Source: a virus
DNA: 64,000 bases
Direction: 5' to 3' (one strand)
Virus record (IMG/VR): IMGVR_UViG_3300007511_000007
Location: 32,001-96,000 of that record
Shown here: positions 1 through 64,000 of the stretch, in pieces
Position numbering within the stretch: the stretch's first letter is position 1
How the letters are laid out: every line of letters begins with the position of its first letter
The notes under the pieces: generated by a model
Told to the model about the DNA's origin: nothing
What the model saw: only the letters and a program-made list of their open reading frames with translations
Databases searched by the model: none
Program-made: the position numbers and the translations under genes

Positions 1-1616
1 TTCCCTTGCTCGGCGTTTTCAAAGACCCCATCTACAATCCCGCTATCCACCCGTTCGAGTTCTTCAGGAGTCATTTCCGAGAGGCTCATCTTCCCCCCCA
101 GAGCTTCACAAGCTTTTTGGAACTCTTCGCTTCCGAGATCGATTCCGGCGGTCTCTGCGGCACCCTCGACAGCTTCGGGGGTCAGGTCGGCGTAGGCGAC
201 ATCTCCTACTTCCGTATCGATAAGCTCGAACATTGCATCAATGTCCTGCTCGGAGAGGAACACAACACTACAGAGGAACACTGGAACAGATAGAGACTGA
301 AAGACCCCTCTCTCTGCCAAATTGAATGTGACCATTGCGGAGAGGGGAGAGACGCTATGGACATACCCTAACTCCATGTCCTGACCGATGACAAAAGCAA
401 TCTCGGGGGCTGTCAGAACACCAGCATTCCGACGTTTGAACCGTTGGGGGTGCTTTCTGCGAATCTTCCTCTGGCGTTTGAACGCAGGTTGGTTCTTCCT
501 TTTCCGATACCGCTGTTTCGCTTTGATCCGATTCCGGTTCCTGTTTTTCCGGTAGCGCATTCTCGATTTGACTCGGCTCAACCCTCTCTGTTTTCTTTGT
601 CTCCTTCTCGGCTTCTGCCTTACGGCTGCAGTCACAGCTTGAGCTTCCTCATAATCAAAAAGCCAATCCAGATAGTTGAAGAACCGCTCCTCATCTTCCT
701 CAGATTGGAAAATGACCTCTTCCATGAACTGCTCAAAGGGGACATCGTAGATCTCACCCTCGTACTCAAAACTCACCATTCCCGTGTTGTTCAAGAAAAT
801 GAGTTTGGCTTCTCCGTCGTAGTCTTCCAACCACACTCGAATGGTAGGGAGATTGAAATACTTGGGGATCGCACCATCAGCCTTCTTTTCGCCCTTATTT
901 TTCTCCCGCCACTTTTTCGCCCGATCTTTATTCTCCGACACTCCTGAAGGACGCCGCTTGTATTTGTCCGGGTATTTACGACGATATTTGACATCTCTCT
1001 TGTAGTCCGTCCGGTTCTTGATCTTCCGATATCGCCGCTTGGCTTTCATCCTGACTTTGCCACGATTACGCCGATAATACTTCTGGTAGTAAATCTTGGC
1101 CTTCCCTTTCTGGCTCTTTTGCCGGTCTGCCGATGACGGAAACACTTTTGTCAATCCGCCTTGAACCAGAATCCGAAAAGCCTCGTCCACTTTTTCGGCC
1201 AACCACTTTTCAGCCACGCTTGCTGCCGTGACATCAACCCGTCGTTTCATACTCCCACTTCCGTCATCCTTCCATGGATGCCCGTATTCTTCACCGGGAA
1301 CAGCTTTGGTACGAGGCCGTTTATGAAGCGGTTTCCCGTCTGTTTCACACGAAGGAGGTGGCGCATTGTATGTGGGACGCTTCGACGGCTTATCGGGGGT
1401 CGGTTGGTGCTTCTCTCGCTCTTTCTTGTGCTTGGGGGTAATCGGGAGAGCTTGTTGTTTATTCTCAGGGACATCGGGCCGGGTCTCGAAATTGTTCTCA
1501 GGAGATTCTGAAGTTGGGGGCGTCAAATCTTTCTGACTTGGTTCCGAGACCCAAGTTTTCACGCCAGGTAATTCACTGGCAGGTTGTCGGTAGCCCTTTT
1601 TCTTAACGAGGTTCAT
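1..1616 (-). CDS. Partial (runs off left edge) putative internal virion protein, >538 aa, with two R/K-rich protamine-like repeats
   Basis: Absent from the ORF track because there is no stop in the window. I translated it by hand from ATG 1616 (MNLVKKKGYRQPASELPGV...) to position 3 without a stop. It contains the SVAEKWL tag and two basic + acidic repeat units. Confidence 0.85.
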   Translation of the reverse strand, partial: MNLVKKKGYRQPASELPGVKTWVSEPSQKDLTPPTSESPENNFETRPDVPENKQQALPITPKHKKEREKHQPTPDKPSKRPTYNAPPPSCETDGKPLHKRPRTKAVPGEEYGHPWKDDGSGSMKRRVDVTAASVAEKWLAEKVDEAFRILVQGGLTKVFPSSADRQKSQKGKAKIYYQKYYRRNRGKVRMKAKRRYRKIKNRTDYKRDVKYRRKYPDKYKRRPSGVSENKDRAKKWREKNKGEKKADGAIPKYFNLPTIRVWLEDYDGEAKLIFLNNTGMVSFEYEGEIYDVPFEQFMEEVIFQSEEDEERFFNYLDWLFDYEEAQAVTAAVRQKPRRRQRKQRGLSRVKSRMRYRKNRNRNRIKAKQRYRKRKNQPAFKRQRKIRRKHPQRFKRRNAGVLTAPEIAFVIGQDMELGYVHSVSPLSAMVTFNLAERGVFQSLSVPVFLCSVVFLSEQDIDAMFELIDTEVGDVAYADLTPEAVEGAAETAGIDLGSEEFQKACEALGGKMSLSEMTPEELERVDSGIVDGVFENAEQG

Positions 1617-2010
1617 TCACACTTCCTGAGAGCCATCTTTCAGAAACCCTCTTCTCCATAGACTTCTTGCCACCGCTTCCACCAAACGGGGGTTGCCCGA
1701 ATTTCACCGCATCTTCTACTTCCTTTTTTTCCGAGAGCGGGAGACGAGCCTCCAAAAAGTCTTTGCCCAAAATCGAAAGGGCATAAGAAACTTTGTCCAA
1801 TTTCCCGTCCAGTTGATCCAGACGTTCAGGGAGACCCATAATGATGTCTCCCCCCATCTGGTACAGGTCTTCCTTGTGTTTGGACTCAGAAACCAAACGA
1901 AGTGCTCGATTTATGAGATGGCGAATGCGATGAGCTTCCACCCGGGAGGCATGTACCCCTTCGGAGAGCACGGCATAGGCGGCTTGGCTACTGGCTTGTT
2001 TCTCGGGCAT
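1603..2010 (-). CDS. Hypothetical virion-associated protein (135 aa) with C-terminal RVSERWL tag
   Basis: ORF track; downstream of a putative late promoter; overlaps the start of the next gene. Confidence 0.8.
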   Translation of the reverse strand: MPEKQASSQAAYAVLSEGVHASRVEAHRIRHLINRALRLVSESKHKEDLYQMGGDIIMGLPERLDQLDGKLDKVSYALSILGKDFLEARLPLSEKKEVEDAVKFGQPPFGGSGGKKSMEKRVSERWLSGSVNEPR

Positions 2011-2031
2011 CTTGCAGAACCCCCTATTTCT

Positions 2032-2060
2032 CTATCAAGGGTTCTACTATAGAAGAACTA
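2032..2060 (-). promoter_or_regulatory. Putative phage late promoter TAGT-N4-CTATA-N12-ATAG
   Basis: One of five similar bipartite motifs found in short gaps upstream of virion genes. Confidence 0.5.
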
Positions 2061-2069
2061 AAGGGACGC

Positions 2070-2867
2070 TCAGGAAAGAGCTTTCTCGATTCTCTTCTTC
2101 ACGCTATCCATCTCGACGGCTTTGATCGCAGCAATTGCCTTAGGATCACCCCCGTGGTTCTCCACCGCCAACTTCACACGAGTTTTCCAGTGATGGTTGA
2201 GATCCCACTGAAACTCCCCGGCTGATCCGCGGAGAGTCTTCGGCTCATATTGAACCGGCTTGTAGTAGGACTTCTTGGCCGGGGCTTTCTTGGGGGGAGG
2301 AGACGCCACGACCGCATCGGGGAGCAATTCCGAAAGTTCCTCGCCCGCATCGGCGTGTTCAATCGGTTGTGCTTTCTTGGACACCGAACTGTCTAACTTC
2401 CTGGCCTCGGCTGCAGCCGTCCTCGAATCGGTGATCTTCGTACTCTGCTTGGCCGGAGTTTGAATCGTGGCCACCGGCCGGGCTTCCTGGTCTTCATAAA
2501 TGACCTTGCCCATTTTCTGCCCAAGATTGGCATCCGCTACCGAAGTAACTACCGTTTCTTCCTCGGCAACCGCGTCCATCTCAATGGCGTCTCCCCGATC
2601 CCGTCCCGAAGTTTGCGCCGCATGAACTTCTACCCCGGCGGGCTTGGGACGATAAGTGGAAGTTTGATCCGAAATCGGAACGAGCCACCCTTGACGAATC
2701 GCTGCCCTGACGGTGGGAACATTGAAAGTTTCAGACCCGATCTTCAAGGTCTGACCATCAAACTCTACTTCATCATTCTCCCACACGTCACGCTCTACCG
2801 ACCCCAAATGGAACTTGACCGTCGCCCGAAACGAAAGAAACTGACCCTTCTGAAATTGCATTTCCAT
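2070..2867 (-). CDS. Hypothetical protein (265 aa)
   Basis: ORF with GGAGAGG RBS; no recognisable catalytic motif. Confidence 0.8.
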   Translation of the reverse strand: MEMQFQKGQFLSFRATVKFHLGSVERDVWENDEVEFDGQTLKIGSETFNVPTVRAAIRQGWLVPISDQTSTYRPKPAGVEVHAAQTSGRDRGDAIEMDAVAEEETVVTSVADANLGQKMGKVIYEDQEARPVATIQTPAKQSTKITDSRTAAAEARKLDSSVSKKAQPIEHADAGEELSELLPDAVVASPPPKKAPAKKSYYKPVQYEPKTLRGSAGEFQWDLNHHWKTRVKLAVENHGGDPKAIAAIKAVEMDSVKKRIEKALS

Positions 2868-2922
2868 GGCGTCCTCTCCATATGTCTACATTTCAATGCT
2901 GCTTCCTTTCTATCGTACCACC

Positions 2923-2951
2923 TTAATACGAGAAAGATTCAAAACTTGCAA
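2923..2951 (-). promoter_or_regulatory. sigma70-like promoter TTGCAA-N17-TATTAA
   Basis: Near-consensus hexamers with 17-nt spacing upstream of 2867. Confidence 0.4.
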
Positions 2952-3013
2952 CTAAACTTTAAATGTTACGTTTCCCCCCTCAAGAGTAGTATAGGTAGAG
3001 AGGAGGAATTACT

Positions 3014-3355
3014 ATGCCCACAAGTTTCAGAGATGACGCCTTCGGTGACCTCGTCCACGTTTGGAAAGACGGGGATTATCTCGACGGCAAGACAGGGTGT
3101 GGTGCCGCTGTTGAGCGCAGCATTCGTATCACTAATGGGCACTCCTACATTGACCACGGTTTCAAGCTCAAGTGGACTTGCCCCAATTGTCATGCACGAA
3201 CACGAAAATCCAAGGGGCACCCCGGTTACCGAGAATGCGGACGTTGTCATCACATGACGGGAATGCTCAAAGACGGGAAACTCATCAGTTTTCCTGCTGA
3301 CATATTCGAGTTTCTCAGAGTTGAGCCTTTCGACCCTGCCAAGTCCCGCTACTAA
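3014..3355 (+). CDS. Small Zn-finger protein (CPNC...CGRC), the only convincing plus-strand gene
   Basis: Strong GAGGAGG RBS, CxxC pairs, fills the gap between minus-strand genes. Confidence 0.7.
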   Translation: MPTSFRDDAFGDLVHVWKDGDYLDGKTGCGAAVERSIRITNGHSYIDHGFKLKWTCPNCHARTRKSKGHPGYRECGRCHHMTGMLKDGKLISFPADIFEFLRVEPFDPAKSRY

Positions 3356-4461
3356 TAATCAGGGTATCCCGAATCCTCTTGAGTTTCATTTTCAGGGGTG
3401 CCGTGGGCTTCCATCTTCTTGCCACTCTGGTACCCCACAGGGTCATCCTGCGTGAAGATGAGTTCCGACGGGGGCAATACAGAGTCCTTTGATTCCACCG
3501 GGGCAATCCTCAAGAACTTGAAGTGCTCGGCTTTAATCTGATTCTCCTTAGCCCTTTTGTCCTCCTCGGCAAGATCAAGGAAGCACTCCAAGCAAACCTT
3601 GTGGTGCAGATACCTTTCCCCCACAATTTTCCAGAGGTCGTCGGCCACCTTGTAGTTCAAGCGGATGATCTTCCCGCATCTGCGACACGAAGGATGCCCC
3701 ATAGGATTGTAATTTCTGATCTGCCACTTGCCGTTCTCAGGGACATTGATGAAAGGCAGACGGTACCAGTCATGTAAACCGGTGTCCTTGAAACAAACAC
3801 CTCTCACATTGAGTCCCAGACGGGCCAGCGTCTCATGGGTCAGAATGGCTCTGTAAACCATCCCAATGGGGTATTTGGCATCGTTATGCAACTTTGTGAT
3901 GGTGGACTCCAGACGATTAGGATCGTCGTCCACCTCTTCCTCCGTTACCACAAGCTCCCCGCCCTCATGAAGGGGGGCGTCGAGCTTGGATTCATAGCCG
4001 GGGAATTCCAAATGATATTTGTCCACGTAGTCGAACAGGAAGTCGATGGCACATACAACCATGGGCCTCCATGTGTCAATGAGCATCTCCCTGATCACCG
4101 TGTCGAAACCCGTGAGCAATTCACTGGTCGACAGCATGTGGGCTTGGCCAACCAAGAACTCGTAGGTATCCCGTGCATCCTTGGGCATAGTGAATTCGAG
4201 CTTGAACATGAGATGCTCCAGAACTCTCCGATCCTGAACCACCCGCAAAGTATCGTCCGTGAAGGATTCCCCAATGGGGTCTTTCTCATCGGAGTCGTCC
4301 TCCTTCCCCAAAGAACTCAACCGTAACTCCATGGGTTCCTGTTTCTCACCATCCCTTGAAAACTGGGGGTTACGACTGTCTTTGATGACAATGCGAGGGA
4401 ACAGATCCCACTTACTTGTGAGATGACGACGCTTTCTCCTTGCTTTGGAACGTTTACTCAT
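3352..4461 (-). CDS. Hypothetical protein with C-terminal Zn finger (CRRC...CLEC)
   Basis: Start reassigned to MSKRSK at 4461 (GAGGAGG RBS). Confidence 0.75.
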   Translation of the reverse strand: MSKRSKARRKRRHLTSKWDLFPRIVIKDSRNPQFSRDGEKQEPMELRLSSLGKEDDSDEKDPIGESFTDDTLRVVQDRRVLEHLMFKLEFTMPKDARDTYEFLVGQAHMLSTSELLTGFDTVIREMLIDTWRPMVVCAIDFLFDYVDKYHLEFPGYESKLDAPLHEGGELVVTEEEVDDDPNRLESTITKLHNDAKYPIGMVYRAILTHETLARLGLNVRGVCFKDTGLHDWYRLPFINVPENGKWQIRNYNPMGHPSCRRCGKIIRLNYKVADDLWKIVGERYLHHKVCLECFLDLAEEDKRAKENQIKAEHFKFLRIAPVESKDSVLPPSELIFTQDDPVGYQSGKKMEAHGTPENETQEDSGYPDY

Positions 4462-4545
4462 CCGAGCCTCCTCAATAGTTGGTTGCTCACCAACCAGTTC
4501 GGGGTTACATCTGTCGGAGCAGGGTATGTCCCTACCCACATGAAA

Positions 4546-4574
4546 ACTCTACCACGCAAAATCAGCTTGCACAA
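4546..4574 (-). promoter_or_regulatory. sigma70-like promoter TTGTGC-N17-TAGAGT with extended -10 TG
   Basis: Hexamer match and 17-nt spacing upstream of 4461. Confidence 0.4.
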
Positions 4575-4591
4575 CATGGAATTGAAAACAA

Positions 4592-7282
4592 TTACCGTTC
4601 GCCAACACAGTCAGAACAATACCGTCTCGTGTTATTTTGGCTCTGGTCTAAGAATGCTCCCCCACACCTTCGACATTTCTTCGACCTGAGTTTTTGACGG
4701 CAATCTAAACAAACTGTACGGCGATCTACGGCTTTGAACTGCTCACCGCACTCAGAACATGTCCAGACCCCAATTTCTTGCTCGCTGCGGAATTGCGACA
4801 CATCGGTAATCTTGCCAGATCGAAACATCTTTTCCCGCCGCCGATGCTCAGGACAACAAAACCGCATTGAGTTTTGCTTCGAGTCATCAACGAAAGCCTC
4901 CCCACAATGTCGATACTGACAAGTCTTCCGACGTTTTGATAGCTCCCGCTCCTCCTTACACTCAGGACAATACTTGAAGCTCCCCTTTAGACTCGTTTGC
5001 CATTCCTTGTCACAACTCTGGCATATGAAATCCCGCACCCCTGCTAAAGGATTCGTTGCCCGACGCTGCTTCCTTTTCTCTTTCGCTCTCTTTGCGTCGA
5101 GTGCCTTTCTGCAATCCACACAATACAACGTCCTCGAAGATGCCCCCACAAGCTCCAGACCACAAACGGTACAAGTAATCTTCTTACTTGAACAGGCGGG
5201 ACAAATCATCTTCTCCCCCAAAGGAATGACCTTGCCACAGCTTGTACAATGACTGAATTGCACGCCTTGCTCACCAATCGTGACCGTCTTTGGCTGCCCT
5301 ACCCGAGGCCAACACAGAACTTTCTCATGGTTCTCTCGGTCTTTGAACTTCGGCATCGCATATCTTACAACCTCTCCCTTCCCCACTGGGAGCCGCTCAC
5401 AGATGTCAATAGTATCTTGAATCAAGGGGTACACCACACCCCCTATCTTGAAATCGTCCACGTTCAAGACAACCCACCCACCCGGATTTAGAGCGAGCAC
5501 AGATTTCCGCACCACCTCTTCCCAGAACTCTTTCAGCCAACTCTCGTATGTGGAATATCGATTTCCAGCCAACCTCTCGGAATCCCCATAAATCTCTCGT
5601 TTCCAGTATGGTGGGGATGTCAAGACCATATCAACACAAGGGAACTCAAAGTCCTCAGATGTCACATTATGCAGTTGAATCCGATCTTTGGCCCCCTGGA
5701 CATAGGAACCAATCCAATCGGCCATGCGGTGCAATCTCGTGAACGTTTCATTCTGTGGCTCGCATCCGATATATCTCGGATACGCACTCGACAGAACAAC
5801 TCCCATCATTCTGCCGCCATACCCGGCGCAGGGATCAAAAACGGTGCCACCTGGCGGGCAGAATTTGTCCACCAGTACCTTTGCTGCAGAGGGTCTGAAA
5901 TTATACACTCCTGAGTAAGTCAAAAACCTCAAAGCCCCCCGCAGTTGAGACGGATTAGGGACTCTCCCCATACCCAACAAAGCACGTATCGCTTTCCTTA
6001 GCGACACGTCATCGCTGAAAATCTGCATTGGGCTTCTTTTTGACTGGAAAGAGCGAGCTTCCCAAATGTGAGGCATCAGAGCATGACACGAACTCTGCCC
6101 AACACGTCTCTCTTTCAGGACACCACCCTGTAGAACTTGGTCAACTTCTAAACGATGAATTGCTTGTAGCTCCTGCGGTTTGATAATCGAATGGGGGAAC
6201 CCCTCTCTTCGCCAAAACTCAAAGATCTCCTGCTCGATGCGCTCCCGGTCCGACAACGAAACGCTGCCCCACCTCTTGGCCTCTCGCCGTAACTCAATGG
6301 GAATATGTTTCTCCCCTTTTGTATTGATTGGAACCTTTGGGACAACACCTGGAGGCCAAAACTTGCGGGGGATTTTATACAAAACACTGGAACTGGCATA
6401 CGGGGCAATCAAGGAAAAGAACAGTGCCGAAGAGATCGCCCTGATCCCCATAATCTTGCAAGAGGTCTGTGCCGAAGTTCCCATTAAGTACGTTTTAATC
6501 CCGAACTGCTCCCCCACAACCCTCACAATCTCTTCTGCTTCCTGAAGGGTCGTGTCCCCTAACGCAAAAGAGGGGAGACCAGAATCCAGATGACCATCGT
6601 CAAAGTACCAATACGCCAATGACTGCACAGTCAAGCCCCTCAAAATTACTGTTGGGTACTTTCTAGTGCCCTTTGGATAAAAGACCGCACGCAATTCCCG
6701 CAACCACTCATGTTGAACTGTCCGGAACCCAAAGCCATACTGCATCTCTCCCGAGTCTTCTGATTCAGTCTCTTCGTAGAACAGGGGCCGCGCAATTGTG
6801 CTCAACATGTTGTGGATATGCCGCAAATAATCGAATTGACTGTGGGAATGAACAACCTTCAGCACACCACGCTCAAAAAGATGGCCATCCCCCAATAAGG
6901 TTCCAATGATGACCTCCTTCTGATCCTGTGTGAGCAAATCTTTCTTTGTAGCCCGCTCTGACTTCGAGATTGCTACAATGCCCCACTTCTTACGGAGTCT
7001 GGCTATGGCAGGCTTTTTAACTCCATACCGAGCAGCAATTTGCCTGTCCCCCATCTGTTGATAAAGACTTTTCAAAAGGACTGGAGTTAATTCGCCCAAA
7101 GTAGGCAACCCCTTTCTTTGACTCAGGTCACGTCTCTCTCGGATCGTAGTTGTCGGGATACCAAGCTTCTTTCTGTGGTAAGCAACCCCCTCACCGGACA
7201 TCCCGAACATCTCACCTATCTGGGAATCCGTGTGCTGTGTATACAAGACCTCTAATTCCCCCTTGCTAAATTTCTTGCCCAT
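4592..7282 (-). CDS. Fusion: HTH repeats + LAGLIDADG endonuclease + amino (N4C/N6A) DNA methyltransferase + multiple Zn ribbons (896 aa)
   Basis: LAGLIDADG motifs VIIGTLLGDGH and LAYWYFDDGH; SAM-binding FDPCAGYGGR; catalytic TSPPY; many CxxC pairs in the C-terminus. Confidence 0.85.
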   Translation of the reverse strand: MGKKFSKGELEVLYTQHTDSQIGEMFGMSGEGVAYHRKKLGIPTTTIRERRDLSQRKGLPTLGELTPVLLKSLYQQMGDRQIAARYGVKKPAIARLRKKWGIVAISKSERATKKDLLTQDQKEVIIGTLLGDGHLFERGVLKVVHSHSQFDYLRHIHNMLSTIARPLFYEETESEDSGEMQYGFGFRTVQHEWLRELRAVFYPKGTRKYPTVILRGLTVQSLAYWYFDDGHLDSGLPSFALGDTTLQEAEEIVRVVGEQFGIKTYLMGTSAQTSCKIMGIRAISSALFFSLIAPYASSSVLYKIPRKFWPPGVVPKVPINTKGEKHIPIELRREAKRWGSVSLSDRERIEQEIFEFWRREGFPHSIIKPQELQAIHRLEVDQVLQGGVLKERRVGQSSCHALMPHIWEARSFQSKRSPMQIFSDDVSLRKAIRALLGMGRVPNPSQLRGALRFLTYSGVYNFRPSAAKVLVDKFCPPGGTVFDPCAGYGGRMMGVVLSSAYPRYIGCEPQNETFTRLHRMADWIGSYVQGAKDRIQLHNVTSEDFEFPCVDMVLTSPPYWKREIYGDSERLAGNRYSTYESWLKEFWEEVVRKSVLALNPGGWVVLNVDDFKIGGVVYPLIQDTIDICERLPVGKGEVVRYAMPKFKDRENHEKVLCWPRVGQPKTVTIGEQGVQFSHCTSCGKVIPLGEKMICPACSSKKITCTVCGLELVGASSRTLYCVDCRKALDAKRAKEKRKQRRATNPLAGVRDFICQSCDKEWQTSLKGSFKYCPECKEERELSKRRKTCQYRHCGEAFVDDSKQNSMRFCCPEHRRREKMFRSGKITDVSQFRSEQEIGVWTCSECGEQFKAVDRRTVCLDCRQKLRSKKCRRCGGAFLDQSQNNTRRYCSDCVGER

Positions 7283-7363
7283 AAAGACTCTTTTCGCCTC
7301 CTTTCGGGAACAGGCCGAAGCGACGTTTACACGTAGCCGTAGGCGGGTTTGCCATCTAGGAGC

Positions 7364-7392
7364 ATTTTACTTGGGGATTGTTGCGGAGTCAA
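7364..7392 (-). promoter_or_regulatory. sigma70-like promoter TTGACT-N17-TAAAAT
   Basis: 5/6 and 5/6 consensus matches, ideal spacing, between the capsid terminator and the 896-aa gene. Confidence 0.65.
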
Positions 7393-7404
7393 GAGGGTTA
7401 ACCA

Positions 7405-7442
7405 AGAAATCCCCGAACCACCAAAGCGGAACGGGGGTTTCT
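7405..7442 (-). terminator. Putative Rho-independent terminator after the major capsid gene
   Basis: GC-rich imperfect hairpin AGAAACCCCCG...CGGGGATTTCT about 27 nt after the stop codon. Confidence 0.6.
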
Positions 7443-7469
7443 CTTACGATTTCAGGCAGTTACGAGAAC

Positions 7470-8345
7470 TTACCTTGTGACCGTCAGGCGAGTCAACCCA
7501 CGAGGATTGAATGCACCGAGACCGAGATTCTCGAAAATCGAGAATCCGATGGTACGTGCCTTGGGATCGTCCGCACTCAGAACGGTGAGTTCTGTACGAA
7601 CCGGGATTCTGCCGAAAAATTCCGGTTCGCAGCACACGTACACCGTGCCCACGGGAACCAGACGGCTGACGATGATCTGGGCACCCCAAAGGGTGGCCAT
7701 CAGACCGGTCTTCAGCAGAGTGGCCTGGGACTCGATGTCGAGAATGTCACGACCGAACTTCCTCAGGTCGGCGTAGTCCCGTGCATTCATGAACACACGA
7801 GCCACACGCAGGTCATGGCGTTCGATCAAGGCGAAGGCGTCCGCAAGAACGGCACCCGTGATCGGAGCGACGACCGGAATGTCAGGGTTGGTACCGGCAG
7901 CGATGCTGTCGAAGCCCTGAGTTGCAATTGCATCGAGAACCGCAAAGACACGTTCGTCTTCAGCAGCCTGAATCTGCGCCCGGCCCAGATCCTGCGCACG
8001 CTCGATGAGATCGAAGCGACGCTCTTTGATCTGAGTCAGCGGGATCTCGGGATTGCTGGCGATCTCAAAGAGCGGGAAAATCACACGCCGCGGCTTGGTG
8101 ACGGCAAGAATGTTCTCGCCTTCTTCACCCACCACGTAGGCGGTGACATCCGGGTCTTTGTCGTAGATCGGAAGCGCGCCATCGGGAAGCTGCTCAACCA
8201 GGAAGGTTTTGCGGCCAACCGAGGTGTAATCCCGGCGCAAACGCAGCGGCTGAGTCATGGACGCAGCCAGCTTCATACGACCCTGCGGAGTCTTGATGTA
8301 GTCGGAGATGATCTTCTGTTTCACAGCGTTGTTGACTTGACTCAT
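7470..8345 (-). CDS. Major capsid protein, HK97-type fold (291 aa)
   Basis: Start at MSQVNN 8345 with GGGGG RBS; last gene of the protease-scaffold-decoration block; followed by a terminator; HK97-like segments (AYVVGEEG, VFMNARDYADLRK, GLMATLWGAQIIVS). Confidence 0.85.
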   Translation of the reverse strand: MSQVNNAVKQKIISDYIKTPQGRMKLAASMTQPLRLRRDYTSVGRKTFLVEQLPDGALPIYDKDPDVTAYVVGEEGENILAVTKPRRVIFPLFEIASNPEIPLTQIKERRFDLIERAQDLGRAQIQAAEDERVFAVLDAIATQGFDSIAAGTNPDIPVVAPITGAVLADAFALIERHDLRVARVFMNARDYADLRKFGRDILDIESQATLLKTGLMATLWGAQIIVSRLVPVGTVYVCCEPEFFGRIPVRTELTVLSADDPKARTIGFSIFENLGLGAFNPRGLTRLTVTR

Positions 8346-8355
8346 GGCATCCCCC

Positions 8356-9021
8356 CTATATCCGCTGATCGTACACAAGTTCACCCTGTGTAGCATCAGC
8401 AGGCATCTTCAAGACGCCAATGATTGTCGTCCCACCAGCAGCGTTGGCACCCCAACTGTCAGTACACGTATGCGACCGCTCCTGACTGTTGTTGATTGCC
8501 GTGACGTTGGTGAGATAACCGTTCAACGAGGCGACGAGAGCATCCCCCACGGTGTAAACCAGCGCGACACCCGGACCACCAGTGAGGATGTTCTGGGTTT
8601 CGTACAGGGCGTTTCCGTAAGTTCCCTGAGCGGAAACATACGGACCCTTGCCGCTGGCCGTACCGGGAGTATTCTCAAACGTGTTTCCGTTGGCCGTATT
8701 GATGAAAACCCCGAGTGCCCGATGGGTCGGGACTGCTGCGCCAGCAACAGTCGCATTGGGAGCCGCAAGAGGGCCTCCAATGAAATTGCTGCCGCCACCT
8801 GCGTCGGGGCGAGAGAAGGCAACCGAGCCACTCAGCACACCAAGCAACGCAGTGTTGACTTGGGTGGAGACGGTCGCTGCCGTAGTAACGTGAGGGGGAT
8901 TGACCTGAGTGAATGAGTCGTCCGTGAGAACTCCAACGGTGTTACGCACACCGACATGGAGAATTCGCAAGGCCGAGGAACTCTCAGTCCAACCACCGCT
9001 CGCCTGTCCAAGCAAAGGCAT
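8356..9021 (-). CDS. Putative head decoration protein (221 aa)
   Basis: G/T/A-rich beta-type protein directly upstream of the MCP; strong AAGGAGG RBS. Confidence 0.6.
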   Translation of the reverse strand: MPLLGQASGGWTESSSALRILHVGVRNTVGVLTDDSFTQVNPPHVTTAATVSTQVNTALLGVLSGSVAFSRPDAGGGSNFIGGPLAAPNATVAGAAVPTHRALGVFINTANGNTFENTPGTASGKGPYVSAQGTYGNALYETQNILTGGPGVALVYTVGDALVASLNGYLTNVTAINNSQERSHTCTDSWGANAAGGTTIIGVLKMPADATQGELVYDQRI

Positions 9022-9041
9022 GAGTAACCTCCTTACCTTTA

Positions 9042-9059
9042 CTCCCTGTTTTCAGGGAG
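9042..9059 (-). promoter_or_regulatory. Hairpin CTCCCTG-AAAA-CAGGGAG just 5' of the decoration gene RBS
   Basis: Perfect 7-bp stem. Confidence 0.5.
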
Positions 9060-9146
9060 GTGATTGAAAACATGACCCTTTGAAGTGCCTTTACCTCGTA
9101 GGGTCGAACCAAAAGACAAATTTTCAAGCTCTTACATCAGCACTAA

Positions 9147-9202
9147 TAAGGCGAGCGTAAAGGCAAAGTATCGAAAAACTTTGCCTTCATGCTCAAACCT
9201 TA
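9147..9202 (-). other. Long imperfect RNA stem-loop between scaffold and decoration/MCP genes
   Basis: Perfect 10-bp core AAGGCAAAGT/ACTTTGCCTT extended by GAGC/GCTC and TAAGG/CCTTA. Confidence 0.55.
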
Positions 9203-9212
9203 CCGCTCAAAA

Positions 9213-10643
9213 CTAGAAGTGATCCGAAACGTCCGGGGCTTCGTCCCACAGATTCTGAAGCTGTTCAACGTCATCACTGGCGGTCTTGGGGACACTGCCC
9301 AAAGACTTGACGCCATCGCTGGCTTTCTTCGGCTGGGGCTGCTCTGCCGCTTCCTTCCCTTCTTCTTCCTCGTCATCCGAGGCTGTCATGCCGTACAGGG
9401 CTGCAAGCTCTGCATCTTCTTCCACATCCACGTCCAGACCCATCGGATCGTCGGCCGGGGAAATGTCAACGTCGAGTTCAACATCCTGCTGGGCCATCGT
9501 CTCGATGAGTGCCTCACCTTCAGCATCATCCATAGCCTCTTTCTTCTCGCCCTCTTCTTCCTTCTCTTCCTCGTCGGCTGCCTTCTTGCCGCCTTCCTTG
9601 TCGTCCCCGTCATCATCGTCGGAGTCGTCATCGGAATCGTCGGAATCATCTTCCTCGTCATCGTCGGCTTTCTTGGCTTCCTTCTTCTCGCCTTCGTCCT
9701 CTTTCTCTTCTTCCTTTTCCTCGGCCTTCTTGGAAGCGTCTACTTCTTCCTCGACCTCATCATCGTCGGCCTTCTTTGCTTCTGCCTTCTTCAATGCGAA
9801 CTTGGAGAAAGAGTCACCAAGACCGGCAGCAGCTTCTTCTACGGTGATGATACCGTCACCGTCTGAGTCGATGGCAGCAAAGACAGCCGGGCTTCCGCCC
9901 CACTCTTCCGCCGTGATGAAGCCATCACCGTCCAGATCGTACTCGTCAAAGACGTTGTGGCCCAGACTCACATCAAGGAGAGCTTCCTTCTTGTCCTCGG
10001 CTTCCTTGTCGCAACCTTCGCATTCGTCATCATCAGCCTGCTTCGGGCTGTCAGAGACATCGAAACCAGTGTCGAAAGCATCGGGCTTGTTCTGGTCAGC
10101 AATCTTTGCTTCGAGGTCAGCAATCTTCGCTTCCATCTCGGCAAACTTGCAGGCCATCGGGTCTTCCACTTCTACTTCGGCTTCTTCGTCGAGCATCTGT
10201 GAAAGCATTGCTTCTTCGTCCATCTCCACGTCGAGTTCGTCAGCAAGAAACCCACCGGCTTCCAGACGTTCCAGAGCGGACTTGATCCGGGCTTCGCCAA
10301 GATCCATGAATTCCAAAGCCTGATCTTCGATAATCGAGGCTTCGACCTTCAAACCCTTGAACATTGCCTGCGCCATACGCACGCACTTGGCCGCACGCTG
10401 CTCAACGGCAACTCGCATGGACGCTTCCTTGGCTGCGGGATGCTCGGTGCCTTCGTCGGGGTAAGCAGGGTGCTCTCCCTTGGGGTAAGGCGGTTCTCTC
10501 GGATCTTCTGCCCATGCAGAAGGATCGCCCTTCTCGTATTCTTCCCGAGAGGGATCACCTTTGTCGCCGGGATGTTCCGTACCTTCCCACGGAACTGCGG
10601 GACGCTCTGCAGCTTGACGGTCTGTCAATCTTTCTCTCTTCAT
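9213..10643 (-). CDS. Putative prohead scaffolding protein, highly acidic, with EF-hand pair (476 aa)
   Basis: Position between protease and decoration/MCP; D/E-rich; about 20 K-x-A tripeptides by hand count; loops DLDGDGFITAEE and DSDGDGIITVEE. Confidence 0.75.
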   Translation of the reverse strand: MKRERLTDRQAAERPAVPWEGTEHPGDKGDPSREEYEKGDPSAWAEDPREPPYPKGEHPAYPDEGTEHPAAKEASMRVAVEQRAAKCVRMAQAMFKGLKVEASIIEDQALEFMDLGEARIKSALERLEAGGFLADELDVEMDEEAMLSQMLDEEAEVEVEDPMACKFAEMEAKIADLEAKIADQNKPDAFDTGFDVSDSPKQADDDECEGCDKEAEDKKEALLDVSLGHNVFDEYDLDGDGFITAEEWGGSPAVFAAIDSDGDGIITVEEAAAGLGDSFSKFALKKAEAKKADDDEVEEEVDASKKAEEKEEEKEDEGEKKEAKKADDDEEDDSDDSDDDSDDDDGDDKEGGKKAADEEEKEEEGEKKEAMDDAEGEALIETMAQQDVELDVDISPADDPMGLDVDVEEDAELAALYGMTASDDEEEEGKEAAEQPQPKKASDGVKSLGSVPKTASDDVEQLQNLWDEAPDVSDHF

Positions 10644-10677
10644 CGCACATCCTCCTGTTTTCTGGCGTATGCCATGT

Positions 10678-13362
10678 TCAATGATCTCCCTTTTCGGAGA
10701 TAAATTTGCCGAGCCGGATCAGAGTTTGTTGCTCTGAAGACTTGGGCATACGCCCGAAAGCAGCCCGACAAGAACCTAAAAAATGCCTCAACAAAGCGTG
10801 TTTGTCCTGCGTTCCAACCTTGAGGGTCGTGCGATACAGATCCACTGGAACCTGAATCCCCACAGAAGCGTTATACTTTGCCAATTTCTCTATGAACTCT
10901 ATGTCCGAGGACGCCGTGCGGACTAGCGCGAACACTGCCGCCCTATATGCCACATCCCTCCGATCCTGTGCCGCCTGCTTAACCACATTGTCGTTAGGTT
11001 CCGCAGTTGAATCTTCAGGACTCAGATCGGCAACTTCATCCTCACGTAATTGCTCCCGCACCCTTTTCTTGACCTTGTCCAGAACCATCTTCTGGATATC
11101 GTTTTCCAGATCACCGAAAGGATCTCCACCCCCACCACCGTCATCAGCATCGCCGCCCTCATCTTCATCGGGATCACCCCAATCTCCCTTCTTGAGGGTT
11201 TGAAGAACGTTGGCGGCTTTCTGATATTTGTCTTCTTGCCACTGGGCAGGAGGTGATGACAAGACTAGTTCAGCCTGTTTGAGAACTTCGGGGGAAACGT
11301 CCTTTGCTTCAAGGACATTGCGAAGTACGGCTCCGGTGAATGCCGGAACTTCAACCCACGACGCCTCAATGAACTGAACCCCACCATCTTCTTCACTCTC
11401 ATGACCACAAAGCTCTGCGACCCGATGTTTTTGATTCTTGTCATCGTAGAAAGTGCTGCCTTTCATGAAACGAATGTGCTTACACACTTCCGTTTCATCT
11501 GCGGCAACATGGCCGCAGGTCGTACAGATTGTGAAGTTCGTGAAACAGTTATGAACGACGGCACCCTCGACAACATAAGAATGGTCATCTTCGATCCCAA
11601 GGTCATACACCCAACCCTCATAGACACTCGCCTCAGAGGATTTGACCTTGTAAAGGATATAGTCGTCCACAACATTGAGAGTCCCATCAAAGTGTGAACT
11701 TTCGGGGGTCTTGCTTGTGAATTCCCTTAGCTTGGGGGCTTCGGTATTCCCCACTTTGATGAAAAAGGCGGGAAGTTTGCCTGTCTTTTCATCTCGTATC
11801 CCAATCCCATCTACCACCACTCCTGACGGCTGGCGGGGGCTTCCTTTAATTGAGCACTCTAATCGAGAATAAACCCCACAACGACTCAGCACCGTCTGGA
11901 GTTGTGTTGCCAAGGAATAAGACACCGTAGCGGCAGAAATACTGCCCCCACCGTCCTTCACTAAGCAACCATCTCCATTGATCCATGCGCCTACAAGGTG
12001 TCCAAGGATATGTGTCGGCCACGACATGACTTCAGCAGAAATCTTTTTGCCGTGACTGTATTCCCCCGCATGGCGGTAAAACCATGCCACCATTTCTTGC
12101 CCTGAACAGTGGACCGTGCAAGTATTCCTGTCTTCTCTGTCCTGCAACCATGGTGAATTCGCATCCGGGAACTCTCGCTGGAGCAATTCAACGGTCTCTG
12201 CCGCAAACGTATCCTTTTCTTTTAGTCCGAAATGGAACTGAACCTCAACCGGCTTACCTTCTCGTTTGATGTAACAGCCCTCTGCAAGGAAATATCCAAG
12301 CAACCGAGCTTTGCCAATCGACGCACCTTCGGCATTCTCAACGTCGCGGGATCTTGGAAAACAAAGGTAATCCCCAATCTCAATTTCATCAGCCCTGACC
12401 CATTCAGGCTTCCACGATTTGAGCCGCTCCAGATCCTGTTTTGCTTCCTCAGAGTTCTTCGTGGGGTCATTCGGATTGAAAATTCGCATCTGATGCCCAC
12501 GTTTGAATCGTTGCCCCATCCTCCGTGCTGGATCAACGTGGTGTCTCGGATCGATACTCTCCCCACAACCACACCCGCAGATGGAAGCTGGACGGAACAC
12601 TAAGAACTCGTGGTTTACTGTGGCCGTGATTGCAGACGGGAGTCCCACGGCTTCGACGCTTTGAACCTTCCATGCGCTCCGCATCTGATGCTTGTTATCG
12701 ACCCGTTTGGCTTTCCCCGTGTGAGTAATTACCATATCTCCAATCTGGATATCCTCGATAGGAACTCGGGTACCGTTGTCTAACGAAACCTGAGTCCCAG
12801 GGAGAAAACACCCCATCGATAAGGTCGCAACCTTACCAGAGATGATATCCTTGATGAGTTCTTTGTGCTGCCGATCCGTGGCGACCAGAATATCGATGTA
12901 CAACGATGGCCCAATGTCCCTGGCCACAGCATCAATGATCCGACCTTTGCTCAACTCCTCAAGCTGGATGTGTTCGAGGAAGTTATGTCCCCCGACGAAG
13001 CTCTTGTAGGCTTTGAGGAGAACGCCTCGTGTCCACGCATCGTGGTTGTTGTTAACGAACTTGTCACATTCTGTCTTGATCCGGAAATCCGAAAACTTCC
13101 TCATGATCCGCTGACCATCTTCGGTCACAGAACCAAGTTTGGCGTTCGGAACACTTTCCACATCTACAGAAGCAACAATGGTTGCATGAGATAGCAAATA
13201 CTTCGAGGGGTCAAACGGCTGTCCCAGAATCTCCGACGCTTGTTCAATCAGATTTTTGGAGAGGGTCGTTTTGGGTTTTGACGCCTTCCGGACCTTACTC
13301 CAAGACCGTCCTGTGATCTGCGGTTGGGTTACCGACGCGGCTGCGTATTTAATGAAAGGCAT
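10678..13362 (-). CDS. Putative prohead (maturation) serine protease, intein-containing (894 aa precursor, about 473 aa spliced)
   Basis: NNNHDAW, NFLEH, GRIIDA, LSMGC and FIEASWVEVPAF motifs resemble HK97/assemblin-type proteases; located upstream of the scaffold. Confidence 0.75.
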   Translation of the reverse strand: MPFIKYAAASVTQPQITGRSWSKVRKASKPKTTLSKNLIEQASEILGQPFDPSKYLLSHATIVASVDVESVPNAKLGSVTEDGQRIMRKFSDFRIKTECDKFVNNNHDAWTRGVLLKAYKSFVGGHNFLEHIQLEELSKGRIIDAVARDIGPSLYIDILVATDRQHKELIKDIISGKVATLSMGCFLPGTQVSLDNGTRVPIEDIQIGDMVITHTGKAKRVDNKHQMRSAWKVQSVEAVGLPSAITATVNHEFLVFRPASICGCGCGESIDPRHHVDPARRMGQRFKRGHQMRIFNPNDPTKNSEEAKQDLERLKSWKPEWVRADEIEIGDYLCFPRSRDVENAEGASIGKARLLGYFLAEGCYIKREGKPVEVQFHFGLKEKDTFAAETVELLQREFPDANSPWLQDREDRNTCTVHCSGQEMVAWFYRHAGEYSHGKKISAEVMSWPTHILGHLVGAWINGDGCLVKDGGGSISAATVSYSLATQLQTVLSRCGVYSRLECSIKGSPRQPSGVVVDGIGIRDEKTGKLPAFFIKVGNTEAPKLREFTSKTPESSHFDGTLNVVDDYILYKVKSSEASVYEGWVYDLGIEDDHSYVVEGAVVHNCFTNFTICTTCGHVAADETEVCKHIRFMKGSTFYDDKNQKHRVAELCGHESEEDGGVQFIEASWVEVPAFTGAVLRNVLEAKDVSPEVLKQAELVLSSPPAQWQEDKYQKAANVLQTLKKGDWGDPDEDEGGDADDGGGGGDPFGDLENDIQKMVLDKVKKRVREQLREDEVADLSPEDSTAEPNDNVVKQAAQDRRDVAYRAAVFALVRTASSDIEFIEKLAKYNASVGIQVPVDLYRTTLKVGTQDKHALLRHFLGSCRAAFGRMPKSSEQQTLIRLGKFISEKGDH
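11548..12810 (-). mobile_element. Intein (421 aa) with LAGLIDADG endonuclease in prohead protease
   Basis: N-terminal CFLPGT, block B TVNHEF, LLGYFLAEG and LVGAWINGDG, C-terminal VYDLGI...VVHN followed by +1 Cys. Confidence 0.92.
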
Positions 13363-13937
13363 TAGACCTTCACCTCGACTTCTTTCCCATCAGTCTTGAT
13401 CGAAATCTCGACTTCCTGCTGGGGTTGTCTGGCGATGTCATCCTCCCGAATCAAAAACATGCAACCGGTGCAGCCCATGAGCCGAACCCGCTTCCCTTCT
13501 TGCATCTTGTAAATGGCTTTGCGCAGAGTGTTCTCACGACACCGGGGACAAATGAACTTACCACTGTCCTGTTCCTGTTTCGTGGCCCGATACTTTCGAT
13601 CTTTTGCTCCCCAATACAAAGCCTTCTTGACAAAGGCACTCGCTACACGGGAAGCATTGGGGCCACCCGAAACTTCGTCTACCGGCAATCCCCCGGGCAC
13701 ACTGTCATGTGTGGGAGGATCAACCCAACAACTGTCATTGAGTTTTCGCAACTCTTCGACCGGGTATCTTTTATTGCCGTATGAGAACTGCACTTCTGCC
13801 ATTCCAATTGCAGGGAAAAGAGCAACGATCCGGCCCGCCTGTTCTACAGGCGCAAGCTCAGGGACAACCTGATTACCCACCTCAAAGTGGGTCGCAATCT
13901 GCTGATAATTCGGGTTCAGGTGCCCTTGCCGTTTCAT
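13362..13937 (-). CDS. Hypothetical head-module protein with Zn ribbon (191 aa)
   Basis: CPRC...CTGC; internal RVASAFVKKA tag preceding the Zn domain. Confidence 0.8.
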   Translation of the reverse strand: MKRQGHLNPNYQQIATHFEVGNQVVPELAPVEQAGRIVALFPAIGMAEVQFSYGNKRYPVEELRKLNDSCWVDPPTHDSVPGGLPVDEVSGGPNASRVASAFVKKALYWGAKDRKYRATKQEQDSGKFICPRCRENTLRKAIYKMQEGKRVRLMGCTGCMFLIREDDIARQPQQEVEISIKTDGKEVEVKV

Positions 13938-13945
13938 TTGCCCCT

Positions 13946-15235
13946 CTATTCTGCGGACAGGTCAAAGGAATGGTTCGCCTCCTTCGACTCACCGTCCTCT
14001 TTCTCGTCCTCGCTGGCCAGCTTCGCCACACTCTTGAACGCGCCGTTGATGTCGCCTTCGGCATCCTTGAGCAACTTCATGATGTTGCCCGTTCCGCTCT
14101 TGACCAGACGGGTTCTCTCTGCAAAGCCCTTGAACCACTTCTTGATGTCTCCAGCGAAGTTGAAGATCTTCTTGGATACATTGTCCGCCGCACCGCCCAA
14201 CCAATCTCTGACCGAAACGATCCAGTCAGCAATTCCGGCGGTCTTGACTTCTTCCTTCGTCAACGAAGCACTCTTGGCAACAATCTTAAGGCCCCGCACC
14301 GCGGCTGCAGCGTGGATCAGGTCTTCTTTGGTTTGTTCAAAGATTTCCTCGACGATGCCGCCCGCTTCCGACCCCAACCGCTCAGAAATCTTCTGGAAGA
14401 ACTCACCAGCCTTCTGACCCGGTTTCACTTCGTCTTCCTCAGCCACCATCTGTTCAATACCGGGCACCTTCTCTTGCAAGAAAGCCGTGAAGTTCAACAT
14501 AGCCTTTTCGGTTTCCACCAGATACTTGCCCTTGGCTCGCATCTCTTTGGCAGCTTTCTTCAGTTCATTCAAGCCGTCCTTCTCTTCTTTGGACAAAGCC
14601 TTGAATTTGCTGATGGCCGCTTCAAACTGCTTGGTGAGAATTTCGAGTTCCTGGCGAACCTCAACGACGTGGTTCACTTTTGCCCGAACCTGAGCAGGAC
14701 TCAAACCCGGTAGTGCTTTGATGACCTGCGGACCCGCTGCCAATTTGACATCCTGCACGAGAGTCCGCACTTGCTCAAAAGGGGAGACTTCCTCCGCTAC
14801 CTTTTCGTCTTCAGCCTGCTTCTCGTCTTCGGCTTGCTTTCCCGGCTGCGGTGCTTGCTGATCTTCAACCGTCTTGTCGTTGCCAAGGTCACCGTCTTCG
14901 ACTCTTTCCCGAAGCTCACGGTTTTCCTGCTGTGAGAATTCCCCCTTCATGTAACCTTCGTCGGCATCGCCTTCCTGCGGCCCAGCTTTTTCTTTCCCAA
15001 TATCCTCGGGATCAAAACCAGGCTCTTTCACGGGGTCGTCGCCGGTGAGGGCTTCTTTGCCGATGCCTGCCCGCTTTTCGACGAAATCGGAAAGCATGTC
15101 GCAGCGCAGCGCAAACTCTTTGGCAACTTTCTCTGGAACTCCCAATGCCTCAAAGTCATGCTCAAACAATGACGCCATGTTGTCGAGAGCGGCAGTGACT
15201 TCCAAGGCTCCCTTTTTGGTCATCTTTTGTTCCAT
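13946..15235 (-). CDS. Putative internal head/core protein (429 aa), rich in K-x-A
   Basis: Start reassigned to MEQKM 15235 (GGAGG RBS); KQAEDEKQAEDEKVA repeat; coiled-coil character. Confidence 0.75.
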   Translation of the reverse strand: MEQKMTKKGALEVTAALDNMASLFEHDFEALGVPEKVAKEFALRCDMLSDFVEKRAGIGKEALTGDDPVKEPGFDPEDIGKEKAGPQEGDADEGYMKGEFSQQENRELRERVEDGDLGNDKTVEDQQAPQPGKQAEDEKQAEDEKVAEEVSPFEQVRTLVQDVKLAAGPQVIKALPGLSPAQVRAKVNHVVEVRQELEILTKQFEAAISKFKALSKEEKDGLNELKKAAKEMRAKGKYLVETEKAMLNFTAFLQEKVPGIEQMVAEEDEVKPGQKAGEFFQKISERLGSEAGGIVEEIFEQTKEDLIHAAAAVRGLKIVAKSASLTKEEVKTAGIADWIVSVRDWLGGAADNVSKKIFNFAGDIKKWFKGFAERTRLVKSGTGNIMKLLKDAEGDINGAFKSVAKLASEDEKEDGESKEANHSFDLSAE

Positions 15236-15335
15236 CTTCTCTTCCTCCGTAAGTTTCAAAATCAGCCCCCGACCTACGGGGGAAATTCTCTTTTGCAACG
15301 CAAAGAACGGCATCGACTGTTTGACAGTCTTCCGC

Positions 15336-15363
15336 TTATAAGATTAGTGATATAGAAAAAACA
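15336..15363 (-). promoter_or_regulatory. Putative phage late promoter (CTATA-N11-ATAA variant)
   Basis: Partial match to the shared motif in the gap upstream of 15235. Confidence 0.4.
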
Positions 15364-15379
15364 TTGAGATTCGAGGAAC

Positions 15380-18300
15380 TTATTTACCACCAAGAGGTGG
15401 CTCAGTCTTAAACTTATCGCCCCGCTCCGGGTCTCGATCCCGAAGCATCTCTTGGATCAATTGCAACGCTCGATTCCCCTCCTGAGGGAACTCCGCTAAG
15501 GCCGAAGCAACTGATTCCATCTGCGCCAATTCCAGTTCTTTGCCCAGTTCTCGAATTTCGTCTTCAGAGGCGTCACTCTTTATCGCTTCAAGGAAAGTCT
15601 CTACCTGTGCGCCAGTGTCCCGAAGACAAGAATCAAGCGTCTGCGATACCTTCTTCTCGACATTCTTGGTCTTCTTGTCCTTTTTCTTCTTTCCCTTCTC
15701 GCCGTCCTCTGCGCCTTCGTCCTCATCCAACTGTTCATAGGCACTCTTGATTGCAGTATGAGAATAGGTCATGTCATTGAGGAGTAATCTTTCCAACATA
15801 TTCCTGGCATAGGCCGCTTGAGCCTCCCCAACTACCGGCCTCCCATCTTCGCCCACCTCATTGAGAGCATCAAAAATATCGGCATAGGGGCTGTCTTCAC
15901 CGCCAGCAAACTCGTAAAGTTGCTGATTGTTCATCTGCCCCATGGCTCCCTTGATGCCCTCTCTACCCTGGGGGCCACAAAAGTCTTGCATTGATCCAAG
16001 TAGCAGAGAGGGGTCTTGTCCCGGGGTGTCCTTCAAAGCCTTGGCTAAAGTGACCACCTGTGGAGAAAGCTCCTGCCCGTCGGGGAGATCGGGGGTTTCA
16101 TCGTTTACGACCTGAGCCAGGCACACTCCGTTGTACATCTGATCTAACTTCATCAGTCGTTCTTTGTCAGGCTCATCTTCGTTCATCAATTCATCAAGTT
16201 GCCCTCGGATATTCTCAGAAAGCTCCTCACGTTCTTTCGGAGATGCCTCCGTGAGAGCTTTGTAACTATCCTTGGCGAGGTCTTTGGAATCGGGATCGAC
16301 CCCAAGTGACTCGATTGTGCCTTCAGGTGTTTCCCGCCACTTCTTTTCGGCTACCTCCTTCTTCTCCTGTTGTTTCTTCTCGGCCTTTTGTTGTTTCTGC
16401 TTTTCGGCTACAACCTTTTCGCCCTCTTCAAGAGTAGTGAGGATTATGTCCATCGAATTCTTATCTTCGAGCTTCCCAAGCAATCGCTCTGCCCTGAACT
16501 TTGCCTCTTCAAGAGCATCCTTCGCTTTCTCCGCATCCTCAATCGCAAAGGCACTTTCCAGATTACCAAGTGCTTCCTCCAGGGCTGCTTTCTCCTCATC
16601 GGGGCCTTCTAATTCCGCAAGCTCCTTCTTTGCCCCGGAGACCCCTGCCTCTTCCTCTTTGGGTTCCTTCTCGCTTTCACCCTGCTCATCGGCTTCATCA
16701 CTTTTGTACTTCGCCTGTTCTTCAGGGCTGAGGCTGTTCCAGCCCACCTGTGTAACTTCACCGCCTTCGGTTTGGTGATCAAACTTCTTGCCCACAGCCC
16801 ATTCAGGAGTATCCCCGGCCATCATCAAATGCCAGAATGCCACTCTCCCCGGAGAGGGGATGTCCTCGGAAATGAGCCAACGAGATGCAATCCTCTTGTA
16901 GTTCAAGGACATGTCTTTGTCGTCACCACGATCTCCGTGGTCAACATCGGGATCATCCTCGGGTTTGACCTGCTCCCGGCGAAGATCATTGCGAGGCGGC
17001 TTCTTCTTTGGTTCTGGCCGCACCAAACGTTCCGCTTCTTCGTCTTCCTTTTCCCCATGGTCTTTGGTGGCTTGCTTGAACTTTTCCTCACACGACCCGC
17101 ACACAGCGGGCATCTCAAGGACTTCTGCGTGTTCATGTACTCTTTGTGGACAACGGCATTGGTTTTTGTTTCCGCAGATCGGGCACGTCAAACGCCAATG
17201 CTCAGGCTGCAGGATCTGCATAATCTGAGCTACAGTCTCCCCTCTCCGAACATGCAGGTCATACAAACGGTCGCCCGAAGCACTCCGATAGAGCTTCAGT
17301 TTTGCTTCATAAAGGGCTGACTGGCGCACCCCTTGATCACAATCTTCCAGATAGCCTGCCGCAATCAACTCATCCACAGCATCGTCATCCACCTGGTGAC
17401 CCCGAAGAAAGTACCCTTTTGGAGTCTTCAGAATAGGCTGCTGGTGAATGTCCATGTCCTGCATAATGGCCTGTTCATATCCGGTTAGGCTGGATTGCAG
17501 TCCCAGATCTCCCCGGAGCACCCACTCATCCCCATCACCTTCTGGGCCATCGGTAGCATTGTTGATGTTGATGATGGCAACCTTCTTTCCTTTCTGCACC
17601 GACCCGTCATGGACATAAGAATCTTCCAGCCCCGGCACCAGATAGTCGGAACGCAAGATCGAAGTTGTGTGCCCAACGATGTCTGCCACTTCCTCAAGGG
17701 CTTTCTTGAACTCTTCCTTGAGGATCTTGTCTTTTTCTTTCCTCGCATGGGGGAGGGCCGGGCCTTTCTTACGAACTTTTCCCAGAGCCTTTCGCATCTC
17801 ACGGTTAGCGTGGAAGCCTCGCATATCCTTGGCAGTGATCTCGTAAGGTTTGAGATACTCATTGATATCAGATGCGCTCACGTCGGGGAGGACTTCTTCG
17901 TCATCTCCCTTCCCTTTGGCCGCTGCTTTCAAGGCAGAAATCAACTTTGAGTCCGTAACTTCCTTGGTGTGTTTGACCCCAGACTTGCCAGTATACTTCA
18001 GGACCGCCTTCCCTTCTTTAAAGGATATATGGCTGGCTTTCCATCCCGTAACCCCGTAGTGGCCTTTGTCTGCGGAGTCCTCATTCCCGACTCGCTCATA
18101 AGTCTCGTTGATGAGAGCAACCGCCATCGCAGTTTGTTTCTTCTTGTCGTCCTTGGCGTTGAGATCCTTCTCTACTTGCTTACGGAGCTTGGGGTATTCC
18201 TTCTCAAGCTGTTCGAGCTTCTTAGCCTTCTCCCGGTGCCGATGCTGAACTTGCCCATCTGTGTATTCATAGACGACCTGCTCATCGCCATCCTTGTTCT

Positions 18301-21300
18301 TGATCTTTTTCTTGTCTTTGTACTTGGCCGCAACCCGGATCGCCTGTGCTACCATTCTACCGGCTTCTTTGCTGATCCCCTCCCAGTAAGGGTCGACGGA
18401 ATAATCAGAGGGCAGTTCACCCTCCTCCTTGAGCTTCTCGACTCCTCTCTCAACATAGATGTCTTGATAGTCCCGGTCATTTCGGATCACCCAAGTACAG
18501 AACTTCCACAAAGCGTCCAACTCTTCTCGTCTCGGGGGGCGAGCAATTTCAGGATGAGCCAAATAATGCTCAACGATGTCGTGAAGGGCTGGTTCAAGAA
18601 TATCCGCTGGGCCGTCCCCGATCACATAACCTGCTTGATTACCTGGGTCCATCTGCAAAGTCTCAGGATGAATTGCCCAATACCCGGCTTGCTTCGAGAA
18701 ACGAATTGCTACCCTCTTCGAACTCCCCTCAACGCCCCGACGGGCCAGTTGGAAACGCTTCCCCAACTCCGGGTAGAAACTAAAAACTTCCTGCGGTACT
18801 TCTTTGCCCCCCATCAGAGCCTTTGCGATTTCCCTCTTGTGCCTTGACCGATAAAACGCCAAATCCATCTCTCGTTTAGCGTCAAGTTCCTTCTTTTCCT
18901 TGCGGTACCCCACTTCTTCAGCAAACTGTTTTTCTAGCCTCTGACGCATAAAGACCTTTTTTGCCAATCCCTTGAGAACCCCTTTCTCTCTCCTTGTTCG
19001 GTTCGGGGTCGCAAACAAAGTGCCCCCGAGAAACGTAGCGAACTCTGCCTCCGTCGCCATTTCTCTAGGGTTAATGCCCTGTTCTCTCACCCATGCATCA
19101 AAAGGCAGATCCGGGCGTCTGATCTCTCGGAGCAGTCCTGAGTCACGGATGAACTCAGGTAAGGACATCTGCCAAAACTCCTTTCGAGATGCCCCTACCC
19201 TTTTCTCCAAATGCTCGTGCATTTCAGCATTGTTACTCCCCCACCCATGCGCGAGGGGATTTGCTGGAGTCAATGAGATCTTCTCCAGCTTCGGAAGTCC
19301 CCACACCTCGATGTCCTCCACATCCCACGCCCCTGTGGGCAGCTTCCCCTTGAATTCGCTATCAACGCCCTCCAGATAGCCCAACGTCGTATGCGGGCGA
19401 TAAATGTGCGGTGAGACATCTACAAGGTCAAAGCCTGCCTCCTGGTACGCCTCAGCAAGCCTCCAGCGTAATTCGGAGATAGGTCTCTCAAACCGAATGT
19501 TCATATGCGGGATCGCCAAGTCTTTCTCAGCATTACGGAAATAATCGACCTGATGGAACTCGGCTTTGGTCGTCGGCGTACCCAACCCACCAGGGATGAT
19601 GGTTTCGGCAATATCGAGGAATTCCTGTTCTCGCCCTTTCACATCCCCGACAATCAAGAAGGTGATATGCTCCGGGGAATCATCATTGGCCAGTTCAGGA
19701 AACTGCTTCCCGAGTTTTTCGGGAACTCGGATGAAGAATCCTGCCGATGTGGAATCCCCCGTGACGCTGCCGTCCCCACCGGCAGTCTTACGGCTTTTCT
19801 CTTCCCAATACTCTGGGGGGTTGGACCATTCGTTCGACTCTCCCAGCAATTGCTTTGCTCTCTGAGAGTACCACCACAAAGTGGAGCTTGCAGAATCAAT
19901 GAACTCTTCCACTGCTTTGGGCTTCGGTCCCGGTGGCTCATCTTTCAAACTGTATGGGACTCCAATATCAAACCCACTGTTTTTGACCCCAATCCACGCA
20001 CGCCTCAGTTCCTCCTTCTGCTCCTCAGGAAGTGCCATGACTTGCTGCATGGTCACATTGTAATGCTCACAAATGAGATCAACCCACGGATTTAGCTTTC
20101 TATCGGTGATATTTTTGATGCTCCGAAGGAGGTGGTCAACTTCCACGCCATCTATAGGTCGGCCTAATGCGTCCCGGTACTCCATGTCGATTCTGTCAAT
20201 GAAGTCCCCGGCCATATCCAAGGGGCCATCCCCAGTCCAATGCCCCGCATCGGGAACCTCTGGAATTTTCTCTGGATTCAACTCCCACCATGAGGCAGTT
20301 TTCAGGAACCGGGTTGCTACCTTTTGAGCAGGCCCCCTACGCTTCGTGATTTCGTCCATGACCGCATCCGTTAGATCGGGTTTCTTTGCCAACTCGGGCT
20401 TCTCCAGCATCAACTCTCGGGCAATCTGGAATGGAATCTGTCGTTCCGGGCCTTCCAAATTATGAATCTCAAACACTAGCCGTTGATCCACAAGAGGGCG
20501 TTGCAGGAGCTTAAGGAAGTTGTCCGCTTCCTTCGGCTTCATGCCCAGAGTGATCTTACGCAACGTTTCTTGCTGCTCAGGGGACAAGAATGAGATTGGA
20601 GACCGAACCTGAATCCCCAATCCCGCAAGATCCAACAAGAGTCCGACCCCCTTATCATTCAGGTGTCCGGAAAGGTAGCTGGCAAACGCGTTGTTCTCCC
20701 GCACCATCTCAGCGATGACTTTGAGAAGCCCCAACTTCTGCATGAGCTTCAGAGAGTCTCGGGCGTTCTTTTCCCTGATAACATTCTCCACCATGAGCTT
20801 GCCGATTGCTTCCCAAGGAGCTTTCTTCATCTTGGGGGCATTGCGTTTGATAGCGGCAGCAATCTGGGGTGGAATCGTGAAACCGTACTTAGCAACAAAC
20901 TTCACGGCACGCAATAAGCGAGTTGGATCATCAGAGAACGTTTTGTCTGGATCAGACGGGCAACGGAGTTCTCCTTTCTGAAGATCACGTAAGCCACATC
21001 CCGTGATATCCACGATCTCAGCTTTATCCGGCCCCTTAGCGATCTCAGCCAATTCCCACATCAAGGTATTGAGCGTAAATTCCCGCCTCAACACATCTTC
21101 TTTAATTGTCGCAGGTTCAACCGTATGGGGTTTGTACCCTTTCCCGCCCTGGCCTCCATATGACTCTTTTCGGGCATTGGCAATCTCAAGTACCTCACCC
21201 TTCATGTCATGGCCGTCCAGATCCCAATGATCCTTCACAGTAACGATAGCAACCCCGTAGTTGTTCGTGACCACACTGGTTCTGACAGGGATCGCTTTGA

Positions 21301-21523
21301 CCAACTGGTTCGCAAACCATGCGGAGTCTCTGCCCTTCAACGCAATTGTATCAATTACAACATCCACATCCTTGATTGGAGCTTTGAGGAGATGATTTCG
21401 AACAGCCCCACCCACGATGTAAATGTGTTTGTCTGCCCGAGATTTCTTTGCGACTGAGGCCAGAAACTTGGCGAGGATTATTGCTCGCTTGTTTCTTCCT
21501 CGAATAGCTGTTTTTGAAACCAC
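15380..21523 (-). CDS. 2047-aa multi-domain protein: CCA/poly(A) polymerase-family nucleotidyltransferase + 2H phosphoesterase + DNA topoisomerase IB + unknown domains
   Basis: GGAVRN/DVDV/EDVLRREFTLN/DDPTRLLRAVKF; HITF and HTTL; YERVGN/GKSG/AKDMR/VGHT/SDY. GTG start with GAGGT RBS. Confidence 0.88.
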   Translation of the reverse strand: MVSKTAIRGRNKRAIILAKFLASVAKKSRADKHIYIVGGAVRNHLLKAPIKDVDVVIDTIALKGRDSAWFANQLVKAIPVRTSVVTNNYGVAIVTVKDHWDLDGHDMKGEVLEIANARKESYGGQGGKGYKPHTVEPATIKEDVLRREFTLNTLMWELAEIAKGPDKAEIVDITGCGLRDLQKGELRCPSDPDKTFSDDPTRLLRAVKFVAKYGFTIPPQIAAAIKRNAPKMKKAPWEAIGKLMVENVIREKNARDSLKLMQKLGLLKVIAEMVRENNAFASYLSGHLNDKGVGLLLDLAGLGIQVRSPISFLSPEQQETLRKITLGMKPKEADNFLKLLQRPLVDQRLVFEIHNLEGPERQIPFQIARELMLEKPELAKKPDLTDAVMDEITKRRGPAQKVATRFLKTASWWELNPEKIPEVPDAGHWTGDGPLDMAGDFIDRIDMEYRDALGRPIDGVEVDHLLRSIKNITDRKLNPWVDLICEHYNVTMQQVMALPEEQKEELRRAWIGVKNSGFDIGVPYSLKDEPPGPKPKAVEEFIDSASSTLWWYSQRAKQLLGESNEWSNPPEYWEEKSRKTAGGDGSVTGDSTSAGFFIRVPEKLGKQFPELANDDSPEHITFLIVGDVKGREQEFLDIAETIIPGGLGTPTTKAEFHQVDYFRNAEKDLAIPHMNIRFERPISELRWRLAEAYQEAGFDLVDVSPHIYRPHTTLGYLEGVDSEFKGKLPTGAWDVEDIEVWGLPKLEKISLTPANPLAHGWGSNNAEMHEHLEKRVGASRKEFWQMSLPEFIRDSGLLREIRRPDLPFDAWVREQGINPREMATEAEFATFLGGTLFATPNRTRREKGVLKGLAKKVFMRQRLEKQFAEEVGYRKEKKELDAKREMDLAFYRSRHKREIAKALMGGKEVPQEVFSFYPELGKRFQLARRGVEGSSKRVAIRFSKQAGYWAIHPETLQMDPGNQAGYVIGDGPADILEPALHDIVEHYLAHPEIARPPRREELDALWKFCTWVIRNDRDYQDIYVERGVEKLKEEGELPSDYSVDPYWEGISKEAGRMVAQAIRVAAKYKDKKKIKNKDGDEQVVYEYTDGQVQHRHREKAKKLEQLEKEYPKLRKQVEKDLNAKDDKKKQTAMAVALINETYERVGNEDSADKGHYGVTGWKASHISFKEGKAVLKYTGKSGVKHTKEVTDSKLISALKAAAKGKGDDEEVLPDVSASDINEYLKPYEITAKDMRGFHANREMRKALGKVRKKGPALPHARKEKDKILKEEFKKALEEVADIVGHTTSILRSDYLVPGLEDSYVHDGSVQKGKKVAIININNATDGPEGDGDEWVLRGDLGLQSSLTGYEQAIMQDMDIHQQPILKTPKGYFLRGHQVDDDAVDELIAAGYLEDCDQGVRQSALYEAKLKLYRSASGDRLYDLHVRRGETVAQIMQILQPEHWRLTCPICGNKNQCRCPQRVHEHAEVLEMPAVCGSCEEKFKQATKDHGEKEDEEAERLVRPEPKKKPPRNDLRREQVKPEDDPDVDHGDRGDDKDMSLNYKRIASRWLISEDIPSPGRVAFWHLMMAGDTPEWAVGKKFDHQTEGGEVTQVGWNSLSPEEQAKYKSDEADEQGESEKEPKEEEAGVSGAKKELAELEGPDEEKAALEEALGNLESAFAIEDAEKAKDALEEAKFRAERLLGKLEDKNSMDIILTTLEEGEKVVAEKQKQQKAEKKQQEKKEVAEKKWRETPEGTIESLGVDPDSKDLAKDSYKALTEASPKEREELSENIRGQLDELMNEDEPDKERLMKLDQMYNGVCLAQVVNDETPDLPDGQELSPQVVTLAKALKDTPGQDPSLLLGSMQDFCGPQGREGIKGAMGQMNNQQLYEFAGGEDSPYADIFDALNEVGEDGRPVVGEAQAAYARNMLERLLLNDMTYSHTAIKSAYEQLDEDEGAEDGEKGKKKKDKKTKNVEKKVSQTLDSCLRDTGAQVETFLEAIKSDASEDEIRELGKELELAQMESVASALAEFPQEGNRALQLIQEMLRDRDPERGDKFKTEPPLGGK

Positions 21524-21539
21524 ACGTCACCTCTAGCAC

Positions 21540-21568
21540 CTACTTCCCTGCAAACTATCGAAGGAATA
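21540..21568 (-). promoter_or_regulatory. Putative phage late promoter TATT-N4-CGATA-N12-GTAG
   Basis: Shared motif in the 46-nt gap between the portal gene and the 2047-aa gene. Confidence 0.5.
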
Positions 21569-21569
21569 A

Positions 21570-24500
21570 CTAGAAGCGACCGCCATCATCCTTCGGCGGC
21601 TCATACTCCAAACCCAATTTCTCAGCGATCTGCTTCACAATTTCCGTACCTTCCACAAGTTTCGCAGCAACATCGTTGTAGACGCCCCGCACCATCTCAT
21701 TGAAGGTAGGATCGTTTACTGTCCACAGATCCCGCTCCACCTTCTCACGGGTTCTTTCAGGATCAATGTTCAGAAGCTCAAGAATAATCTCGATGTCCAG
21801 CGACCCTTTCTGGTACAGGTTGAAGAGATGGTCGAACGTGTCGGAGTTGTCCCTCAAAGCCAACCGGGTAAAGGACACAGAGGGGTAGATGACATTCTCG
21901 TCATCATACTCATCAGCCTCAATGAACCCCATACGGCGGCACATTGGTTTGAAAAGTTGCTCCTCAATGAAGTCTTGAAGGATCTCACGCAAGAGCATGT
22001 ATCTGGTATTGATGACCTCAAGATTGATCCGGTCTCCCGAATAGCTGGATTCTCCTGAAAGAAGACTTTCTGTGACACCCAGACCCGAATACATCTGGCG
22101 ATCTGTGCGGTCATAAAGGTTCGACCAATCCGGAACTCGTGTGTCAGACCCCATCTCCTCCCAATTAACCTGGAAGTTGGTGACGATTGAGAAATCGGGG
22201 TCTGCCAGAGCCATATCAACCTGATCCCGCAATTCCTCGATATCGTCCACATCCATACCCTCGGCCCAGACAATTCTGATGGGAGTCATGTGACGAGAAG
22301 CTATCGACGTTTCCGCCTGCCTAATCTTGTCTCGAAAAACGAGTATTCTCATGCAGTTGTGTACCAAAACCTCATGTGTTACTAGAGATTCGTCGTCTTC
22401 TACATCGAAGGAATAAACGATGCCTTTGTAATGCACTGCCTGTGTTTCCTTGATTTTTCTCAACAGCTTCTTTGATCCGGACCAACCAGTGTCTTTGCCC
22501 GCCCGATTCACTGCGGAGAGCTTACCCTCCCCTTTCACTGTCTGCTCGGCCCACTTCTTGACATCCTCGGTGGAGCAACAAGAGAGACCCCAAAAGTCTT
22601 TCTTTCCGTATTGGTATGTCTTCTCTTGCCACCCGGCTGCTGTTTTCCACTTCCGGGACCAATTACGTGCTTGCCGACTCCTTTTTTTAATCTGTGTTTT
22701 GATCCCAACACGATTACAAAGAAGATGGATCTGATGAATCAACAAGCGGTTATCGAGTTGGATTTCAATTTGCGCTGCGTTCTCATCCCAATGCAACCAA
22801 CCATCTGTATCCAGCAATCCCTTAAGGAATGCTAAGATCCGTTCCTCGCCCAAATTGAAGACCCATTCAGGGACACTTTTACCCGAAGCCCCATGTCCAA
22901 ACTCTTCCATGAACCATCGGGCCAAAAGCATATCTCCGATTCTGATTTGTGTGGCCTCCAGGTCCGCTTCACCCACCCCAAACAAGTTCCCTCTGTCCAA
23001 GCCCCCGAATTGACTTAAGACGCCTTCAACTTTTTGTTTGAGTTTCTCATCTCGTTCACCCTTCCCAAAAGTCCATGCCAGACTATGCGTGTTGAGTAGA
23101 GAATCTTTTTGTGTCCAGACACAACCATCCCCCAACCAGGTTCCAACCAGATACATAAAGTCATCTGATATAGAGATCTTGGAAACAGGGGAACTCAAAC
23201 TTTTCGTGACGACTGCTCCTGGGACACGGATTTCTTTTGCTATTGGATGCCAAAGAGTTCCGTTTCCCTTTCCTCGGCCTTTGAACACCTTTTCGGTCTG
23301 CAGGCCAATTTGATTCCGCAGCCGTGAGACACAGGCACGGAGACCTGCATAGGTATGTCCAGTGATCCCCCTAATGGCTTCATAAGAAGCCTCAGTCGGT
23401 TCTTCTAATCCCTTGAGCCAATTGATCAGACGGGTAGACTTCTTGACGGCTTCTATCCGCCCTGCGTCATCCTGCTCATATTCAAAAGAAACAACAAGCT
23501 CTCCCGCTCCTGATGTGTCTGCCTCTATAGCAGTGATTTTCCGCTCCCGTCTCTCAAACCCTTTCTGGTTCTCCCTGAAGCGTCTATCAACTTCAAGTTC
23601 TTTTCCCCGCCACCAGTCGGCCAAATCAATCTCAGTAATCGGATTGGACTCAGGAACCACTTGCGCTTCTTTAACCAAATCGCCTTCTTTGAACTCTTGT
23701 GCTTCAATCCACTCTTCTGTCTCATCTTCGTTGACCCGCAGGATGCGGTGATCGGAAGTTACTGCCAAAGGCCGTTCAATACCCGCCACAGAAAGAATAG
23801 TTATTTCCTCATCTACGGGGCGAGAGCCTTTCTGAGCTTTACGGAATCTACCTTTGTGGGTCAACAGAGAATCCACTTCAACGTCCACGTCTTCTACAGG
23901 AATTTGCTGAATGATACCGTTTCGTTTGACTGTGACCAGAGTGCCGGGTAGTAAGCAACGTTCCAGTAAGGAAGAACCCCGTGGCTCATATTGGGACTTC
24001 TTTCTGCACATGTAGTAGACAAAACTACCCGCGTCCGGATCTGTGTTCAAAGGAATGTTTCGTCCTTGAAGAATTGCAGACGTGACATCCCCCGGCATCG
24101 AATTTACAACCCGAATTGCGTCTCTGTCTCCCATATTGGCTTTCTGGATCACGTCCTTGGTCTTCGAGTCGGCTACCAACTCAATGATCTTCTCGTCCGT
24201 GAACGGGAATGCCTCCATATGAATCTGCTCAGGGGGTAGCACTCTGAGCGCAGTCCATCCTTTGTAGTTCTTCTTGAGCCACCCAACCGCCCGTGCATTG
24301 GCGTCTTCACGCAATTGCCATCGTTCAATTGCTTTGCCGTCTGGGGTCAGTTCCCGAATCGCCTCTTCACGAATCTCTTTCGGCATCTCCGGATTATTGT
24401 CCTCACAGAAAATGAAAACTTCGCCCAGCAAATGGTAGTCGTGGACAATCTCAATCAGACGATGGAGAATCTCATTTTTCTTGCACCACCGCTCACAAAA

Positions 24501-24869
24501 TTCGAGGGCTTTCTCCGCAAGCGTCCGGTTCTTGGCCTTGGGCATCCCCAAACGAAGTTTGGAGAGAGGCAGTTCCGTGTGGAGGTCAATCGCCTGCCCG
24601 ACAAAACAATCAGTTTTGTACCAGAACCGGTAATAGTTCCGTTGCTCGTCAATGCTCTGTGGAAGTTCAAGGAAGTCCGTGGATAACTCAGGAGAATAAA
24701 AGTTCCCCCCGGAACCCCCAACGGTACCACCTACCGTTGGGTAAGCCACCTTTGAGCGCATCGCAGAAGACATGATCTTGCGGGGTTTCCCCGTGGACAC
24801 TTTGGGTCTCGGGGGGATCTTCTTTACCTCTACGGCAGTGTCATTCTGTGCCCGTTCTTCTTTGGTCAT
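21570..24869 (-). CDS. Portal protein, intein-containing (1099 aa precursor, about 565 aa spliced)
   Basis: Follows terminase; size after splicing and portal-like segments (QAIDLHTELP, YHLLGEVFIF, RGSSLLERC, GLGVTESLL). Confidence 0.8.
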   Translation of the reverse strand: MTKEERAQNDTAVEVKKIPPRPKVSTGKPRKIMSSAMRSKVAYPTVGGTVGGSGGNFYSPELSTDFLELPQSIDEQRNYYRFWYKTDCFVGQAIDLHTELPLSKLRLGMPKAKNRTLAEKALEFCERWCKKNEILHRLIEIVHDYHLLGEVFIFCEDNNPEMPKEIREEAIRELTPDGKAIERWQLREDANARAVGWLKKNYKGWTALRVLPPEQIHMEAFPFTDEKIIELVADSKTKDVIQKANMGDRDAIRVVNSMPGDVTSAILQGRNIPLNTDPDAGSFVYYMCRKKSQYEPRGSSLLERCLLPGTLVTVKRNGIIQQIPVEDVDVEVDSLLTHKGRFRKAQKGSRPVDEEITILSVAGIERPLAVTSDHRILRVNEDETEEWIEAQEFKEGDLVKEAQVVPESNPITEIDLADWWRGKELEVDRRFRENQKGFERRERKITAIEADTSGAGELVVSFEYEQDDAGRIEAVKKSTRLINWLKGLEEPTEASYEAIRGITGHTYAGLRACVSRLRNQIGLQTEKVFKGRGKGNGTLWHPIAKEIRVPGAVVTKSLSSPVSKISISDDFMYLVGTWLGDGCVWTQKDSLLNTHSLAWTFGKGERDEKLKQKVEGVLSQFGGLDRGNLFGVGEADLEATQIRIGDMLLARWFMEEFGHGASGKSVPEWVFNLGEERILAFLKGLLDTDGWLHWDENAAQIEIQLDNRLLIHQIHLLCNRVGIKTQIKKRSRQARNWSRKWKTAAGWQEKTYQYGKKDFWGLSCCSTEDVKKWAEQTVKGEGKLSAVNRAGKDTGWSGSKKLLRKIKETQAVHYKGIVYSFDVEDDESLVTHEVLVHNCMRILVFRDKIRQAETSIASRHMTPIRIVWAEGMDVDDIEELRDQVDMALADPDFSIVTNFQVNWEEMGSDTRVPDWSNLYDRTDRQMYSGLGVTESLLSGESSYSGDRINLEVINTRYMLLREILQDFIEEQLFKPMCRRMGFIEADEYDDENVIYPSVSFTRLALRDNSDTFDHLFNLYQKGSLDIEIILELLNIDPERTREKVERDLWTVNDPTFNEMVRGVYNDVAAKLVEGTEIVKQIAEKLGLEYEPPKDDGGRF
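22356..23957 (-). mobile_element. Intein (534 aa) with LAGLIDADG endonuclease in portal
   Basis: N-terminal CLLPGT, block B TSDHRI, LVGTWLGDG and FLKGLLDTDG, C-terminal VYSFDV...LVHN followed by +1 Cys. Confidence 0.92.
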
Positions 24870-24876
24870 GGATCAC

Positions 24877-25173
24877 CTATTTAGCCGCGGCTTCCCGCTG
24901 TTTAGCCCGCTCCTCTTTTCGTTTCTGACGAGCCTGCATCGCCCGCTCGTCCTCAGTAATCAAATCAGGATCTTCCATACCCGCCATATCTCGTAGTCCC
25001 CTGACAGAATTGAAAGCATCCATCAGTCGGCCAATGTCCCGCCTGGTCTTCTTCAGAGCGGGCACTTTACGAGAAGTGCTGTTGCGGCGGGTAAATCTGG
25101 CACAAAGATCAAGGGCATCCCCGAGGGAACGTTTAGCATCCTTGAGCTTCCTGTCGATTTCGGCTTCGATCAT
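24877..25173 (-). CDS. Hypothetical protein (98 aa)
   Basis: ORF translationally coupled within the terminase-portal operon. Confidence 0.7.
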   Translation of the reverse strand: MIEAEIDRKLKDAKRSLGDALDLCARFTRRNSTSRKVPALKKTRRDIGRLMDAFNSVRGLRDMAGMEDPDLITEDERAMQARQKRKEERAKQREAAAK

Positions 25174-25418
25174 GTCACATCCTTCTTCGACACTATACCT
25201 GTGGAGATCGCCGCCTTCACAGTCTTCCGCAAAAGAGACATCTCATCCGTAGATCCCAGAAAGAGTTTCTCCCACGATCCCCCGGCTTTTTGGAACACTT
25301 CAGAGATCTTGTTGTATTCCTCAGCCTTGTCCAGAAATTTGCCGGGACTCACATCCAACAGCCGGGCGATCATTCGATGATCAGCACGGGTTGGTTTTAT
25401 CGCCGTGAGCGTGACCAT
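25170..25418 (-). CDS. Hypothetical protein (82 aa)
   Basis: Start MVTLTA at 25418 with GGAGGGG RBS; ATGA overlap with the next gene. Confidence 0.65.
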   Translation of the reverse strand: MVTLTAIKPTRADHRMIARLLDVSPGKFLDKAEEYNKISEVFQKAGGSWEKLFLGSTDEMSLLRKTVKAAISTGIVSKKDVT

Positions 25419-27274
25419 GCCCCCCTCCACGCTGATCTAGCCCTTTGAACGTCTACTCTTCGAGAATCATGGCTCCCGGTACGATGCAGCCGTTTGAAGT
25501 TCGAGCTTCTTGTGCCTGCTCGACGAGCCATTCCCTGTCCCTTTCCGGTACCTTTGGACATGTACTTGGGTTGGGTGATTCTCTGTGTAGCCAACCAGAT
25601 CATCCTCACCAGAGCGTCTGAACGGTCGTCGTGTTTCCCTTCAATGTTCGGAGCCTGAACCTTGGTGATGTGTTTGGAAACCCGTTCTTCCTGCAACTCT
25701 AACAACTCGGTGACATACCCACAGTGCGTTTCGCCATCGGCAATAGGCCAATCGTAGAGGACAACTCTACGATCCCACATCATGTCTTTGAAGGTCTTGA
25801 AGATTTCTGAGTTGATAATTGGCGTCAGTTGTTTGGTCTTCATCCCTTTGACACCACGTTTCATCAACGCCTGCTCAAAGGGGATTCCGGCCCACTGGTC
25901 AAACAATCCCTCTGCAACATAGAAGCGGGACGCATGTGCTTTGACCCAATCCGCAACCTCATCGAACTCCAGGCGATCCTGTTGAGCGTATTTGCCTTCC
26001 CCGGCTTTGATCTGATCCACAAGGTCAACCACCACAACCGGCCCCATCTCGGGGTCTTGCTCGATATGCCCAATTGCGATTGCTGAACCGTCTCCTTTCA
26101 ACCCAACGTCAATCCCCACGAAATGAGGTACCTTGGTGGGGCCTGATGTCTGGGGTCTGCGATCAGGGTCGATACATGCGATCAAGTCCCGCTCGTCCTC
26201 GATCCAACCCTTGGTTCGGTCGGTAAACTCGGCTCCGTATTCGGTGAAGAACTCGGTGGGGTCTTTGAGATACTGCTTCATGTACTCAGCTTTGGGAACC
26301 GTGGGGTTAATTTCCCAAGTTGGTGCCTGAATACACAGCATGTCTTCCGCTACCTCACCACCCCGCATCGCCATCTGGAACTGCTTGTAGAACAACCCCT
26401 GCCGCCCCATTGGGGATGAAATCAGGATCATGCGAGCTTCAACGTTCCCAATGGGGACTCTGGGATCGTCAGGGTCTTTAGGGGAGAACGCTGACAGAGA
26501 AGGCTTGATAGCTCCATAGACGGCATCCGCACTGGACTGCCCCGATTCTACAAAGTGGGCAACCTCATCCAAGATGACAACCAGGTTACCTGCACCTCGA
26601 AGCCCCTTGGCAACACAAGACTTGAACGTCACATTGATACTGGCCTTGGCCGCAGGGTCTTCGCTGTATCTCCCAAACCGATTAATGTCCTTTGGGGTCT
26701 GGAACTTCGCATAGGACATTGTGTTGTTGGCCGTGAACGTTTTGAAGAAACCACATTGACGGAAGTGGTTCGACACCCCCTGATAGAGCAACCCCGCCTG
26801 ATCCTTGTCCGTCGCTACAGACGTGATTTGGATCATATCCGAACCCGGGAGTCCGTAATATGCCTGCGGGTCTCCCTTGCTCAAGAGCTTGTACGTTTCG
26901 TAGGCTGCAATACAGGCAGAAATCAGAGTCTTCCCTGACCGTCTTCCCAATGACAAAACCATTTCCCGACGTTCATCCCCGGCGACTACTTGCCGGATAT
27001 TACATCGGCCTTCATCATACATGTGACGAAGGTAAGCTGCCTCCGTCATCATCTCGATATCTTCCAGCCTCCAATCGTCGGGGACCGGGACTATCTTCTC
27101 TTTCGTGTCGAGAGGCACCCCATAGTGAGCCTTCAGAATGACTCTTTGAGCGGGGAACAACTTGAAATTCAGCCCCCACCCGGATTCAATGAAAGTGATA
27201 ATGTCGACAATCTTTCGCCCTTGATCAGGGTTAATCCCACCACCAGCATGTTTGACCAGGTCACCAAGACTCAT
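25397..27274 (-). CDS. terL: Terminase large subunit (625 aa)
   Basis: Walker A GRRSGKT, Walker B VVILDE, ISSP coupling motif, nuclease GIDVG and HDDRSDA; start reassigned to the ATGA overlap at 27274. Confidence 0.92.
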   Translation of the reverse strand: MSLGDLVKHAGGGINPDQGRKIVDIITFIESGWGLNFKLFPAQRVILKAHYGVPLDTKEKIVPVPDDWRLEDIEMMTEAAYLRHMYDEGRCNIRQVVAGDERREMVLSLGRRSGKTLISACIAAYETYKLLSKGDPQAYYGLPGSDMIQITSVATDKDQAGLLYQGVSNHFRQCGFFKTFTANNTMSYAKFQTPKDINRFGRYSEDPAAKASINVTFKSCVAKGLRGAGNLVVILDEVAHFVESGQSSADAVYGAIKPSLSAFSPKDPDDPRVPIGNVEARMILISSPMGRQGLFYKQFQMAMRGGEVAEDMLCIQAPTWEINPTVPKAEYMKQYLKDPTEFFTEYGAEFTDRTKGWIEDERDLIACIDPDRRPQTSGPTKVPHFVGIDVGLKGDGSAIAIGHIEQDPEMGPVVVVDLVDQIKAGEGKYAQQDRLEFDEVADWVKAHASRFYVAEGLFDQWAGIPFEQALMKRGVKGMKTKQLTPIINSEIFKTFKDMMWDRRVVLYDWPIADGETHCGYVTELLELQEERVSKHITKVQAPNIEGKHDDRSDALVRMIWLATQRITQPKYMSKGTGKGQGMARRAGTRSSNFKRLHRTGSHDSRRVDVQRARSAWRGAWSRSRR

Positions 27275-27969
27275 GAGGGTACCCCCCGGATGGTATTCTT
27301 GATTTTGTTCTTGGCCTCTTGTTCCCAATGGGCATCCATCTTCTTGGAGAGGTTATCGAACACAAGATCAACCATCTCCGAAGGCAATCCGGATTCTCGC
27401 ATAGCGTATTGGAACGTCTGCATGATATGGGAAAAGAGTGTCTTGAAAGCGGGGCTGTCGAACTCCAGGGTTGACGAATCGATCTCTTTCTTCTTCTTGA
27501 GCCACGTTTCCCCAATCGTGCGCAGAGCTTTCAGCCGACGGCTAGAAAACCCCGAAGTGCTGTCCCCCTCTCTTTCGGCCACACTCTTGTCATAGTCCAG
27601 GGACGCCGCCTCCTTAGCCATCTCCTTGAGGATGTGGTCAAGAATGTCGGTCGAGTCAGGATTCTTCCCCATGGCTGTTACGATTGGATCATTCACGACG
27701 ACGGATTCTCGTTGTCGCACCCATTCTGCCACTTCCGGATTTTTGGGGTCGGGCAAAGACACTTTCGGTTTACCGACACCCCCCTTACGGCCGGGGAGAT
27801 TCTTCATCACGATGGGTTCACCGGATTTCTTGGTCACTATCGTATCGGTTGTCTTTACCTCATCTCGATTCCGCCACCGAAGATTGCCGTCTTTATCCGT
27901 TACTTTTACTCGGAGAGCGTCCTTGGGGAGTTTGGCCGCAATCGCTTTCGCGTTTTGTTTACCCGACAT
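27271..27969 (-). CDS. Hypothetical protein, candidate terminase small subunit (232 aa)
   Basis: Helical protein coupled directly upstream of terL; call is positional only. Confidence 0.45.
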   Translation of the reverse strand: MSGKQNAKAIAAKLPKDALRVKVTDKDGNLRWRNRDEVKTTDTIVTKKSGEPIVMKNLPGRKGGVGKPKVSLPDPKNPEVAEWVRQRESVVVNDPIVTAMGKNPDSTDILDHILKEMAKEAASLDYDKSVAEREGDSTSGFSSRRLKALRTIGETWLKKKKEIDSSTLEFDSPAFKTLFSHIMQTFQYAMRESGLPSEMVDLVFDNLSKKMDAHWEQEAKNKIKNTIRGVPS

Positions 27970-28041
27970 AATAACCTCACGGCTCCATAATACCGCTCAA
28001 AAACAGCATTTTTATAAGGTATTTAGTGTGATCCGAGACGA

Positions 28042-28611
28042 TCAGGTATGGATTGCAGGGCCAATCGTGGGGGCACCAACAGTCAAGAATCCAGTCGTAG
28101 GAGCTAACACGAAGTTGGTCTTTGTCCCCAGATGTTCCACGGTGAACGGAACTAAACCACCCCCTGGTCCCATTGGACCAGTGATGTTGATCACCCCCAA
28201 TCCAGCATCCGTTCCGGTGAAACCGGGGAGATTGTTGAGCATTGTTGCCAAAGCTGCAGCCACATTCAAGAGAGTCGGATTCGGGTACGCCGCTAATGCC
28301 ATGATGGGTGGGGCTGTGGCGACCTCAAACTGAATATCTCCAAGGGTGAGGTAAACAAACCCGGTACCAAGCTCACAATTCCCTGCCCCATCCGTGTTCT
28401 GTACGGTGAGAGTTCCGGTGGAGACTGCGGCTGCCCCAGTGGACATCCCCTGAACATTGATACCATCCGAAAACTCGAATACCTGATCCTGAACAGCATT
28501 TCGCCAACTACCGCTACTATGGGGGTGTGCTTGTCCTTTACCGGGATCACCACCAAATTGTCCCGTGCCCACGAGCTTCCGAAACGGCGGTTTGTTCTTT
28601 ACGGTTTTCAT
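28042..28611 (-). CDS. Putative virion structural protein (189 aa, G/T-rich)
   Basis: Start MKTVKN at the ATGA overlap; composition typical of beta-rich structural proteins. Confidence 0.6.
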   Translation of the reverse strand: MKTVKNKPPFRKLVGTGQFGGDPGKGQAHPHSSGSWRNAVQDQVFEFSDGINVQGMSTGAAAVSTGTLTVQNTDGAGNCELGTGFVYLTLGDIQFEVATAPPIMALAAYPNPTLLNVAAALATMLNNLPGFTGTDAGLGVINITGPMGPGGGLVPFTVEHLGTKTNFVLAPTTGFLTVGAPTIGPAIHT

Positions 28612-29507
28612 TTCTGCCACTCCCCCAAACTGAACCACAGGGATTCCAGATCAGCATCTGCTGTCCGACCCCCCTGGAAATGATGCAGAGCATCTCGGAA
28701 TGACGTGAAGAATGCCGAAATCATGCTGTTCGGGCCTTCCACGAACTTGAACTCTCTCGTGTAACTGCCAAAGAGCATATTACGAAGGAACACCTTCAGT
28801 CTCTTTGCCCACGGCGCATTGACCTTGGGTACCGTCTTCATGAATTTCTCAAGATTCTCTTTTGTGGGTGGCGAATAGGTCAGAGCATCCAAGCGTTTGA
28901 CCGTGGAATCCCACTTCGGGTTGTCCTTCAACCACTGGATAACCGCCTTTTCCCAAACCTGAGATTCTCGCTTGAACAGAATAGCCCCGGTCTTCAAGAG
29001 AGGTTCTTCAAAATTCGCCCAACGCTGTGGACTCCCCGCACTATGCCACGCCCTTTCCCACGCAACGTCCTTATGCGCCCGCTGTTGCAACAAGTACAAG
29101 CTTTCATCGTGTTGGCTCACAAGGTCTTCGAGAAACACTTTCCACCCGGTCGGCATCTCATCAACGATCCTGCCTTTCACCATGTCCACAAAGACCAACT
29201 CGGCCTTGAGAGCACGTTCTACAGGATCAGGGATGTCCCAAAAGATCTTAAGATAGTCCGTCATCCTTTTTGCTGAATCAGGGCCGTCTACAGTTTGCCA
29301 TCCAAAAAGCCCGACAATCCGTTCTGCCAGCCCGTCGATCTGGGCATCTGCCGCCTCATAAAGCCGTTGAAACAAGAGATGATCCTGATAGAAGAATTTG
29401 CCTCTCGCCTGCCAATGGGAGGTTTGATACATCCATGAGAGCGTTCTCAGCAACCCGAGAATAAGGGCTGCGTCTCTTCTCTCAGGTTCTTTGAACGCCA
29501 GTTTCAT
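28608..29507 (-). CDS. Dps/ferritin-like domain fused to an unknown C-terminal domain (299 aa)
   Basis: Dps-type signature SHWQARG..FYQDHLLFQRLYE...IDGLAERI. Confidence 0.8.
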   Translation of the reverse strand: MKLAFKEPERRDAALILGLLRTLSWMYQTSHWQARGKFFYQDHLLFQRLYEAADAQIDGLAERIVGLFGWQTVDGPDSAKRMTDYLKIFWDIPDPVERALKAELVFVDMVKGRIVDEMPTGWKVFLEDLVSQHDESLYLLQQRAHKDVAWERAWHSAGSPQRWANFEEPLLKTGAILFKRESQVWEKAVIQWLKDNPKWDSTVKRLDALTYSPPTKENLEKFMKTVPKVNAPWAKRLKVFLRNMLFGSYTREFKFVEGPNSMISAFFTSFRDALHHFQGGRTADADLESLWFSLGEWQK

Positions 29508-31966
29508 ATCTCGAAGCCCCCACCAAAGAAGATGTCCCCGATGTCTCCGAAGTCAGGATCATCACTCAATTTGATATTATCCGTAGCAGAACCGAGATCG
29601 AACTCAGCGGGGTCATGTGCTGGGGCGAAAAGGCTCGCCGTCATCTCAGCATCACCTGCTCCTGCGGCTTTGATGTTGGCCTGTTTCACTTTCTCGATTG
29701 CCGCCCCGTCCCCGCTCTCTGCTGCTATCAATGTCTTGTTGTACTTCTGACAAACTTGGGCTTCAATGGGCTGGTCGTCTGCCCCGGTGATCAATTTGGC
29801 ATTGGCGAACTTGCAGGCATGGCAACGCTCCATCTCCAGAAGCATCGGGATACCATTGACCCGATGTTTTGACGCCCCTTTGTCACAACCCTTGGTGCCT
29901 GTCTTGCTCGCATACACATGCGGGTCAACATAAAGGAATCCAGCAGCCCCCTCATGCGCCTTCCGCAGGGTGCTGATGGCCTCTTGTGCGGCCAAACGGA
30001 CATCGCTGGTAAGGCGCATCTTGATGAGGTCATCCAGATCCTTCCCAGCGGAACCCTCATTCATAGCTTTGGCTACCCACAGCAATGACGCTCGCAATTT
30101 CTTCGGCTGTGCGTTGATCCATTCCGACACTTCCTGTACGGAAGCGGTTTTCTTGGCAGCTACTTGCTTGCGCTGAGGCACTGCAGCCTCAAACCTGTGT
30201 CCTTTGTAGTCTTCTGTCTGAGCCGCATTTTTCAGACTGGCCACTACCTGCCGCCCCAGCTTGAGTGCTTCATCCACTACCGCTGCGGGGGAACGTCCCC
30301 CTTCTTTGTACAGTTGTTTCCGCAATTCAGGGGTGATCATCACACCATTGGATTCAATGGACTCTGTGAGAAGGCGTTTTACAGCTTGAGATTGTTTGTG
30401 GTACCAGTCGAGAAACTCAGAGTTCTGCTTGATTGCAGCCCCCTTGGGACTCCGATAGGCATTCGCCTTGTAATTGCCCCCGACATATTCCTTCGTCTCC
30501 GTAGCCTGAACCCCTTTCTTCCTTACCGCCGTCAAAGCCAGCACCATCGCTTCCCGAGGGGACTTACCCAAGGAAAAGATGCGATTGACTTCAGTGGCCG
30601 AAAGCACCCCGGCTGAGACATATTTCTTTTCGAGGTATTCACGAGCTTGTTTGTTCTGTGCCGCCCACATCTCCTGAGTCTCCATTGCGGTCTTGGACTC
30701 AGCCCGGGACAAGAGTTCCCATGCATTGCGGGTTTCCCGTTCGTCCGGGGCAGCAGCAATAAACGAGACCCCGATTCCATCATACTCTTTGCTGGGTGCC
30801 GTCGCCGCAACAAGTTTGGTCGCCGCTTTGAGGACATCAGCAGGGGGAGCCGTGGATTGGAACAGACGTTTGGCGGCTTCCTGGCTCAAAAGCCCGGCCC
30901 GCATCTTCTGTGCAATCCAGCCATGCGCTTTCTTACGCTGACCTTTGATGACCCTTTGCCCGACACTCACTTGCTGGCGAGGCTCGGGAGTTGCCGCTGC
31001 GAATTGCTTCTGAGCTTCCTCAGAAGTCACGGTATCAACAGCCTTCACCTCAACCGGCTTGAAACTGTCCTTTGCTGCCGACTCACCCGGGCCAGCGAGA
31101 AATGCTTTTTTCAAAATCTCAGGCGGGGCCAGATCCCCGTCTTCGGTGAGCACATAACCCAAAGACTGGAGCTTGGGGCCGTAGTGGGCCATCGCTTCGT
31201 CCCACGGCATCACTACCACAGCTTCCTTGCCCACGACCCCCCCGACGGGGCTTCCTTCTTCCGCAATGATGTACTTGGCACTCCCGCACTTCTTACGGAT
31301 TATTTCCTTCCATTTCCCATTCTTCAGCCCGGGAAAAGCTGCTGCTCGAATGAAGACCTTACCTGCCAGCCCGTGCTCATTCACGAGCCTCCTCATTGTT
31401 TGGGCGATCCTGGGGAAGTCGGGGCCAAGTTCCTCGCGGGCTTCTTTGATGATCTCCGCAATCGGGTACCCATAAGCTGATTTCCGCATCGCCCGCTGGA
31501 CGACTCGAAGCAGATCTTCCGTACTAGCCTTCTTCGCCGTGGGTGTCGAGGCGTGGCTTTCCTTGTAGGGCAAACGTTGGTTGACCCCATCTGTTCTATG
31601 CTCAACGCCCCATGCTTGCTCCAACTCTTCAATCCCTTTGTCCACGGGGTTTACCGGAAGTCGATCTGGATCTTGCTCACCATGCAACCAGCCCAGCCCG
31701 GCAAGGCTGCCCTCTTTCATCAGTTGATCCAAATCCCCGATCTGATGGCTCGCAGACTGACTGTCTACATCCCCTTCGGGAACGGCATCTACAACCAGAC
31801 CGTCAGGAAGATCTGCCAACCCGTGTACTTCAGGCAGTCTCGCATTGTCCAGGACGCCGCTTCCATACTCCGTGTCGAATTGAAATCCGTCCAGACCGTA
31901 ATTGTACCCATCGGTCATGGTGAAATCATCAGACGGCATGTTGGATTTCGATTTCTTATCAGTCAT
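29504..31966 (-). CDS. Large hypothetical virion protein (820 aa) with C-terminal Cys cluster
   Basis: Long ORF; KKA/KTA sites; C...CHAC...C. Confidence 0.8.
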   Translation of the reverse strand: MTDKKSKSNMPSDDFTMTDGYNYGLDGFQFDTEYGSGVLDNARLPEVHGLADLPDGLVVDAVPEGDVDSQSASHQIGDLDQLMKEGSLAGLGWLHGEQDPDRLPVNPVDKGIEELEQAWGVEHRTDGVNQRLPYKESHASTPTAKKASTEDLLRVVQRAMRKSAYGYPIAEIIKEAREELGPDFPRIAQTMRRLVNEHGLAGKVFIRAAAFPGLKNGKWKEIIRKKCGSAKYIIAEEGSPVGGVVGKEAVVVMPWDEAMAHYGPKLQSLGYVLTEDGDLAPPEILKKAFLAGPGESAAKDSFKPVEVKAVDTVTSEEAQKQFAAATPEPRQQVSVGQRVIKGQRKKAHGWIAQKMRAGLLSQEAAKRLFQSTAPPADVLKAATKLVAATAPSKEYDGIGVSFIAAAPDERETRNAWELLSRAESKTAMETQEMWAAQNKQAREYLEKKYVSAGVLSATEVNRIFSLGKSPREAMVLALTAVRKKGVQATETKEYVGGNYKANAYRSPKGAAIKQNSEFLDWYHKQSQAVKRLLTESIESNGVMITPELRKQLYKEGGRSPAAVVDEALKLGRQVVASLKNAAQTEDYKGHRFEAAVPQRKQVAAKKTASVQEVSEWINAQPKKLRASLLWVAKAMNEGSAGKDLDDLIKMRLTSDVRLAAQEAISTLRKAHEGAAGFLYVDPHVYASKTGTKGCDKGASKHRVNGIPMLLEMERCHACKFANAKLITGADDQPIEAQVCQKYNKTLIAAESGDGAAIEKVKQANIKAAGAGDAEMTASLFAPAHDPAEFDLGSATDNIKLSDDPDFGDIGDIFFGGGFEI

Positions 31967-32780
31967 GGATTTCTCCTAATGCTCGCCGTGCAGCAACCCT
32001 ACGGGCAAGGTGTCTCTCTTTTTCCCGCAGCTTATCCAACCCTGTCTTCCCGAGAAGCTCACCTACGATCTTTTTATGAAGCAGAACCTGTCTCTTGTCC
32101 CCGATCAGGATAGTCCCCCTGCCAGTCTGGAACCCTAAGATGTTCCAGTACGATTCTAGTTCCTTCTTGTTCATCCGGGACAATTGTTTCCTAACGGACT
32201 TCTCATCCAAAGAATTGCTGGCTGTCTTCTTGGTGCCGTGTTCTTCGTCCATCTCCTCTTCTTCTTCCTCAGCCCAACCCTCAGGATCAGAACGGATATC
32301 CTCAGCGTCCTCAACGATATCCTTGACTTCCTGTTTCTCCTCGGGGGTTTCCTGACGGGAGATCGCAGCCCAGTGGGGAGCTTGCACTTCATCGTAAAGG
32401 GTGTCCGAGATTGCAGACAACGCCTCTATAACATTCATGAACTGGCGACGCATGTGCGTGATCTTCATCACATAACCCTTGCCGCCTAAGGAACCGTCGG
32501 GAGAGATTTTGGCCGATTTGAGTTTAGCAAAAGTGCTGTAAGCTGACATCGCATGTCCCAAAGCAGCAGAGCCTGAGCGTAAAACCTGAGCCACGGGTTT
32601 CATGTGCTTGGGGTTGAAGGCGTACTCAGGAGTAATCTGTCGTTCTGTCGCCCCGGTGTCCCCAAATGCCCATTCGTTGCCGTCGTCACTCTTATCTTTG
32701 ATGAACCGGACTTCACCTGCGGTTTTGAGATTTTTCCCCTTCAAGAACCGCTCTGAAACCCGTTTTTTGAGATCGCTCAT
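31959..32780 (-). CDS. Hypothetical virion protein (273 aa) with N-terminal RVSERFL...KTA leader
   Basis: Start reassigned to MSDLKK 32780, downstream of the late promoter motif. Confidence 0.8.
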   Translation of the reverse strand: MSDLKKRVSERFLKGKNLKTAGEVRFIKDKSDDGNEWAFGDTGATERQITPEYAFNPKHMKPVAQVLRSGSAALGHAMSAYSTFAKLKSAKISPDGSLGGKGYVMKITHMRRQFMNVIEALSAISDTLYDEVQAPHWAAISRQETPEEKQEVKDIVEDAEDIRSDPEGWAEEEEEEMDEEHGTKKTASNSLDEKSVRKQLSRMNKKELESYWNILGFQTGRGTILIGDKRQVLLHKKIVGELLGKTGLDKLREKERHLARRVAARRALGEIHD

Positions 32781-32805
32781 ATTGACACACCGCCCATAGT
32801 CAATC

Positions 32806-32833
32806 CTATTCATTCCATACTATAGAGGGATTA
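32806..32833 (-). promoter_or_regulatory. Putative phage late promoter TAAT-CCCT-CTATA-N11-ATAG
   Basis: Shares a 12-nt identical core (TAATCCCTCTAT) with the copy at 39675-39703. Confidence 0.55.
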
Positions 32834-32839
32834 ACCGCC

Positions 32840-33685
32840 CTAGAATGCTGCCACCTGTTCAGGACGGGCTTCGACCCCCATCGCTTCCCAGTTCACAATG
32901 AACCCCTTTTTAGGAACCCATTCAAGGTAGTGGTTCTTGACTAACCAGATGAGTCGGAGAGCAATCGTAACGGGGAGAGCACCATAACCCAACCCAAACG
33001 CCGCGGCAATGAAACCTACCCCCGACTCGGGCAATGAAGCGAAAAGTTCCCCGAGAGAGATTGATCCCGTGAACCCGGCAATGAGTCCTTCGATGTCCCA
33101 CGAAATTTCCGCAACATTGAACCACACCCAGGCGAAGATGAATGCCAAGAGTGGCTTCTGGAGAGTCGGGAGATGCTTCTTCAGCATACGGTCGAGCGGA
33201 TCAACAACGTTGGTTTTCACTTTGGCCAGGAGAGCTTTCATTTTGGGGGACACTTTGATAATACGAGACATCAAATCAGTCAGCCCAGGCATCTTCTTTT
33301 TCGAGACGAAGAAGATACAAAGAGGGAAAACCTCAACGATCTTCCGCATAACTTTGCCGAGGGCCTTCTTTCCCCGCTTCGCCCATTCCTTGATCTTCTT
33401 CGGGATTTCGGTGATTTTCTCAACCCCAAGGAGAGCCTTGAACTTCGTCCAGAGTCTCGGAGCCTGCCGGAACAAGTTAAGCAGTTTCTTCAGTCGCCTG
33501 ACCAAGCCTCCGAAAGCGACTCTCCCCTCATGCGTCAAGAGAACTTCGCCCAACGCCGCCAATACCTCGGGTGTCAGATCGTCAAGGGCTGCTGTCCGGT
33601 GGAGGAAACTCTCCTCGTAGTACACCTCTCTCGCAGCTTTCAGGATGAGGTAACGATCTGAGACTGTGGCGACAGTGGTTTTCAT
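32840..33685 (-). CDS. Hypothetical protein with N-terminal tag and hydrophobic C-terminal segments (281 aa)
   Basis: TVSDRYL tag; LLAFIFAWVWF and GVGFIAAAFGLGYGALPVTIAL segments. Confidence 0.75.
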   Translation of the reverse strand: MKTTVATVSDRYLILKAAREVYYEESFLHRTAALDDLTPEVLAALGEVLLTHEGRVAFGGLVRRLKKLLNLFRQAPRLWTKFKALLGVEKITEIPKKIKEWAKRGKKALGKVMRKIVEVFPLCIFFVSKKKMPGLTDLMSRIIKVSPKMKALLAKVKTNVVDPLDRMLKKHLPTLQKPLLAFIFAWVWFNVAEISWDIEGLIAGFTGSISLGELFASLPESGVGFIAAAFGLGYGALPVTIALRLIWLVKNHYLEWVPKKGFIVNWEAMGVEARPEQVAAF

Positions 33686-34407
33686 TTTGATTCTTCGAGA
33701 TACCTTTTTGCCACGTTTCCTGCGAGTAGCCTCGGCCCCATGCCCAATTCTCTCTCAGGTTTCTCCCACCAGTCTTCCCGTTCCAGAATATCGATCCAGA
33801 AGGCAGGGTTCCCCATTGTTTTCTTGGCTTCCTTTTGGTACTTGGCGATAGACAGAAAGAATTTGATAAGACTCTTTTTGGGTTTCAAGAATTGGGCAGC
33901 ATTGTCGTGCAGCCACTGCACTCCAGCCCGCCGCAGCTTTTGTTCACTCCGTAAGCGTGAGACTAGGAGAAATTTCTTCAAAGCATCACTGATCGCCCTC
34001 ATATCCAGATCGGCAATATCAGTAACATAGCGGTATTCTGGTGCCGCCGATTCCCCGGTAAGACGCATCTTCAATCCCGAGTCCCGTAATACCTGAAGCT
34101 CAAAAACACGTTCATTCTCCCTGTCGACCTCGTATTCGACATCCTCATAAGCTGAGAGATCGAAATCGGCCTTAATGCTCGCCACCGGAACCCCGTAATG
34201 GGCAGCAACTGCGGCGAGCATCTTTCGGTAAGGGACTGTCGGGAAAATGACCTTCTTGGAGAGGGGGGATTTCCCCCTCTTTCGCAGCTTCATCTTATCG
34301 GCAAGGACTTCGGAAGCCGTATTCGAATAGAAGTAATGGTGGGGATTCTGCTCCAAAGAACGAAGTAGACTCTCAGAGATCGGTGTCACCACTGCTGGAT
34401 CAGCCAT
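33682..34407 (-). CDS. Hypothetical protein with C-terminal NVAKRYL tag (241 aa)
   Basis: ORF with GGAGGAG RBS. Confidence 0.75.
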   Translation of the reverse strand: MADPAVVTPISESLLRSLEQNPHHYFYSNTASEVLADKMKLRKRGKSPLSKKVIFPTVPYRKMLAAVAAHYGVPVASIKADFDLSAYEDVEYEVDRENERVFELQVLRDSGLKMRLTGESAAPEYRYVTDIADLDMRAISDALKKFLLVSRLRSEQKLRRAGVQWLHDNAAQFLKPKKSLIKFFLSIAKYQKEAKKTMGNPAFWIDILEREDWWEKPERELGMGPRLLAGNVAKRYLEESK

Positions 34408-34419
34408 CTTGTTCTCCTC

Positions 34420-34803
34420 CTACTTCTTCAACAAGGGGACAAGGTGCTTCCTCAACTCGGGCTTCTCTTGCGCCAACTTCTGAACCGCTTCCCGCAAATC
34501 AGAATCCGTGGAAGCGAACATCCCCGAGGGCAATTTGATCCCGACTGCATTTGCGGCCTTGAACACGTTATTACGGAGCAATGAAATGTCCCACTTCTTA
34601 GCGTACTGGACGATCCCTTGCAACCGACTCAAAGCGTGTTCTGCCCCTGAACTCAAATCGAGTTCCTTGGAAATCTTGTCAAAGGTGGCATTTAACAATT
34701 CTGCCGACTGCTTGTCTTCTTTCTCGATCACTCGATAGGCATCAAAGAACTTCCGCCGCCCCCCAAGTAACTCCCACAAAATGTCCATGCCTGAATTTGC
34801 CAT
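34420..34803 (-). CDS. Hypothetical protein with C-terminal LREAVQKLAQEKPELRKHLVPLL motif (127 aa)
   Basis: ORF with GGGGAG RBS. Confidence 0.75.
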   Translation of the reverse strand: MANSGMDILWELLGGRRKFFDAYRVIEKEDKQSAELLNATFDKISKELDLSSGAEHALSRLQGIVQYAKKWDISLLRNNVFKAANAVGIKLPSGMFASTDSDLREAVQKLAQEKPELRKHLVPLLKK

Positions 34804-34815
34804 CGTTATTCTCCC

Positions 34816-35409
34816 CTACACCTTGAGAGGTGCGCCCGTGTCATCGAAGAGACGTTCCAGAACGTAGTCCTCTCCATCCTTCTGGAAAGACCACAGGTCT
34901 TGGGTGGCCTTGTGTACCAAGTCCTCCTCACTGGTCTTATCAAAGAACTGTGAAATGTCCCCGAGGTTGCTGGTAACAATTCTGAAGTTACTGGCGGTCT
35001 TCATTGTGCTCGGGGCAAGCCTGAGATGCTCCGGGTGCATCGTCCTGAATTCCCCGTCATCCCAGCTTACAAAAACTCGGCCATTGAAATGCGTGGTATC
35101 GCCATCTGCGGTACGAACCGCCACAATGGTGCCTAACACATGAGGCTCGGGCACATTGTCATAAGTCAGCAGGGAACCAACGTTCGAGGTAAAGGACACT
35201 CTGGTACCCGCAACAGCATCAAGAGACAATGCATTGGCGGCCCTGGCCTGATCGGTAAGATCTCGCAACGAAGTTGAATGGCTCCCCTCAAGTTGCCTCC
35301 CATCCATGCGAGTTTCCTGCGCCTCAGCCAAATGCTCCGTGAAGGTGTCGCCCCCGGTAGGAACAAAAGACCCGGTGATAAATTGATCCCAGTATTCGTC
35401 GTGGCTCAT
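34816..35409 (-). CDS. Hypothetical virion protein (197 aa)
   Basis: Start reassigned to MSHDEY 35409; internal MKTAS. Confidence 0.7.
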   Translation of the reverse strand: MSHDEYWDQFITGSFVPTGGDTFTEHLAEAQETRMDGRQLEGSHSTSLRDLTDQARAANALSLDAVAGTRVSFTSNVGSLLTYDNVPEPHVLGTIVAVRTADGDTTHFNGRVFVSWDDGEFRTMHPEHLRLAPSTMKTASNFRIVTSNLGDISQFFDKTSEEDLVHKATQDLWSFQKDGEDYVLERLFDDTGAPLKV

Positions 35410-35410
35410 G

Positions 35411-35785
35411 TTAATGCCCCCATCCTGCTGCTGTTTGCGACTTCGGTTTGCCATCCCACGGATACGCCGAAGCGTAACTAGCGATGTTGAGATATGGCTC
35501 GTCTCGATACACCTTCGGGAATTTTCGCAGAGCTTTTCCAACGAACTTGCCTTTCACGGGGACGACATAATCAGCCCCTCGTACTTCTCTCACGACCTTA
35601 TTGGCCACTTTGCGGATAGCAATCGATTTGGCTCCGACCTTCACCACCTGATAGTAGTCGATGTTTGTCTGATTGTATCCAAAACTGGCGACAAAAATGT
35701 CTCCGACCTGAATCATCTTGATAGCTTCCGTGGGAGCATTACTCAGCAACCACCTTCTAGCCACTCTCTGAAACTGGTTATTCAT
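35411..35785 (-). CDS. Hypothetical protein with N-terminal RVARRWL tag (124 aa)
   Basis: ATGA-coupled start; SH3/KOW-like VGDIFVASFGYNQTNIDYYQV segment. Confidence 0.75.
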   Translation of the reverse strand: MNNQFQRVARRWLLSNAPTEAIKMIQVGDIFVASFGYNQTNIDYYQVVKVGAKSIAIRKVANKVVREVRGADYVVPVKGKFVGKALRKFPKVYRDEPYLNIASYASAYPWDGKPKSQTAAGWGH

Positions 35786-36537
35786 TCAGCCCTCTCAGTC
35801 AGAGACGCTCGCCAACCCTTCGCAAGCTCCCGTTTACCGCCCACTAAGCTACTAACCATAGACGCAGAAACGCCATGAGTACGGATAAATTCTTGTCGGG
35901 TACCACAAAAAACATCGTCCGAAACCTCATGCGAAAAACAATACGTCTGGTGATCGTAGTTTGGGTTCCTCTCCCCGACGTGATTGTGTTTTCCTTTACC
36001 GCTTTCACTCATCTTCTCCCGGGTTGCATGGGATCTCTTTCTACCTCTCTGGGCATCACCGATCTTCTTCCTGGTTTCCTCACTGTGGACTCTCGTAGCA
36101 GAAAACTCCCCCACCTTTCTACGCATCTCTGCGCTGTATTCCCGTCTTCTATTCGCTGCCCCGATCTTTTTCTTGTGGGCTTCTGTGAACTTCCGCCCTT
36201 TCAATGCGACACTGATCTTCTCAATCGCTTCCGGGCTAGGTCTGCCCCCATCAGGGGCATAATTCAAATTGTAGTTTGTTTCGGGCTGCTGCTCACAAAT
36301 AGTCAAATACTTCTGCTCAACACTGTGCAAGTCTCTCTCGGGCACCTTCTCCAATACCACAAACTCAAAAGCCTCTTTGCCGTACTTATGCCACGCAGCA
36401 GTCAAATGACTATTGTGGTGCTCTCTCCTGCACAACTCATACTGATGTCGGCTCCATCGAACCCTCAGATTCTTGGTGCTGCCGACATAGTATTTGCCGT
36501 TTTTCCTGTTCACAATCTTGTAAATACCACTAGCCAT
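35782..36537 (-). CDS. Free-standing GIY-YIG homing endonuclease with NUMOD3 repeats
   Basis: SGIYKI...YYVGS, RWSRH; repeated SEETRKKIG-type motifs; start MASGIY 36537. Confidence 0.9.
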   Translation of the reverse strand: MASGIYKIVNRKNGKYYVGSTKNLRVRWSRHQYELCRREHHNSHLTAAWHKYGKEAFEFVVLEKVPERDLHSVEQKYLTICEQQPETNYNLNYAPDGGRPSPEAIEKISVALKGRKFTEAHKKKIGAANRRREYSAEMRRKVGEFSATRVHSEETRKKIGDAQRGRKRSHATREKMSESGKGKHNHVGERNPNYDHQTYCFSHEVSDDVFCGTRQEFIRTHGVSASMVSSLVGGKRELAKGWRASLTERAE

Positions 36538-37354
36538 AGCAGTCTTCCTTTGAATCTCGGAGCAATGGCACAATGAAAACCCTTGTCTCGGGGTTCTTCT
36601 GCGCTACTTTGACTAATGCTTCTCTCAAACAAGAATAGAAGATGTCCCCCACTTTGATTCCCATTGTGGGATCATCGGCCAGTTTCTGCTTCGCTGTAGT
36701 CCACCTCTCTGCAACAATTCCTGCGGCCTTATCGAGTTTCGCCAAATACTGTTTGGCGATGTTGTCATACTCACTTTTGGAGGTTTTGAGGATCAACCCG
36801 TCCTCGTAGTTGCGCTGGTTCAGCCGGAAGAGACCACTATACTTGTAGGATCTGAAGATGATGCTGTCCCTCGTTACCTTCGAAACCAACCCCATGTCCC
36901 CTACCTTGAACTGATATCCGCGCCCAAAGGACATATCAGAAGTGAATTTGAAAGTGTCTCCCACTTTGAGGGGGTCAGGGATCGTCACGCCTGAGGCAAG
37001 GTACTTCTGATACTCACGATTTCCTTTTACAGCCCTAGCCACGGACGCCGCACTCATCCGACCCGAACCAACCTTGTTATAGAGAGGAATCCACTCCGGG
37101 TTTTCATGAAACGGGAGTGCCCAATTCTCATCTTCTTCGAACCAGTAGTAGCCGCCCTGTTTGATTGCACACTTCAATGCGGCCGGGGATAGCTTCTTTC
37201 GGGCCAACCCTTGAGCGACTCCGATACCCCCATGTCCCGCAGTATGCACTTCATTCAAACCACGACCAATGAGATACATGGTCTGGACTTTCCCCCATGG
37301 AGAATTCGGGGCTTTCCGATCATAATCGTCCCAATCTCGACGTTTCTGCGACAT
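36530..37354 (-). CDS. Hypothetical multi-domain protein, DUF7007-like N-terminus (274 aa)
   Basis: SPWG...TAGHGG...WFEED motifs; carries both the IVAERW tag and the LREAL...VPLL motif. Confidence 0.7.
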   Translation of the reverse strand: MSQKRRDWDDYDRKAPNSPWGKVQTMYLIGRGLNEVHTAGHGGIGVAQGLARKKLSPAALKCAIKQGGYYWFEEDENWALPFHENPEWIPLYNKVGSGRMSAASVARAVKGNREYQKYLASGVTIPDPLKVGDTFKFTSDMSFGRGYQFKVGDMGLVSKVTRDSIIFRSYKYSGLFRLNQRNYEDGLILKTSKSEYDNIAKQYLAKLDKAAGIVAERWTTAKQKLADDPTMGIKVGDIFYSCLREALVKVAQKNPETRVFIVPLLRDSKEDCYG

Positions 37355-37357
37355 CTC

Positions 37358-38644
37358 TTAACCTCCCTGCATCACACAATACGTGACATTCAAAGTTTGG
37401 GCGACGCCAAAGCTCACGGTGAATCCAGTGGCAAGCTTCCCTGTCACCGCAGGAAAAGCACCCCCTGCAGGGGCACCACTCACATCAAGTGCAACCGTAT
37501 AGTTCGCATCCAACCTTTCCCATGGAAGAATTACAGGCTTTGACGCTTCCACGGCAAACGCCAGTGTCCCCCGGAGGACTGATTCATTCACTTTGCCTCC
37601 CCCAGCCGAGACTCCTGTTCGACAGGAGGAGTTCATAGTCAATTCAGTCCCGGCACCCACTGTGAGATTCTGAAAGGTCGAATGGTTAATTGTCCCGGTC
37701 CGATCCCCACTCAAAGCAAAGTGAGCCATACTGGGGCAACCATTGACAGCCAACACACCAGCACCTGAAAGAGTACAAGACAGGTTTCCAACCGTTCTAC
37801 ACTCTCCAATCGCATAGGATGAACCCACAGTGATCGGCTTCGTGGCCGCAGCATTGTCGTAGTCCAATTGGAGATGGTTGACCGCGTCGACTTCCGAGAG
37901 GTTGAATTCCGCAACCTCCTCAATCAAAGAGATCGAATCCGCATCGCTCCATTTCCACGAGCCACCTTGCACGTAAAGATGATTGATGGCATCCGCACGA
38001 ATCTGGTACCCGCCGACTCCCCGTGCTCGAATCATGCAGTCAATGATCCTGATGCCGCCAGTACCATAAAGGACACCGACTGCGGTATCCACAAGACCGA
38101 CGCTGGTTGCATTTACACCGCCGCCCTGAGTGATCCTCACGCACGCGCCTGTGTCGCCTGCGGGTGTGTGCGAATTTGTAATGATAAGGTTCTGAAGGAT
38201 ACACTGCTTCGGGACGAAGTTGCCCGAAGATTGGATCGTCAAGGTATTGGAGGCATTGACGTTGGGGGTGTCTTCATGTGCCGATTGAATTGTAGGCCAA
38301 CCAATTCCCATGAGATGCACACCATCTTTGGTGAGCGAGACATCTTCCTGATAGACCCCGGGCAGAATGAAGATAACAGCGGGAGCCGCTGCACTCGTAG
38401 TAGCCCCATTGACGGCATCAATAGCACTCTGAACCGTTGTATACTCAACGCCTGCGCCACCTTTCCCGACCACGAAGACCTGAGTTCCTGATTTGATCCC
38501 CGCAAGCTGTGAGAGAGTCAGTGTCCCGGCAACTCCATCTGTGAACTGAAGAGAGTTATCACTGGCATTGCGAGTGATCGTGCGAGTCCCGGTGGAACCC
38601 GGTTCAATCTGTATCTGGTCTACCAACCACGGGTCTTGTGCCAT
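37358..38644 (-). CDS. Putative fibre/spike protein with pectin-lyase-like beta helix (428 aa)
   Basis: YTTVQSAIDA...IFILPGVYQEDV cap motif followed by beta-helix-like repeats. Confidence 0.7.
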   Translation of the reverse strand: MAQDPWLVDQIQIEPGSTGTRTITRNASDNSLQFTDGVAGTLTLSQLAGIKSGTQVFVVGKGGAGVEYTTVQSAIDAVNGATTSAAAPAVIFILPGVYQEDVSLTKDGVHLMGIGWPTIQSAHEDTPNVNASNTLTIQSSGNFVPKQCILQNLIITNSHTPAGDTGACVRITQGGGVNATSVGLVDTAVGVLYGTGGIRIIDCMIRARGVGGYQIRADAINHLYVQGGSWKWSDADSISLIEEVAEFNLSEVDAVNHLQLDYDNAAATKPITVGSSYAIGECRTVGNLSCTLSGAGVLAVNGCPSMAHFALSGDRTGTINHSTFQNLTVGAGTELTMNSSCRTGVSAGGGKVNESVLRGTLAFAVEASKPVILPWERLDANYTVALDVSGAPAGGAFPAVTGKLATGFTVSFGVAQTLNVTYCVMQGG

Positions 38645-38653
38645 TCGTTACCC

Positions 38654-39334
38654 CTACACAAACACATCATAGCCAACCACAGCCGTTTGCCCGACTCCGA
38701 GGGTAATCCCCAAAGTGGCCGTGAACCCTGTCTTCGATTGTGCTGAAATCTCTACCGGGAAAAATCCAACGGGACTTAATATCACCCGGTACTCGTCACT
38801 ATTGAATGCCGCAGCAAACGTCACACTCTTTGATCCCGCATCCGCATCCGTGAACGTCAAGCTCCCGCCTGTCGTGCTAGTCTGTGAAGTCTTCTCCAAC
38901 ACCACATAGGCCACAGTGATCGGGACTGCGGGTGTCCCATAAGCCACCGGAGCCACAGCATTGAACCCAGCCGTGGTCTTGTCCTCAGTCGTGAGGATCG
39001 TTCCATCAGGCGTCGTGTATACAACCCGGTAGTTGGTGTTGTTCATCGCCGCACCGAAAACCACGGGTCTACTCGTCTGCCCCGAGAACACAATGTTGCC
39101 GTTATCAATACTGGTTTCAGCAAGTAAATCCTCAGTCAGGTCTTTGGCGGTACCCATATCGTCAAGAACCGACTGGGGAAGGGATGTCGTACTATCTCGG
39201 ATGAGTCCCGTGGGGGCGATGATGTTCCGTACTGAGACCAGACCTTGCTCATCGACTACAATGTCGAAATAGTAGGCCACACCCCCTGATTCTGACTTGT
39301 AGGTATGCACTCCCAGAGTTCTTGTCAGAGCCAT
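38654..39334 (-). CDS. Putative virion structural protein with duplicated beta domain (226 aa)
   Basis: VVFGAAMNNTNYRVV and VTFAAAFNSDEYRVI repeats, similar to the C-terminus of the neighbouring fibre protein. Confidence 0.65.
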   Translation of the reverse strand: MALTRTLGVHTYKSESGGVAYYFDIVVDEQGLVSVRNIIAPTGLIRDSTTSLPQSVLDDMGTAKDLTEDLLAETSIDNGNIVFSGQTSRPVVFGAAMNNTNYRVVYTTPDGTILTTEDKTTAGFNAVAPVAYGTPAVPITVAYVVLEKTSQTSTTGGSLTFTDADAGSKSVTFAAAFNSDEYRVILSPVGFFPVEISAQSKTGFTATLGITLGVGQTAVVGYDVFV

Positions 39335-39346
39335 GCGGCATTCTCC

Positions 39347-39652
39347 TTACCACAAACCTGTCGTGAGATAGCTACGTTTGAGGAACCATTTCTCCAGAGT
39401 CTTGAGAGCAGTTCGGTTACCAGACCAGAATTCAATGGAGTCGTAGTCTTCTTTGATCCCCAGGTCAGGAATCGGGGAAACTCCTGCCATGGCTATTTTG
39501 CGATCCCGAAAAGAACGCAAAAGACCGGCCAGATTCTTGATTTCATGCCCATGGTACACCTTCAGCCGATACTCGGCTCGGACTTCCGCTTCAAGAAACC
39601 TCTTGGCCACGGATTTCGCCATGACAACTCGGCGTTCAGAGGGTTTCGCCAT
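39347..39652 (-). CDS. Hypothetical protein with N-terminal SVAKRFL tag (101 aa)
   Basis: GAGGT RBS; first gene after the late promoter motif. Confidence 0.75.
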   Translation of the reverse strand: MAKPSERRVVMAKSVAKRFLEAEVRAEYRLKVYHGHEIKNLAGLLRSFRDRKIAMAGVSPIPDLGIKEDYDSIEFWSGNRTALKTLEKWFLKRSYLTTGLW

Positions 39653-39674
39653 AACAGCTACCTCACAAACAATT

Positions 39675-39703
39675 CTACTTGTTGGGAAAAAATAGAGGGA
39701 TTA
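39675..39703 (-). promoter_or_regulatory. Putative phage late promoter TAAT-CCCT-CTATT-N12-GTAG
   Basis: Sits at the boundary between the replication/transcription and virion modules. Confidence 0.55.
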
Positions 39704-39713
39704 GTGGGCACCG

Positions 39714-40310
39714 CTATACGATGGCGTGAGTCACTTGCCTCTCAATCGGACTACGTTGAACCTCACGCAAGATGTTGAGGTTCTTCGAGATCACATCGAA
39801 AACCCCAACATAGACTTTCATCCCTTTAGCTGCCCTGAGTTTCTTGATCGATCTGATAAACCGATGTCGTACCAACCCTTGACTAACCCCTAATCGCTTG
39901 GCCACTTCTGATTGACAGGTGGTTTGGTACATCAAGGACATGATCTGGACATCCAAGGAATCCGGCAGCACATCTTCCAGGTCTTCTTCCATGTCTTCGA
40001 TTTGAATATCAGGGAGTTGGAAGATGAATTGAATCCGGGCTGTGGCTCTTTGCAGCCGATAGCAAACGGTGGGCTGGGATACCCTGAAGATTTGCGCTAT
40101 GTCTGTTTGTTTGAGGTGTCGGAAGAAATAGAGATCAATGAAGTCTGCCTCTCGGGGTGGAAGTTCATCCATGATCCCGCGTATACGTTCAATCTTTCTT
40201 TTGTCTGCATCAGAGAGTTCAGTGAAGATCGAGTCCATAAAGCCTAAGCCATCTTCAGTGGAGAAGCGGGTTTCCATTTCAAAAGGATCTAACACATTAC
40301 GACCCGCCAT
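39714..40310 (-). CDS. Sigma-factor-like protein with two region 4 HTH domains (198 aa)
   Basis: LPPRE...LYFF..LKQTDIAQIFRVSQPTV and CQSEVAKRLGVSQGLV. Confidence 0.75.
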   Translation of the reverse strand: MAGRNVLDPFEMETRFSTEDGLGFMDSIFTELSDADKRKIERIRGIMDELPPREADFIDLYFFRHLKQTDIAQIFRVSQPTVCYRLQRATARIQFIFQLPDIQIEDMEEDLEDVLPDSLDVQIMSLMYQTTCQSEVAKRLGVSQGLVRHRFIRSIKKLRAAKGMKVYVGVFDVISKNLNILREVQRSPIERQVTHAIV

Positions 40311-40854
40311 CTTCGGCCTCCACTAAAAACACACGAGGTATTTTCGCAATAATCTTCAAGGAACGCAAGTTGAAAAACACAAATGCGTGATCATCGTGCA
40401 AACCTAAGACCTCTCCACTCAGCTTTGAATACGTACCATCAACGATCTCTACATCCATCCCGGCTTCAATACCCTCCGAGAGAATTTCCCTTAGTTTAAG
40501 GCGCATCTGATGAATACGTTGATTCGGGATTGTACTCAGGACTCGGACACCTGCAGCAGACATGCTGGTCATGACTTTGTTGACGTAAGCTTTCTTCTCT
40601 AATCGGAAATACTCAGTTTCCTCTAACCCCGTGGCGATGAAAACGTAACCCTCCATCAAATGTGTTGTGATTGTCTTTCCGTCTTTTCGGTAAGTTGTCG
40701 CGGGAACAAAGATTGGGTGTTCTTCAGAAAGGATCAGGTCTTTGCGGATACGGGTTTCAAGGGTACCATCGTCAACTTTGTTCTCCCCCGTCCGGGTGAG
40801 TTCCAAGACTACCCAAGTCTGGCCGTCCCTTATGTCCGCCACTGCTTCCCTCAA
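40297..40854 (-). CDS. NusG-family transcription factor (NGN + KOW)
   Basis: TWVVL, IFVP, LMEGYVFI (NGN); GMDVEIVDGTYSKLSGEV (KOW). The start may be GTG 40842. Confidence 0.8.
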   Translation of the reverse strand: MREAVADIRDGQTWVVLELTRTGENKVDDGTLETRIRKDLILSEEHPIFVPATTYRKDGKTITTHLMEGYVFIATGLEETEYFRLEKKAYVNKVMTSMSAAGVRVLSTIPNQRIHQMRLKLREILSEGIEAGMDVEIVDGTYSKLSGEVLGLHDDHAFVFFNLRSLKIIAKIPRVFLVEAEDGGS

Positions 40855-42220
40855 GTAACTCGTTCACTCGAAGCTCAAGAAGCGCACAGAATTGAGACAG
40901 GTCAAGACCAAACTGGGATGAACCTCCCACTGAATCTTGGGGGGTTCTTCTTTTCATGGCCCGTTTATCAACAAACACTCCACCCACGGTAACTCCATGA
41001 GTCGCTGGTACTTTACCATCAGTCTTAGTGGTTTTCTCGCTTTTTTTCTCAACTTTTCCGGAAGGTTCCGAATCTTGCTCCTCGAATACAGTCCCGGAAG
41101 CCCCCGAAACTACGGGTTGAAGAACAATGGGCACGCCCCCTTCCAGGGAGACTCCTTCCACGACCTTTGCCAGTTGAAGAACATCGCACTCCAATGTCGA
41201 AAGGTTAGACCGTCCGGGTCGAGAAGAAAGGAAACTGACAAAGTCAATCAACTGCCTGCCATAGTGGGTTCCCAACTCTTCGACTCTTGGCCGATCCCAG
41301 TACACCGGAATCGAACTTACCCCCAGATAAGACTTGTAAGCCACCATGAAAAGCTCCGCGAGTTTCTCATAGCAGGTGACCGGGGAAATCCGCTGATTCA
41401 AAGTCTTGAGAGACTCAGCGATTTTCTTGGCGTCAGATCCAATGCTTTCAGCCAGATCGAGGTACACCGAATGCAAATCCAAATGGAGGAACTTGTCAGT
41501 ATGTACCCTGCTTACAGCCCCCATACGTGCGATCCCCTCGACAGCTTTGATCGCATCACGGATATGCGACTCACACACTTCCGCAATCAAAGGTAATGCT
41601 TCAGCTTCATACTCGAATTTCTCTTGTTCGCAGATATGCTGCAACCTTTCTGCGATCACCTTGGGCTTCAGGGTCTCGATCACAAAGGCCGGGGCACAAC
41701 GAGACAAAACCGTTGACCGCATCTTCTCCGGTTCCGTCGTACAAAAGATGCAAACCAACTTCCGATCCTTAGTCTTGGCCTGACACTCTTCCATAGGCTT
41801 GAGCATCGAATCCAAAGCCCCTTTTGTGAGAGCATGGGATTCATCAAAGAGATACAGCCGCCGCTTTCCTGAGAAGCTGCAATACTGAATCTCTTCCTTG
41901 ATCTTCCGAAGCTCCTCTTTCCCCGAATTGGTTGCCGCATCCACCTCGACAAAGGTCTCGCTTTGTCCCTGCTCAAGGATCGTTTTACAGGTCGTACATT
42001 GGTTACACGGATCACCCTCAGGAGAAAGATGGCTGCAGAGCATCGCTCTGGCCAAAATTCTCCCAAGGGTTGTCTTCCCGCTACCGAAGGGGCCAGCAAA
42101 CAGATACGACTGTTGAAACGCCTCGCCCTTTTTCAGAATCTGACGCAAGATGGCGATGGTACCATCCTGCCCCAAAACGTCTGCAAACGTTTCCGGACGG
42201 TATTTGATGTCAAGACTCAT
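40772..42220 (-). CDS. dnaX: DNA polymerase III gamma/tau clamp loader subunit
   Basis: KYRP.TFADVLGQ, GPFGSGKTT, PCNQCTTC, EVDAA, DESH, SRC. Confidence 0.93.
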   Translation of the reverse strand: MSLDIKYRPETFADVLGQDGTIAILRQILKKGEAFQQSYLFAGPFGSGKTTLGRILARAMLCSHLSPEGDPCNQCTTCKTILEQGQSETFVEVDAATNSGKEELRKIKEEIQYCSFSGKRRLYLFDESHALTKGALDSMLKPMEECQAKTKDRKLVCIFCTTEPEKMRSTVLSRCAPAFVIETLKPKVIAERLQHICEQEKFEYEAEALPLIAEVCESHIRDAIKAVEGIARMGAVSRVHTDKFLHLDLHSVYLDLAESIGSDAKKIAESLKTLNQRISPVTCYEKLAELFMVAYKSYLGVSSIPVYWDRPRVEELGTHYGRQLIDFVSFLSSRPGRSNLSTLECDVLQLAKVVEGVSLEGGVPIVLQPVVSGASGTVFEEQDSEPSGKVEKKSEKTTKTDGKVPATHGVTVGGVFVDKRAMKRRTPQDSVGGSSQFGLDLSQFCALLELRVNELLEGSSGGHKGRPDLGSLGTHPDGGEQS

Positions 42221-42702
42221 TACGCCTCTTCGGGATCACCGTCCTCGTTCTCTTCATCCCCGAACAACTGTTCGATGATGCTCTGTCCTTCCTCGTCGTC
42301 TGCGGGGGGAGTTCTCCAGACGCCGTGCCGTTCGATCTCTGCGAAGTAGGCCGAGAAATCCGGGGGCACGAGGTAATACTTCATCTCTGCCGTCTGCGGA
42401 TCTTCGTCCCCTTTCATGGAACAGAGGTGATGATCGACCAGGGCAAACTGCTGCTTCTGAGTGAGATCATCCCACTCATCCGAGGCCAACTCCATCACGA
42501 ACACGTATTCTGTGTCCCCCAACACGTTGACCAACGGCGGGGCTTTCTTGCTCTTACCCAGGATCGCTCGCCCGCCCGCTTTGGTTGCCTTCTCCTTGAA
42601 CACAATCGCAATCTCGGCATTGGCCAGATGGGGATGATACTTGGACACCAGATCCAGCATGATGTCTCTTACTTCGTCTCCTGCTTTCCACATGCTTCCC
42701 AT
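42220..42702 (-). CDS. Putative phage metallopeptidase-like protein
   Basis: HPHL...WDDL...ALVDHHLC...IERHG pattern; the HExxH-like motif is altered. Confidence 0.65.
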   Translation of the reverse strand: MGSMWKAGDEVRDIMLDLVSKYHPHLANAEIAIVFKEKATKAGGRAILGKSKKAPPLVNVLGDTEYVFVMELASDEWDDLTQKQQFALVDHHLCSMKGDEDPQTAEMKYYLVPPDFSAYFAEIERHGVWRTPPADDEEGQSIIEQLFGDEENEDGDPEEA

Positions 42703-42713
42703 AGGTTCCTCCT

Positions 42714-43418
42714 TCAGATTGGGAAATACTCCTTGATACCTCTACCATACTTATCCCAAAGCTCCCCCGGGTCTTTGCCCCCGGAGTACGGGATATCTAC
42801 ACAATCTAATCCTACTCTTTTGAGAGCTTCTAGTGCTCCCATTCTCTTTCTTCCGGTGTCGTCCACCCACCCCACGACTCCCCTGCGCCCCGTGTCATCC
42901 CGGTCGTAAACCATTTTGACACGACATCGGAACCGACGTAAAAACTCGATATGCTTGCGAGTCATCGCAGCCCGGATCGAAGACAACACGACATCGCCCG
43001 CCGGGATAACCCACTCCATTGCGAACAGATCGAAAAGCCCTTCCACAACCCACGCCGTTGATCCCTGCCATAACCGTGCGACAGAATCTCGACGCATCTC
43101 CCAAAGAGGGTTCCAGCCCGAACGGGGGCCGAGGTACCGGACAACCCTTTTCTGCACCATCGATCTCGCATTGAATCCGATGGGAACCCCACGAGGAGAC
43201 CAGATGGGGCAGATCAACATCCCCTTGAGGCGTTCCCCATGAGAACCAAATTGAGAGCAAAAGTTTGCGTCCGGGGGTGGCTCGGCTAACTCTGTCCACT
43301 CCCCCAACTCCATGTCTTGAATGGTTTCCAACTTTCCACCACGCCCCAAAAGGTATCCTTCTACCTCTTCGGTGAGGACGACGGCTTCTGACAGGGCTTC
43401 TGTTAACCACTCACTCAT
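42714..43418 (-). CDS. DNA primase, TOPRIM domain (no Zn-binding domain visible)
   Basis: IGFNAR, VVEGLFD, YDRDDTG, KDPGE. Confidence 0.85.
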   Translation of the reverse strand: MSEWLTEALSEAVVLTEEVEGYLLGRGGKLETIQDMELGEWTELAEPPPDANFCSQFGSHGERLKGMLICPIWSPRGVPIGFNARSMVQKRVVRYLGPRSGWNPLWEMRRDSVARLWQGSTAWVVEGLFDLFAMEWVIPAGDVVLSSIRAAMTRKHIEFLRRFRCRVKMVYDRDDTGRRGVVGWVDDTGRKRMGALEALKRVGLDCVDIPYSGGKDPGELWDKYGRGIKEYFPI

Positions 43419-43960
43419 CTCTTGGCGATTGCCATACCTCTACTGGGGTTGTGGACAACTGAAATGATGCTGGACGAGCCGATCCGAGAGACAAAACCCA
43501 AAAGCTCTTTGTCTGTGGGTACCACAACAACATGACTGCCAGGGAGCCACTGAACCTCTGTGACCTTTTGATCCTTGAACGTCTCCCGCAAACGATCTGC
43601 CATCTTGGACTTCGCCCGGATGAGCAATTCAAGCTCCTCAATTTCGAAGGACTTGAGATACTGAATTGCCGCCCCGATCCCCTTTAAAGAATAAGGAAAG
43701 ACATTCCCCCACTGGCTCGTTGTGCCCTGTGAAGCAATCTCGGCCACGACCTCTCTGTAGAATTCCCCATTCTTGCGCACGTTTCGGCGCACCGCTGCCC
43801 GAACCACATCTCCGAAAGCCTCCGGAACCCACACCAGAGCACGGGTACTGGAAACCAAAAAGGGAGCCGCAATCGGATCAACCCTGAACTCCATCGCCAA
43901 CGGCAACCGGTTCGAGCCGATATTGATAGGCAACTCCAGAGTCTGAAGTAAATCACTCAT
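43415..43960 (-). CDS. Hypothetical protein (181 aa)
   Basis: Coupled ORF in the operon. Confidence 0.7.
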   Translation of the reverse strand: MSDLLQTLELPINIGSNRLPLAMEFRVDPIAAPFLVSSTRALVWVPEAFGDVVRAAVRRNVRKNGEFYREVVAEIASQGTTSQWGNVFPYSLKGIGAAIQYLKSFEIEELELLIRAKSKMADRLRETFKDQKVTEVQWLPGSHVVVVPTDKELLGFVSRIGSSSIISVVHNPSRGMAIAKR

Positions 43961-43966
43961 TTTGGC

Positions 43967-44410
43967 CTACCTCATGAATTTGATCCACCTCTTGAACCTG
44001 TCCCATTTCCCAAGCGGTTCTTCCTCCTCCTCGTCGATCTCTGGGAGATCCACAGATTCACTACCGCTTTCCTGTAAAACCCACCGGAGAGCAGCAATAT
44101 CGGGGTAGTTCGCCGCAATCTCTGATAACTTGCCCTTCATCAAGGCTTGAAACTCAGTTTTGATCGTTTCCTTCGTCTGACGGGCCTCCCACAGACTACA
44201 AGACCTCGCTTGTTCCAGACATTCAGGGTCGCTCGGGTCACAAAAAATCCTGAACTTACTGTTAGGGTGCCCACAGAAACAACCTAACGCCTCTTTAGAG
44301 TTATGGAGACAGCGAAGGGGTGTCTTCTTGAAGTTGCTTTGTAGAAGCTTCTTGAGGTGCCGATACGTCACCTGTTTCAGCTTCTGCTGTATTTCCCCTT
44401 CCCGTCGCAC
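43967..44410 (-). CDS. Hypothetical Cys-rich protein (147 aa)
   Basis: Coupled ORF; several Cys/His residues. Confidence 0.65.
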   Translation of the reverse strand: MRREGEIQQKLKQVTYRHLKKLLQSNFKKTPLRCLHNSKEALGCFCGHPNSKFRIFCDPSDPECLEQARSCSLWEARQTKETIKTEFQALMKGKLSEIAANYPDIAALRWVLQESGSESVDLPEIDEEEEEPLGKWDRFKRWIKFMR

Positions 44411-45072
44411 TACTTTTTCCCCTTCCCACGTACTCGGTCCAGATGGGCAATCCCTTGTTTACCTTTCCTGACTCGATAGGGGTTATGCCCGGCATCAACC
44501 AAAACCGTATCGTGAGTGATTAGAAGAATATCAAGCCCCATCCTTTTACAGATCGCTTCGAGGAACTTTCCGGTATTGACCACATACTCGTGGTTGATCG
44601 CAGGGAGGGCTTCGTCCAACAAAAGAAGAGGGCGCATCCCCCGTTTGACCAGAATGGTGATCCTCATCAAAACTGATTGAAGAGTCGTTACCGCACCGCC
44701 GAAAGCATCGTTGGCCATACCTTCGACCACGGTACCATCATCTTTGCAGTCAAGCGTCTTCATCCCCACACTAACCTTACCCCGCAAGACCTCCACTTCT
44801 CCCTTTACCGAAAGGTTCTGGTCATCAAAAACAGACTGCAACCCCTCGCTCTGAAGTTTCTCTACCGCGGCCACGCTGTCGGTAATCTCTTTGTCAATGA
44901 GGCTGCGAAACAATCCCGAGACCCGATCCAGCAAATCCCCCTCCACTTCGAGGTTGCCGATCTCTGTCTGGATATTTTTGATCCGAGTCCGCACCGCTTC
45001 ACGCAGCCCGATCACCATATCAACCCGGCTTCGGAGATTCGAAACGTCAGAGATGCCTACTTCGTCTGGCAT
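44410..45072 (-). CDS. SbcC/Rad50 ABC ATPase C-terminal half
   Basis: Coiled coil, degenerate signature FGGA, Walker B LLLLDEA, H-loop LITH; start at TAATG overlap 45072. Confidence 0.8.
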   Translation of the reverse strand: MPDEVGISDVSNLRSRVDMVIGLREAVRTRIKNIQTEIGNLEVEGDLLDRVSGLFRSLIDKEITDSVAAVEKLQSEGLQSVFDDQNLSVKGEVEVLRGKVSVGMKTLDCKDDGTVVEGMANDAFGGAVTTLQSVLMRITILVKRGMRPLLLLDEALPAINHEYVVNTGKFLEAICKRMGLDILLITHDTVLVDAGHNPYRVRKGKQGIAHLDRVRGKGKK

Positions 45073-46223
45073 TAGACCAACCACATCAACATGCTCAAGT
45101 AGTGATCCTGCCCCCGGGTTTCCTCAACCCGGACCCAACCCCCCTGCTTCCGAGGACGGATATCGAATCGAACATTGTCGTTCTCAGATTTCGACAACAA
45201 CTTCAAGAGGGCTTCCGCATCTACAATGAGGCCGTCCTTGGGGAGATCGGGCACACCTTCATCGCTCCCCGAATCCATGAACTCCAATCCGATCTCTGCC
45301 ATGTCCCCGGTACTACGATCAATCATCCCAAGAAGCAATTCCCCGTCTTTCTCATGAAGATGGAGCTTCGTGTCTCCCTCCTTCCTGAACGGCATCAAGT
45401 AGAAGATCGAATTCGTCATCCCTTCTCGGGAAACGACCCACCAATGAACTTCGCCGCCCTGCCCCAAAGTCAAGGTCGGGAACTTGCTAGGCGGTTTCGC
45501 CTCCCCCAGGAGCGCACCATCGTTGCGACGGAAGATCGCATACCGCTCATGCTCCAACACTTCGACATCGGAGTCCCCGCAAAGACCCATGAAGTTCTCT
45601 ATGGTCGTGACATCCTTACCCTGCATCCGCAGAGACCCTTTTTCCGTCCCTGGCAACGTCACAACAGTTGCGATCTTTTTGTCCGTCGCATAGAAGACCC
45701 CCTTGCGCAACTCTGTCACACAAAACGCCGGGGTCTTTGTCTCCTCCGTGGAGATGAAGGTCTTGAGGAAAGCCATAGCACTTTTCAGACGGGGTGCCTC
45801 GACCGCCATCGTCAACTTGGACTCTTCTACCAGTTTATCCCAACTGAAGAAATCTTCGGGGTCCAGAGACTCAAAGTTCATGGGACGGCGGGACTTGGTT
45901 CTTTGTGTCGTGACCTTGACCAGAGCTTCATCTGCATCGTAGGAGAACTCCATGGGGGCTTCTCCGTACACGAAATTGATCCATTGGTTCATCGTCGAAG
46001 CGGAAAGAGTGAAGGGTACAAACTCACCCTCAATGGTTCCCTTGAGGGGTGCCCGACTGAACATCCTGCCACTCTGGGACAAAATCTCTACCTTGTCTTT
46101 TGATCCCGGCCGCAATCGAAACAGGTAATGGCGTCGAATTTCCTCGGAGGAGGTTGAAGACACCGTCAGCCCAACCACTTTCAATGCGTCTACCAGGTCA
46201 TTCTTCTCAACTGTCAGTTTCAT
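45072..46223 (-). CDS. dnaN: DNA polymerase III beta sliding clamp-like protein (383 aa)
   Basis: MKLTVEKNDLVDAL..V N-terminus, ATD motif, three-domain size, C-terminal YLSMLM. Confidence 0.65.
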   Translation of the reverse strand: MKLTVEKNDLVDALKVVGLTVSSTSSEEIRRHYLFRLRPGSKDKVEILSQSGRMFSRAPLKGTIEGEFVPFTLSASTMNQWINFVYGEAPMEFSYDADEALVKVTTQRTKSRRPMNFESLDPEDFFSWDKLVEESKLTMAVEAPRLKSAMAFLKTFISTEETKTPAFCVTELRKGVFYATDKKIATVVTLPGTEKGSLRMQGKDVTTIENFMGLCGDSDVEVLEHERYAIFRRNDGALLGEAKPPSKFPTLTLGQGGEVHWWVVSREGMTNSIFYLMPFRKEGDTKLHLHEKDGELLLGMIDRSTGDMAEIGLEFMDSGSDEGVPDLPKDGLIVDAEALLKLLSKSENDNVRFDIRPRKQGGWVRVEETRGQDHYLSMLMWLV

Positions 46224-46497
46224 CTACATCCCCCTCAAACTGTTTCATGGCTGTTTCAGCCTTTTCAAGTTGCCCTTCCAGCTTGGTTACGGCTTTCCCG
46301 AGCATCCCCTCCAATCGGACAATCGTATCGTCGATCTTCTTTGGGTCGATGCCCTTCTTTTTGGCCTCTTCTTCGACTTGTTTCAAGCTATCTCTCGCAT
46401 GTTCCAGCCGCCCGGTAATTCGCTGTACCCCAGCAGCCAGATCATCCCTTTTCTGAATGGCCGTATCCAATCTGGCCGTCAATTCTTCTTGGCTCAC
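46207..46497 (-). CDS. Small coiled-coil protein (96 aa)
   Basis: GTG start with GAGGAGG RBS; heptad pattern. Confidence 0.7.
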   Translation of the reverse strand: MSQEELTARLDTAIQKRDDLAAGVQRITGRLEHARDSLKQVEEEAKKKGIDPKKIDDTIVRLEGMLGKAVTKLEGQLEKAETAMKQFEGDVDETDS

Positions 46498-46541
46498 TTC
46501 GTTCCTCCTCACAGAACTCTACCCCATTTCGGGAAATTCTG

Positions 46542-47459
46542 TTAAAACGTCAACTCGACGGGGCCATCAGCCCCATCAATCAAATCATCCACTTCCTTGG
46601 GTTTTCTCGCCCTCTTCTTCCGTTGCACCTGCCGTTCCGTGCAAACAGTTTCCCAATCACACCATTTGCAATACTTCGCTACCGGATTGGGATCAAACTT
46701 CTCCTTGTCCATCGCTTTGCGAGCCTCAATAGCCCTTTGCGCCAAGCCCTTGAGATCCTCTTTGGTGAACTCCACCCAATCGATCCCGCTTTCGACTTCA
46801 TCGCTGTTTTCAATGGCAGTCCCATAAGGATACCGATAGTAAATGAAGCCCAACCGGTCGGGGCTTTTCCCATAGGCCAGATTGAAGCAGAGGGCATACC
46901 ATCGGAGTTGGTCCGGGTCTGTGTACTTCCCCTTGGACATCGAATTCTTGCCGTCGTAGATGGAAACCCCACTATCGTCTCTTCGGATAATCAGGTCAGC
47001 ACGCCCCCCAATCGGAGTGTACTTGTTGACGAAACCAATCAGATCCACCTCTCCCTTGGCGTATGGCCCCAGAAGACGGTTGTGCTTCATGGTCTTCAAG
47101 TAACCCTCAACCCCACGCAAACAAACGTCATACAACTCATCCCGTGGCGGGCAGGTTCTGGCATCGAGATGGAAGTTTGCAGTCTCAATAACGAACACTT
47201 TGTCCAACTGCTCTACCATTCGCTTCTTGAGCTTTTTGGGATCTCGCCAGATCTCCTCATTGTACATCCACTCAATGACAGCCTGGATTACCGTCCCCAT
47301 GTACGCATGATGTTCTGAGCGTTTGAACGGCTTTGACTTGCGCTTACCCGGGCCATTCCCGAGATCAATAGTGCCCCACCCCCGAGACCACAAAAAGCGT
47401 TGGGGGCAGTTCTCATACGTATCTAGGCTTGACCAATAAAGCGTGAATTTCTTTGCCAT
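46542..47459 (-). CDS. PD-(D/E)XK RecB/AddB/Cas4-like exonuclease
   Basis: SSLDTYENCP, GRADL, IYDGK, QLRWYA, CKWC....C. Confidence 0.85.
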   Translation of the reverse strand: MAKKFTLYWSSLDTYENCPQRFLWSRGWGTIDLGNGPGKRKSKPFKRSEHHAYMGTVIQAVIEWMYNEEIWRDPKKLKKRMVEQLDKVFVIETANFHLDARTCPPRDELYDVCLRGVEGYLKTMKHNRLLGPYAKGEVDLIGFVNKYTPIGGRADLIIRRDDSGVSIYDGKNSMSKGKYTDPDQLRWYALCFNLAYGKSPDRLGFIYYRYPYGTAIENSDEVESGIDWVEFTKEDLKGLAQRAIEARKAMDKEKFDPNPVAKYCKWCDWETVCTERQVQRKKRARKPKEVDDLIDGADGPVELTF

Positions 47460-47490
47460 TTCTCTCCTCGCCTGCTCACTCTACTCCGAG

Positions 47491-48459
47491 TCAGGCGGTC
47501 TTCTCCAGATAAAGATACGCTTTCTCCCGAACATCCTCCGAGATCCCTGGCATCCCCCTCACGATATCTTTGAGACTCTCTCGATCTGTTGTCGTGAGGG
47601 CTGCTTGAATACTGTCGATAAATCCTTCCATCACCGCCGCTCTGGATTGCGTCCTTTCGCGCCCCTCCAGATCAAAAATTTCAGCGGCCGGAGCGGTCTG
47701 CAGAGGGACTTGATCTATTTCGCAAGCCGTTTTAGAGAACTTCAAGACGGCTACAGAAGGTGTCCGATCCACGTTGTCCTCGATCAAGGCTCCCCGAGAA
47801 ATTGATCCCACATTCACGGCGTACTTGCCGGGGGCGAATTCGTAGACTCCCTGATCCCGGTGCCAGTGCCCGAAAGCAAAAACCGAGGCCGGATGGTTCT
47901 TGAGGTCTCCGTACTTGATTATGTCTTCGCCCTGGAACATGGTGCCACCGGCTCGGCTGGCCAATAAATGCGCAACAACTACCAGGTGGTCTTCATCCTT
48001 CTTCTGGATTCTCCCGAGTCGTTCGAGATCATACTCTGCACCGTGATACGGAACTCCCACCACCCGCACCTTCAGACCGCTTCGATCCGTAAAGACTGCT
48101 TCGTGTTCATCATACAGTCGCTGAAAAACTCCCGTGGAGAACAGAACCCCCAGAGGTTGTCTGTCTATGAAGCTGTAATCGCCGTAAACGCAGTCATGGT
48201 TCCCCACACAACAAAACGTAGGGCATGGGTAGTTTGCATGGGTATCTGCTATCGCCCTGACCATCTCGTGGGAATTCCTGAATGGGGACTTGGTGTCAAA
48301 TACATCTCCCCCATCAAGCACGGCATCCGCTTTGTGCTGTTTTGCCAATCGCCCGATTTGGTCAAGCTTCCCCAGCAAGGTTTCCCGCCAATTGTCTTTG
48401 CGAGAACGAGGGGGCTTGTCCGAAATGTGGAGATCAGTCCTCCAAAGAAGTGTGATCAT
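47491..48459 (-). CDS. sbcD: SbcD/Mre11-like metallophosphoesterase nuclease
   Basis: DLH, GDVFD, GNHD, GHWH, NVGS. Confidence 0.88.
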   Translation of the reverse strand: MITLLWRTDLHISDKPPRSRKDNWRETLLGKLDQIGRLAKQHKADAVLDGGDVFDTKSPFRNSHEMVRAIADTHANYPCPTFCCVGNHDCVYGDYSFIDRQPLGVLFSTGVFQRLYDEHEAVFTDRSGLKVRVVGVPYHGAEYDLERLGRIQKKDEDHLVVVAHLLASRAGGTMFQGEDIIKYGDLKNHPASVFAFGHWHRDQGVYEFAPGKYAVNVGSISRGALIEDNVDRTPSVAVLKFSKTACEIDQVPLQTAPAAEIFDLEGRERTQSRAAVMEGFIDSIQAALTTTDRESLKDIVRGMPGISEDVREKAYLYLEKTA

Positions 48460-49675
48460 GCTCCTCCCCCACAGGTCGACTACAAGTTGGGCATACCGGT
48501 AGCAGTGCCAGCACTTCCTCTACCTCAGCATTTGCCTCATCCAACTCTTGCTGTTTGTTTTCCAATTCCCGTCCATTGAATCGGATCATATCAACTAGAA
48601 GCTTTTGATCCCCCTTCAACTGCTGAACAATCCCCAATGCCTTGGCCTGTTTCCGAGCCTGTTTCACAGAAAGCCCTTCAACCGTGTTCCGGAGATTATC
48701 CACCCCTGCCAACACCGCCTCCGTCTCCTTGGCATTCGTGTAACGTTGAGATAAATCACGCAGGGACGCCAGTTCCGCAGCAGTTTCCTGAACCTCTTGT
48801 ATCTCTGTCCTTGACGCCACTTCGACCTGTTCCACACCCTCAGTCGCTTCAACAACTGCCTGTGCCTCTACAAAACGTTGCTGCAACTCTTCCGCTTCTT
48901 TCAGCGCATCTTGTTGCTTGGCGAGTTCCTTCATTTCTTTACTGGACGGGACTTTGATCCCCTCAACAGGGACTAGGGAAGCTACCAACTCCTGCGCAGC
49001 CATAAGCTGGTCTCGGATCTTCTTGACCCCCCGCAAACCATTTTCGATTCGTTGAACCTCTTTGCTCTGTTTCTCGATCAAAGCCATCTGAGTAACCAAA
49101 TCGTCCAGGCCCTCGAAACTTTCCAACTCGGTTTCGGCTTCCCGCTCATCCTCGCGCCTTACCTTGAGCTTACTTGTCACGGCTCTTTTGTCACGGTCGG
49201 ATTCTCGCAAAGCCCGATTCAAATGACCCACCCGCTCAACATCGGCAATTGCTTCGGCCAAAACCGACCCCGGCTGATCCAGCAAAAAGACTGTCCCGGT
49301 AAACTGTTCCGCCACTTGAGGCCAGATTTCCCTGCCCGCAGCTTCGATGGGAACAACCCCGAAGGCTTTCACTTCATCAGGAACGCCTTTCCCAGGATGA
49401 ATCTCCTTACCGTTCACCGTATATTTGGGTTTGATCTTCTCCCCTTTCTCCCATTTGACGTGGTTCCCGTCGTCAAAGGTGATCTCCACGATGCACTTTT
49501 CAGCACCATGCCGCACAAAATTGTGCCCCGGGGTATTCGTGAAGACACCTTTGATAGCCCTCATCACAGTCGTCTTGCCAGCGTTGTTTGGCCCAGAAAC
49601 AACAGTCAACCCGTCGATCTCGACAGTGGCATCCTTGATAGCCTGAAAATCTCGTATTCTGACTGTGACAGCCAT
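48434..49675 (-). CDS. SbcC/Rad50 N-terminal half ending at a Zn hook
   Basis: IRDFQAI, Walker A GPNNAGKT, coiled coil, terminal CPTC; no Walker B. Confidence 0.85.
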   Translation of the reverse strand: MAVTVRIRDFQAIKDATVEIDGLTVVSGPNNAGKTTVMRAIKGVFTNTPGHNFVRHGAEKCIVEITFDDGNHVKWEKGEKIKPKYTVNGKEIHPGKGVPDEVKAFGVVPIEAAGREIWPQVAEQFTGTVFLLDQPGSVLAEAIADVERVGHLNRALRESDRDKRAVTSKLKVRREDEREAETELESFEGLDDLVTQMALIEKQSKEVQRIENGLRGVKKIRDQLMAAQELVASLVPVEGIKVPSSKEMKELAKQQDALKEAEELQQRFVEAQAVVEATEGVEQVEVASRTEIQEVQETAAELASLRDLSQRYTNAKETEAVLAGVDNLRNTVEGLSVKQARKQAKALGIVQQLKGDQKLLVDMIRFNGRELENKQQELDEANAEVEEVLALLPVCPTCSRPVGEEHDHTSLED

Positions 49676-49677
49676 CG

Positions 49678-50886
49678 CTATGTAATCTCCAACAATTCGT
49701 CTACTTCTGCGTCCGACTCAGGCTCCGAGACATCGGTATCGTCTGCGGCTTCAATCGCTTTGATTACCAATCCCCTGAGGATTTCGTACTTCCCCTTCTC
49801 GATGAGGAGTTTTTTGAAAGTGTCCCCCCCTTGCGCTTTCAACACTTCACCTTCAACTTCCCAATTAAGCCACGAACCACTCTGAACCACGATCTTGTAC
49901 GCTTTGGCGATCTCCATAATGGAACGGACATCGTCAATCCCAGTACCCCATTTCAAGTAAAACTCCATCTGAGATCCCTGAGACGTACTGACTTTGCACT
50001 TATCCAACTGTGAGCGAACTCTGCCGCCGACAACCCGTTCCTCGACTTTATGCGTCAGACGATTGCGGACTCGCCCTTTCTCCGATTTGACCCTGGCAAG
50101 GCTCATACGGACACAACTGTAATACTTCCAAACATCACCACCCTGGACATTTTTGCCGCCTGCGCCTCGTCCCATCGTACTGATCTTCTGACGACACTGC
50201 CCAATCGCAATGATGCTGGTTCCGGTGACCCCGATACGCTGTTTGATCTTGGGTACGAAAGACGACCACTTTGCAGCGATCAGGCCGACTCGTCCGATTT
50301 CCCCCTGTTCTTCAAGACTCTGATCGAAGATCGCTTTGGGGACTCCCGCCCCCACGGAATCGATCACAATCAAATGAACCCCACGGGACGCCGCCGCCCA
50401 CATGATTTTCATCCCGTCTTCAAGGGTATTCGGCTGGGCCAGAAGAAAACGATCCGGATCTTCAATCGGAACTCCCAATGCTTTTGCATAACTGGGAACG
50501 ATCTCGTTTTCCCAATCAATGTAAATGCACTGGCCACCCATCTGACAGACACTGGCCGCAGCCGTCAAAGCCATTGTAGTCTTGCCAGAAGTTTCATGAC
50601 CGTAGACCTGGACAATCCTCCCTCTCGGAATCCCGGGACACGGAGCAATCCCATATTGATTGGGCTGTCCTCCAATCTGATAGTCCAAAACGAATGACCC
50701 CGTGGAGAAGTGAGGAAGTGGCTTTTTCCAGACCGAGGCATCCAACTTGACCTCCCAATCCTTCCGCGGGAGCACTTTGTCTACGACATCTGCCAGTTGG
50801 GACAGTTTGCCACTTTTAGGTGACGGCCCCTTTTTGCCCTTCGCCTTTTTCCCTTTGGCCTTAGTTTTACCCTTATCCTTTGCCAT
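49678..50886 (-). CDS. recA: RecA recombinase
   Basis: STGS..LD, GIPRGRIVQVYGHETSGKTT, VIDSV, GGDVWKYY; start MAKDKG 50886. Confidence 0.93.
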   Translation of the reverse strand: MAKDKGKTKAKGKKAKGKKGPSPKSGKLSQLADVVDKVLPRKDWEVKLDASVWKKPLPHFSTGSFVLDYQIGGQPNQYGIAPCPGIPRGRIVQVYGHETSGKTTMALTAAASVCQMGGQCIYIDWENEIVPSYAKALGVPIEDPDRFLLAQPNTLEDGMKIMWAAASRGVHLIVIDSVGAGVPKAIFDQSLEEQGEIGRVGLIAAKWSSFVPKIKQRIGVTGTSIIAIGQCRQKISTMGRGAGGKNVQGGDVWKYYSCVRMSLARVKSEKGRVRNRLTHKVEERVVGGRVRSQLDKCKVSTSQGSQMEFYLKWGTGIDDVRSIMEIAKAYKIVVQSGSWLNWEVEGEVLKAQGGDTFKKLLIEKGKYEILRGLVIKAIEAADDTDVSEPESDAEVDELLEIT

Positions 50887-50887
50887 T

Positions 50888-51532
50888 TCAGTCCTCCGAC
50901 CACAGGAAGAATCTCTCGTCTTCTCGATACAACATACCCGAGCGAGTGATCTTTCCTGCTTTCTTGCCTCGCACATACGTGTGAATGTTAAGGAACTCTT
51001 TCTCTTCCACAGGAGTCAAATCCTCCCGTGAAAGGAGTCCATCATAGTACAACCAGAATCTCGCCGCCGAAGACGCCACCCAATAGGCATCAGCTTCGTT
51101 GTGGTTCCACCGCCCTTTACCGCCCGCCTGCGTTTTCGCTGCCTCTACCATATCAGGCTTGTTCATTTTCCAACCCTGCGGACGCTTCAGGAACTCCCTC
51201 GCATGAGCTTTCACCTGGGTCGGAGAGAAAAACACCGTATCCATTTTCTCAGTTCTCAAGGCTTCACAACAGTAGAGGAACAGGCCGTACATACCCTCTG
51301 AATAGAGATCGTTGAAGATCGGGTACTCGATCCCTACCCGGTCAGGCTTGTACTCCTGAAGCAGCTTTCTGAGTTCTTCCCGAAGATAAATGTAACGGTC
51401 AATGAAAAGAGAAGTGGGGAGGGTTTTGAAACGTCCACGAGCGATGCAAAGCCCCCTTCTCGTACTGGCCTCGGTATCGTAGATCGCCCATCCAAACTGT
51501 CTCAAAGATGGGTCGAATCCTGCGATAATCAC
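50888..51532 (-). CDS. RuvC-like Holliday junction resolvase
   Basis: IAGFDPS, GIE, NEADA. Confidence 0.85.
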   Translation of the reverse strand: MIIAGFDPSLRQFGWAIYDTEASTRRGLCIARGRFKTLPTSLFIDRYIYLREELRKLLQEYKPDRVGIEYPIFNDLYSEGMYGLFLYCCEALRTEKMDTVFFSPTQVKAHAREFLKRPQGWKMNKPDMVEAAKTQAGGKGRWNHNEADAYWVASSAARFWLYYDGLLSREDLTPVEEKEFLNIHTYVRGKKAGKITRSGMLYREDERFFLWSED

Positions 51533-51576
51533 CTGTTTCTCCGGTCACAAAAAGGCCAGTACGAAAGGGGAATCTT

Positions 51577-52299
51577 CTATTCGTCGTCAAGCACGTCGTC
51601 GATGATCCCTTCGAGATCTTCCACACTACCCGCGCTTTCAACAGGTGACGAAAGAGCCTCGCCCATCTTCTCCCGAAGCTGATCGAGAGTCAGGTCACGG
51701 GCGATGTCATTGGGCAGACTTTCCACCACTTCCTGTGCGCCAGCGATGATCTTCTCCACCAGAGCCTTTTTCTTGCTTCCAGCAGACAAGAGCTTGCGGA
51801 GCACGCTGTCCTTGGTGGGAGTGAACGTCATCTTCTGGAACTGGGCATCGGTGCAGTGGATAGCCAGATCGTGAGCACCCATCGGGAATTCCCGGTGGAC
51901 GCCTTTGATGGTTTCGTACTTGTCCGTGCTGAACGTCCAGGGCAACACCTTGAAATCCATCGACGCAATCTTGGCGGCATCGAGTTTCCCGTCGCTGCTC
52001 GTGGGCCACTGGACAATGGCAGTCGCAATTGAAGTCTTGGGCGGTTCACCACCACACTGCTTGGTGTACTCCGGTCCCTTGTTGAGGACGTAGCCCGCTC
52101 CGGGGACATAGTGCCTGCGGGCACCAATGAACTTGGGGGTGTCCGCATCCAGATCGGGAGTCCCTTCTTCCAAACCCGGCCACCACACAAAGGAAACACG
52201 GTACCGTTCATTCTCACGACCCTTGAACCGCTCCTTTTTGCCGGTGAACCCTTCGTCGCCCTGATCGAATCCCAAATCAACATAACCTTCGTTCGACAT
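51577..52299 (-). CDS. Putative gp32-like single-stranded DNA-binding protein
   Basis: Acidic C-terminal tail (IIDDVLDDE), position beside recA/ruvC, OB-like core; start MSNEG 52299. Confidence 0.55.
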   Translation of the reverse strand: MSNEGYVDLGFDQGDEGFTGKKERFKGRENERYRVSFVWWPGLEEGTPDLDADTPKFIGARRHYVPGAGYVLNKGPEYTKQCGGEPPKTSIATAIVQWPTSSDGKLDAAKIASMDFKVLPWTFSTDKYETIKGVHREFPMGAHDLAIHCTDAQFQKMTFTPTKDSVLRKLLSAGSKKKALVEKIIAGAQEVVESLPNDIARDLTLDQLREKMGEALSSPVESAGSVEDLEGIIDDVLDDE

Positions 52300-52374
52300 G
52301 TTCTTTCCTCCATTCATTCGGCGTGTCGTTGAATCTTTCCGTTTCTAAGACGTGCCAGTTATCATGTCATCCCT

Positions 52375-52397
52375 ATATACTCCAATTTGGAGTATAT
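52375..52397. promoter_or_regulatory. Perfect inverted repeat ATATACTCCA-att-TGGAGTATAT, operator/promoter-like
   Basis: 10-bp arms with a 3-nt spacer in the gap upstream of the SSB-RuvC-RecA-SbcCD run. Confidence 0.5.
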
Positions 52398-52413
52398 TGT
52401 TGTCTCTTTTTTC

Positions 52414-53283
52414 TCAGCCCTCGAAATTATCCAACAAAGTGTCCAAATCTGCCTCAACAACTTCTACCGAAGCCTCAACTTCGCCCTCCCCCTCTTCAGT
52501 ATCGATCTCGGTGAGGATATCATCTATGTCCTTCTCAGGCACATTCGTCGAAGTGAGCTTTTCACTCTCAGGTTCTTCAGGCTCTACTTCCTCCCCACCG
52601 ATTGGGGGGTAGTCCTTGTCCTTGCTCACTGGCAGATGCGTTTCCGCTTTGTCCATTCCCTCAATGAGTTCATCAATCTCATTAGCATCCGCAGCCGTTG
52701 CATGGCCTTGTCCGGGTTCCCACTCAGCTTGCTTGTCGCCGGGGAGCTTTGATCCCCATCTTGCCCCTAGTGTGATTTCTTCAAGACACACTTTGAATTG
52801 ATCCCGCAATCGTCCCTGTATGTCTTTGAGGTCTGTGCGTTTGGCACGAACAATCTTCAAAGTGGTGTCGAGGTCAGTGGAATTGGACTCCAACATGAAG
52901 ATTTGGTCAGCCAATGCCCGCAACTTCGTTTTTGCCGTTGCTTCCCGATCTGCAATGTTGCGCCCAGCCCTCACTTCGGGGTCATTTACAAACAGGCTGT
53001 CTTTCTGGATCTCGAATTTGAGTTTGGCGTTTCGATGGCGACGTTGTTGCTGATACAATTCTTGAGCGAGTTGGGTGAAGATCCGCTCACAACGGCTCAA
53101 TAGGAGTCGGGTTTGGGCGATCTTTTGATTCAGCCGTTTGGGGCCATACGCCAACGGGTCATCGTCTAACTCTATTTCCATTTCCATGAGTTCCGCATAC
53201 ACTTTTTCAATGCGTCGGAAATCTATGGGTTCAACCTTACTACCGTTCTCTTGCTCCGAGGTGGAACTAGGACTTGTCACCAT
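52414..53283 (-). CDS. Coiled-coil protein with acidic tail (possible UvsY-like mediator)
   Basis: Long heptad region; recombination context. The function is a guess. Confidence 0.5.
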   Translation of the reverse strand: MVTSPSSTSEQENGSKVEPIDFRRIEKVYAELMEMEIELDDDPLAYGPKRLNQKIAQTRLLLSRCERIFTQLAQELYQQQRRHRNAKLKFEIQKDSLFVNDPEVRAGRNIADREATAKTKLRALADQIFMLESNSTDLDTTLKIVRAKRTDLKDIQGRLRDQFKVCLEEITLGARWGSKLPGDKQAEWEPGQGHATAADANEIDELIEGMDKAETHLPVSKDKDYPPIGGEEVEPEEPESEKLTSTNVPEKDIDDILTEIDTEEGEGEVEASVEVVEADLDTLLDNFEG

Positions 53284-53656
53284 TCCCGTCTTCTCCTACA
53301 AGTTCCGCAAGCTGGAGCGCGTAGTTTCTTTTGATCCCGTCAATCATCTGGTCAGCCTGAGCGGGAGAGAGATTGCCATTGGACTTGGCGTTTCGATGGG
53401 CGGCGACATCAACCTGCAACCCCAACAGGCAAGTTGCAATCTGGGCGTCCTTGAGAGCCATCGCCTGCACCGGCACGCTATCCTCGACCATCTCTTCCAA
53501 ATCCTGCGTCCCATCGTTCTGGACCGTGTCCCACGCACAAGACCACCCGACAAAGTTGTCTCCCCGTGCGCCCTTGATTGAGCGGGTACAAACTACCTTC
53601 GTCACCCTCAAACGTTCCTTGATCATCTTGATTCGTTCTTTCGTTTCCTTTTTCAT
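53267..53656 (-). CDS. Hypothetical protein (129 aa)
   Basis: Start MKKETK with GGGGG RBS. Confidence 0.7.
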   Translation of the reverse strand: MKKETKERIKMIKERLRVTKVVCTRSIKGARGDNFVGWSCAWDTVQNDGTQDLEEMVEDSVPVQAMALKDAQIATCLLGLQVDVAAHRNAKSNGNLSPAQADQMIDGIKRNYALQLAELVGEDGNGDKS

Positions 53657-53718
53657 TACATCCCCCAGCGCAAGAAGCACAAAAGTGTCATCTATATCTA
53701 CTCCATTCCGCCAGTTTT

Positions 53719-56046
53719 CTACGAAGAAAAATGCGCCAGCAAACGATCTACAAAGAGAGAGTTGCGCTCATCTTCTTTATTGTTGTTGATCGCAGCCTCG
53801 ATTGCCTTCTTGGAACCGACGAGAATCACCTTCTTTCTCGCCCTTGTGATCGCCGTGTAAAGCAAGTTCCTTTGAAGCTGGTGTCTGAATGACGGAACAA
53901 TCGGCATAACAATGACATCACACTCCTGCCCCTGGAACTTATGAATCGTGCAGGCATAAGCGAGCCTGATATAAGCCACAGCCTCCTGAAAAGAGAAATT
54001 CACAACAATAGGAGGTAATCCGTCAATCTCAATTTCGATCTCTTTGGCTTTGAGGTCGATTCGATGAACATGCCCGATATCTCCGTTGAAGACATCCAAC
54101 TTGTAATTGTTCTTGACCACCATGACCCGATCCCCCTGTCGGATCATTCCTTTGCCCAATTTCACCTCGGTGATCCCAATCTGTGGGGGATTCAAGACCT
54201 TTCGCAATTCCCGGTTGAGGATCGTCACACCAACTGTCCCTGAATGTCGGGGAGAAAGTACCTGAAACTCCTTGTCCCCATTAGACAGACGCTCCGCAAA
54301 ACGAACAACTGTTGTCAGCACCTCATCTTCAGTCCCAACCGAGACCAATGAAAAATCCGATTTCATCTCTGCCTGCGGGATCAATCCATTGTGAATGTCA
54401 TGAGCAGCTTGGACAATATCCGAGGTGTCTTCTTGCCTGAAAATCTCCGTCAGTCTGGTAGTTGGGAAGTGCCCTGAGGAAATGATATCCCGCAACACAT
54501 TCCCCGGACCCACAGAAGGAAGTTGTGCCGCATCCCCGACAAACAAGAGCTTGCTGGTATTCGAAGTGCAAGATAACAATCGGTACAGCAATGACTGATC
54601 GATCATTGACGATTCATCTGCAATGACAAATTGAGCGGGGTAAGGGTTGTCGGCGTCATACCCCCAATCTCCATCATCGGTTCCTACTAGAAGTTGCGCC
54701 TCCCCAACGATTCCCTCATATGTGGTCTCTCGGGTATCCGCAGTATCGCTATCGATCTTGGCGGCAAACGCTCGGTGAATCGTATAGGCTTTTGATCCTG
54801 TTGCCAGAGCTAACCGTTTGGCCGCTATTCCAGTAGGGGCTACCAGCAAATAAGGAGTACCGATAGTTTGTAGGATCTTCACCAGCACTTTCAAACTAGC
54901 CGTTTTACCTGTCCCGGGAAGTCCGGTAATGACACTCACCGGAGCAGTCAGAGCATTGAAAATCCCTTCTCGCTGCTTCTCAGATAACCCGATTTTACAG
55001 AGATCATCCCATTCCGAGATCGCAGCCAAAACCGTTTTGTCTAATTCCCCTGTCTTTGCCAGTGCTTCAGTTCGCTGACCCACATTAGCCAACCGGGTGA
55101 GAAAATCCTCCTTATCTCCTTCCGCTGATTTCTCTGCTCGGTCTTTGAGCATCTGTGCCGACTCGGATTCAACTTGATAAAACCACGGTTCGTACACAGC
55201 CTTGGTACCGGGCACCGTCTTAGCGTCTATCTTGAGCCTTCCCTTTTTGTGCAAGCTAATCAGAGCAGTCGCTACCTCCTGTTCCGTAGCTTCTGGAATG
55301 TAACGACGCACATAACCAAGAATCAAACCCGTGGAAACATACAGGTGCCCCAATGACTTCTGTGAACGGCACCCATGCAACACGGCACCCCGGATTCGGT
55401 TCGGATTATTCTCCTGCGGCAAGCCCAAGTTAGCGGCGACCGCATCGACTTGCGAAAAAGTGAACCCATCTATGCTCACAAGTTGCCACGGGTCTCTAGC
55501 CAGAATCTGCTCGGCGTCATCACCGAACTCTGCCCAGACTTGTTTGATCTTACTGCGGGGCACATCCAGTTCATTGAGGAACTCCACCGTCTTGAAGTTG
55601 GCTCTGGCAAACTCCCACTTCGCCACAATGTGTTTGGCACTGAATGGGGTCAAACCCTCCATTTGCATCAGTAAGCTCTCATCATGGACGGCGTCAGGGA
55701 AGCCTTCCCCGAAGTGCTCTCGAACGCTTCTAATCAGCATCTCCCCGACACCATTCGCAATCAGGATCTTTTGGATCGTATCTGCATCCCAGTCTTTGAT
55801 GACTGGAGCTTTCGTGATTTCAATCTGGCGACCATATCGAGGATGATCTTTCCAGTTCCCCTCAAACCCGAACCAGGCACCGGTTTTCACCGGGAAGCCG
55901 GGGATGTGGCCTCGGACAGTTGTGGAATTCAGGGTTTGAAAAGAATCCTCGGAAGACGAATCCAACGCCACCTTGATAACATAGAATGCCTGTGGGCCGT
56001 TCTCATAAACTACAGCTACGACTCTTCCTGAATAGTAGGTACTCAT
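53719..56046 (-). CDS. recD2: RecD2-family SF1B helicase
   Basis: N-terminal OB (HPRYGRQ), HhH, GLPGTGKT, APTG.AA, DESSM, GDAAQLPSV, TIHKFQG, YTAITRA. Confidence 0.93.
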   Translation of the reverse strand: MSTYYSGRVVAVVYENGPQAFYVIKVALDSSSEDSFQTLNSTTVRGHIPGFPVKTGAWFGFEGNWKDHPRYGRQIEITKAPVIKDWDADTIQKILIANGVGEMLIRSVREHFGEGFPDAVHDESLLMQMEGLTPFSAKHIVAKWEFARANFKTVEFLNELDVPRSKIKQVWAEFGDDAEQILARDPWQLVSIDGFTFSQVDAVAANLGLPQENNPNRIRGAVLHGCRSQKSLGHLYVSTGLILGYVRRYIPEATEQEVATALISLHKKGRLKIDAKTVPGTKAVYEPWFYQVESESAQMLKDRAEKSAEGDKEDFLTRLANVGQRTEALAKTGELDKTVLAAISEWDDLCKIGLSEKQREGIFNALTAPVSVITGLPGTGKTASLKVLVKILQTIGTPYLLVAPTGIAAKRLALATGSKAYTIHRAFAAKIDSDTADTRETTYEGIVGEAQLLVGTDDGDWGYDADNPYPAQFVIADESSMIDQSLLYRLLSCTSNTSKLLFVGDAAQLPSVGPGNVLRDIISSGHFPTTRLTEIFRQEDTSDIVQAAHDIHNGLIPQAEMKSDFSLVSVGTEDEVLTTVVRFAERLSNGDKEFQVLSPRHSGTVGVTILNRELRKVLNPPQIGITEVKLGKGMIRQGDRVMVVKNNYKLDVFNGDIGHVHRIDLKAKEIEIEIDGLPPIVVNFSFQEAVAYIRLAYACTIHKFQGQECDVIVMPIVPSFRHQLQRNLLYTAITRARKKVILVGSKKAIEAAINNNKEDERNSLFVDRLLAHFSS

Positions 56047-56582
56047 CCTTTCGACATCTTTTCCAGCATCTCACGGGCTTCCGCGGCCGATAGACCCATC
56101 GCCGCCAATGTCTCGGGGCTGCATGTCATCAGTTCTTCCTTCATTTTTTCCGTGTCTATGACTGTGGCCGCTGCAATACGCCCAAAATGTCCGATCATCA
56201 CTTCAAAAGGAATCTCCTCCACCTTGCCCATGAAAGTACGAAGTTGCCAGACCCCATCAACCTCCTCCAAAACCCCTGACTCACTCATGTTAAAGAAGTA
56301 GAGGGGGTCAAGATGATGTTTCGCTGGGCACCATCCCTCAGATTGCCAAATACAATTTCCCCCACCCCACAAGAAAGGGTTCATGCTAATCGGGACATGG
56401 TGCATGGAAAAGACGATCTCTTGTCCTACCGCCGGGCGAAGCACATCCACGACACGACACTGTGGCTTGTTCTCAGGTTTTACGATGACCTTTTCGGCAT
56501 CTACGGAATCGAACCGTTTCGTCTTGTCCAGATCTTGTAGAGTGAATTTACCTTCCAGAAGTATCGCATTGAACTCAGGCAT
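56043..56582 (-). CDS. Hypothetical protein (179 aa)
   Basis: Start MPEFN with GGAGGAGG RBS. Confidence 0.7.
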   Translation of the reverse strand: MPEFNAILLEGKFTLQDLDKTKRFDSVDAEKVIVKPENKPQCRVVDVLRPAVGQEIVFSMHHVPISMNPFLWGGGNCIWQSEGWCPAKHHLDPLYFFNMSESGVLEEVDGVWQLRTFMGKVEEIPFEVMIGHFGRIAAATVIDTEKMKEELMTCSPETLAAMGLSAAEAREMLEKMSKG

Positions 56583-56608
56583 TTCCTCGCCTCCTCCTTT
56601 CATTCTAC

Positions 56609-59600
56609 TCAGTTCTCTGGTTTTGGCGGGACTATTTCACAAGAATCGTTGGTGCAGAACTTCTCGGTCACCTCATGCACAGAATCGGACAGGTCAAGAG
56701 GCTTCAAGGCCGCTACCATCTCGTTGTAGGTCTCCTCATCGATCTCAATGTATGGTGCCTGCTCATACCCATGGTCTTCAAGAGGCAATAGAGAAACTCC
56801 TTTGAGTTTTGTCTCGTAAGTCTCCAGGCATCTCTGAATGTCCTCGACCTCATGCGCCTGGAAAGTAACCGTAGCACTGACCTGATTGTCGGCCCACTCC
56901 CGTTGCAAATCCGAGACATTGGCGAATTGTTCCCAAATAGAAACATCCCTCTTTGCTCTGTCAAAGTTCTGCTCTCGGACCGGGAAACTGATTACAACTG
57001 TATCCGGAGCGTAAGTGTCTTCCTCTACGGTGTATTGCGCATCTCTGCAAGCCTGCACCAGTGGCGATGTGTCCTGCACCCTCACATTACGGATGTAGAA
57101 TTCTGAGTGCGGGTAGTGTTGCCCCGGTGTTGCCCCAACCAACAATGAGATCGTTCCGGAAGGTTTCACTGTCGCCATTTTGATCGAACGAGGAATACAA
57201 AGCCATTCTGAATACACCTTATCCAAGGTAGCCATGTACCGGTATCCATCGTCGCACCAGCGAAGGTACTGATAACGCCCCAACTTCTTCAGTGCCTGAG
57301 TAATCCCCGATTGAGAACACCCGATCCTACGATTCCTCATGGCGACCGCATTGGTACGGGGGTCATGGGTCGGGATCAGAGTTACCGTTTTTGCATAGAG
57401 ATAGGCGAACTTCAGGGTTCTCTGGTAATCCTCGAAGGTGTCATGGTGAGCCGGGAAGGTCTCAACCAAATTACACGCCTCCCTATCTTCGAGGGGGATC
57501 TCGCCACATTGGAATGTGGCAATCCCTGAAAAAGACCGTTCCGTTATGGAAGTGGCAACACACACAGTGTGGTTGTTGTCCACAGTGATGTTGTAAACGT
57601 CCTCCAGAGTTTCAACTTCTCTGACATATTTAACCCGATGATTGTACCCCTGCGCCAAACTCTCGAATTCCCGATACCCTGCCATGACATGCGGGTTTGG
57701 GGAATCCTTCTGAAACCTGACAGACACACTTCTATCCCGACAAAGACTCTCCCACTCCTTCTTAGCGGGGTTCCTGCCAAGCTGCTCTTGCAAATCTTTG
57801 TAAGCCATCATTTGCCTGTGGAGAGTCTGCCGCTGTCTATTATCAAACGCTCCCCGAACCCCCAGTTTTCTCTTCTCTGACTGAGCCAGCCTCTGCTGAC
57901 TGCACGAGGTAGAACAGAAGCCCCTTTCACGCTTACCCCACGGCACTATAAAGTCCTCTGCACACATCTCACATACCCGCACCGCATACAGACGCCCTTC
58001 TACCCACACCGTGTCTAGATCAGTAATTCTCCCTTGCCCCTCATAATAGCTTCTAAGCTCTCCCTTTCTTTGAGAAGCCATTCGTTCCGAAGATGCCTCT
58101 CTAATCTCTGGAGACTGCCCTTCAGACAATCTCTTTCGATACTCACTAGATCGACATCGCTCTTTCGCTTTCAAGCTTATCTTCTTTCGAGTCTCTGCTG
58201 ATTGTGTGCGACCCCACATCGGGTTATCTTCACCTGATTGCCCAGCTAAACGGGCATGGTACGCCTGGTGTTCTTTAAAGCTCATGATCTGGAGATTGTC
58301 AGGGGAATTGTTAAACCTATTGAAATCCTTGTGATGGACAACTAAGCCGCCCGCCAGCCACCCGGACCTTTTAGCTTCATCATACATCTCAACCCACTCC
58401 ACAGGAGAGTGGAACTTGGCAATCATCCTATGCTCAAAGATTTTCTTCTTAGTAACTCCTCTAGTGTCCACATGCACCCTGTAATATTCCGACCCTGGAT
58501 CACCTGCTCGAATCCGTTCCTTCGCCTTAAAGAATCTCGGAAGGCTGTCTCCAACTTTTAGGTCTTGGGCTGACACGCTCGCCCCATTCAGCAACAGCAT
58601 CTCATGCTCAGGAGTTACTCGTAAGGAGCCTCCCCCCACTAGACCGATCTCCACAAGTTTTGCGTTCTCCTGTGTCTTCCGAGGGTGCCTCCCCCATTGT
58701 ATCTCCACCAAGCCCGTCTGCGGGTTTACCGAATAAACAGGAACATCCCGGCCTTCCTTGGCTAACTCCCGCAAAGACACCGCCCCTCTTCCGTCTGCCA
58801 CAGCAATCAGAGTGTCCCCTGTAAAACAAGGATTGCTCCCCATCACTCTTCGGTCTCGGAAATTTGGTTTGTTCCGAATACGAGCAAACTTCTGCATGTT
58901 ATCTAACCAGATGATTCCGGGTTCCCCGTTTTGGGCAATCCGCCGGGACACATCCGCATAATTCATTCCAACCTGCCCAAAGATCGAGTTGTTACTGGCC
59001 CACCTCCGGTCAGTTAATGCCTCCTGATCCAATTTGAGATCCAAGAACTCGGCATCTTCAGGATCACCAAACATGATCTCGGACGTTCGCCTGACACCCC
59101 CGGCCACCACTGCCTTCCCAATATAGTTGAAGATATCCACGATCTGGCTCGAACTAATGCGGTGGCTTTCTCCATCTGGAGGTGTGAGCAGCTTCGTCAA
59201 AGAGGATACCAGATCTTCAAGAGGCTTTGAGCCACTCGAAATTCCCCCGAAAGTCTTTAATGGACTCCCCTTTGGCCGCAATTGGGAGTAATCGATCTCC
59301 TTCGGATAGAAGCCTCGACCAATGAATGAATTGAGAAGCGTCTTGATCAAATCAACCCAACCCTCTCTGGTATCTTCCACCACAAAAGGCTTTGTCGTAA
59401 AGCGAGGAGGCTGTATCCTTATTTTCCCAGCACCACGAGTATCCCCACCAACCCCAACCCCCAACATGGACATATCCATGAGCCAGCAGAATGGCCCCGC
59501 AAAATCCACTTCGATGTTCTCGGTCGAACAGAAAGCGCAGTTGAACAAGATTGCCGCTCCCTTCTTTTTCAGAGCTTCGGTACCCATCGCCCAAAGACCA

Positions 59601-59935
59601 CGACCGGGGGGCAGAAACTTGAACTCCCACATACGGGTGAACATTTCTTGTGCCGACCCTTGTGCTTTCGGCTCATTCCAGGGGAGCTTCAAGTTCCAGC
59701 AATGCTCCTTTTGAATGTTGTAGACCCCCTCCACAACCCGTTGGCACGTCTGCCAGAATTCCTCAGTACCCCCATCCTCCAAATCCCTGGAATATGTCCT
59801 CTTGTACACAAAATAACCCAACCCGTTGTACCCCCATTCGGGTTGCTTCCCAGCAAATTCATCTATGAAACTTTGGTTGAGAGAAAATACTCTCGCTTTC
59901 CGGCTGGCTGTTTGATCCAGATAAGTCGTGGTCAT
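56609..59935 (-). CDS. nrdJ: Class II (B12-dependent) monomeric-type ribonucleotide reductase, intein-containing
   Basis: YKRTYSR, PPGRGLW, NCAF, GGVRR, NPC/GEI, CNL, VKPSGT, C-terminal CTNDSC; start MTTTY 59935. Confidence 0.93.
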   Translation of the reverse strand: MTTTYLDQTASRKARVFSLNQSFIDEFAGKQPEWGYNGLGYFVYKRTYSRDLEDGGTEEFWQTCQRVVEGVYNIQKEHCWNLKLPWNEPKAQGSAQEMFTRMWEFKFLPPGRGLWAMGTEALKKKGAAILFNCAFCSTENIEVDFAGPFCWLMDMSMLGVGVGGDTRGAGKIRIQPPRFTTKPFVVEDTREGWVDLIKTLLNSFIGRGFYPKEIDYSQLRPKGSPLKTFGGISSGSKPLEDLVSSLTKLLTPPDGESHRISSSQIVDIFNYIGKAVVAGGVRRTSEIMFGDPEDAEFLDLKLDQEALTDRRWASNNSIFGQVGMNYADVSRRIAQNGEPGIIWLDNMQKFARIRNKPNFRDRRVMGSNPCFTGDTLIAVADGRGAVSLRELAKEGRDVPVYSVNPQTGLVEIQWGRHPRKTQENAKLVEIGLVGGGSLRVTPEHEMLLLNGASVSAQDLKVGDSLPRFFKAKERIRAGDPGSEYYRVHVDTRGVTKKKIFEHRMIAKFHSPVEWVEMYDEAKRSGWLAGGLVVHHKDFNRFNNSPDNLQIMSFKEHQAYHARLAGQSGEDNPMWGRTQSAETRKKISLKAKERCRSSEYRKRLSEGQSPEIREASSERMASQRKGELRSYYEGQGRITDLDTVWVEGRLYAVRVCEMCAEDFIVPWGKRERGFCSTSCSQQRLAQSEKRKLGVRGAFDNRQRQTLHRQMMAYKDLQEQLGRNPAKKEWESLCRDRSVSVRFQKDSPNPHVMAGYREFESLAQGYNHRVKYVREVETLEDVYNITVDNNHTVCVATSITERSFSGIATFQCGEIPLEDREACNLVETFPAHHDTFEDYQRTLKFAYLYAKTVTLIPTHDPRTNAVAMRNRRIGCSQSGITQALKKLGRYQYLRWCDDGYRYMATLDKVYSEWLCIPRSIKMATVKPSGTISLLVGATPGQHYPHSEFYIRNVRVQDTSPLVQACRDAQYTVEEDTYAPDTVVISFPVREQNFDRAKRDVSIWEQFANVSDLQREWADNQVSATVTFQAHEVEDIQRCLETYETKLKGVSLLPLEDHGYEQAPYIEIDEETYNEMVAALKPLDLSDSVHEVTEKFCTNDSCEIVPPKPEN
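57509..58828 (-). mobile_element. Intein (440 aa) with HNH endonuclease and atypical C-terminal Phe-Gln
   Basis: CFTGDT start, TPEH block B, VHHKDFNRFNNSPDNL (HNH), VYNITVDNNH block F, ends ATFQ before CGEI. Confidence 0.9.
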
Positions 59936-60082
59936 TGATATCCTGCTTCCCAATAAAGAACCTTCACGAATTCGGATGCCGTTTACATTTGGTAACAACC
60001 CCCTCTAAGACAGTTCCACCGAACCGCCCCACCCGACTGCCTCTTTCTCTAGCCAGCCCCCAGGCGCACAAGGAGGTGTAGT

Positions 60083-61045
60083 TCACACACAACTCAATAT
60101 ACCACTCACAAAGACATTCCAGGGATCAATTGCCCCACTTAATACCGCTCGCTCGGTTGCCGCAAACTTCTGCAACAATTTGAACATCCGACGCTTTCCC
60201 CAATGCTTGGCAAACGGCAACACCGTCTTCTGATACCGGAACGGGTGTGCCTTCACTATGGCCGCAGCCTCTTTAGGGGAAACACCTCGCCCCGCCAACT
60301 CTGCAGCCTGCGCACATTGCAGAATCGTAGATCGAATCTGACCAAGAATCGGCATCACCTGTTTTGCACGAGTTTCAGCCAATCGCCCCAGCAATGCCGC
60401 CACCGTCTTTGAGTTCCGAGCCGCTAACGCATCAATCAGAGGCCAAAAAGACGCCTCCGAAATAACCGCCATTGACCCCTTCAAAATCCCAGCAGTCAAT
60501 TCCTTTGTCCCCTGAGCCTCAGCAAGCTCCACAGCTTTCTGAACCTCAAACGAGACAACTCCGAGATCCGAACCAACACGATTTATCCAGGCAGCAGCCA
60601 AATCAGGAGAAATTGAAAACCCCTTTGCCTTTACTTCTGAAACACAGAAATTCGTCGCCACCTCATCGACCTCGAAGGGAGATGGAGCCGGATACTTTGC
60701 ATGAGTTTTGGGAAACGCTTTGGCCAACTGACCAAAAGAAGATTTCGCCTTGGGTGTCCCTTCATAACAGAAAATGAATCCCAACTGGGGATCAGGGTTC
60801 TTGCCGAACTCCTTGATCATATCGACATCGAAATCTGCCGTGGAATTCAACAAGGCTACCCGTGACCCCTCGAACATCGCCGCAAAGCCACACAAGTAAT
60901 TGTGCAACTCATCGGAATTGGCCAACTCCTCGATATCCCAACCAGCATCCTCATAACGGAAAATGATCTCTCGTAACCTGCGCCAACGCAAAAAGTGATG
61001 CCCCCCAGAGATCAACACCACCGGAGGAATCTTCAAGGTAGTCAT
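60083..61045 (-). CDS. holA: DNA polymerase III delta subunit-like
   Basis: VLISG, RVGSDLG...EVQK, FWPLIDAL; start at ATGA overlap 61045. Confidence 0.75.
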   Translation of the reverse strand: MTTLKIPPVVLISGGHHFLRWRRLREIIFRYEDAGWDIEELANSDELHNYLCGFAAMFEGSRVALLNSTADFDVDMIKEFGKNPDPQLGFIFCYEGTPKAKSSFGQLAKAFPKTHAKYPAPSPFEVDEVATNFCVSEVKAKGFSISPDLAAAWINRVGSDLGVVSFEVQKAVELAEAQGTKELTAGILKGSMAVISEASFWPLIDALAARNSKTVAALLGRLAETRAKQVMPILGQIRSTILQCAQAAELAGRGVSPKEAAAIVKAHPFRYQKTVLPFAKHWGKRRMFKLLQKFAATERAVLSGAIDPWNVFVSGILSCV

Positions 61046-61635
61046 TCTGACACCATCGCTGCAATCACTCCCATCATCGTCGGATTCCAGTATTTGATCC
61101 CTTTGCGGAGCCGTAACCAGAACTCCCCGTAGAGATCCCAATTCCGAGCTACCCCGAAACTCACCGCCTCAAGAAGGTCGTCTATTTTGTCCTTCTGGTC
61201 AACTACAACTTGTATCGCATCTGCAATCCGACCCGCATCCAAATGCTTGAGGAGACTCTCTGCCTCCTCATGAAGCTCAGGCACCACGAATTCACTCACT
61301 GGTGCCCAATAGGTGAGACAACGAGAACGAATCGTTTTACGCACCATCCCCGCATCTTTAGTCCAAAGAACCAATCCCACCTCTTTCGAGTCCTCAACCG
61401 ATTTCAACAAGACATCCTGAGTCTTCGGCATCGCCGTATCCATCGGGCCAATAAGAATGATCGGTAGCTTTTCGTCTGGGTAAACTGGAGGCTGATGAAC
61501 CAGCACTACAACTTGTCTTGCATCATCTATCTTTAAACCATCGTCACCAAAACGACCGGCTAGTCGCCCCCAACTGTGAGCTTCCTCTTCGGCTCTCGTC
61601 TTGGCTCCCGGGCCATGAATCAAAATGCTGGACAA
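61042..61635 (-). CDS. holB: Short DNA polymerase III delta-prime-like subunit (197 aa)
   Basis: ILIHGPG, KIDDARQ, QDVLLKSVE, TIRSRC; TTG start with AGGAGG RBS. Confidence 0.75.
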   Translation of the reverse strand: MSSILIHGPGAKTRAEEEAHSWGRLAGRFGDDGLKIDDARQVVVLVHQPPVYPDEKLPIILIGPMDTAMPKTQDVLLKSVEDSKEVGLVLWTKDAGMVRKTIRSRCLTYWAPVSEFVVPELHEEAESLLKHLDAGRIADAIQVVVDQKDKIDDLLEAVSFGVARNWDLYGEFWLRLRKGIKYWNPTMMGVIAAMVSE

Positions 61636-61858
61636 AGTAGTCCACCTCCTAAAGAGTATCTACTCCAAATGTCCGCAAAAAGAGATCAGTATGTGATATG
61701 GAAAGGTCGGTTGCAAGTCAGACACCGATATCGAATCGATGTCCCGGTTGTCATCCCACCGGCGGGACGCTTGAAAACAATCACCGCCTGTTTCCCTTCA
61801 CAACCCGGAGTGGCACGGCAAGAAATCCATTGTTTGTCAGTCTGTTTCACATTCTCAT

Positions 61859-62446
61859 TCATGGTATCAACCCCTGTTCACGATAACTCAGGATTAACTT
61901 ACCATGAATGAACTGGAAGAATTCCAAATACTGGTGCCGCCGCAACATGGCTGCAACTATCGGCTCCGAAGACTGATTGGCATCATCCTGCAAAACTGGC
62001 ACCACCGCATTCTGCCAGATGTCCCATGGAACCAACATGGGAAACTGACTTCGATCCTGTGCCCGCAAAAGTCCTTTGGTACTCAAACTCACCTGAACGT
62101 ATTTGGAAGGAGCGGCTCGATTCGTAGTAGGGAAATTCAAGACTGCACTCCCAGCTAACAAATAACCAACCCCAATCGCCAACTTCGCATTACCGGAAGG
62201 AGTGTCAGCAAACTCACCGGGATGCAATGTCGCATCTCGAATAATCCCGGTCCCACTTCTGGTAACATGATCTCTTTCCAGATCCCCATCCCGATCATAT
62301 GTCCCACTACCAGTTAAATCAGTAGGAGGCAAAGCAGCACCTCTGGCCATTCCCCGGCAAGCAGCATAACCCCCACGTAACCCAAGACGTTTCCCAGTTC
62401 TCGGATCAGTTGGAACCAAAGTGAATGTCTTCTTGTAAATAGGCAT
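61859..62446 (-). CDS. Hypothetical protein (195 aa)
   Basis: Start MPIYKK with GGAGGGAGG RBS. Confidence 0.6.
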   Translation of the reverse strand: MPIYKKTFTLVPTDPRTGKRLGLRGGYAACRGMARGAALPPTDLTGSGTYDRDGDLERDHVTRSGTGIIRDATLHPGEFADTPSGNAKLAIGVGYLLAGSAVLNFPTTNRAAPSKYVQVSLSTKGLLRAQDRSQFPMLVPWDIWQNAVVPVLQDDANQSSEPIVAAMLRRHQYLEFFQFIHGKLILSYREQGLIP

Positions 62447-62532
62447 CCCGAAATTACCTCCCTCCAAAAATGCACCACCTATGACCAAATTACCGAACCA
62501 CCCAAAAAACATGCTCGCAAAAAAATGCCCTC

Positions 62533-62651
62533 CACTTTTTCAAAAATGCAAAAAGACACAACTCACTTTTGCAAAATACTCCTTTCAGGAAACAAAATCA
62601 CAATTCACTTTTTGGGTTCTCGTCAGGAAATCACTTTTGAAAACTACTTTT
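62533..62651. repeat. AT-rich tract with five (C/T)ACTTTT direct repeats
   Basis: Copies at 62533, 62564, 62606, 62632 and 62645; several form TTTT-N1-2-AAAA palindromes. Confidence 0.55.
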
Positions 62652-63369
62652 GATGAGGTTTCTTTTTTGGTGGGAATAGAGGATGTTTGGGGTCTTTTAT
62701 AGGTTTACTATACATTTCACCTATTGGCAGCCCTCTTAGTTCAAAAAGCACAAGACCGAAAAACGGTTACGACTCAGACTAAAAACAGAAGCGGTACAAC
62801 TATCATTCTAGCGATCTTCCCAAGGTAAGATCTCTTTTAACTTAATGTCTTCTTCAACATCAGTTTCCCTTTTCGAGATCTGGACCCTCGGTTCATTTGG
62901 GTTACCTGATGAATCTCTTCCAAACGGATTCTTTCCCTGATTCCAAATTCAGGGAAGAGATTCATGAGACTCCCATACAAGCCTTACCAGAGGTTCGCCT
63001 AACTTCTAGGGGAACATGGGTTAGGCAACATCGCCCACCGTGGCTCTTTTTTCCCAATAGTATCTACCCATTCAGAAATTCAGGGTTCAATGGATTCCTC
63101 TATTGGAAACTCGGGTAGTAATTGTCAAAGAATTCGACGGGTCCAAGGTAGCGCAACGTGTATCTCTACCAGTTTTTCAACCGCACCTTCACTCGTTAAG
63201 GAATCCTGAAAAGGGATACGGACTCCTCACTCAGGCCCCATTGTGTTTCCTTTGACACACCGCAGGGCGTTTAAGGTGGCTCTTGATTTTCAACCGAGGA
63301 AGATCAAGTGGACCCGACCTACCTACATGGGACACTATAGGGGAACGGAGGAAACGGTGTCAAGAGGTT

Positions 63370-63609
63370 TTAATCGGCCCAACGAAAAGGAAACAGCTTG
63401 ATGGTTTTCCCCTTGGCTTTGGGTTTGTCAGGGGTGGTCACGAAGATAGTAGGCATACGATGTTCGTCGTAACCCATACCAGAAATAATCCCCTTTTTGT
63501 TGCGATATTTGCCATACAAGATGCGATCTCCCTTTTTGGGTATTCTCAAACCCCCTGTGAGGAATCGAGAAGCTACTCTTTTGGCTGAAGGTTTTCTCAC
63601 CGTAACCAC
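63370..63609 (-). CDS. Small KOW/SH3-like protein with N-terminal RVASRFL tag (79 aa)
   Basis: KGDRILYGKYRNKKGII segment after the tag. Confidence 0.7.
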   Translation of the reverse strand: MVTVRKPSAKRVASRFLTGGLRIPKKGDRILYGKYRNKKGIISGMGYDEHRMPTIFVTTPDKPKAKGKTIKLFPFRWAD

Positions 63610-64000
63610 TTGTCCAGGAGTGGGGACGCTACTTTGTAGCCAGAATGTCCTTTGGAGAGTTCATGCTGGGTCAAAAGGGACTGCATGGTATTTTGGATGT
63701 CCTTGGATTTGAGGACTGCTTTACGGATTGCCTCAGCTACTTTAGCGATTGCCCTCCCAACGGCCATTTCATCTTTGGATGTGACCTCCCGACCCATGGA
63801 GTACAGGATCTCACGTTTCTTCGGAGCTTTGCCGTTACGGGCAATCAAAGTCATCCATTGAACTCCGTACTCCGCGACGGCTGGTTTCATTTGATGGATG
63901 ACCCGCAAACAGAAGCCACGGAGCTTTTTCCCAAGTTGATCTCTTCCGGTCAGAGCTTCTGCAATGAGGTCGTACTGGTTTTTCTCATTCAACTCGGTGT
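63597..64000 (-). CDS. Hypothetical protein, probably truncated at its 5' end by the window edge
   Basis: The frame stays open from 63992 to the edge of the window. Confidence 0.55.
   Translation of the reverse strand, partial: TELNEKNQYDLIAEALTGRDQLGKKLRGFCLRVIHQMKPAVAEYGVQWMTLIARNGKAPKKREILYSMGREVTSKDEMAVGRAIAKVAEAIRKAVLKSKDIQNTMQSLLTQHELSKGHSGYKVASPLLDKWLR

What the first reader, a model, noticed from the sequence alone, without database searches (positions are those of the whole stretch)
1200..63582. Shared RVASRFL-like peptide tag on 11 unrelated proteins: candidate capsid cargo-addressing system
Seen: x-[VI]-[AS]-x-[RK]-[FWY]-L or a close variant occurs as SVAEKWL (~1200-1220), RVSERWL (~1629-1650), RVASAFV (~13630-13649), RIASRWL (~16874-16894), RVAIRFS (~18695-18715), KVATRFL (~20303-20323), RVSERFL (~32742-32762), TVSDRYL (~33647-33667), NVAKRYL (~33697-33717), RVARRWL (~35747-35767), IVAERWT (~36697-36717), SVAKRFL (~39593-39613) and RVASRFL (~63559-63579). 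It sits at N-termini, C-termini or inter-domain linkers. The DNA differs between copies, so conservation is at protein level. I did not see it in the ~20 replication proteins, the terminase, the portal or the MCP. Established: T4 internal proteins use a cleavable capsid targeting sequence, and encapsulin cargo uses short terminal peptides that bind an HK97-fold shell. Inference: this is a portable amphipathic helix that loads diverse cargo into the prohead, usable at any position in a protein.
Basis: partly seen in the sequence, partly recalled or inferred. Interest (0 to 1): 0.9.

Follow-up and report, generated by a model that had tools for sequence, protein, structure and literature searches.

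The report
Shared docking helix, huge-phage cargo proteins
An uncultivated group of giant bacteriophages puts the same seven-residue helical motif on many otherwise unrelated proteins, including RNA-repair and DNA enzymes encoded among the head genes. It is most likely an address label that loads them into the virus head for injection, but no experiment has tested this.

Summary
All 13 listed peptides lie in genuine minus-strand ORFs. The core [VI]-[AS]-x-[RK]-[FWY]-[LIM] occurs 13 times in the 112-kb contig against 0.85 expected, and 8 of these lie in the first 35 residues (0.07 expected). It is also enriched in an independent 485-kb relative (11 vs 3.0). It is conserved at the same position in orthologues of only 30-45% identity, is written in freely varying codons, and recurs across a clade of more than 580 huge-phage contigs whose capsid protein is about 90% identical.

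Structure prediction puts the motif in a short helix next to disordered linker. Carriers share nothing else. Across the clade they include topoisomerase IB, a CCA-type nucleotidyltransferase, RNA-repair phosphoesterase and HAD modules, an SNF2 helicase, NUDIX, a SAM lyase and a papain-like peptidase. This repertoire resembles that of injected "polyvalent" proteins. Replication proteins, terminase, portal and capsid protein lack the motif. In five near-complete relatives, 16 of 38 tags lie within 25 kb of the capsid gene (4.7 expected).

Capsid addressing is the best-supported reading (about 0.45) but is unproven. There are no virion data, no receptor and no conserved cleavage site. This scan has noted different shared tags in other huge phages.

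The parts
1200..1220 (-). tag copy, internal (aa 133) in an 879-aa protein with a weak SWIM hit; the ORF runs off the left window edge
1630..1650 (-). tag copy 8 residues from the C-terminus of the 135-aa ORF 1603-2010; kept at the same position in the LR745208.1 orthologue
13629..13649 (-). tag-like helix (basic residue replaced by Ala) in the 191-aa ORF 13362-13937: SH3-like barrel, disordered linker, this helix, then a zinc ribbon. This gene is conserved just upstream of the protease gene across the clade
15380..21523 (-). 2047-aa multi-enzyme (polyvalent-type) ORF between portal and protease: CCA/polyA-type nucleotidyltransferase at aa 34-271 and topoisomerase IB core at aa 1093-1289. Tag copies lie between the detected domains, at 20303-20323 (aa 401), 18695-18715 (aa 937) and 16874-16894 (aa 1544)
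32742..32762 (-). N-terminal tag of ORF 31959-32813 (probable start at 32780). The family has 653 homologues and most aligned ones keep the tag, some in tandem. AF2 places it in helix aa 2-13, followed by a disordered stretch
33647..33667 (-). N-terminal tag (starts at residue 7) of the 281-aa ORF 32840-33685, which has hydrophobic, membrane-like segments near its C-terminus
33697..33717 (-). tag copy 4 residues from the C-terminus of the 241-aa ORF 33682-34407
35747..35767 (-). N-terminal tag (starts at residue 7) of the 124-aa ORF 35411-35785. The phrog_37844 match covers aa 19-117, so it excludes the tag
36698..36718 (-). degenerate tag copy (aa 213) in the 274-aa DUF7007 protein 36530-37354. 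The tag plus the next ~25 residues resemble the N-terminus of ORF 35411-35785
39593..39613 (-). N-terminal tag of the 101-aa ORF 39347-39652, directly downstream of a sigma-factor gene; conserved in the LR745208.1 orthologue
63559..63579 (-). N-terminal tag of the 79-aa ORF 63370-63609; the best-scoring copy
7470..8345 (-). major capsid protein (291 aa), untagged. About 90% identical in more than 580 IMG/VR contigs while neighbouring proteins are 30-66% identical; candidate receptor (inference only)
9213..10643 (-). 476-aa very acidic protein with EF-hands, in the position of a scaffold; untagged; candidate receptor (inference only)
10678..13362 (-). prohead maturation protease interrupted by an intein; untagged
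13946..15313 (-). 455-aa charged, helical, scaffold-like protein; untagged
21570..24869 (-). portal protein interrupted by an intein; untagged
25397..27328 (-). terminase large subunit; untagged

Best explanation
The motif A(-2)-x-[KR]-[VI]-[AS]-x-[RK]-[FWY]-[LM]-x-[ASG] is a short linear docking motif. It forms one or two turns of amphipathic helix (Val, Ala, the aromatic residue and Leu on one face, the basic residues beside it) and sits on a flexible tether at an end of a protein or between modules.

Most likely it attaches accessory enzymes to the inside of the assembling prohead, either to the scaffold core or to the inner face of the capsid shell. The enzymes would then be enclosed, stay with the DNA and be injected. 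This resembles the capsid-targeting sequences of T4 internal proteins and P1 DarB, and the cargo-loading peptides of encapsulins.

The cargo would be an early-acting toolkit: a tRNA/RNA-repair set (CCA-adding enzyme, 2H/CPD phosphoesterase, HAD module), topoisomerase IB, an SNF2 helicase, NUDIX, a SAM lyase, a papain-like peptidase and many small unknown proteins.

Shown: the motif is real, under protein-level selection, portable, helical and tethered, and statistically associated with the head gene module.
Inferred: that the partner is a prohead component, that the proteins are packaged and injected, and whether the tag is later cut off.
For: - Enrichment and N-terminal bias. Independent enrichment in LR745208.1 and a chance-level reverse-motif control.
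- Coding-strand specificity in 80 related loci. A profile gives 50 real hits against 1 in reversed sequences at 8 bits or more.
- Conserved at the same place in orthologues of 30-45% identity whose flanks have diverged. Most aligned homologues, 43 of 653 found for ORF 31959-32813, keep it, some with tandem copies.
- Codons vary freely. Carriers are otherwise unrelated.
- AF2: N-terminal helix then a disordered linker; a low-confidence helix in a linker. Polar linker composition upstream of internal and C-terminal copies.
- Head context: three copies in the multi-enzyme ORF between portal and protease. The same slot in relatives holds variable giant ORFs, often tagged at the N-terminus and at junctions.
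- In five near-complete relatives, 16 of 38 profile matches lie within 25 kb of the MCP gene against 4.7 expected.
- Domain repertoire of carriers resembles that described for virion-delivered polyvalent proteins (PMC5512222; for 2H phosphoesterase, for SNF2 and Pol-beta nucleotidyltransferases).
- Replication and nucleotide-metabolism enzymes, terminase, portal and MCP are untagged.
- Precedents: the T4 CTS is a 10-20 aa N-terminal signal (PMC7411985). The P1 DarB signal lies in the first 30 residues and needs residues 6-10 (PMC9024508). Here N-terminal tags start 4-10 residues after Met, most often at residue 7.
Against: - No member of the tagged clade is cultured and no virion proteome exists. 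The cultured relatives phage G and Tunturi_5 lack the tag in their head modules.
- No receptor has been identified.
- I saw no conserved protease cleavage motif after the N-terminal tags.
- More than half of the tags in complete relatives lie far from the head genes.
- Several giant head-module ORFs have only degenerate copies or none.
- C-terminal and internal placement is unlike the T4 and P1 signals.
- Earlier scan notes on other shared tags in huge phages were given low odds for the capsid-loading reading when checked later, and one tag turned out to go with an enzyme.
Confidence: 0.45

Rival explanations
1. The motif docks onto a phage or host hub that is not part of the virion, such as a replication or transcription factory, a chaperone or unfoldase, a cytoskeletal or compartment protein, or a nucleic-acid repair complex. 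It gathers accessory enzymes in the infected cell and does not load them into the head.
For: All features of a short linear docking motif are met. In LR745208.1 and in complete relatives most tagged genes are scattered through the genome. Placement at either end or internally is typical of hub-binding motifs such as clamp-binding peptides (established knowledge). Several carriers act on nucleic acids.
Against: Tags cluster significantly around the head module, and three copies sit in an ORF between portal and protease. DNA polymerase-associated and replication proteins are untagged. The motif does not fit the clamp-binding consensus QL[SD]LF, the PIP box or APIM. The carrier repertoire resembles that of virion-delivered polyvalent proteins (PMC5512222).
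Confidence: 0.25
2. The motif is mainly a recognition element for a processing or modifying enzyme: the prohead protease, the papain-like C39-type peptidase encoded nearby, or another enzyme. It would mark where polyproteins are cut or where a residue is modified, without itself directing localisation.
For: Copies lie at module junctions of the 2047-aa ORF. An internal Met lies six residues before the third copy. A C39-like peptidase is encoded in the contig, and its LR745208.1 orthologue is itself tagged. An earlier scan case found a shared phage tag that goes with a radical-SAM enzyme rather than the capsid.
Against: A cleavage mark 4-10 residues from a protein's own N- or C-terminus would remove only a few residues, which makes little sense unless it is coupled to targeting. 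No fixed cleavage dipeptide accompanies the motif. Tandem copies occur. No modifying enzyme is consistently adjacent in the 80 loci examined; neighbours were not fully annotated.
Confidence: 0.2
3. The motif is a generic membrane-seeking or aggregation-prone amphipathic helix, or a compositional or chance pattern with no specific partner.
For: The motif is short, basic and hydrophobic. One carrier (32840-33685) has membrane-like segments. The regex was defined after looking at the data.
Against: It is 15-fold enriched, with 100-fold N-terminal enrichment. It was validated in an independent genome and the reverse-motif control is at chance. Position-specific conservation of Val, Ala, Arg, the aromatic residue and Leu in diverged orthologues is far more specific than lipid-binding helices require.
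Confidence: 0.05

Closest known systems
Capsid targeting sequence (CTS) of phage T4 internal proteins IPI-III and Alt
   Same: A short peptide shared by unrelated proteins of one phage. It is N-terminal in about half of the cases here. The proposed role is incorporation into the prohead followed by injection. The cargo acts early against host defences.
   Different: The sequence is different. Here the motif also works at C-termini and between domains, sometimes in tandem. No conserved prohead-protease cleavage site follows it. It is conserved as a consensus across a whole clade of hundreds of phages. Function is untested.
N-terminal packaging signal of phage P1 DarB (PMC9024508)
   Same: The signal lies within the first 30 residues, with residues 6-10 critical, which is close to the position of the N-terminal tags here (residues about 7-13). 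The cargo is a giant helicase/methylase-type anti-restriction protein, and an SNF2 helicase is tagged here.
   Different: The P1 Dar proteins share no consensus signal, whereas here one consensus serves many proteins. There is no sequence similarity.
Polyvalent proteins of phages and conjugative elements (Iyer, Burroughs, Anand, de Souza, Aravind 2017; PMC5512222)
   Same: The 2047-aa ORF and its positional counterparts string unrelated conflict-type enzyme domains (Pol-beta nucleotidyltransferase, 2H phosphoesterase, SNF2 and others) in one polypeptide encoded among portal and terminase genes, and are predicted to be delivered with the DNA.
   Different: The described phage polyvalent proteins use fusion to MuF or portal domains as the head anchor. 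None was found here; a 7-residue motif recurs instead, and the same motif is also on single-domain proteins.
Encapsulin cargo-loading peptides
   Same: Short terminal peptides on unrelated cargo enzymes that bind the inner face of an HK97-fold shell. Position can be N- or C-terminal depending on the family.
   Different: The consensus is different. Encapsulins are cellular compartments without DNA packaging. Binding of this tag to the MCP is only an inference.
C-terminal encapsidation segments of prohead proteases (HK97 gp4, from memory; SPN3US gp245 propeptide, PMC7411985)
   Same: A short terminal segment proposed or shown to carry a protein into the prohead.
   Different: These serve a single protein and are not a shared consensus. 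The protease here carries no copy of the tag.

Membership tests
T4-type capsid targeting sequence | N-terminal 10-20 residue propeptide | tested here: inconclusive
   15 of 48 non-redundant profile hits are within 40 residues of the N-terminus, 11 are near the C-terminus and 22 are internal. N-terminal copies start 4-10 residues after Met.
T4-type capsid targeting sequence | Removed by the prohead protease at a consensus site directly after the signal | tested here: not met
   No conserved residue pattern follows the tags beyond a preference for a small residue two positions later (by-eye comparison). Actual cleavage cannot be tested in silico.
T4-type capsid targeting sequence | Sufficient to carry a foreign protein into the prohead; cargo found in virions and ejected | not testable with these tools
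   No cultured member. Phage G and Tunturi_5 lack the tag.
T4-type capsid targeting sequence | Sequence similarity to the T4 signal | not tested
   No comparison was run; from memory the two consensus sequences are unrelated.
Polyvalent proteins (for ORF 15380-21523) | Two to fifteen unrelated effector-type domains in one polypeptide | tested here: met
   Pfam finds PolyA_pol/CCA nucleotidyltransferase and a topoisomerase IB core, plus undetected segments. Relatives add HAD_SAK_1 and tRNA-ligase CPD domains.
Polyvalent proteins (for ORF 15380-21523) | Encoded among portal/terminase-type virion genes | tested here: met
   The ORF lies between portal (21570-24869) and protease (10678-13362). The same slot is occupied in 25 loci.
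Polyvalent proteins (for ORF 15380-21523) | Fusion to a MuF or portal domain as head anchor (common, not universal) | tested here: not met
   No MuF or portal domain was found in the ORF by Pfam or PHROGs.
Encapsulin cargo-loading peptide | Binds a pocket on the inner face of the HK97-fold shell protein | not testable with these tools
   Multimer co-folding is not available. The only pointer is the exceptional conservation of the MCP.
Twin-arginine (Tat) signal peptide | Consecutive Arg-Arg in S/T-R-R-x-F-L-K followed by a 12-20 residue hydrophobic region and a signal-peptidase site | tested here: not met
   Only one window copy has Arg-Arg. Residues after the tags are polar or charged, and copies occur at C-termini and internally.
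Sliding-clamp binding motifs (QL[SD]LF, PIP box, APIM) | Consensus match and presence on the replicative polymerase and repair enzymes | tested here: not met
   The consensus differs. Clamp, clamp loader, primase, exonuclease and helicase genes are untagged.
Double-glycine leader of C39-peptidase substrates | N-terminal leader ending in Gly-Gly at the cut site | tested here: not met
   Only one copy (63559-63579) is followed by Gly-Gly.

The most novel reading that the evidence does not exclude
A tailed-phage equivalent of encapsulin cargo loading. One position-independent consensus helix, used singly, in tandem or between the modules of polyproteins, would bind the ultra-conserved capsid shell (or its scaffold). 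It would load a changeable set of counter-defence enzymes, including a complete tRNA/RNA-repair kit and topoisomerase IB, into the head for injection. The injected proteome of hundreds of uncultivated megaphages could then be read directly from sequence.
Probability: 0.3. Interest if true: 0.85.

Novelty: new variant of a known kind. Interest (0 to 1): 0.66.

Why it matters
If the tag is a head-addressing signal, it gives a sequence rule for predicting which proteins of uncultivated 250-620 kb phages travel in the particle and act in the first seconds of infection. It would show that RNA-repair enzymes, topoisomerase IB and a SAM lyase can be pre-made, injected weapons. It would also provide a seven-residue, position-independent handle for loading foreign proteins into large phage capsids. 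Known capsid-targeting signals (T4, P1) are N-terminal and specific to one phage, and P1 has no consensus at all. A clade-wide consensus usable anywhere in a protein would therefore be a distinct variant. Even if the partner is not the capsid, the motif defines a previously undescribed protein-interaction hub in a widespread phage lineage.

Tried and rejected
- DNA-level explanation (repeat, translation signal): rejected, because codons vary freely.
- Paralogy of carriers: rejected. Only the tag aligns between carriers, apart from one other short shared C-terminal segment in two proteins.
- Tat signal, clamp-binding motifs and double-glycine leader: consensus and context do not fit (see membership tests).
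- Using cultured relatives to borrow virion proteomics: phage G (L094) and Tunturi_5 (L095) head modules carry no tag, so their data do not help.
- Profile search of solved structures with the tag alignment: no hit.
- ESM Atlas search for ORF 31959-32813: nothing usable.
- PHROGs and Pfam for most small carriers: no family.
- A copy of the tag in the scaffold candidates, protease, portal, terminase or MCP: none found. There is only a loose resemblance at the MCP N-arm and an internal MCP heptad below threshold.
- A longer shared module (tag plus the invariant stretch after it in ORF 31959-32813) in other proteins: only a weak match to the last module of the 2047-aa ORF.
- A ribosome-binding site before the internal Met preceding the third tag of the 2047-aa ORF: not convincing.
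- Co-folding of the tag with MCP, scaffold or portal could not be run, because the structure tool takes single natural sequences only.


Full report
**What the window is.** The window is bases 32001-96000 of a 112,371-base virus record. Nearly all genes are on the minus strand. The capsid protein (7470-8345) is 87% identical to that of the 485-kb uncultured phage LR745208.1, 49% to Tunturiibacter phage Tunturi_5 and 38% to Bacillus phage G. It has more than 580 relatives at about 90% identity in IMG/VR, on contigs of up to 619 kb. The contig therefore belongs to a large clade of uncultivated huge phages.

The head module, read in the direction of transcription, is:
- terminase large subunit (25397-27328)
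- portal with an intein (21570-24869)
- a 2047-aa ORF (15380-21523)
- a charged helical protein (13946-15313)
- a 191-aa protein (13362-13937)
- prohead protease with an intein (10678-13362)
- a very acidic EF-hand protein (9213-10643)
- a decoration-like protein (8356-9021)
- the MCP

. A replication module (clamp loader, primase, clamp, exonuclease, SbcCD-like, RecD2 helicase, ribonucleotide reductase) lies at 40772-59998.

**Check of the observation.** All 13 peptides are present on the minus strand at the stated places, inside real ORFs. The strict core [VI][AS].[RK][FWY][LIM] occurs 13 times in the contig's 102 proteins, against 0.85 expected from within-protein shuffles. Eight copies are in the first 35 residues against 0.07 expected.

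Because the pattern was defined on these data, I tested it on an independent genome. LR745208.1 has 11 copies against 3.0 expected, and none of 200 shuffles reaches 11. The reverse-order motif is at chance level in both genomes. In 80 related loci the coding strand has 33 copies and the opposite strand 4. A profile built from 47 distinct copies finds 50 matches at 8 bits or more in real sequences and 1 in reversed sequences.

The extended consensus is Ala at -2, a basic residue at 0, then Val, Ala/Ser, any residue, Arg (Lys), Tyr/Phe/Trp, Leu/Met, any residue, and a small residue. Codons are fully varied, and carriers share no other similarity. Three further N-terminal copies lie just outside the window, one of them on a 1239-aa SNF2 helicase.

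**Conservation.** Five carrier proteins have LR745208.1 orthologues of 30-45% (one 66%) identity that keep the motif at the same position while the flanks differ. ORF 31959-32813 belongs to a family of 653 proteins. Most of the 43 aligned members carry the motif a few residues before an invariant stretch. Some carry two copies in tandem, and a subgroup lacks the aromatic residue.

The stand-alone topoisomerase IB of LR745208.1 has tag-like copies at its C-terminus. In the window, the topoisomerase module is internal to the 2047-aa ORF, with tags before and after it. A SAM-lyase-like protein in locus L073 has the tag at both ends. The element is therefore portable and independent of position.

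**Anatomy.** In five contig proteins the seven-residue window starts exactly at residue 7 after a Met, including an internal Met in the 2047-aa ORF. Across the clade, N-terminal copies start 4-10 residues after Met.

AF2 models give two views:
- For ORF 31959-32813 the tag is in helix 2-13, followed by a disordered stretch and then long helices (mean pLDDT 64, so only the secondary structure is used).
- For ORF 13362-13937 it is a low-confidence helix in the linker between a confident SH3-like barrel and a zinc-ribbon domain.

The 20 residues upstream of internal and C-terminal copies are enriched in polar, disorder-promoting residues (0.66 vs 0.56, p = 4e-4). This is the anatomy of a short linear docking motif.

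**What carries it.** In the window and its relatives the recognisable domains on tagged proteins are:
- CCA/polyA-type nucleotidyltransferase
- topoisomerase IB
- 2H/LigT and tRNA-ligase CPD phosphoesterases
- the HAD domain of "Swiss-army-knife" RNA-repair proteins
- SNF2 helicase
- NUDIX hydrolase
- a SAM-lyase-like domain
- a C39-like peptidase
- SWIM-containing proteins

Many small carriers have no family. Iyer et al. (PMC5512222) list 2H phosphoesterase, SNF2 and Pol-beta nucleotidyltransferases among polyvalent-protein domains. They argue from architecture and gene context that such proteins are packaged in the head and delivered with the DNA. The 2047-aa ORF meets two defining features of that class but lacks the MuF or portal fusion often used as the head anchor.

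**Link to the head.**
1. Three tags lie in the ORF between portal and protease. In 25 loci with a full 10 kb upstream of the MCP, this slot always holds a large variable ORF. Nine carry tags at 7 bits or more, others carry degenerate copies and a few carry none.
2. The 191-aa protein with the tag-like helix is a conserved member of the head module.
3. In five near-complete relatives of 252-619 kb, 38 profile matches were found. Sixteen lie within 25 kb of the MCP gene against 4.7 expected (Poisson 4e-5).
4. A promoter-like element (TATAG, 7-10 bases, WATAG) occurs six times in the contig, always intergenic and on the coding strand. It lies upstream of two tagged genes and of the scaffold-like gene. 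The pattern was defined after looking, so this is weak support.
5. MCP is far more conserved than any neighbour: 88% against 30-66%. This would fit a surface with many partners, but that is inference only.

**What is missing.** No virion proteomics exist. The cultured relatives lack the tag in their head modules. No receptor is known. No conserved cleavage motif follows the tag. Most tags in complete genomes lie outside the head region.

Earlier notes of this scan describe different shared tags in other huge phages. One was later given only 12/100 for the capsid-loading reading. Another turned out to go with a radical-SAM enzyme.

**Verdict.** The motif is a genuine, conserved, portable docking helix (confidence about 0.95). 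The best-supported mechanism is prohead addressing of injected accessory enzymes (about 0.45). Next come docking to a non-virion hub (about 0.25) and recognition by a processing or modifying enzyme (about 0.2).

It works like the T4 and P1 capsid-targeting signals and like encapsulin cargo peptides, but it is not a sequence member of any of them. It differs in being a clade-wide consensus that is used at either end, internally and in tandem. I class it as a new variant of a known kind.

Noticed in passing
window 36554-36628 (-) and L002:14019-14093 (-): A second shared element: a 25-residue C-terminal segment, 56% identical (E 3e-4), in the DUF7007 protein 36530-37354 and in the 879-aa SWIM-like protein. 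Both proteins also carry the first tag.
   Followed up: partly
window 21570-24869, 10678-13362, 56609-59998 (all -): Portal, prohead protease and ribonucleotide reductase are each interrupted by an intein (Hint/LAGLIDADG or HNH hits). Free-standing LAGLIDADG and GIY-YIG homing endonuclease genes lie at 4592-7282 and 35782-36573.
   Followed up: no
window 7470-8345 (-): The MCP is about 90% identical across more than 580 IMG/VR contigs, while portal, terminase, protease and decoration protein are 54-66% identical to LR745208.1 and most other proteins 30-50%. This is unusually strong constraint on the shell protein.
   Followed up: partly
window 9213-10643 (-): The protein in the scaffold position is extremely acidic and carries EF-hand calcium-binding loops (aa 230-270). 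Its N-terminal Asp-x-Ser-x-Trp-Ala-x-Asp stretch, conserved in relatives, resembles part of the invariant disordered stretch of the tagged family of ORF 31959-32813. The profile scores are weak.
   Followed up: partly
contig-wide intergenic regions; e.g. window 51577-52317 and 53267-53680 upstream regions: Two promoter-like element types are visible. A GAGTAGTAT / GGAGTATATA box lies upstream of many non-structural genes. A TATAG-N7-10-WATAG box lies upstream of late or tagged genes (six copies, all intergenic, all on the coding strand).
   Followed up: partly
L073:1593-2459 (+): A 288-aa DUF3293/SAM-lyase-like protein in a related phage carries the tag at both its N- and C-termini. T3-type SAM lyases are anti-restriction enzymes (from memory), so this may be a tagged counter-defence enzyme.
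   Followed up: no
window 32840-33685 (-): This tagged 281-aa protein has two long hydrophobic segments near its C-terminus. It could be a membrane-inserting ejection protein.
   Followed up: no
window 16895-16912 (-): An in-frame Met lies exactly six residues before the third tag inside the 2047-aa ORF. This reproduces the spacing seen at true N-termini and may be a relic of gene fusion or an internal start. No convincing ribosome-binding site lies upstream.
   Followed up: partly
window 39714-40310 (-): A sigma-factor-like gene sits immediately upstream of the tagged 101-aa ORF and at the boundary between the replication module and the late region, as in phage G, where gp3 is a sigma factor near the head genes.
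   Followed up: no

What the first reader, a model, noticed from the sequence alone, without database searches (positions are those of the whole stretch)
15380..21523. 2047-aa virion polyprotein: tRNA nucleotidyltransferase, 2H phosphoesterase and topoisomerase IB strung between tags and cut sites
Seen order: MVSKTA / CCA-type NTase / KVATRFLKTA / domain X / SRKTA / 2H enzyme / KRVGA / unknown / RVAIRFSKQA / second domain X / IRVAA / Topo IB / KKVA / unknown and Zn finger / FKQA / acidic segment, RIASRWL, RVAFWHLMMA / helical domain. Each recognisable domain starts right after a [KR]-x-A-like site. The gene lies between portal and prohead protease, behind a late promoter motif. Inference: the protein is packaged as one chain, cut by the maturation protease and injected with the DNA as a kit of counter-defence and DNA-handling enzymes. 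Module content would be expected to vary between related phages.
Basis: partly seen in the sequence, partly recalled or inferred. Interest (0 to 1): 0.85.

Follow-up and report, generated by a model that had tools for sequence, protein, structure and literature searches.

The report
Tagged enzyme-cargo polyprotein of huge phage
An uncultured giant-phage relative encodes, among its head-building genes, one 2047-residue chain of swappable enzymes (a tRNA-end rebuilding enzyme, a cyclic-phosphate esterase, a DNA topoisomerase IB), each introduced by the same short peptide tag that also labels about twenty separate proteins per genome; it is probably an enzyme kit loaded into the capsid, but loading and cutting have not been shown.

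Summary
Window 15380-21523 (-) is one intact 2047-aa ORF. It carries a class II tRNA nucleotidyltransferase, a LigT-like 2H phosphoesterase with both H-x-T motifs, and a topoisomerase IB with its full catalytic pentad. It lies just after the portal gene and two small genes before the prohead protease.

It belongs to a family of at least 200 protein clusters from relatives of phage G. Where genome sizes are known these are huge phages. All members share a C-terminal backbone; the front modules are swapped, reordered or split into separate genes.

A helix tag, R-V-A-x-R-[Y/F/W]-L, sits at module starts. Blocks of homology begin at it about 8 times more often than chance.

The same tag sits at the N- or C-end of 17-20 unlinked proteins in each of two near-complete relatives. 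These include stand-alone ART-PolyVal and 2H enzymes.

K-[T/Q]-A sites also precede module starts.

Best reading: a polyvalent head-cargo protein in the sense of Iyer et al. 2017, with an address tag and possible protease cut sites. Packaging, cleavage and injection remain inference.

This scan found the same family earlier on other DNA (e1-5362060, e1-5815567, e1-5658117, e1-5410369).

The parts
15380..21523 (-). Whole ORF, 2047 aa, GTG start: polyvalent head-cargo protein
20339..21496 (-). aa 10-395: class II tRNA nucleotidyltransferase (CCA-adding type) module. The G-G-x-V-R and D-x-D motifs and the E-D-x-x-R-R motif are present.
20294..20323 (-). aa 401-410: helix tag ending in K-T-A, first copy
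   Evidence: predicted helix, low confidence
19796..20293 (-). aa 411-576: 'domain X', unknown, helical, low-confidence model. Only its first ~30 residues recur behind the later tag.
19781..19795 (-). aa 577-581: R-K-T-A site in front of the 2H module; conserved in the closest homologue
19262..19774 (-). aa 584-754: LigT-like 2H phosphoesterase with two H-x-T motifs
19172..19201 (-). aa 775-784: degenerate tag. The closest homologue has an intact tag plus a 107-aa insertion here.
18722..19171 (-). aa 785-934: unknown helical module, shared with only three homologues
18686..18715 (-). aa 937-946: helix tag ending in K-Q-A, second copy
18344..18685 (-). aa 947-1060: second 'domain X' region, unknown
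17591..18337 (-). aa 1063-1311: topoisomerase IB module. It opens with its own tag variant and keeps the catalytic R1144, K1180, R1235, H1285 and Y1294.
17576..17587 (-). aa 1313-1316: K-K-V-A site behind the topoisomerase (K-K-T-A in the closest homologue)
17084..17575 (-). aa 1317-1480: small alpha/beta domain (aa 1344-1419, pLDDT 80-90) followed by a Cys-rich Zn-ribbon-like stretch; function unknown
16895..17080 (-). aa 1482-1543: K-Q-A site and the conserved acidic / P-K-K-K-P-P-R segment. This is the most widely kept piece of the family and is present even in 350-500-aa minimal forms.
16814..16894 (-). aa 1544-1570: two adjacent helix tags. The first (N-Y-K-R-[V/I]-A-x-R-W-L) is conserved across the family.
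15401..16726 (-). aa 1600-2041: conserved all-alpha C-terminal domain (pLDDT 80-95) with no recognised fold; the family's backbone
21570..24869 (-). Portal gene (carries an intein), directly upstream
13946..15313 (-). 455-aa conserved neighbour, fused to the C-end of the polyprotein in several relatives
13362..13937 (-). 191-aa conserved neighbour: SH3/Tudor-like N-domain read from the alignment, an internal tag-like helix, and a C-P-x-C...C-P-x-C zinc ribbon
10678..13362 (-). Prohead protease gene (carries an intein); homologous to the Tunturi_5 head maturation protease and to phage G gp19
7470..8396 (-). Major capsid protein, 308 aa, unusually conserved across the clade

Best explanation
The ORF encodes a phage polyvalent protein that is probably loaded into the procapsid as cargo.

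Build of the protein:
- The conserved rear part is the family backbone and probable capsid anchor. It consists of topoisomerase IB, an acidic segment with a P-K-K-K-P-P-R motif, two helix tags and a 440-residue all-alpha domain.
- In front of it sit exchangeable enzyme modules.
- Each module is introduced by a short, probably amphipathic helix, R-V-A-x-R-[Y/F/W]-L, and often by a [K/R]-x-A site.

Proposed mechanism:
- The helix acts as an address or encapsulation peptide that binds a conserved procapsid component. The same peptide labels stand-alone cargo proteins elsewhere in the genome.
- Polyproteins arise when neighbouring tagged cargo genes fuse.
- After assembly the prohead protease may cut at the [K/R]-x-A sites.
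- The pieces would leave the capsid with the DNA.

Likely roles in the new host:
- The 2H esterase and the CCA-type nucleotidyltransferase would heal and rebuild RNA (tRNA) 3' ends damaged by defence nucleases. Alternatively, the 2H module destroys cyclic-nucleotide alarm signals.
- Topoisomerase IB would relax the entering DNA, as the encapsidated poxvirus enzyme supports early events.

Shown here: domain identities and intact active sites, modular exchange at the tags, tag-plus-module units both fused and free, selection on the peptide rather than the DNA, bias of tags towards protein ends, and conserved placement in the head gene block.

Inferred only: packaging, the receptor of the tag, cleavage, injection and the roles in the host.
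For: Domains and active sites.

Family and module exchange:
- 38 long homologues carry the nucleotidyltransferase and topoisomerase IB together with varying ART-PolyVal, NUDIX, PAP2, superoxide dismutase, DUF5661 or inteins.
- The order of the nucleotidyltransferase and the 2H module is swapped in many of them.
- The closest homologue has an ART-PolyVal module inserted between two tags.
- A profile of the rear part finds 277 cluster representatives, 201 at E <= 1e-10, with lengths of 313-3381 aa. In nearly all rows listed the module lies in the C-terminal half.
- Topoisomerase IB is present in 21 of 22 sampled members, together with InPase, HAD_SAK_1, PAP2 and GGACT.

Gene order: 80 viral loci share TerL, portal, a variable slot, the 455-aa gene, the 191-aa gene, the protease, an EF-hand protein, a 221-aa protein and the capsid protein. 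The slot is often split into 2-4 ORFs, or the 455-aa protein is fused to it.

Tags at module borders: across 245 tag sites in 127 non-redundant proteins, homology-block starts pile up from -10 to +29 residues around the tag. The summed share of each protein's block starts is 51, against about 7 expected, and every bin exceeds the maximum of 200 randomisations.

Tags elsewhere in genomes:
- This contig: 8 hits outside the polyprotein against 0.54 expected.
- The 536-kb relative: 21 hits in 17 proteins against 3.4 expected.
- The 485-kb relative: 22 hits in 20 proteins against 2.4 expected.
- 25 of 43 stand-alone tags lie within 30 residues of a protein end, against 9.2 expected.

Tagged stand-alone proteins include ART-PolyVal (tag at residue 7 or 20), a 2H esterase, RNase II/R, PIN-PhoH, an SNF2 helicase and a C39-like peptidase.

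Synonymous codon positions within the tags are random, so selection acts on the peptide.

[K/R]-x-A sites away from helix tags precede block starts 1.6-3.3 times more often than background. Control motifs do not.

18 of the 26 homologues that carry the nucleotidyltransferase also carry the 2H module, usually next to it.
Against: - There are no virion proteomics and no cultured member, so packaging, cutting and injection are untested.
- The nearest cultured relatives (Tunturi_5 and phage G) lack both the tag and the polyprotein.
- The C-terminal backbone has no recognised fold and no MuF or portal-binding signature.
- The tag is absent from orthologues of the protease and of the 476-aa and 221-aa head proteins, so it is not the protease's general recognition site.
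- No residue behind the tag is strictly conserved, and only 48 of 252 tags are followed by [K/R]-x-A.
- The boundary statistics count related sequences that are not independent.
- The tagged set (helicase, RNases, ADP-ribosyltransferases, DnaJ) would also fit proteins gathered at some cytoplasmic hub.
- The contig is probably only about a quarter of a genome of several hundred kb.
Confidence: 0.6

Rival explanations
1. The protein is an uncut multi-enzyme 'Swiss army knife'. It acts as one chain, packaged or not. The helices and [K/R]-x-A sites are merely conserved linker elements between domains, inherited together with each module.
For: No processing peptidase domain is found in the chain. 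No residue behind the tag is strictly conserved. Multi-domain RNA-repair proteins that act uncut are established; Pfam names one module found in relatives after 'Swiss Army Knife RNA repair proteins' (HAD_SAK_1).
Against: The same helix stands at the extreme ends of many single-domain proteins, where no linker is needed. Its sequence is kept while the modules diverge to 40-50% identity. The modules have unrelated substrates.
Confidence: 0.15
2. The tag addresses proteins to something other than the capsid. The target could be a phage- or host-encoded hub such as a replication or transcription body, a compartment, the DNA itself or a chaperone. On this reading the polyprotein is a cytoplasmic late enzyme complex.
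For: The tagged proteins are mostly nucleic-acid enzymes and a DnaJ protein. Short helices at protein ends are typical of hub-binding motifs in general. The tag is basic.
Against: The fused forms are always encoded inside the head block, directly after the portal gene. ART-PolyVal, 2H and InPase are hallmark domains of proteins predicted to be injected (PMC5512222). The head-block proteins of 191 aa and 455 aa carry related motifs.
Confidence: 0.17
3. The motif is purely a cut site of the prohead protease, comparable to L/I-x-E in T4, and has no addressing role.
For: Module borders coincide with it. The P1 alanine resembles the (V/L)-x-A|S rule of herpesvirus assemblin. That similarity is recalled from memory and was not tested here.
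Against: Tags lie 3-15 residues from C-termini, where cutting is pointless. The tag is absent from the protease itself and from the 476-aa and 221-aa head-protein orthologues.
Confidence: 0.06
4. The long ORF is an assembly or gene-calling artefact that joins separate genes.
For: In some relatives the same modules are separate ORFs. No read-level check was possible.
Against: A 2571-aa homologue is collinear at 48-78% identity over the aligned blocks, and dozens of proteins of 1500-3400 aa from independent samples share the layout. The ORF has no stops or frame changes.
Confidence: 0.02

Closest known systems
Phage-type polyvalent proteins (Iyer, Burroughs, Anand, de Souza, Aravind 2017, PMC5512222)
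   Same: Many unrelated effector enzymes sit in one polypeptide encoded among virion genes. 2H is present here, and ART-PolyVal and InPase are present in relatives. Delivery with the DNA is predicted in both cases.
   Different: In the passages I searched, that paper does not name topoisomerase IB or a CCA-type nucleotidyltransferase as modules. It proposes an in-chain zincin-like peptidase for processing, which this protein lacks. It mentions no linker (the word is absent from its text). I did not read the whole paper for tags or for a conserved C-terminal backbone.
T4 internal proteins IPI-III and Alt, with a capsid-targeting sequence removed by the gp21 prohead protease (reviewed in PMC9958956 and PMC9026906, which I listed in a search but did not read; the details are from my own knowledge)
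   Same: A short terminal peptide is shared by otherwise unrelated cargo, including an ADP-ribosyltransferase, and the cargo is encoded partly outside the head gene block. Here, a possible cut site lies right behind the tag.
   Different: The motif is different: R-V-A-x-R-aromatic-L with [K/R]-x-A, not L/I-x-E. The tags here also occur at C-termini and inside polyproteins. Cargo genes fuse into chains of up to about 3400 aa. Nothing has been shown experimentally.
Phage P1 Dar antirestriction cargo (DarB, DdrB and others; PMC9024508 listed but not read; processing of DdrB and DarA is cited in PMC5512222)
   Same: Large helicase-type and other enzymes are packed into the head and injected. Some are processed.
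   Different: I know of no shared sequence tag across the P1 cargo. P1 cargo proteins are separate proteins, not module chains.
Encapsulation peptides of encapsulins and bacterial microcompartments (from my own knowledge; not tested here)
   Same: A short, probably amphipathic helix at either end of diverse enzymes, joined by a poorly conserved linker. The capsid protein here is an HK97-type shell protein of encapsulin-like size without a delta domain.
   Different: No contact with the shell has been shown, and the sequence motif is unrelated. The container here is a DNA-filled virion.
Poxvirus encapsidated topoisomerase IB (from my own knowledge; structures 2h7f and 1a41 matched)
   Same: A type IB enzyme with the same catalytic pentad. 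The poxvirus enzyme is carried in the particle, as I infer for this one.
   Different: Here it is the hub of a modular phage head protein. Sequence similarity is only remote (E 7.8e-6).

Membership tests
Polyvalent proteins (Iyer et al. 2017) | Several unrelated catalytic or effector domains in one polypeptide | tested here: met
   Nucleotidyltransferase, 2H esterase and topoisomerase IB plus at least four unknown modules
Polyvalent proteins (Iyer et al. 2017) | Encoded among late or virion genes of a phage | tested here: met
   Directly after the portal gene in this window. In the related loci a gene with these modules mostly lies between portal and protease; in a few the topoisomerase gene lies elsewhere.
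Polyvalent proteins (Iyer et al. 2017) | Hallmark domains of the class (ART-PolyVal, 2H, InPase, MuF and others) | tested here: met
   2H is present here. ART-PolyVal is present in the closest homologue and InPase in a relative. MuF was not found.
Polyvalent proteins (Iyer et al. 2017) | In-chain processing peptidase (zincin-like MPTase) | tested here: not met
   No peptidase family in the Pfam scan at E <= 1. This feature is frequent in the class but not obligatory.
Class II tRNA nucleotidyltransferase / poly(A) polymerase family | Pol-beta head domain with the G-G-x-V-R and D-x-D motifs and an E-D-x-x-R nucleotide-selection motif | tested here: met
   Pfam PF01743 at 5.8e-15 and PF12627 at 2.3e-4. 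The motifs are readable. PDB 9ns4 matches at 1.4e-18.
Class II tRNA nucleotidyltransferase / poly(A) polymerase family | CCA-adding rather than A-adding or poly(A) activity | not testable with these tools
   Sequence alone does not separate these activities reliably.
2H phosphoesterase superfamily (LigT/CPDase clade) | Two H-x-[T/S] motifs on a duplicated beta-alpha lobe fold | tested here: met
   H619-x-T621 and H711-x-T713 are conserved. Foldseek matches LigT 4qak and 5ldm and CPDase 5h7e at E 3e-5 to 6e-5. Pfam itself gave no hit on this copy.
Acb1-type anti-CBASS 2H phosphodiesterase | Membership of the Acb1 family (PF23474) | tested here: inconclusive
   No Pfam hit. The Atlas feature score of 0.88 is a lead only. 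LigT and CPDase structures rank higher than the viral cGAMP phosphodiesterase 9bkq.
Type IB topoisomerase | Catalytic pentad Arg-Lys-Arg-His-Tyr in order | tested here: met
   R1144, K1180, R1235, H1285 and Y1294 are invariant in alignment A1. Pfam PF01028 matches at 3e-27.
T4-type capsid-targeting sequence cargo | Short shared terminal peptide on unrelated cargo proteins | tested here: met
   64 distinct N-terminal and 24 distinct C-terminal tagged ORFs. Enrichment is 6-9 fold over shuffles. The bias towards protein ends has P < 1e-4.
T4-type capsid-targeting sequence cargo | Presence in the prohead and removal of the tag by the prohead protease | not testable with these tools
   There is no cultured member.
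MuF / SPP1 gp7 head protein family | Phage_Mu_F domain | tested here: inconclusive
   No Pfam hit at E <= 1, and no fold match for the C-terminal domain. Only the position after the portal gene is shared.

The most novel reading that the evidence does not exclude
R-V-A-x-R-[Y/F/W]-L is a true encapsulation peptide. It docks on the inner face of the unusually conserved capsid protein or on the 191-aa adaptor. If so, this huge-phage clade runs a programmable protein-packaging system: any protein given the tag at either end is loaded, cargo genes fuse freely into polyproteins, and the head protease re-separates them at [K/R]-x-A. The virion cargo proteome (about 20 proteins per genome, including RNA-repair enzymes, ADP-ribosyltransferases, RNases, a helicase and topoisomerase IB) could then be read directly from sequence.
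Probability: 0.3. Interest if true: 0.85.

Novelty: new variant of a known kind. Interest (0 to 1): 0.6.

Why it matters
If the tag is an address label, the injected protein arsenal of uncultured huge phages can be predicted from sequence alone.

It would also show how giant polyvalent proteins evolve: by fusion and fission of tagged cargo genes.

A ready-made tRNA-end repair kit and a topoisomerase delivered with the DNA would be a new first-minute counter-defence and DNA-handling strategy.

A 10-residue loading tag would be a practical handle for packaging foreign proteins into capsids.

In the papers I could search, neither topoisomerase IB nor a CCA-type enzyme is described as phage head cargo, and this tag is not described at all.

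Within this scan the family and the general theme have been met several times, so this window adds quantification rather than a first sighting.

Tried and rejected
The planned job was capsid protein + 191-aa protein + protease domain against the acidic/tag segment, so no binding test was made.

Searches that found nothing useful:
- Megablast of the gene against phage records found nothing.
- A single-protein scan of viral contigs found nothing. The alignment-based scan succeeded.
- The C-terminal domain gave no significant match. Foldseek against PDB had a best E of 0.22. BFVD gave only weak rows, some of them 'internal virion protein' of podophages, with E >= 6e-3. VIA-align gave only generic three-helix bundles with Z <= 10.3, below the helical noise level. 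The Atlas returned nothing.
- 'Domain X' and the aa 785-934 module gave low-confidence models and no family.
- The intein-free protease orthologue has no PDB or Pfam match, so its class and specificity stay unknown.

Ideas tested and dropped:
- Homology between 'domain X' and the 191-aa protein: only the 13-residue motif is shared.
- The tag as a DNA-level repeat or recombination site: rejected, because synonymous codon positions are random.
- The tag as the general protease recognition site: unlikely, because it is absent from the protease and from the 476-aa and 221-aa head-protein orthologues.
- Cultured relatives as models: Tunturi_5 and phage G share the capsid protein, portal and protease but have neither the tag nor the polyprotein, so they cannot serve.
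- The stand-alone topoisomerase gene first seen in record LR745208.1 is simply that phage's minimal form of the slot protein, as later gene-order comparison showed.

Full report
**What is there.** Window 15380-21523 on the minus strand is one uninterrupted ORF of 2047 codons. It starts at a GTG preceded by a Shine-Dalgarno-like sequence.

- Pfam and PHROGs place a class II tRNA nucleotidyltransferase head domain at aa 34-274. Its nearest solved relatives are tRNA nucleotidyltransferases and poly(A) polymerases.
- Pfam places a type IB topoisomerase core at aa 1093-1289. In an alignment with nine homologues the catalytic Arg, Lys, Arg, His and Tyr are all invariant.
Even so, both H-x-T motifs are conserved in 20 homologous modules. 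An AlphaFold model of aa 584-754 (pLDDT 85-96) matches LigT, Deinococcus CPDase and rotavirus VP3 phosphodiesterase with Foldseek probability 1.0.

So the three named enzymes are real and look active.

**Surroundings.** All genes run on the minus strand in this order:
- large terminase;
- a portal gene interrupted by an intein;
- the polyprotein;
- a 455-aa gene;
- a 191-aa gene;
- a prohead protease, also interrupted by an intein;
- a 476-aa EF-hand protein;
- a 221-aa protein;
- a 308-aa major capsid protein.

The capsid protein is 87% identical to that of a 485-kb uncultured phage, 49% to Tunturiibacter phage Tunturi_5 and 38% to Bacillus phage G. The contig is 112 kb. Similar-sized contigs of relatives are rated only 23-31% complete. 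The source is therefore probably a huge phage of several hundred kb.

**A large modular family.** A database search returned 38 proteins of 1140-3129 aa. Most carry topoisomerase IB and many the nucleotidyltransferase, alongside differing further domains: ART-PolyVal, NUDIX, PAP2, superoxide dismutase, DUF5661 and inteins.

BLAST against them cuts the protein into these blocks:
- nucleotidyltransferase, aa ~10-395;
- 2H esterase, aa ~578-755;
- topoisomerase, aa ~1060-1311;
- a highly conserved acidic segment, aa ~1482-1560;
- a C-terminal domain, aa ~1740-1940 by BLAST, or aa ~1617-2000 by profile.

In many homologues the 2H module stands in front of the nucleotidyltransferase, not behind it. 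18 of the 26 proteins that carry the nucleotidyltransferase also carry 2H. The closest homologue is 78% identical over the first 780 residues. It carries an ART-PolyVal module inserted between two tags.

A profile of the rear part finds 277 cluster representatives among 1.84 billion, with lengths of 313 to 3381 aa. In nearly all rows listed the module lies in the C-terminal half. In 22 sampled members topoisomerase IB is nearly universal, and InPase, HAD_SAK_1, PAP2 and GGACT appear as extras.

Eighty viral loci show the same head gene order. The slot holds proteins from about 290 aa to more than 3000 aa. It is often split into two to four ORFs, and in several phages it is fused to the 455-aa neighbour. 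Minimal forms keep only the topoisomerase and/or the acidic segment, which has an invariant P-x-x-x-P-P-R-x-D core. The prediction that module content varies between relatives is therefore fully borne out.

**The tag.** A position matrix was built only from the homologues. Its consensus is A-x-R-V-A-A-R-[Y/W/F]-L-x-[K/A].

- Module borders. In 127 non-redundant family proteins there are 245 sites. The starts of homology blocks concentrate between -10 and +29 residues of the tag. The summed share is 51 against about 7 expected, and every bin lies above the maximum of 200 randomisations. Block ends concentrate just before the tag. When the slot is split, the separate ORFs begin with the tag at residues 5-8.
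- Structure. AlphaFold draws the tags as short helices inside low-confidence, probably flexible linkers.
- Peptide or DNA. Synonymous third codon positions in 14 copies from this genome are no more alike than the genome average (26% against 25-31%). The selection is on the peptide, not on a DNA repeat.

**The tag outside the polyprotein.** On this contig it occurs 8 times in other proteins against 0.54 expected. The carriers are an SNF2 helicase, a C39-like peptidase (tag at its C-end), DUF2958 and unknown proteins; a weaker copy (below the threshold used) opens a DUF4240 protein. Most lie in one operon beyond the window's end.

I fetched two nearly complete relatives. The tag marks 17 proteins in the 536-kb genome (21 hits against 3.4 expected). 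It marks 20 proteins in the 485-kb genome (22 hits against 2.4 expected). Of 43 stand-alone copies, 25 lie within 30 residues of an N- or C-terminus against 9.2 expected. Some end the protein outright.

The tagged stand-alone proteins include two ART-PolyVal enzymes with the tag at residue 7 or 20, a 2H esterase, an RNase II/R with a dsRNA-binding domain, a PIN-PhoH protein, a metallophosphatase and a DnaJ protein. The 485-kb phage has a slot protein with only the topoisomerase, yet it encodes its 2H and ART modules elsewhere, each with the tag. Tag plus module is thus the unit, whether fused or free.

The tag is absent from terminase, protease, the 476-aa and the 221-aa protein orthologues, and gives only two weak hits among 46 portal orthologues. 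A related conserved helix sits inside the 191-aa neighbour, in front of its zinc ribbon. The capsid protein and the 455-aa protein carry conserved look-alike stretches of uncertain meaning.

**The K-x-A sites.** K-[T/Q]-A occurs five times in this protein against 1.2 expected, always at a block border. Most of these sites are kept as K-x-A in the closest homologue.

Across the family I looked at sites away from helix tags. K-[T/Q]-A, K-x-A and R-x-A are followed by block starts 3.3, 1.6 and 1.9 times more often than background. None of 1000 random placements reaches these values. K-x-G, E-x-A, A-x-K and similar controls sit at background.

However, related proteins were counted as if they were independent. 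In addition, only 48 of 252 helix tags are followed by such a site.

**How it probably works.** I read the protein as a polyvalent head-cargo protein. The conserved rear part (topoisomerase IB, acidic/P-P-R segment, double tag, all-alpha domain) is the probable anchor in the procapsid. Its gene always follows the portal gene and sometimes fuses with the next head gene.

The helix tag most likely binds a conserved procapsid component. The capsid protein is strikingly conserved across the clade: median 88.7% identity, against 53% for terminase and 62% for portal. That makes it a candidate receptor, as is the clade-specific 191-aa protein.

The prohead protease may cut behind [K/R]-x-A. Its family could not be assigned.

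The recurring 2H-nucleotidyltransferase pair, together with phosphatase modules in relatives, fits healing of 2',3'-cyclic phosphate ends and rebuilding of tRNA 3' ends. A signal-degrading role for the 2H module is the alternative (PMC5512222).

None of packaging, cutting or injection is shown.

**Comparison with what is known.** The closest described class is the phage-type polyvalent proteins of Iyer et al. 2017, which include 2H, ART-PolyVal and InPase. The passages of that paper I retrieved do not name topoisomerase IB or a CCA-type enzyme as modules. It proposes an internal metallopeptidase for processing, and none is found here.

The T4 capsid-targeting sequence on internal proteins and Alt is the closest functional analogue. 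The P1 Dar cargo and the encapsulation peptides of encapsulins and microcompartments are further analogues; these comparisons rest on my own knowledge. Literature searches found no description of this family or tag.

**Earlier notes of this scan.** Other first readers noted the shared tag and a promoter-like motif on this genome. I tested both.

- The tag enrichment holds.
- A strict 12-mer occurs six times on the coding strand, never on the other strand, against 0.33 expected. It always lies 15-51 nt before a gene start. The copy in front of the polyprotein is only a variant with one inserted base.

Follow-up agents have already described the same family on other DNA, among them what appears to be the 536-kb genome I used. 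They also described other tag types in other huge phages. My results agree with theirs and add the boundary statistics, the two-genome census, the fused-versus-free module evidence and the codon test.

**Verdict.** This is a new variant of a known kind. It is interesting mainly for the sequence-readable cargo tag, and it is limited by the complete lack of experimental or structural evidence for loading and cutting.

Noticed in passing
window 21570-24869 (-) and 10678-13362 (-): Both the portal gene and the prohead protease gene are interrupted by inteins with LAGLIDADG endonuclease domains. Intein-free orthologues are about 565 aa and about 480 aa.
   Followed up: partly
window 7470-8396 (-): The major capsid protein is far more conserved across the clade (median 88.7% identity) than terminase (53%), portal (62%) or protease (47%). 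It contains a conserved internal stretch that resembles the cargo tag.
   Followed up: partly
window 9213-10643 (-): The 476-aa head-block protein carries a pair of canonical EF-hand calcium-binding motifs, also present in the L005 orthologue. This is unusual for a scaffold-position protein.
   Followed up: no
window 13362-13937 (-): The conserved 191-aa protein has four parts: an SH3/Tudor-like N-domain, a P-G-G-rich linker, a tag-like helix and a C-P-x-C...C-P-x-C zinc ribbon. Its stop overlaps the protease start. The proline-rich P-K-K-K-P-P-R motif of the polyprotein could be its ligand; this is speculation.
   Followed up: partly
window 63370-64000 and beyond (genome 95370-109650; L002 1370-15650): A second cluster of tagged genes, on the minus strand: a 79-aa and a 659-aa protein, an SNF2 helicase (1239 aa), an 862-aa protein, a C39-like peptidase (tag at its C-end), a DUF4240 protein and a DUF2958 protein. 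The promoter-like 12-mer precedes two of these genes (the 659-aa and the DUF2958 protein).
   Followed up: partly
window 2060, 32833, 39703; genome 97591, 109685, 111819 (minus strand): The 12-mer T-A-[A/G/T]-T-(pyrimidine)5-T-A-T occurs six times on the coding strand and never on the other strand (0.33 expected). Each copy lies 15-51 nt upstream of a gene start, so it may be a phage promoter element.
   Followed up: partly
L003 12007-12080 (+) and 2421-2503 (-): The contig encodes a tRNA with anticodon CTA (it reads the amber stop; ARAGORN calls it Pyl) and a tRNA-Ser(TGA).
   Followed up: no
window 4592-7282 (-): An 896-aa ORF combines LAGLIDADG endonuclease hits with DNA-methyltransferase-like hits. 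It is probably another intein- or endonuclease-invaded gene.
   Followed up: no
whole contig G000: Contigs of 105-142 kb from relatives are rated 23-31% complete, and complete relatives are 447-536 kb. This 112-kb contig is therefore probably a fragment of a huge phage genome.
   Followed up: partly
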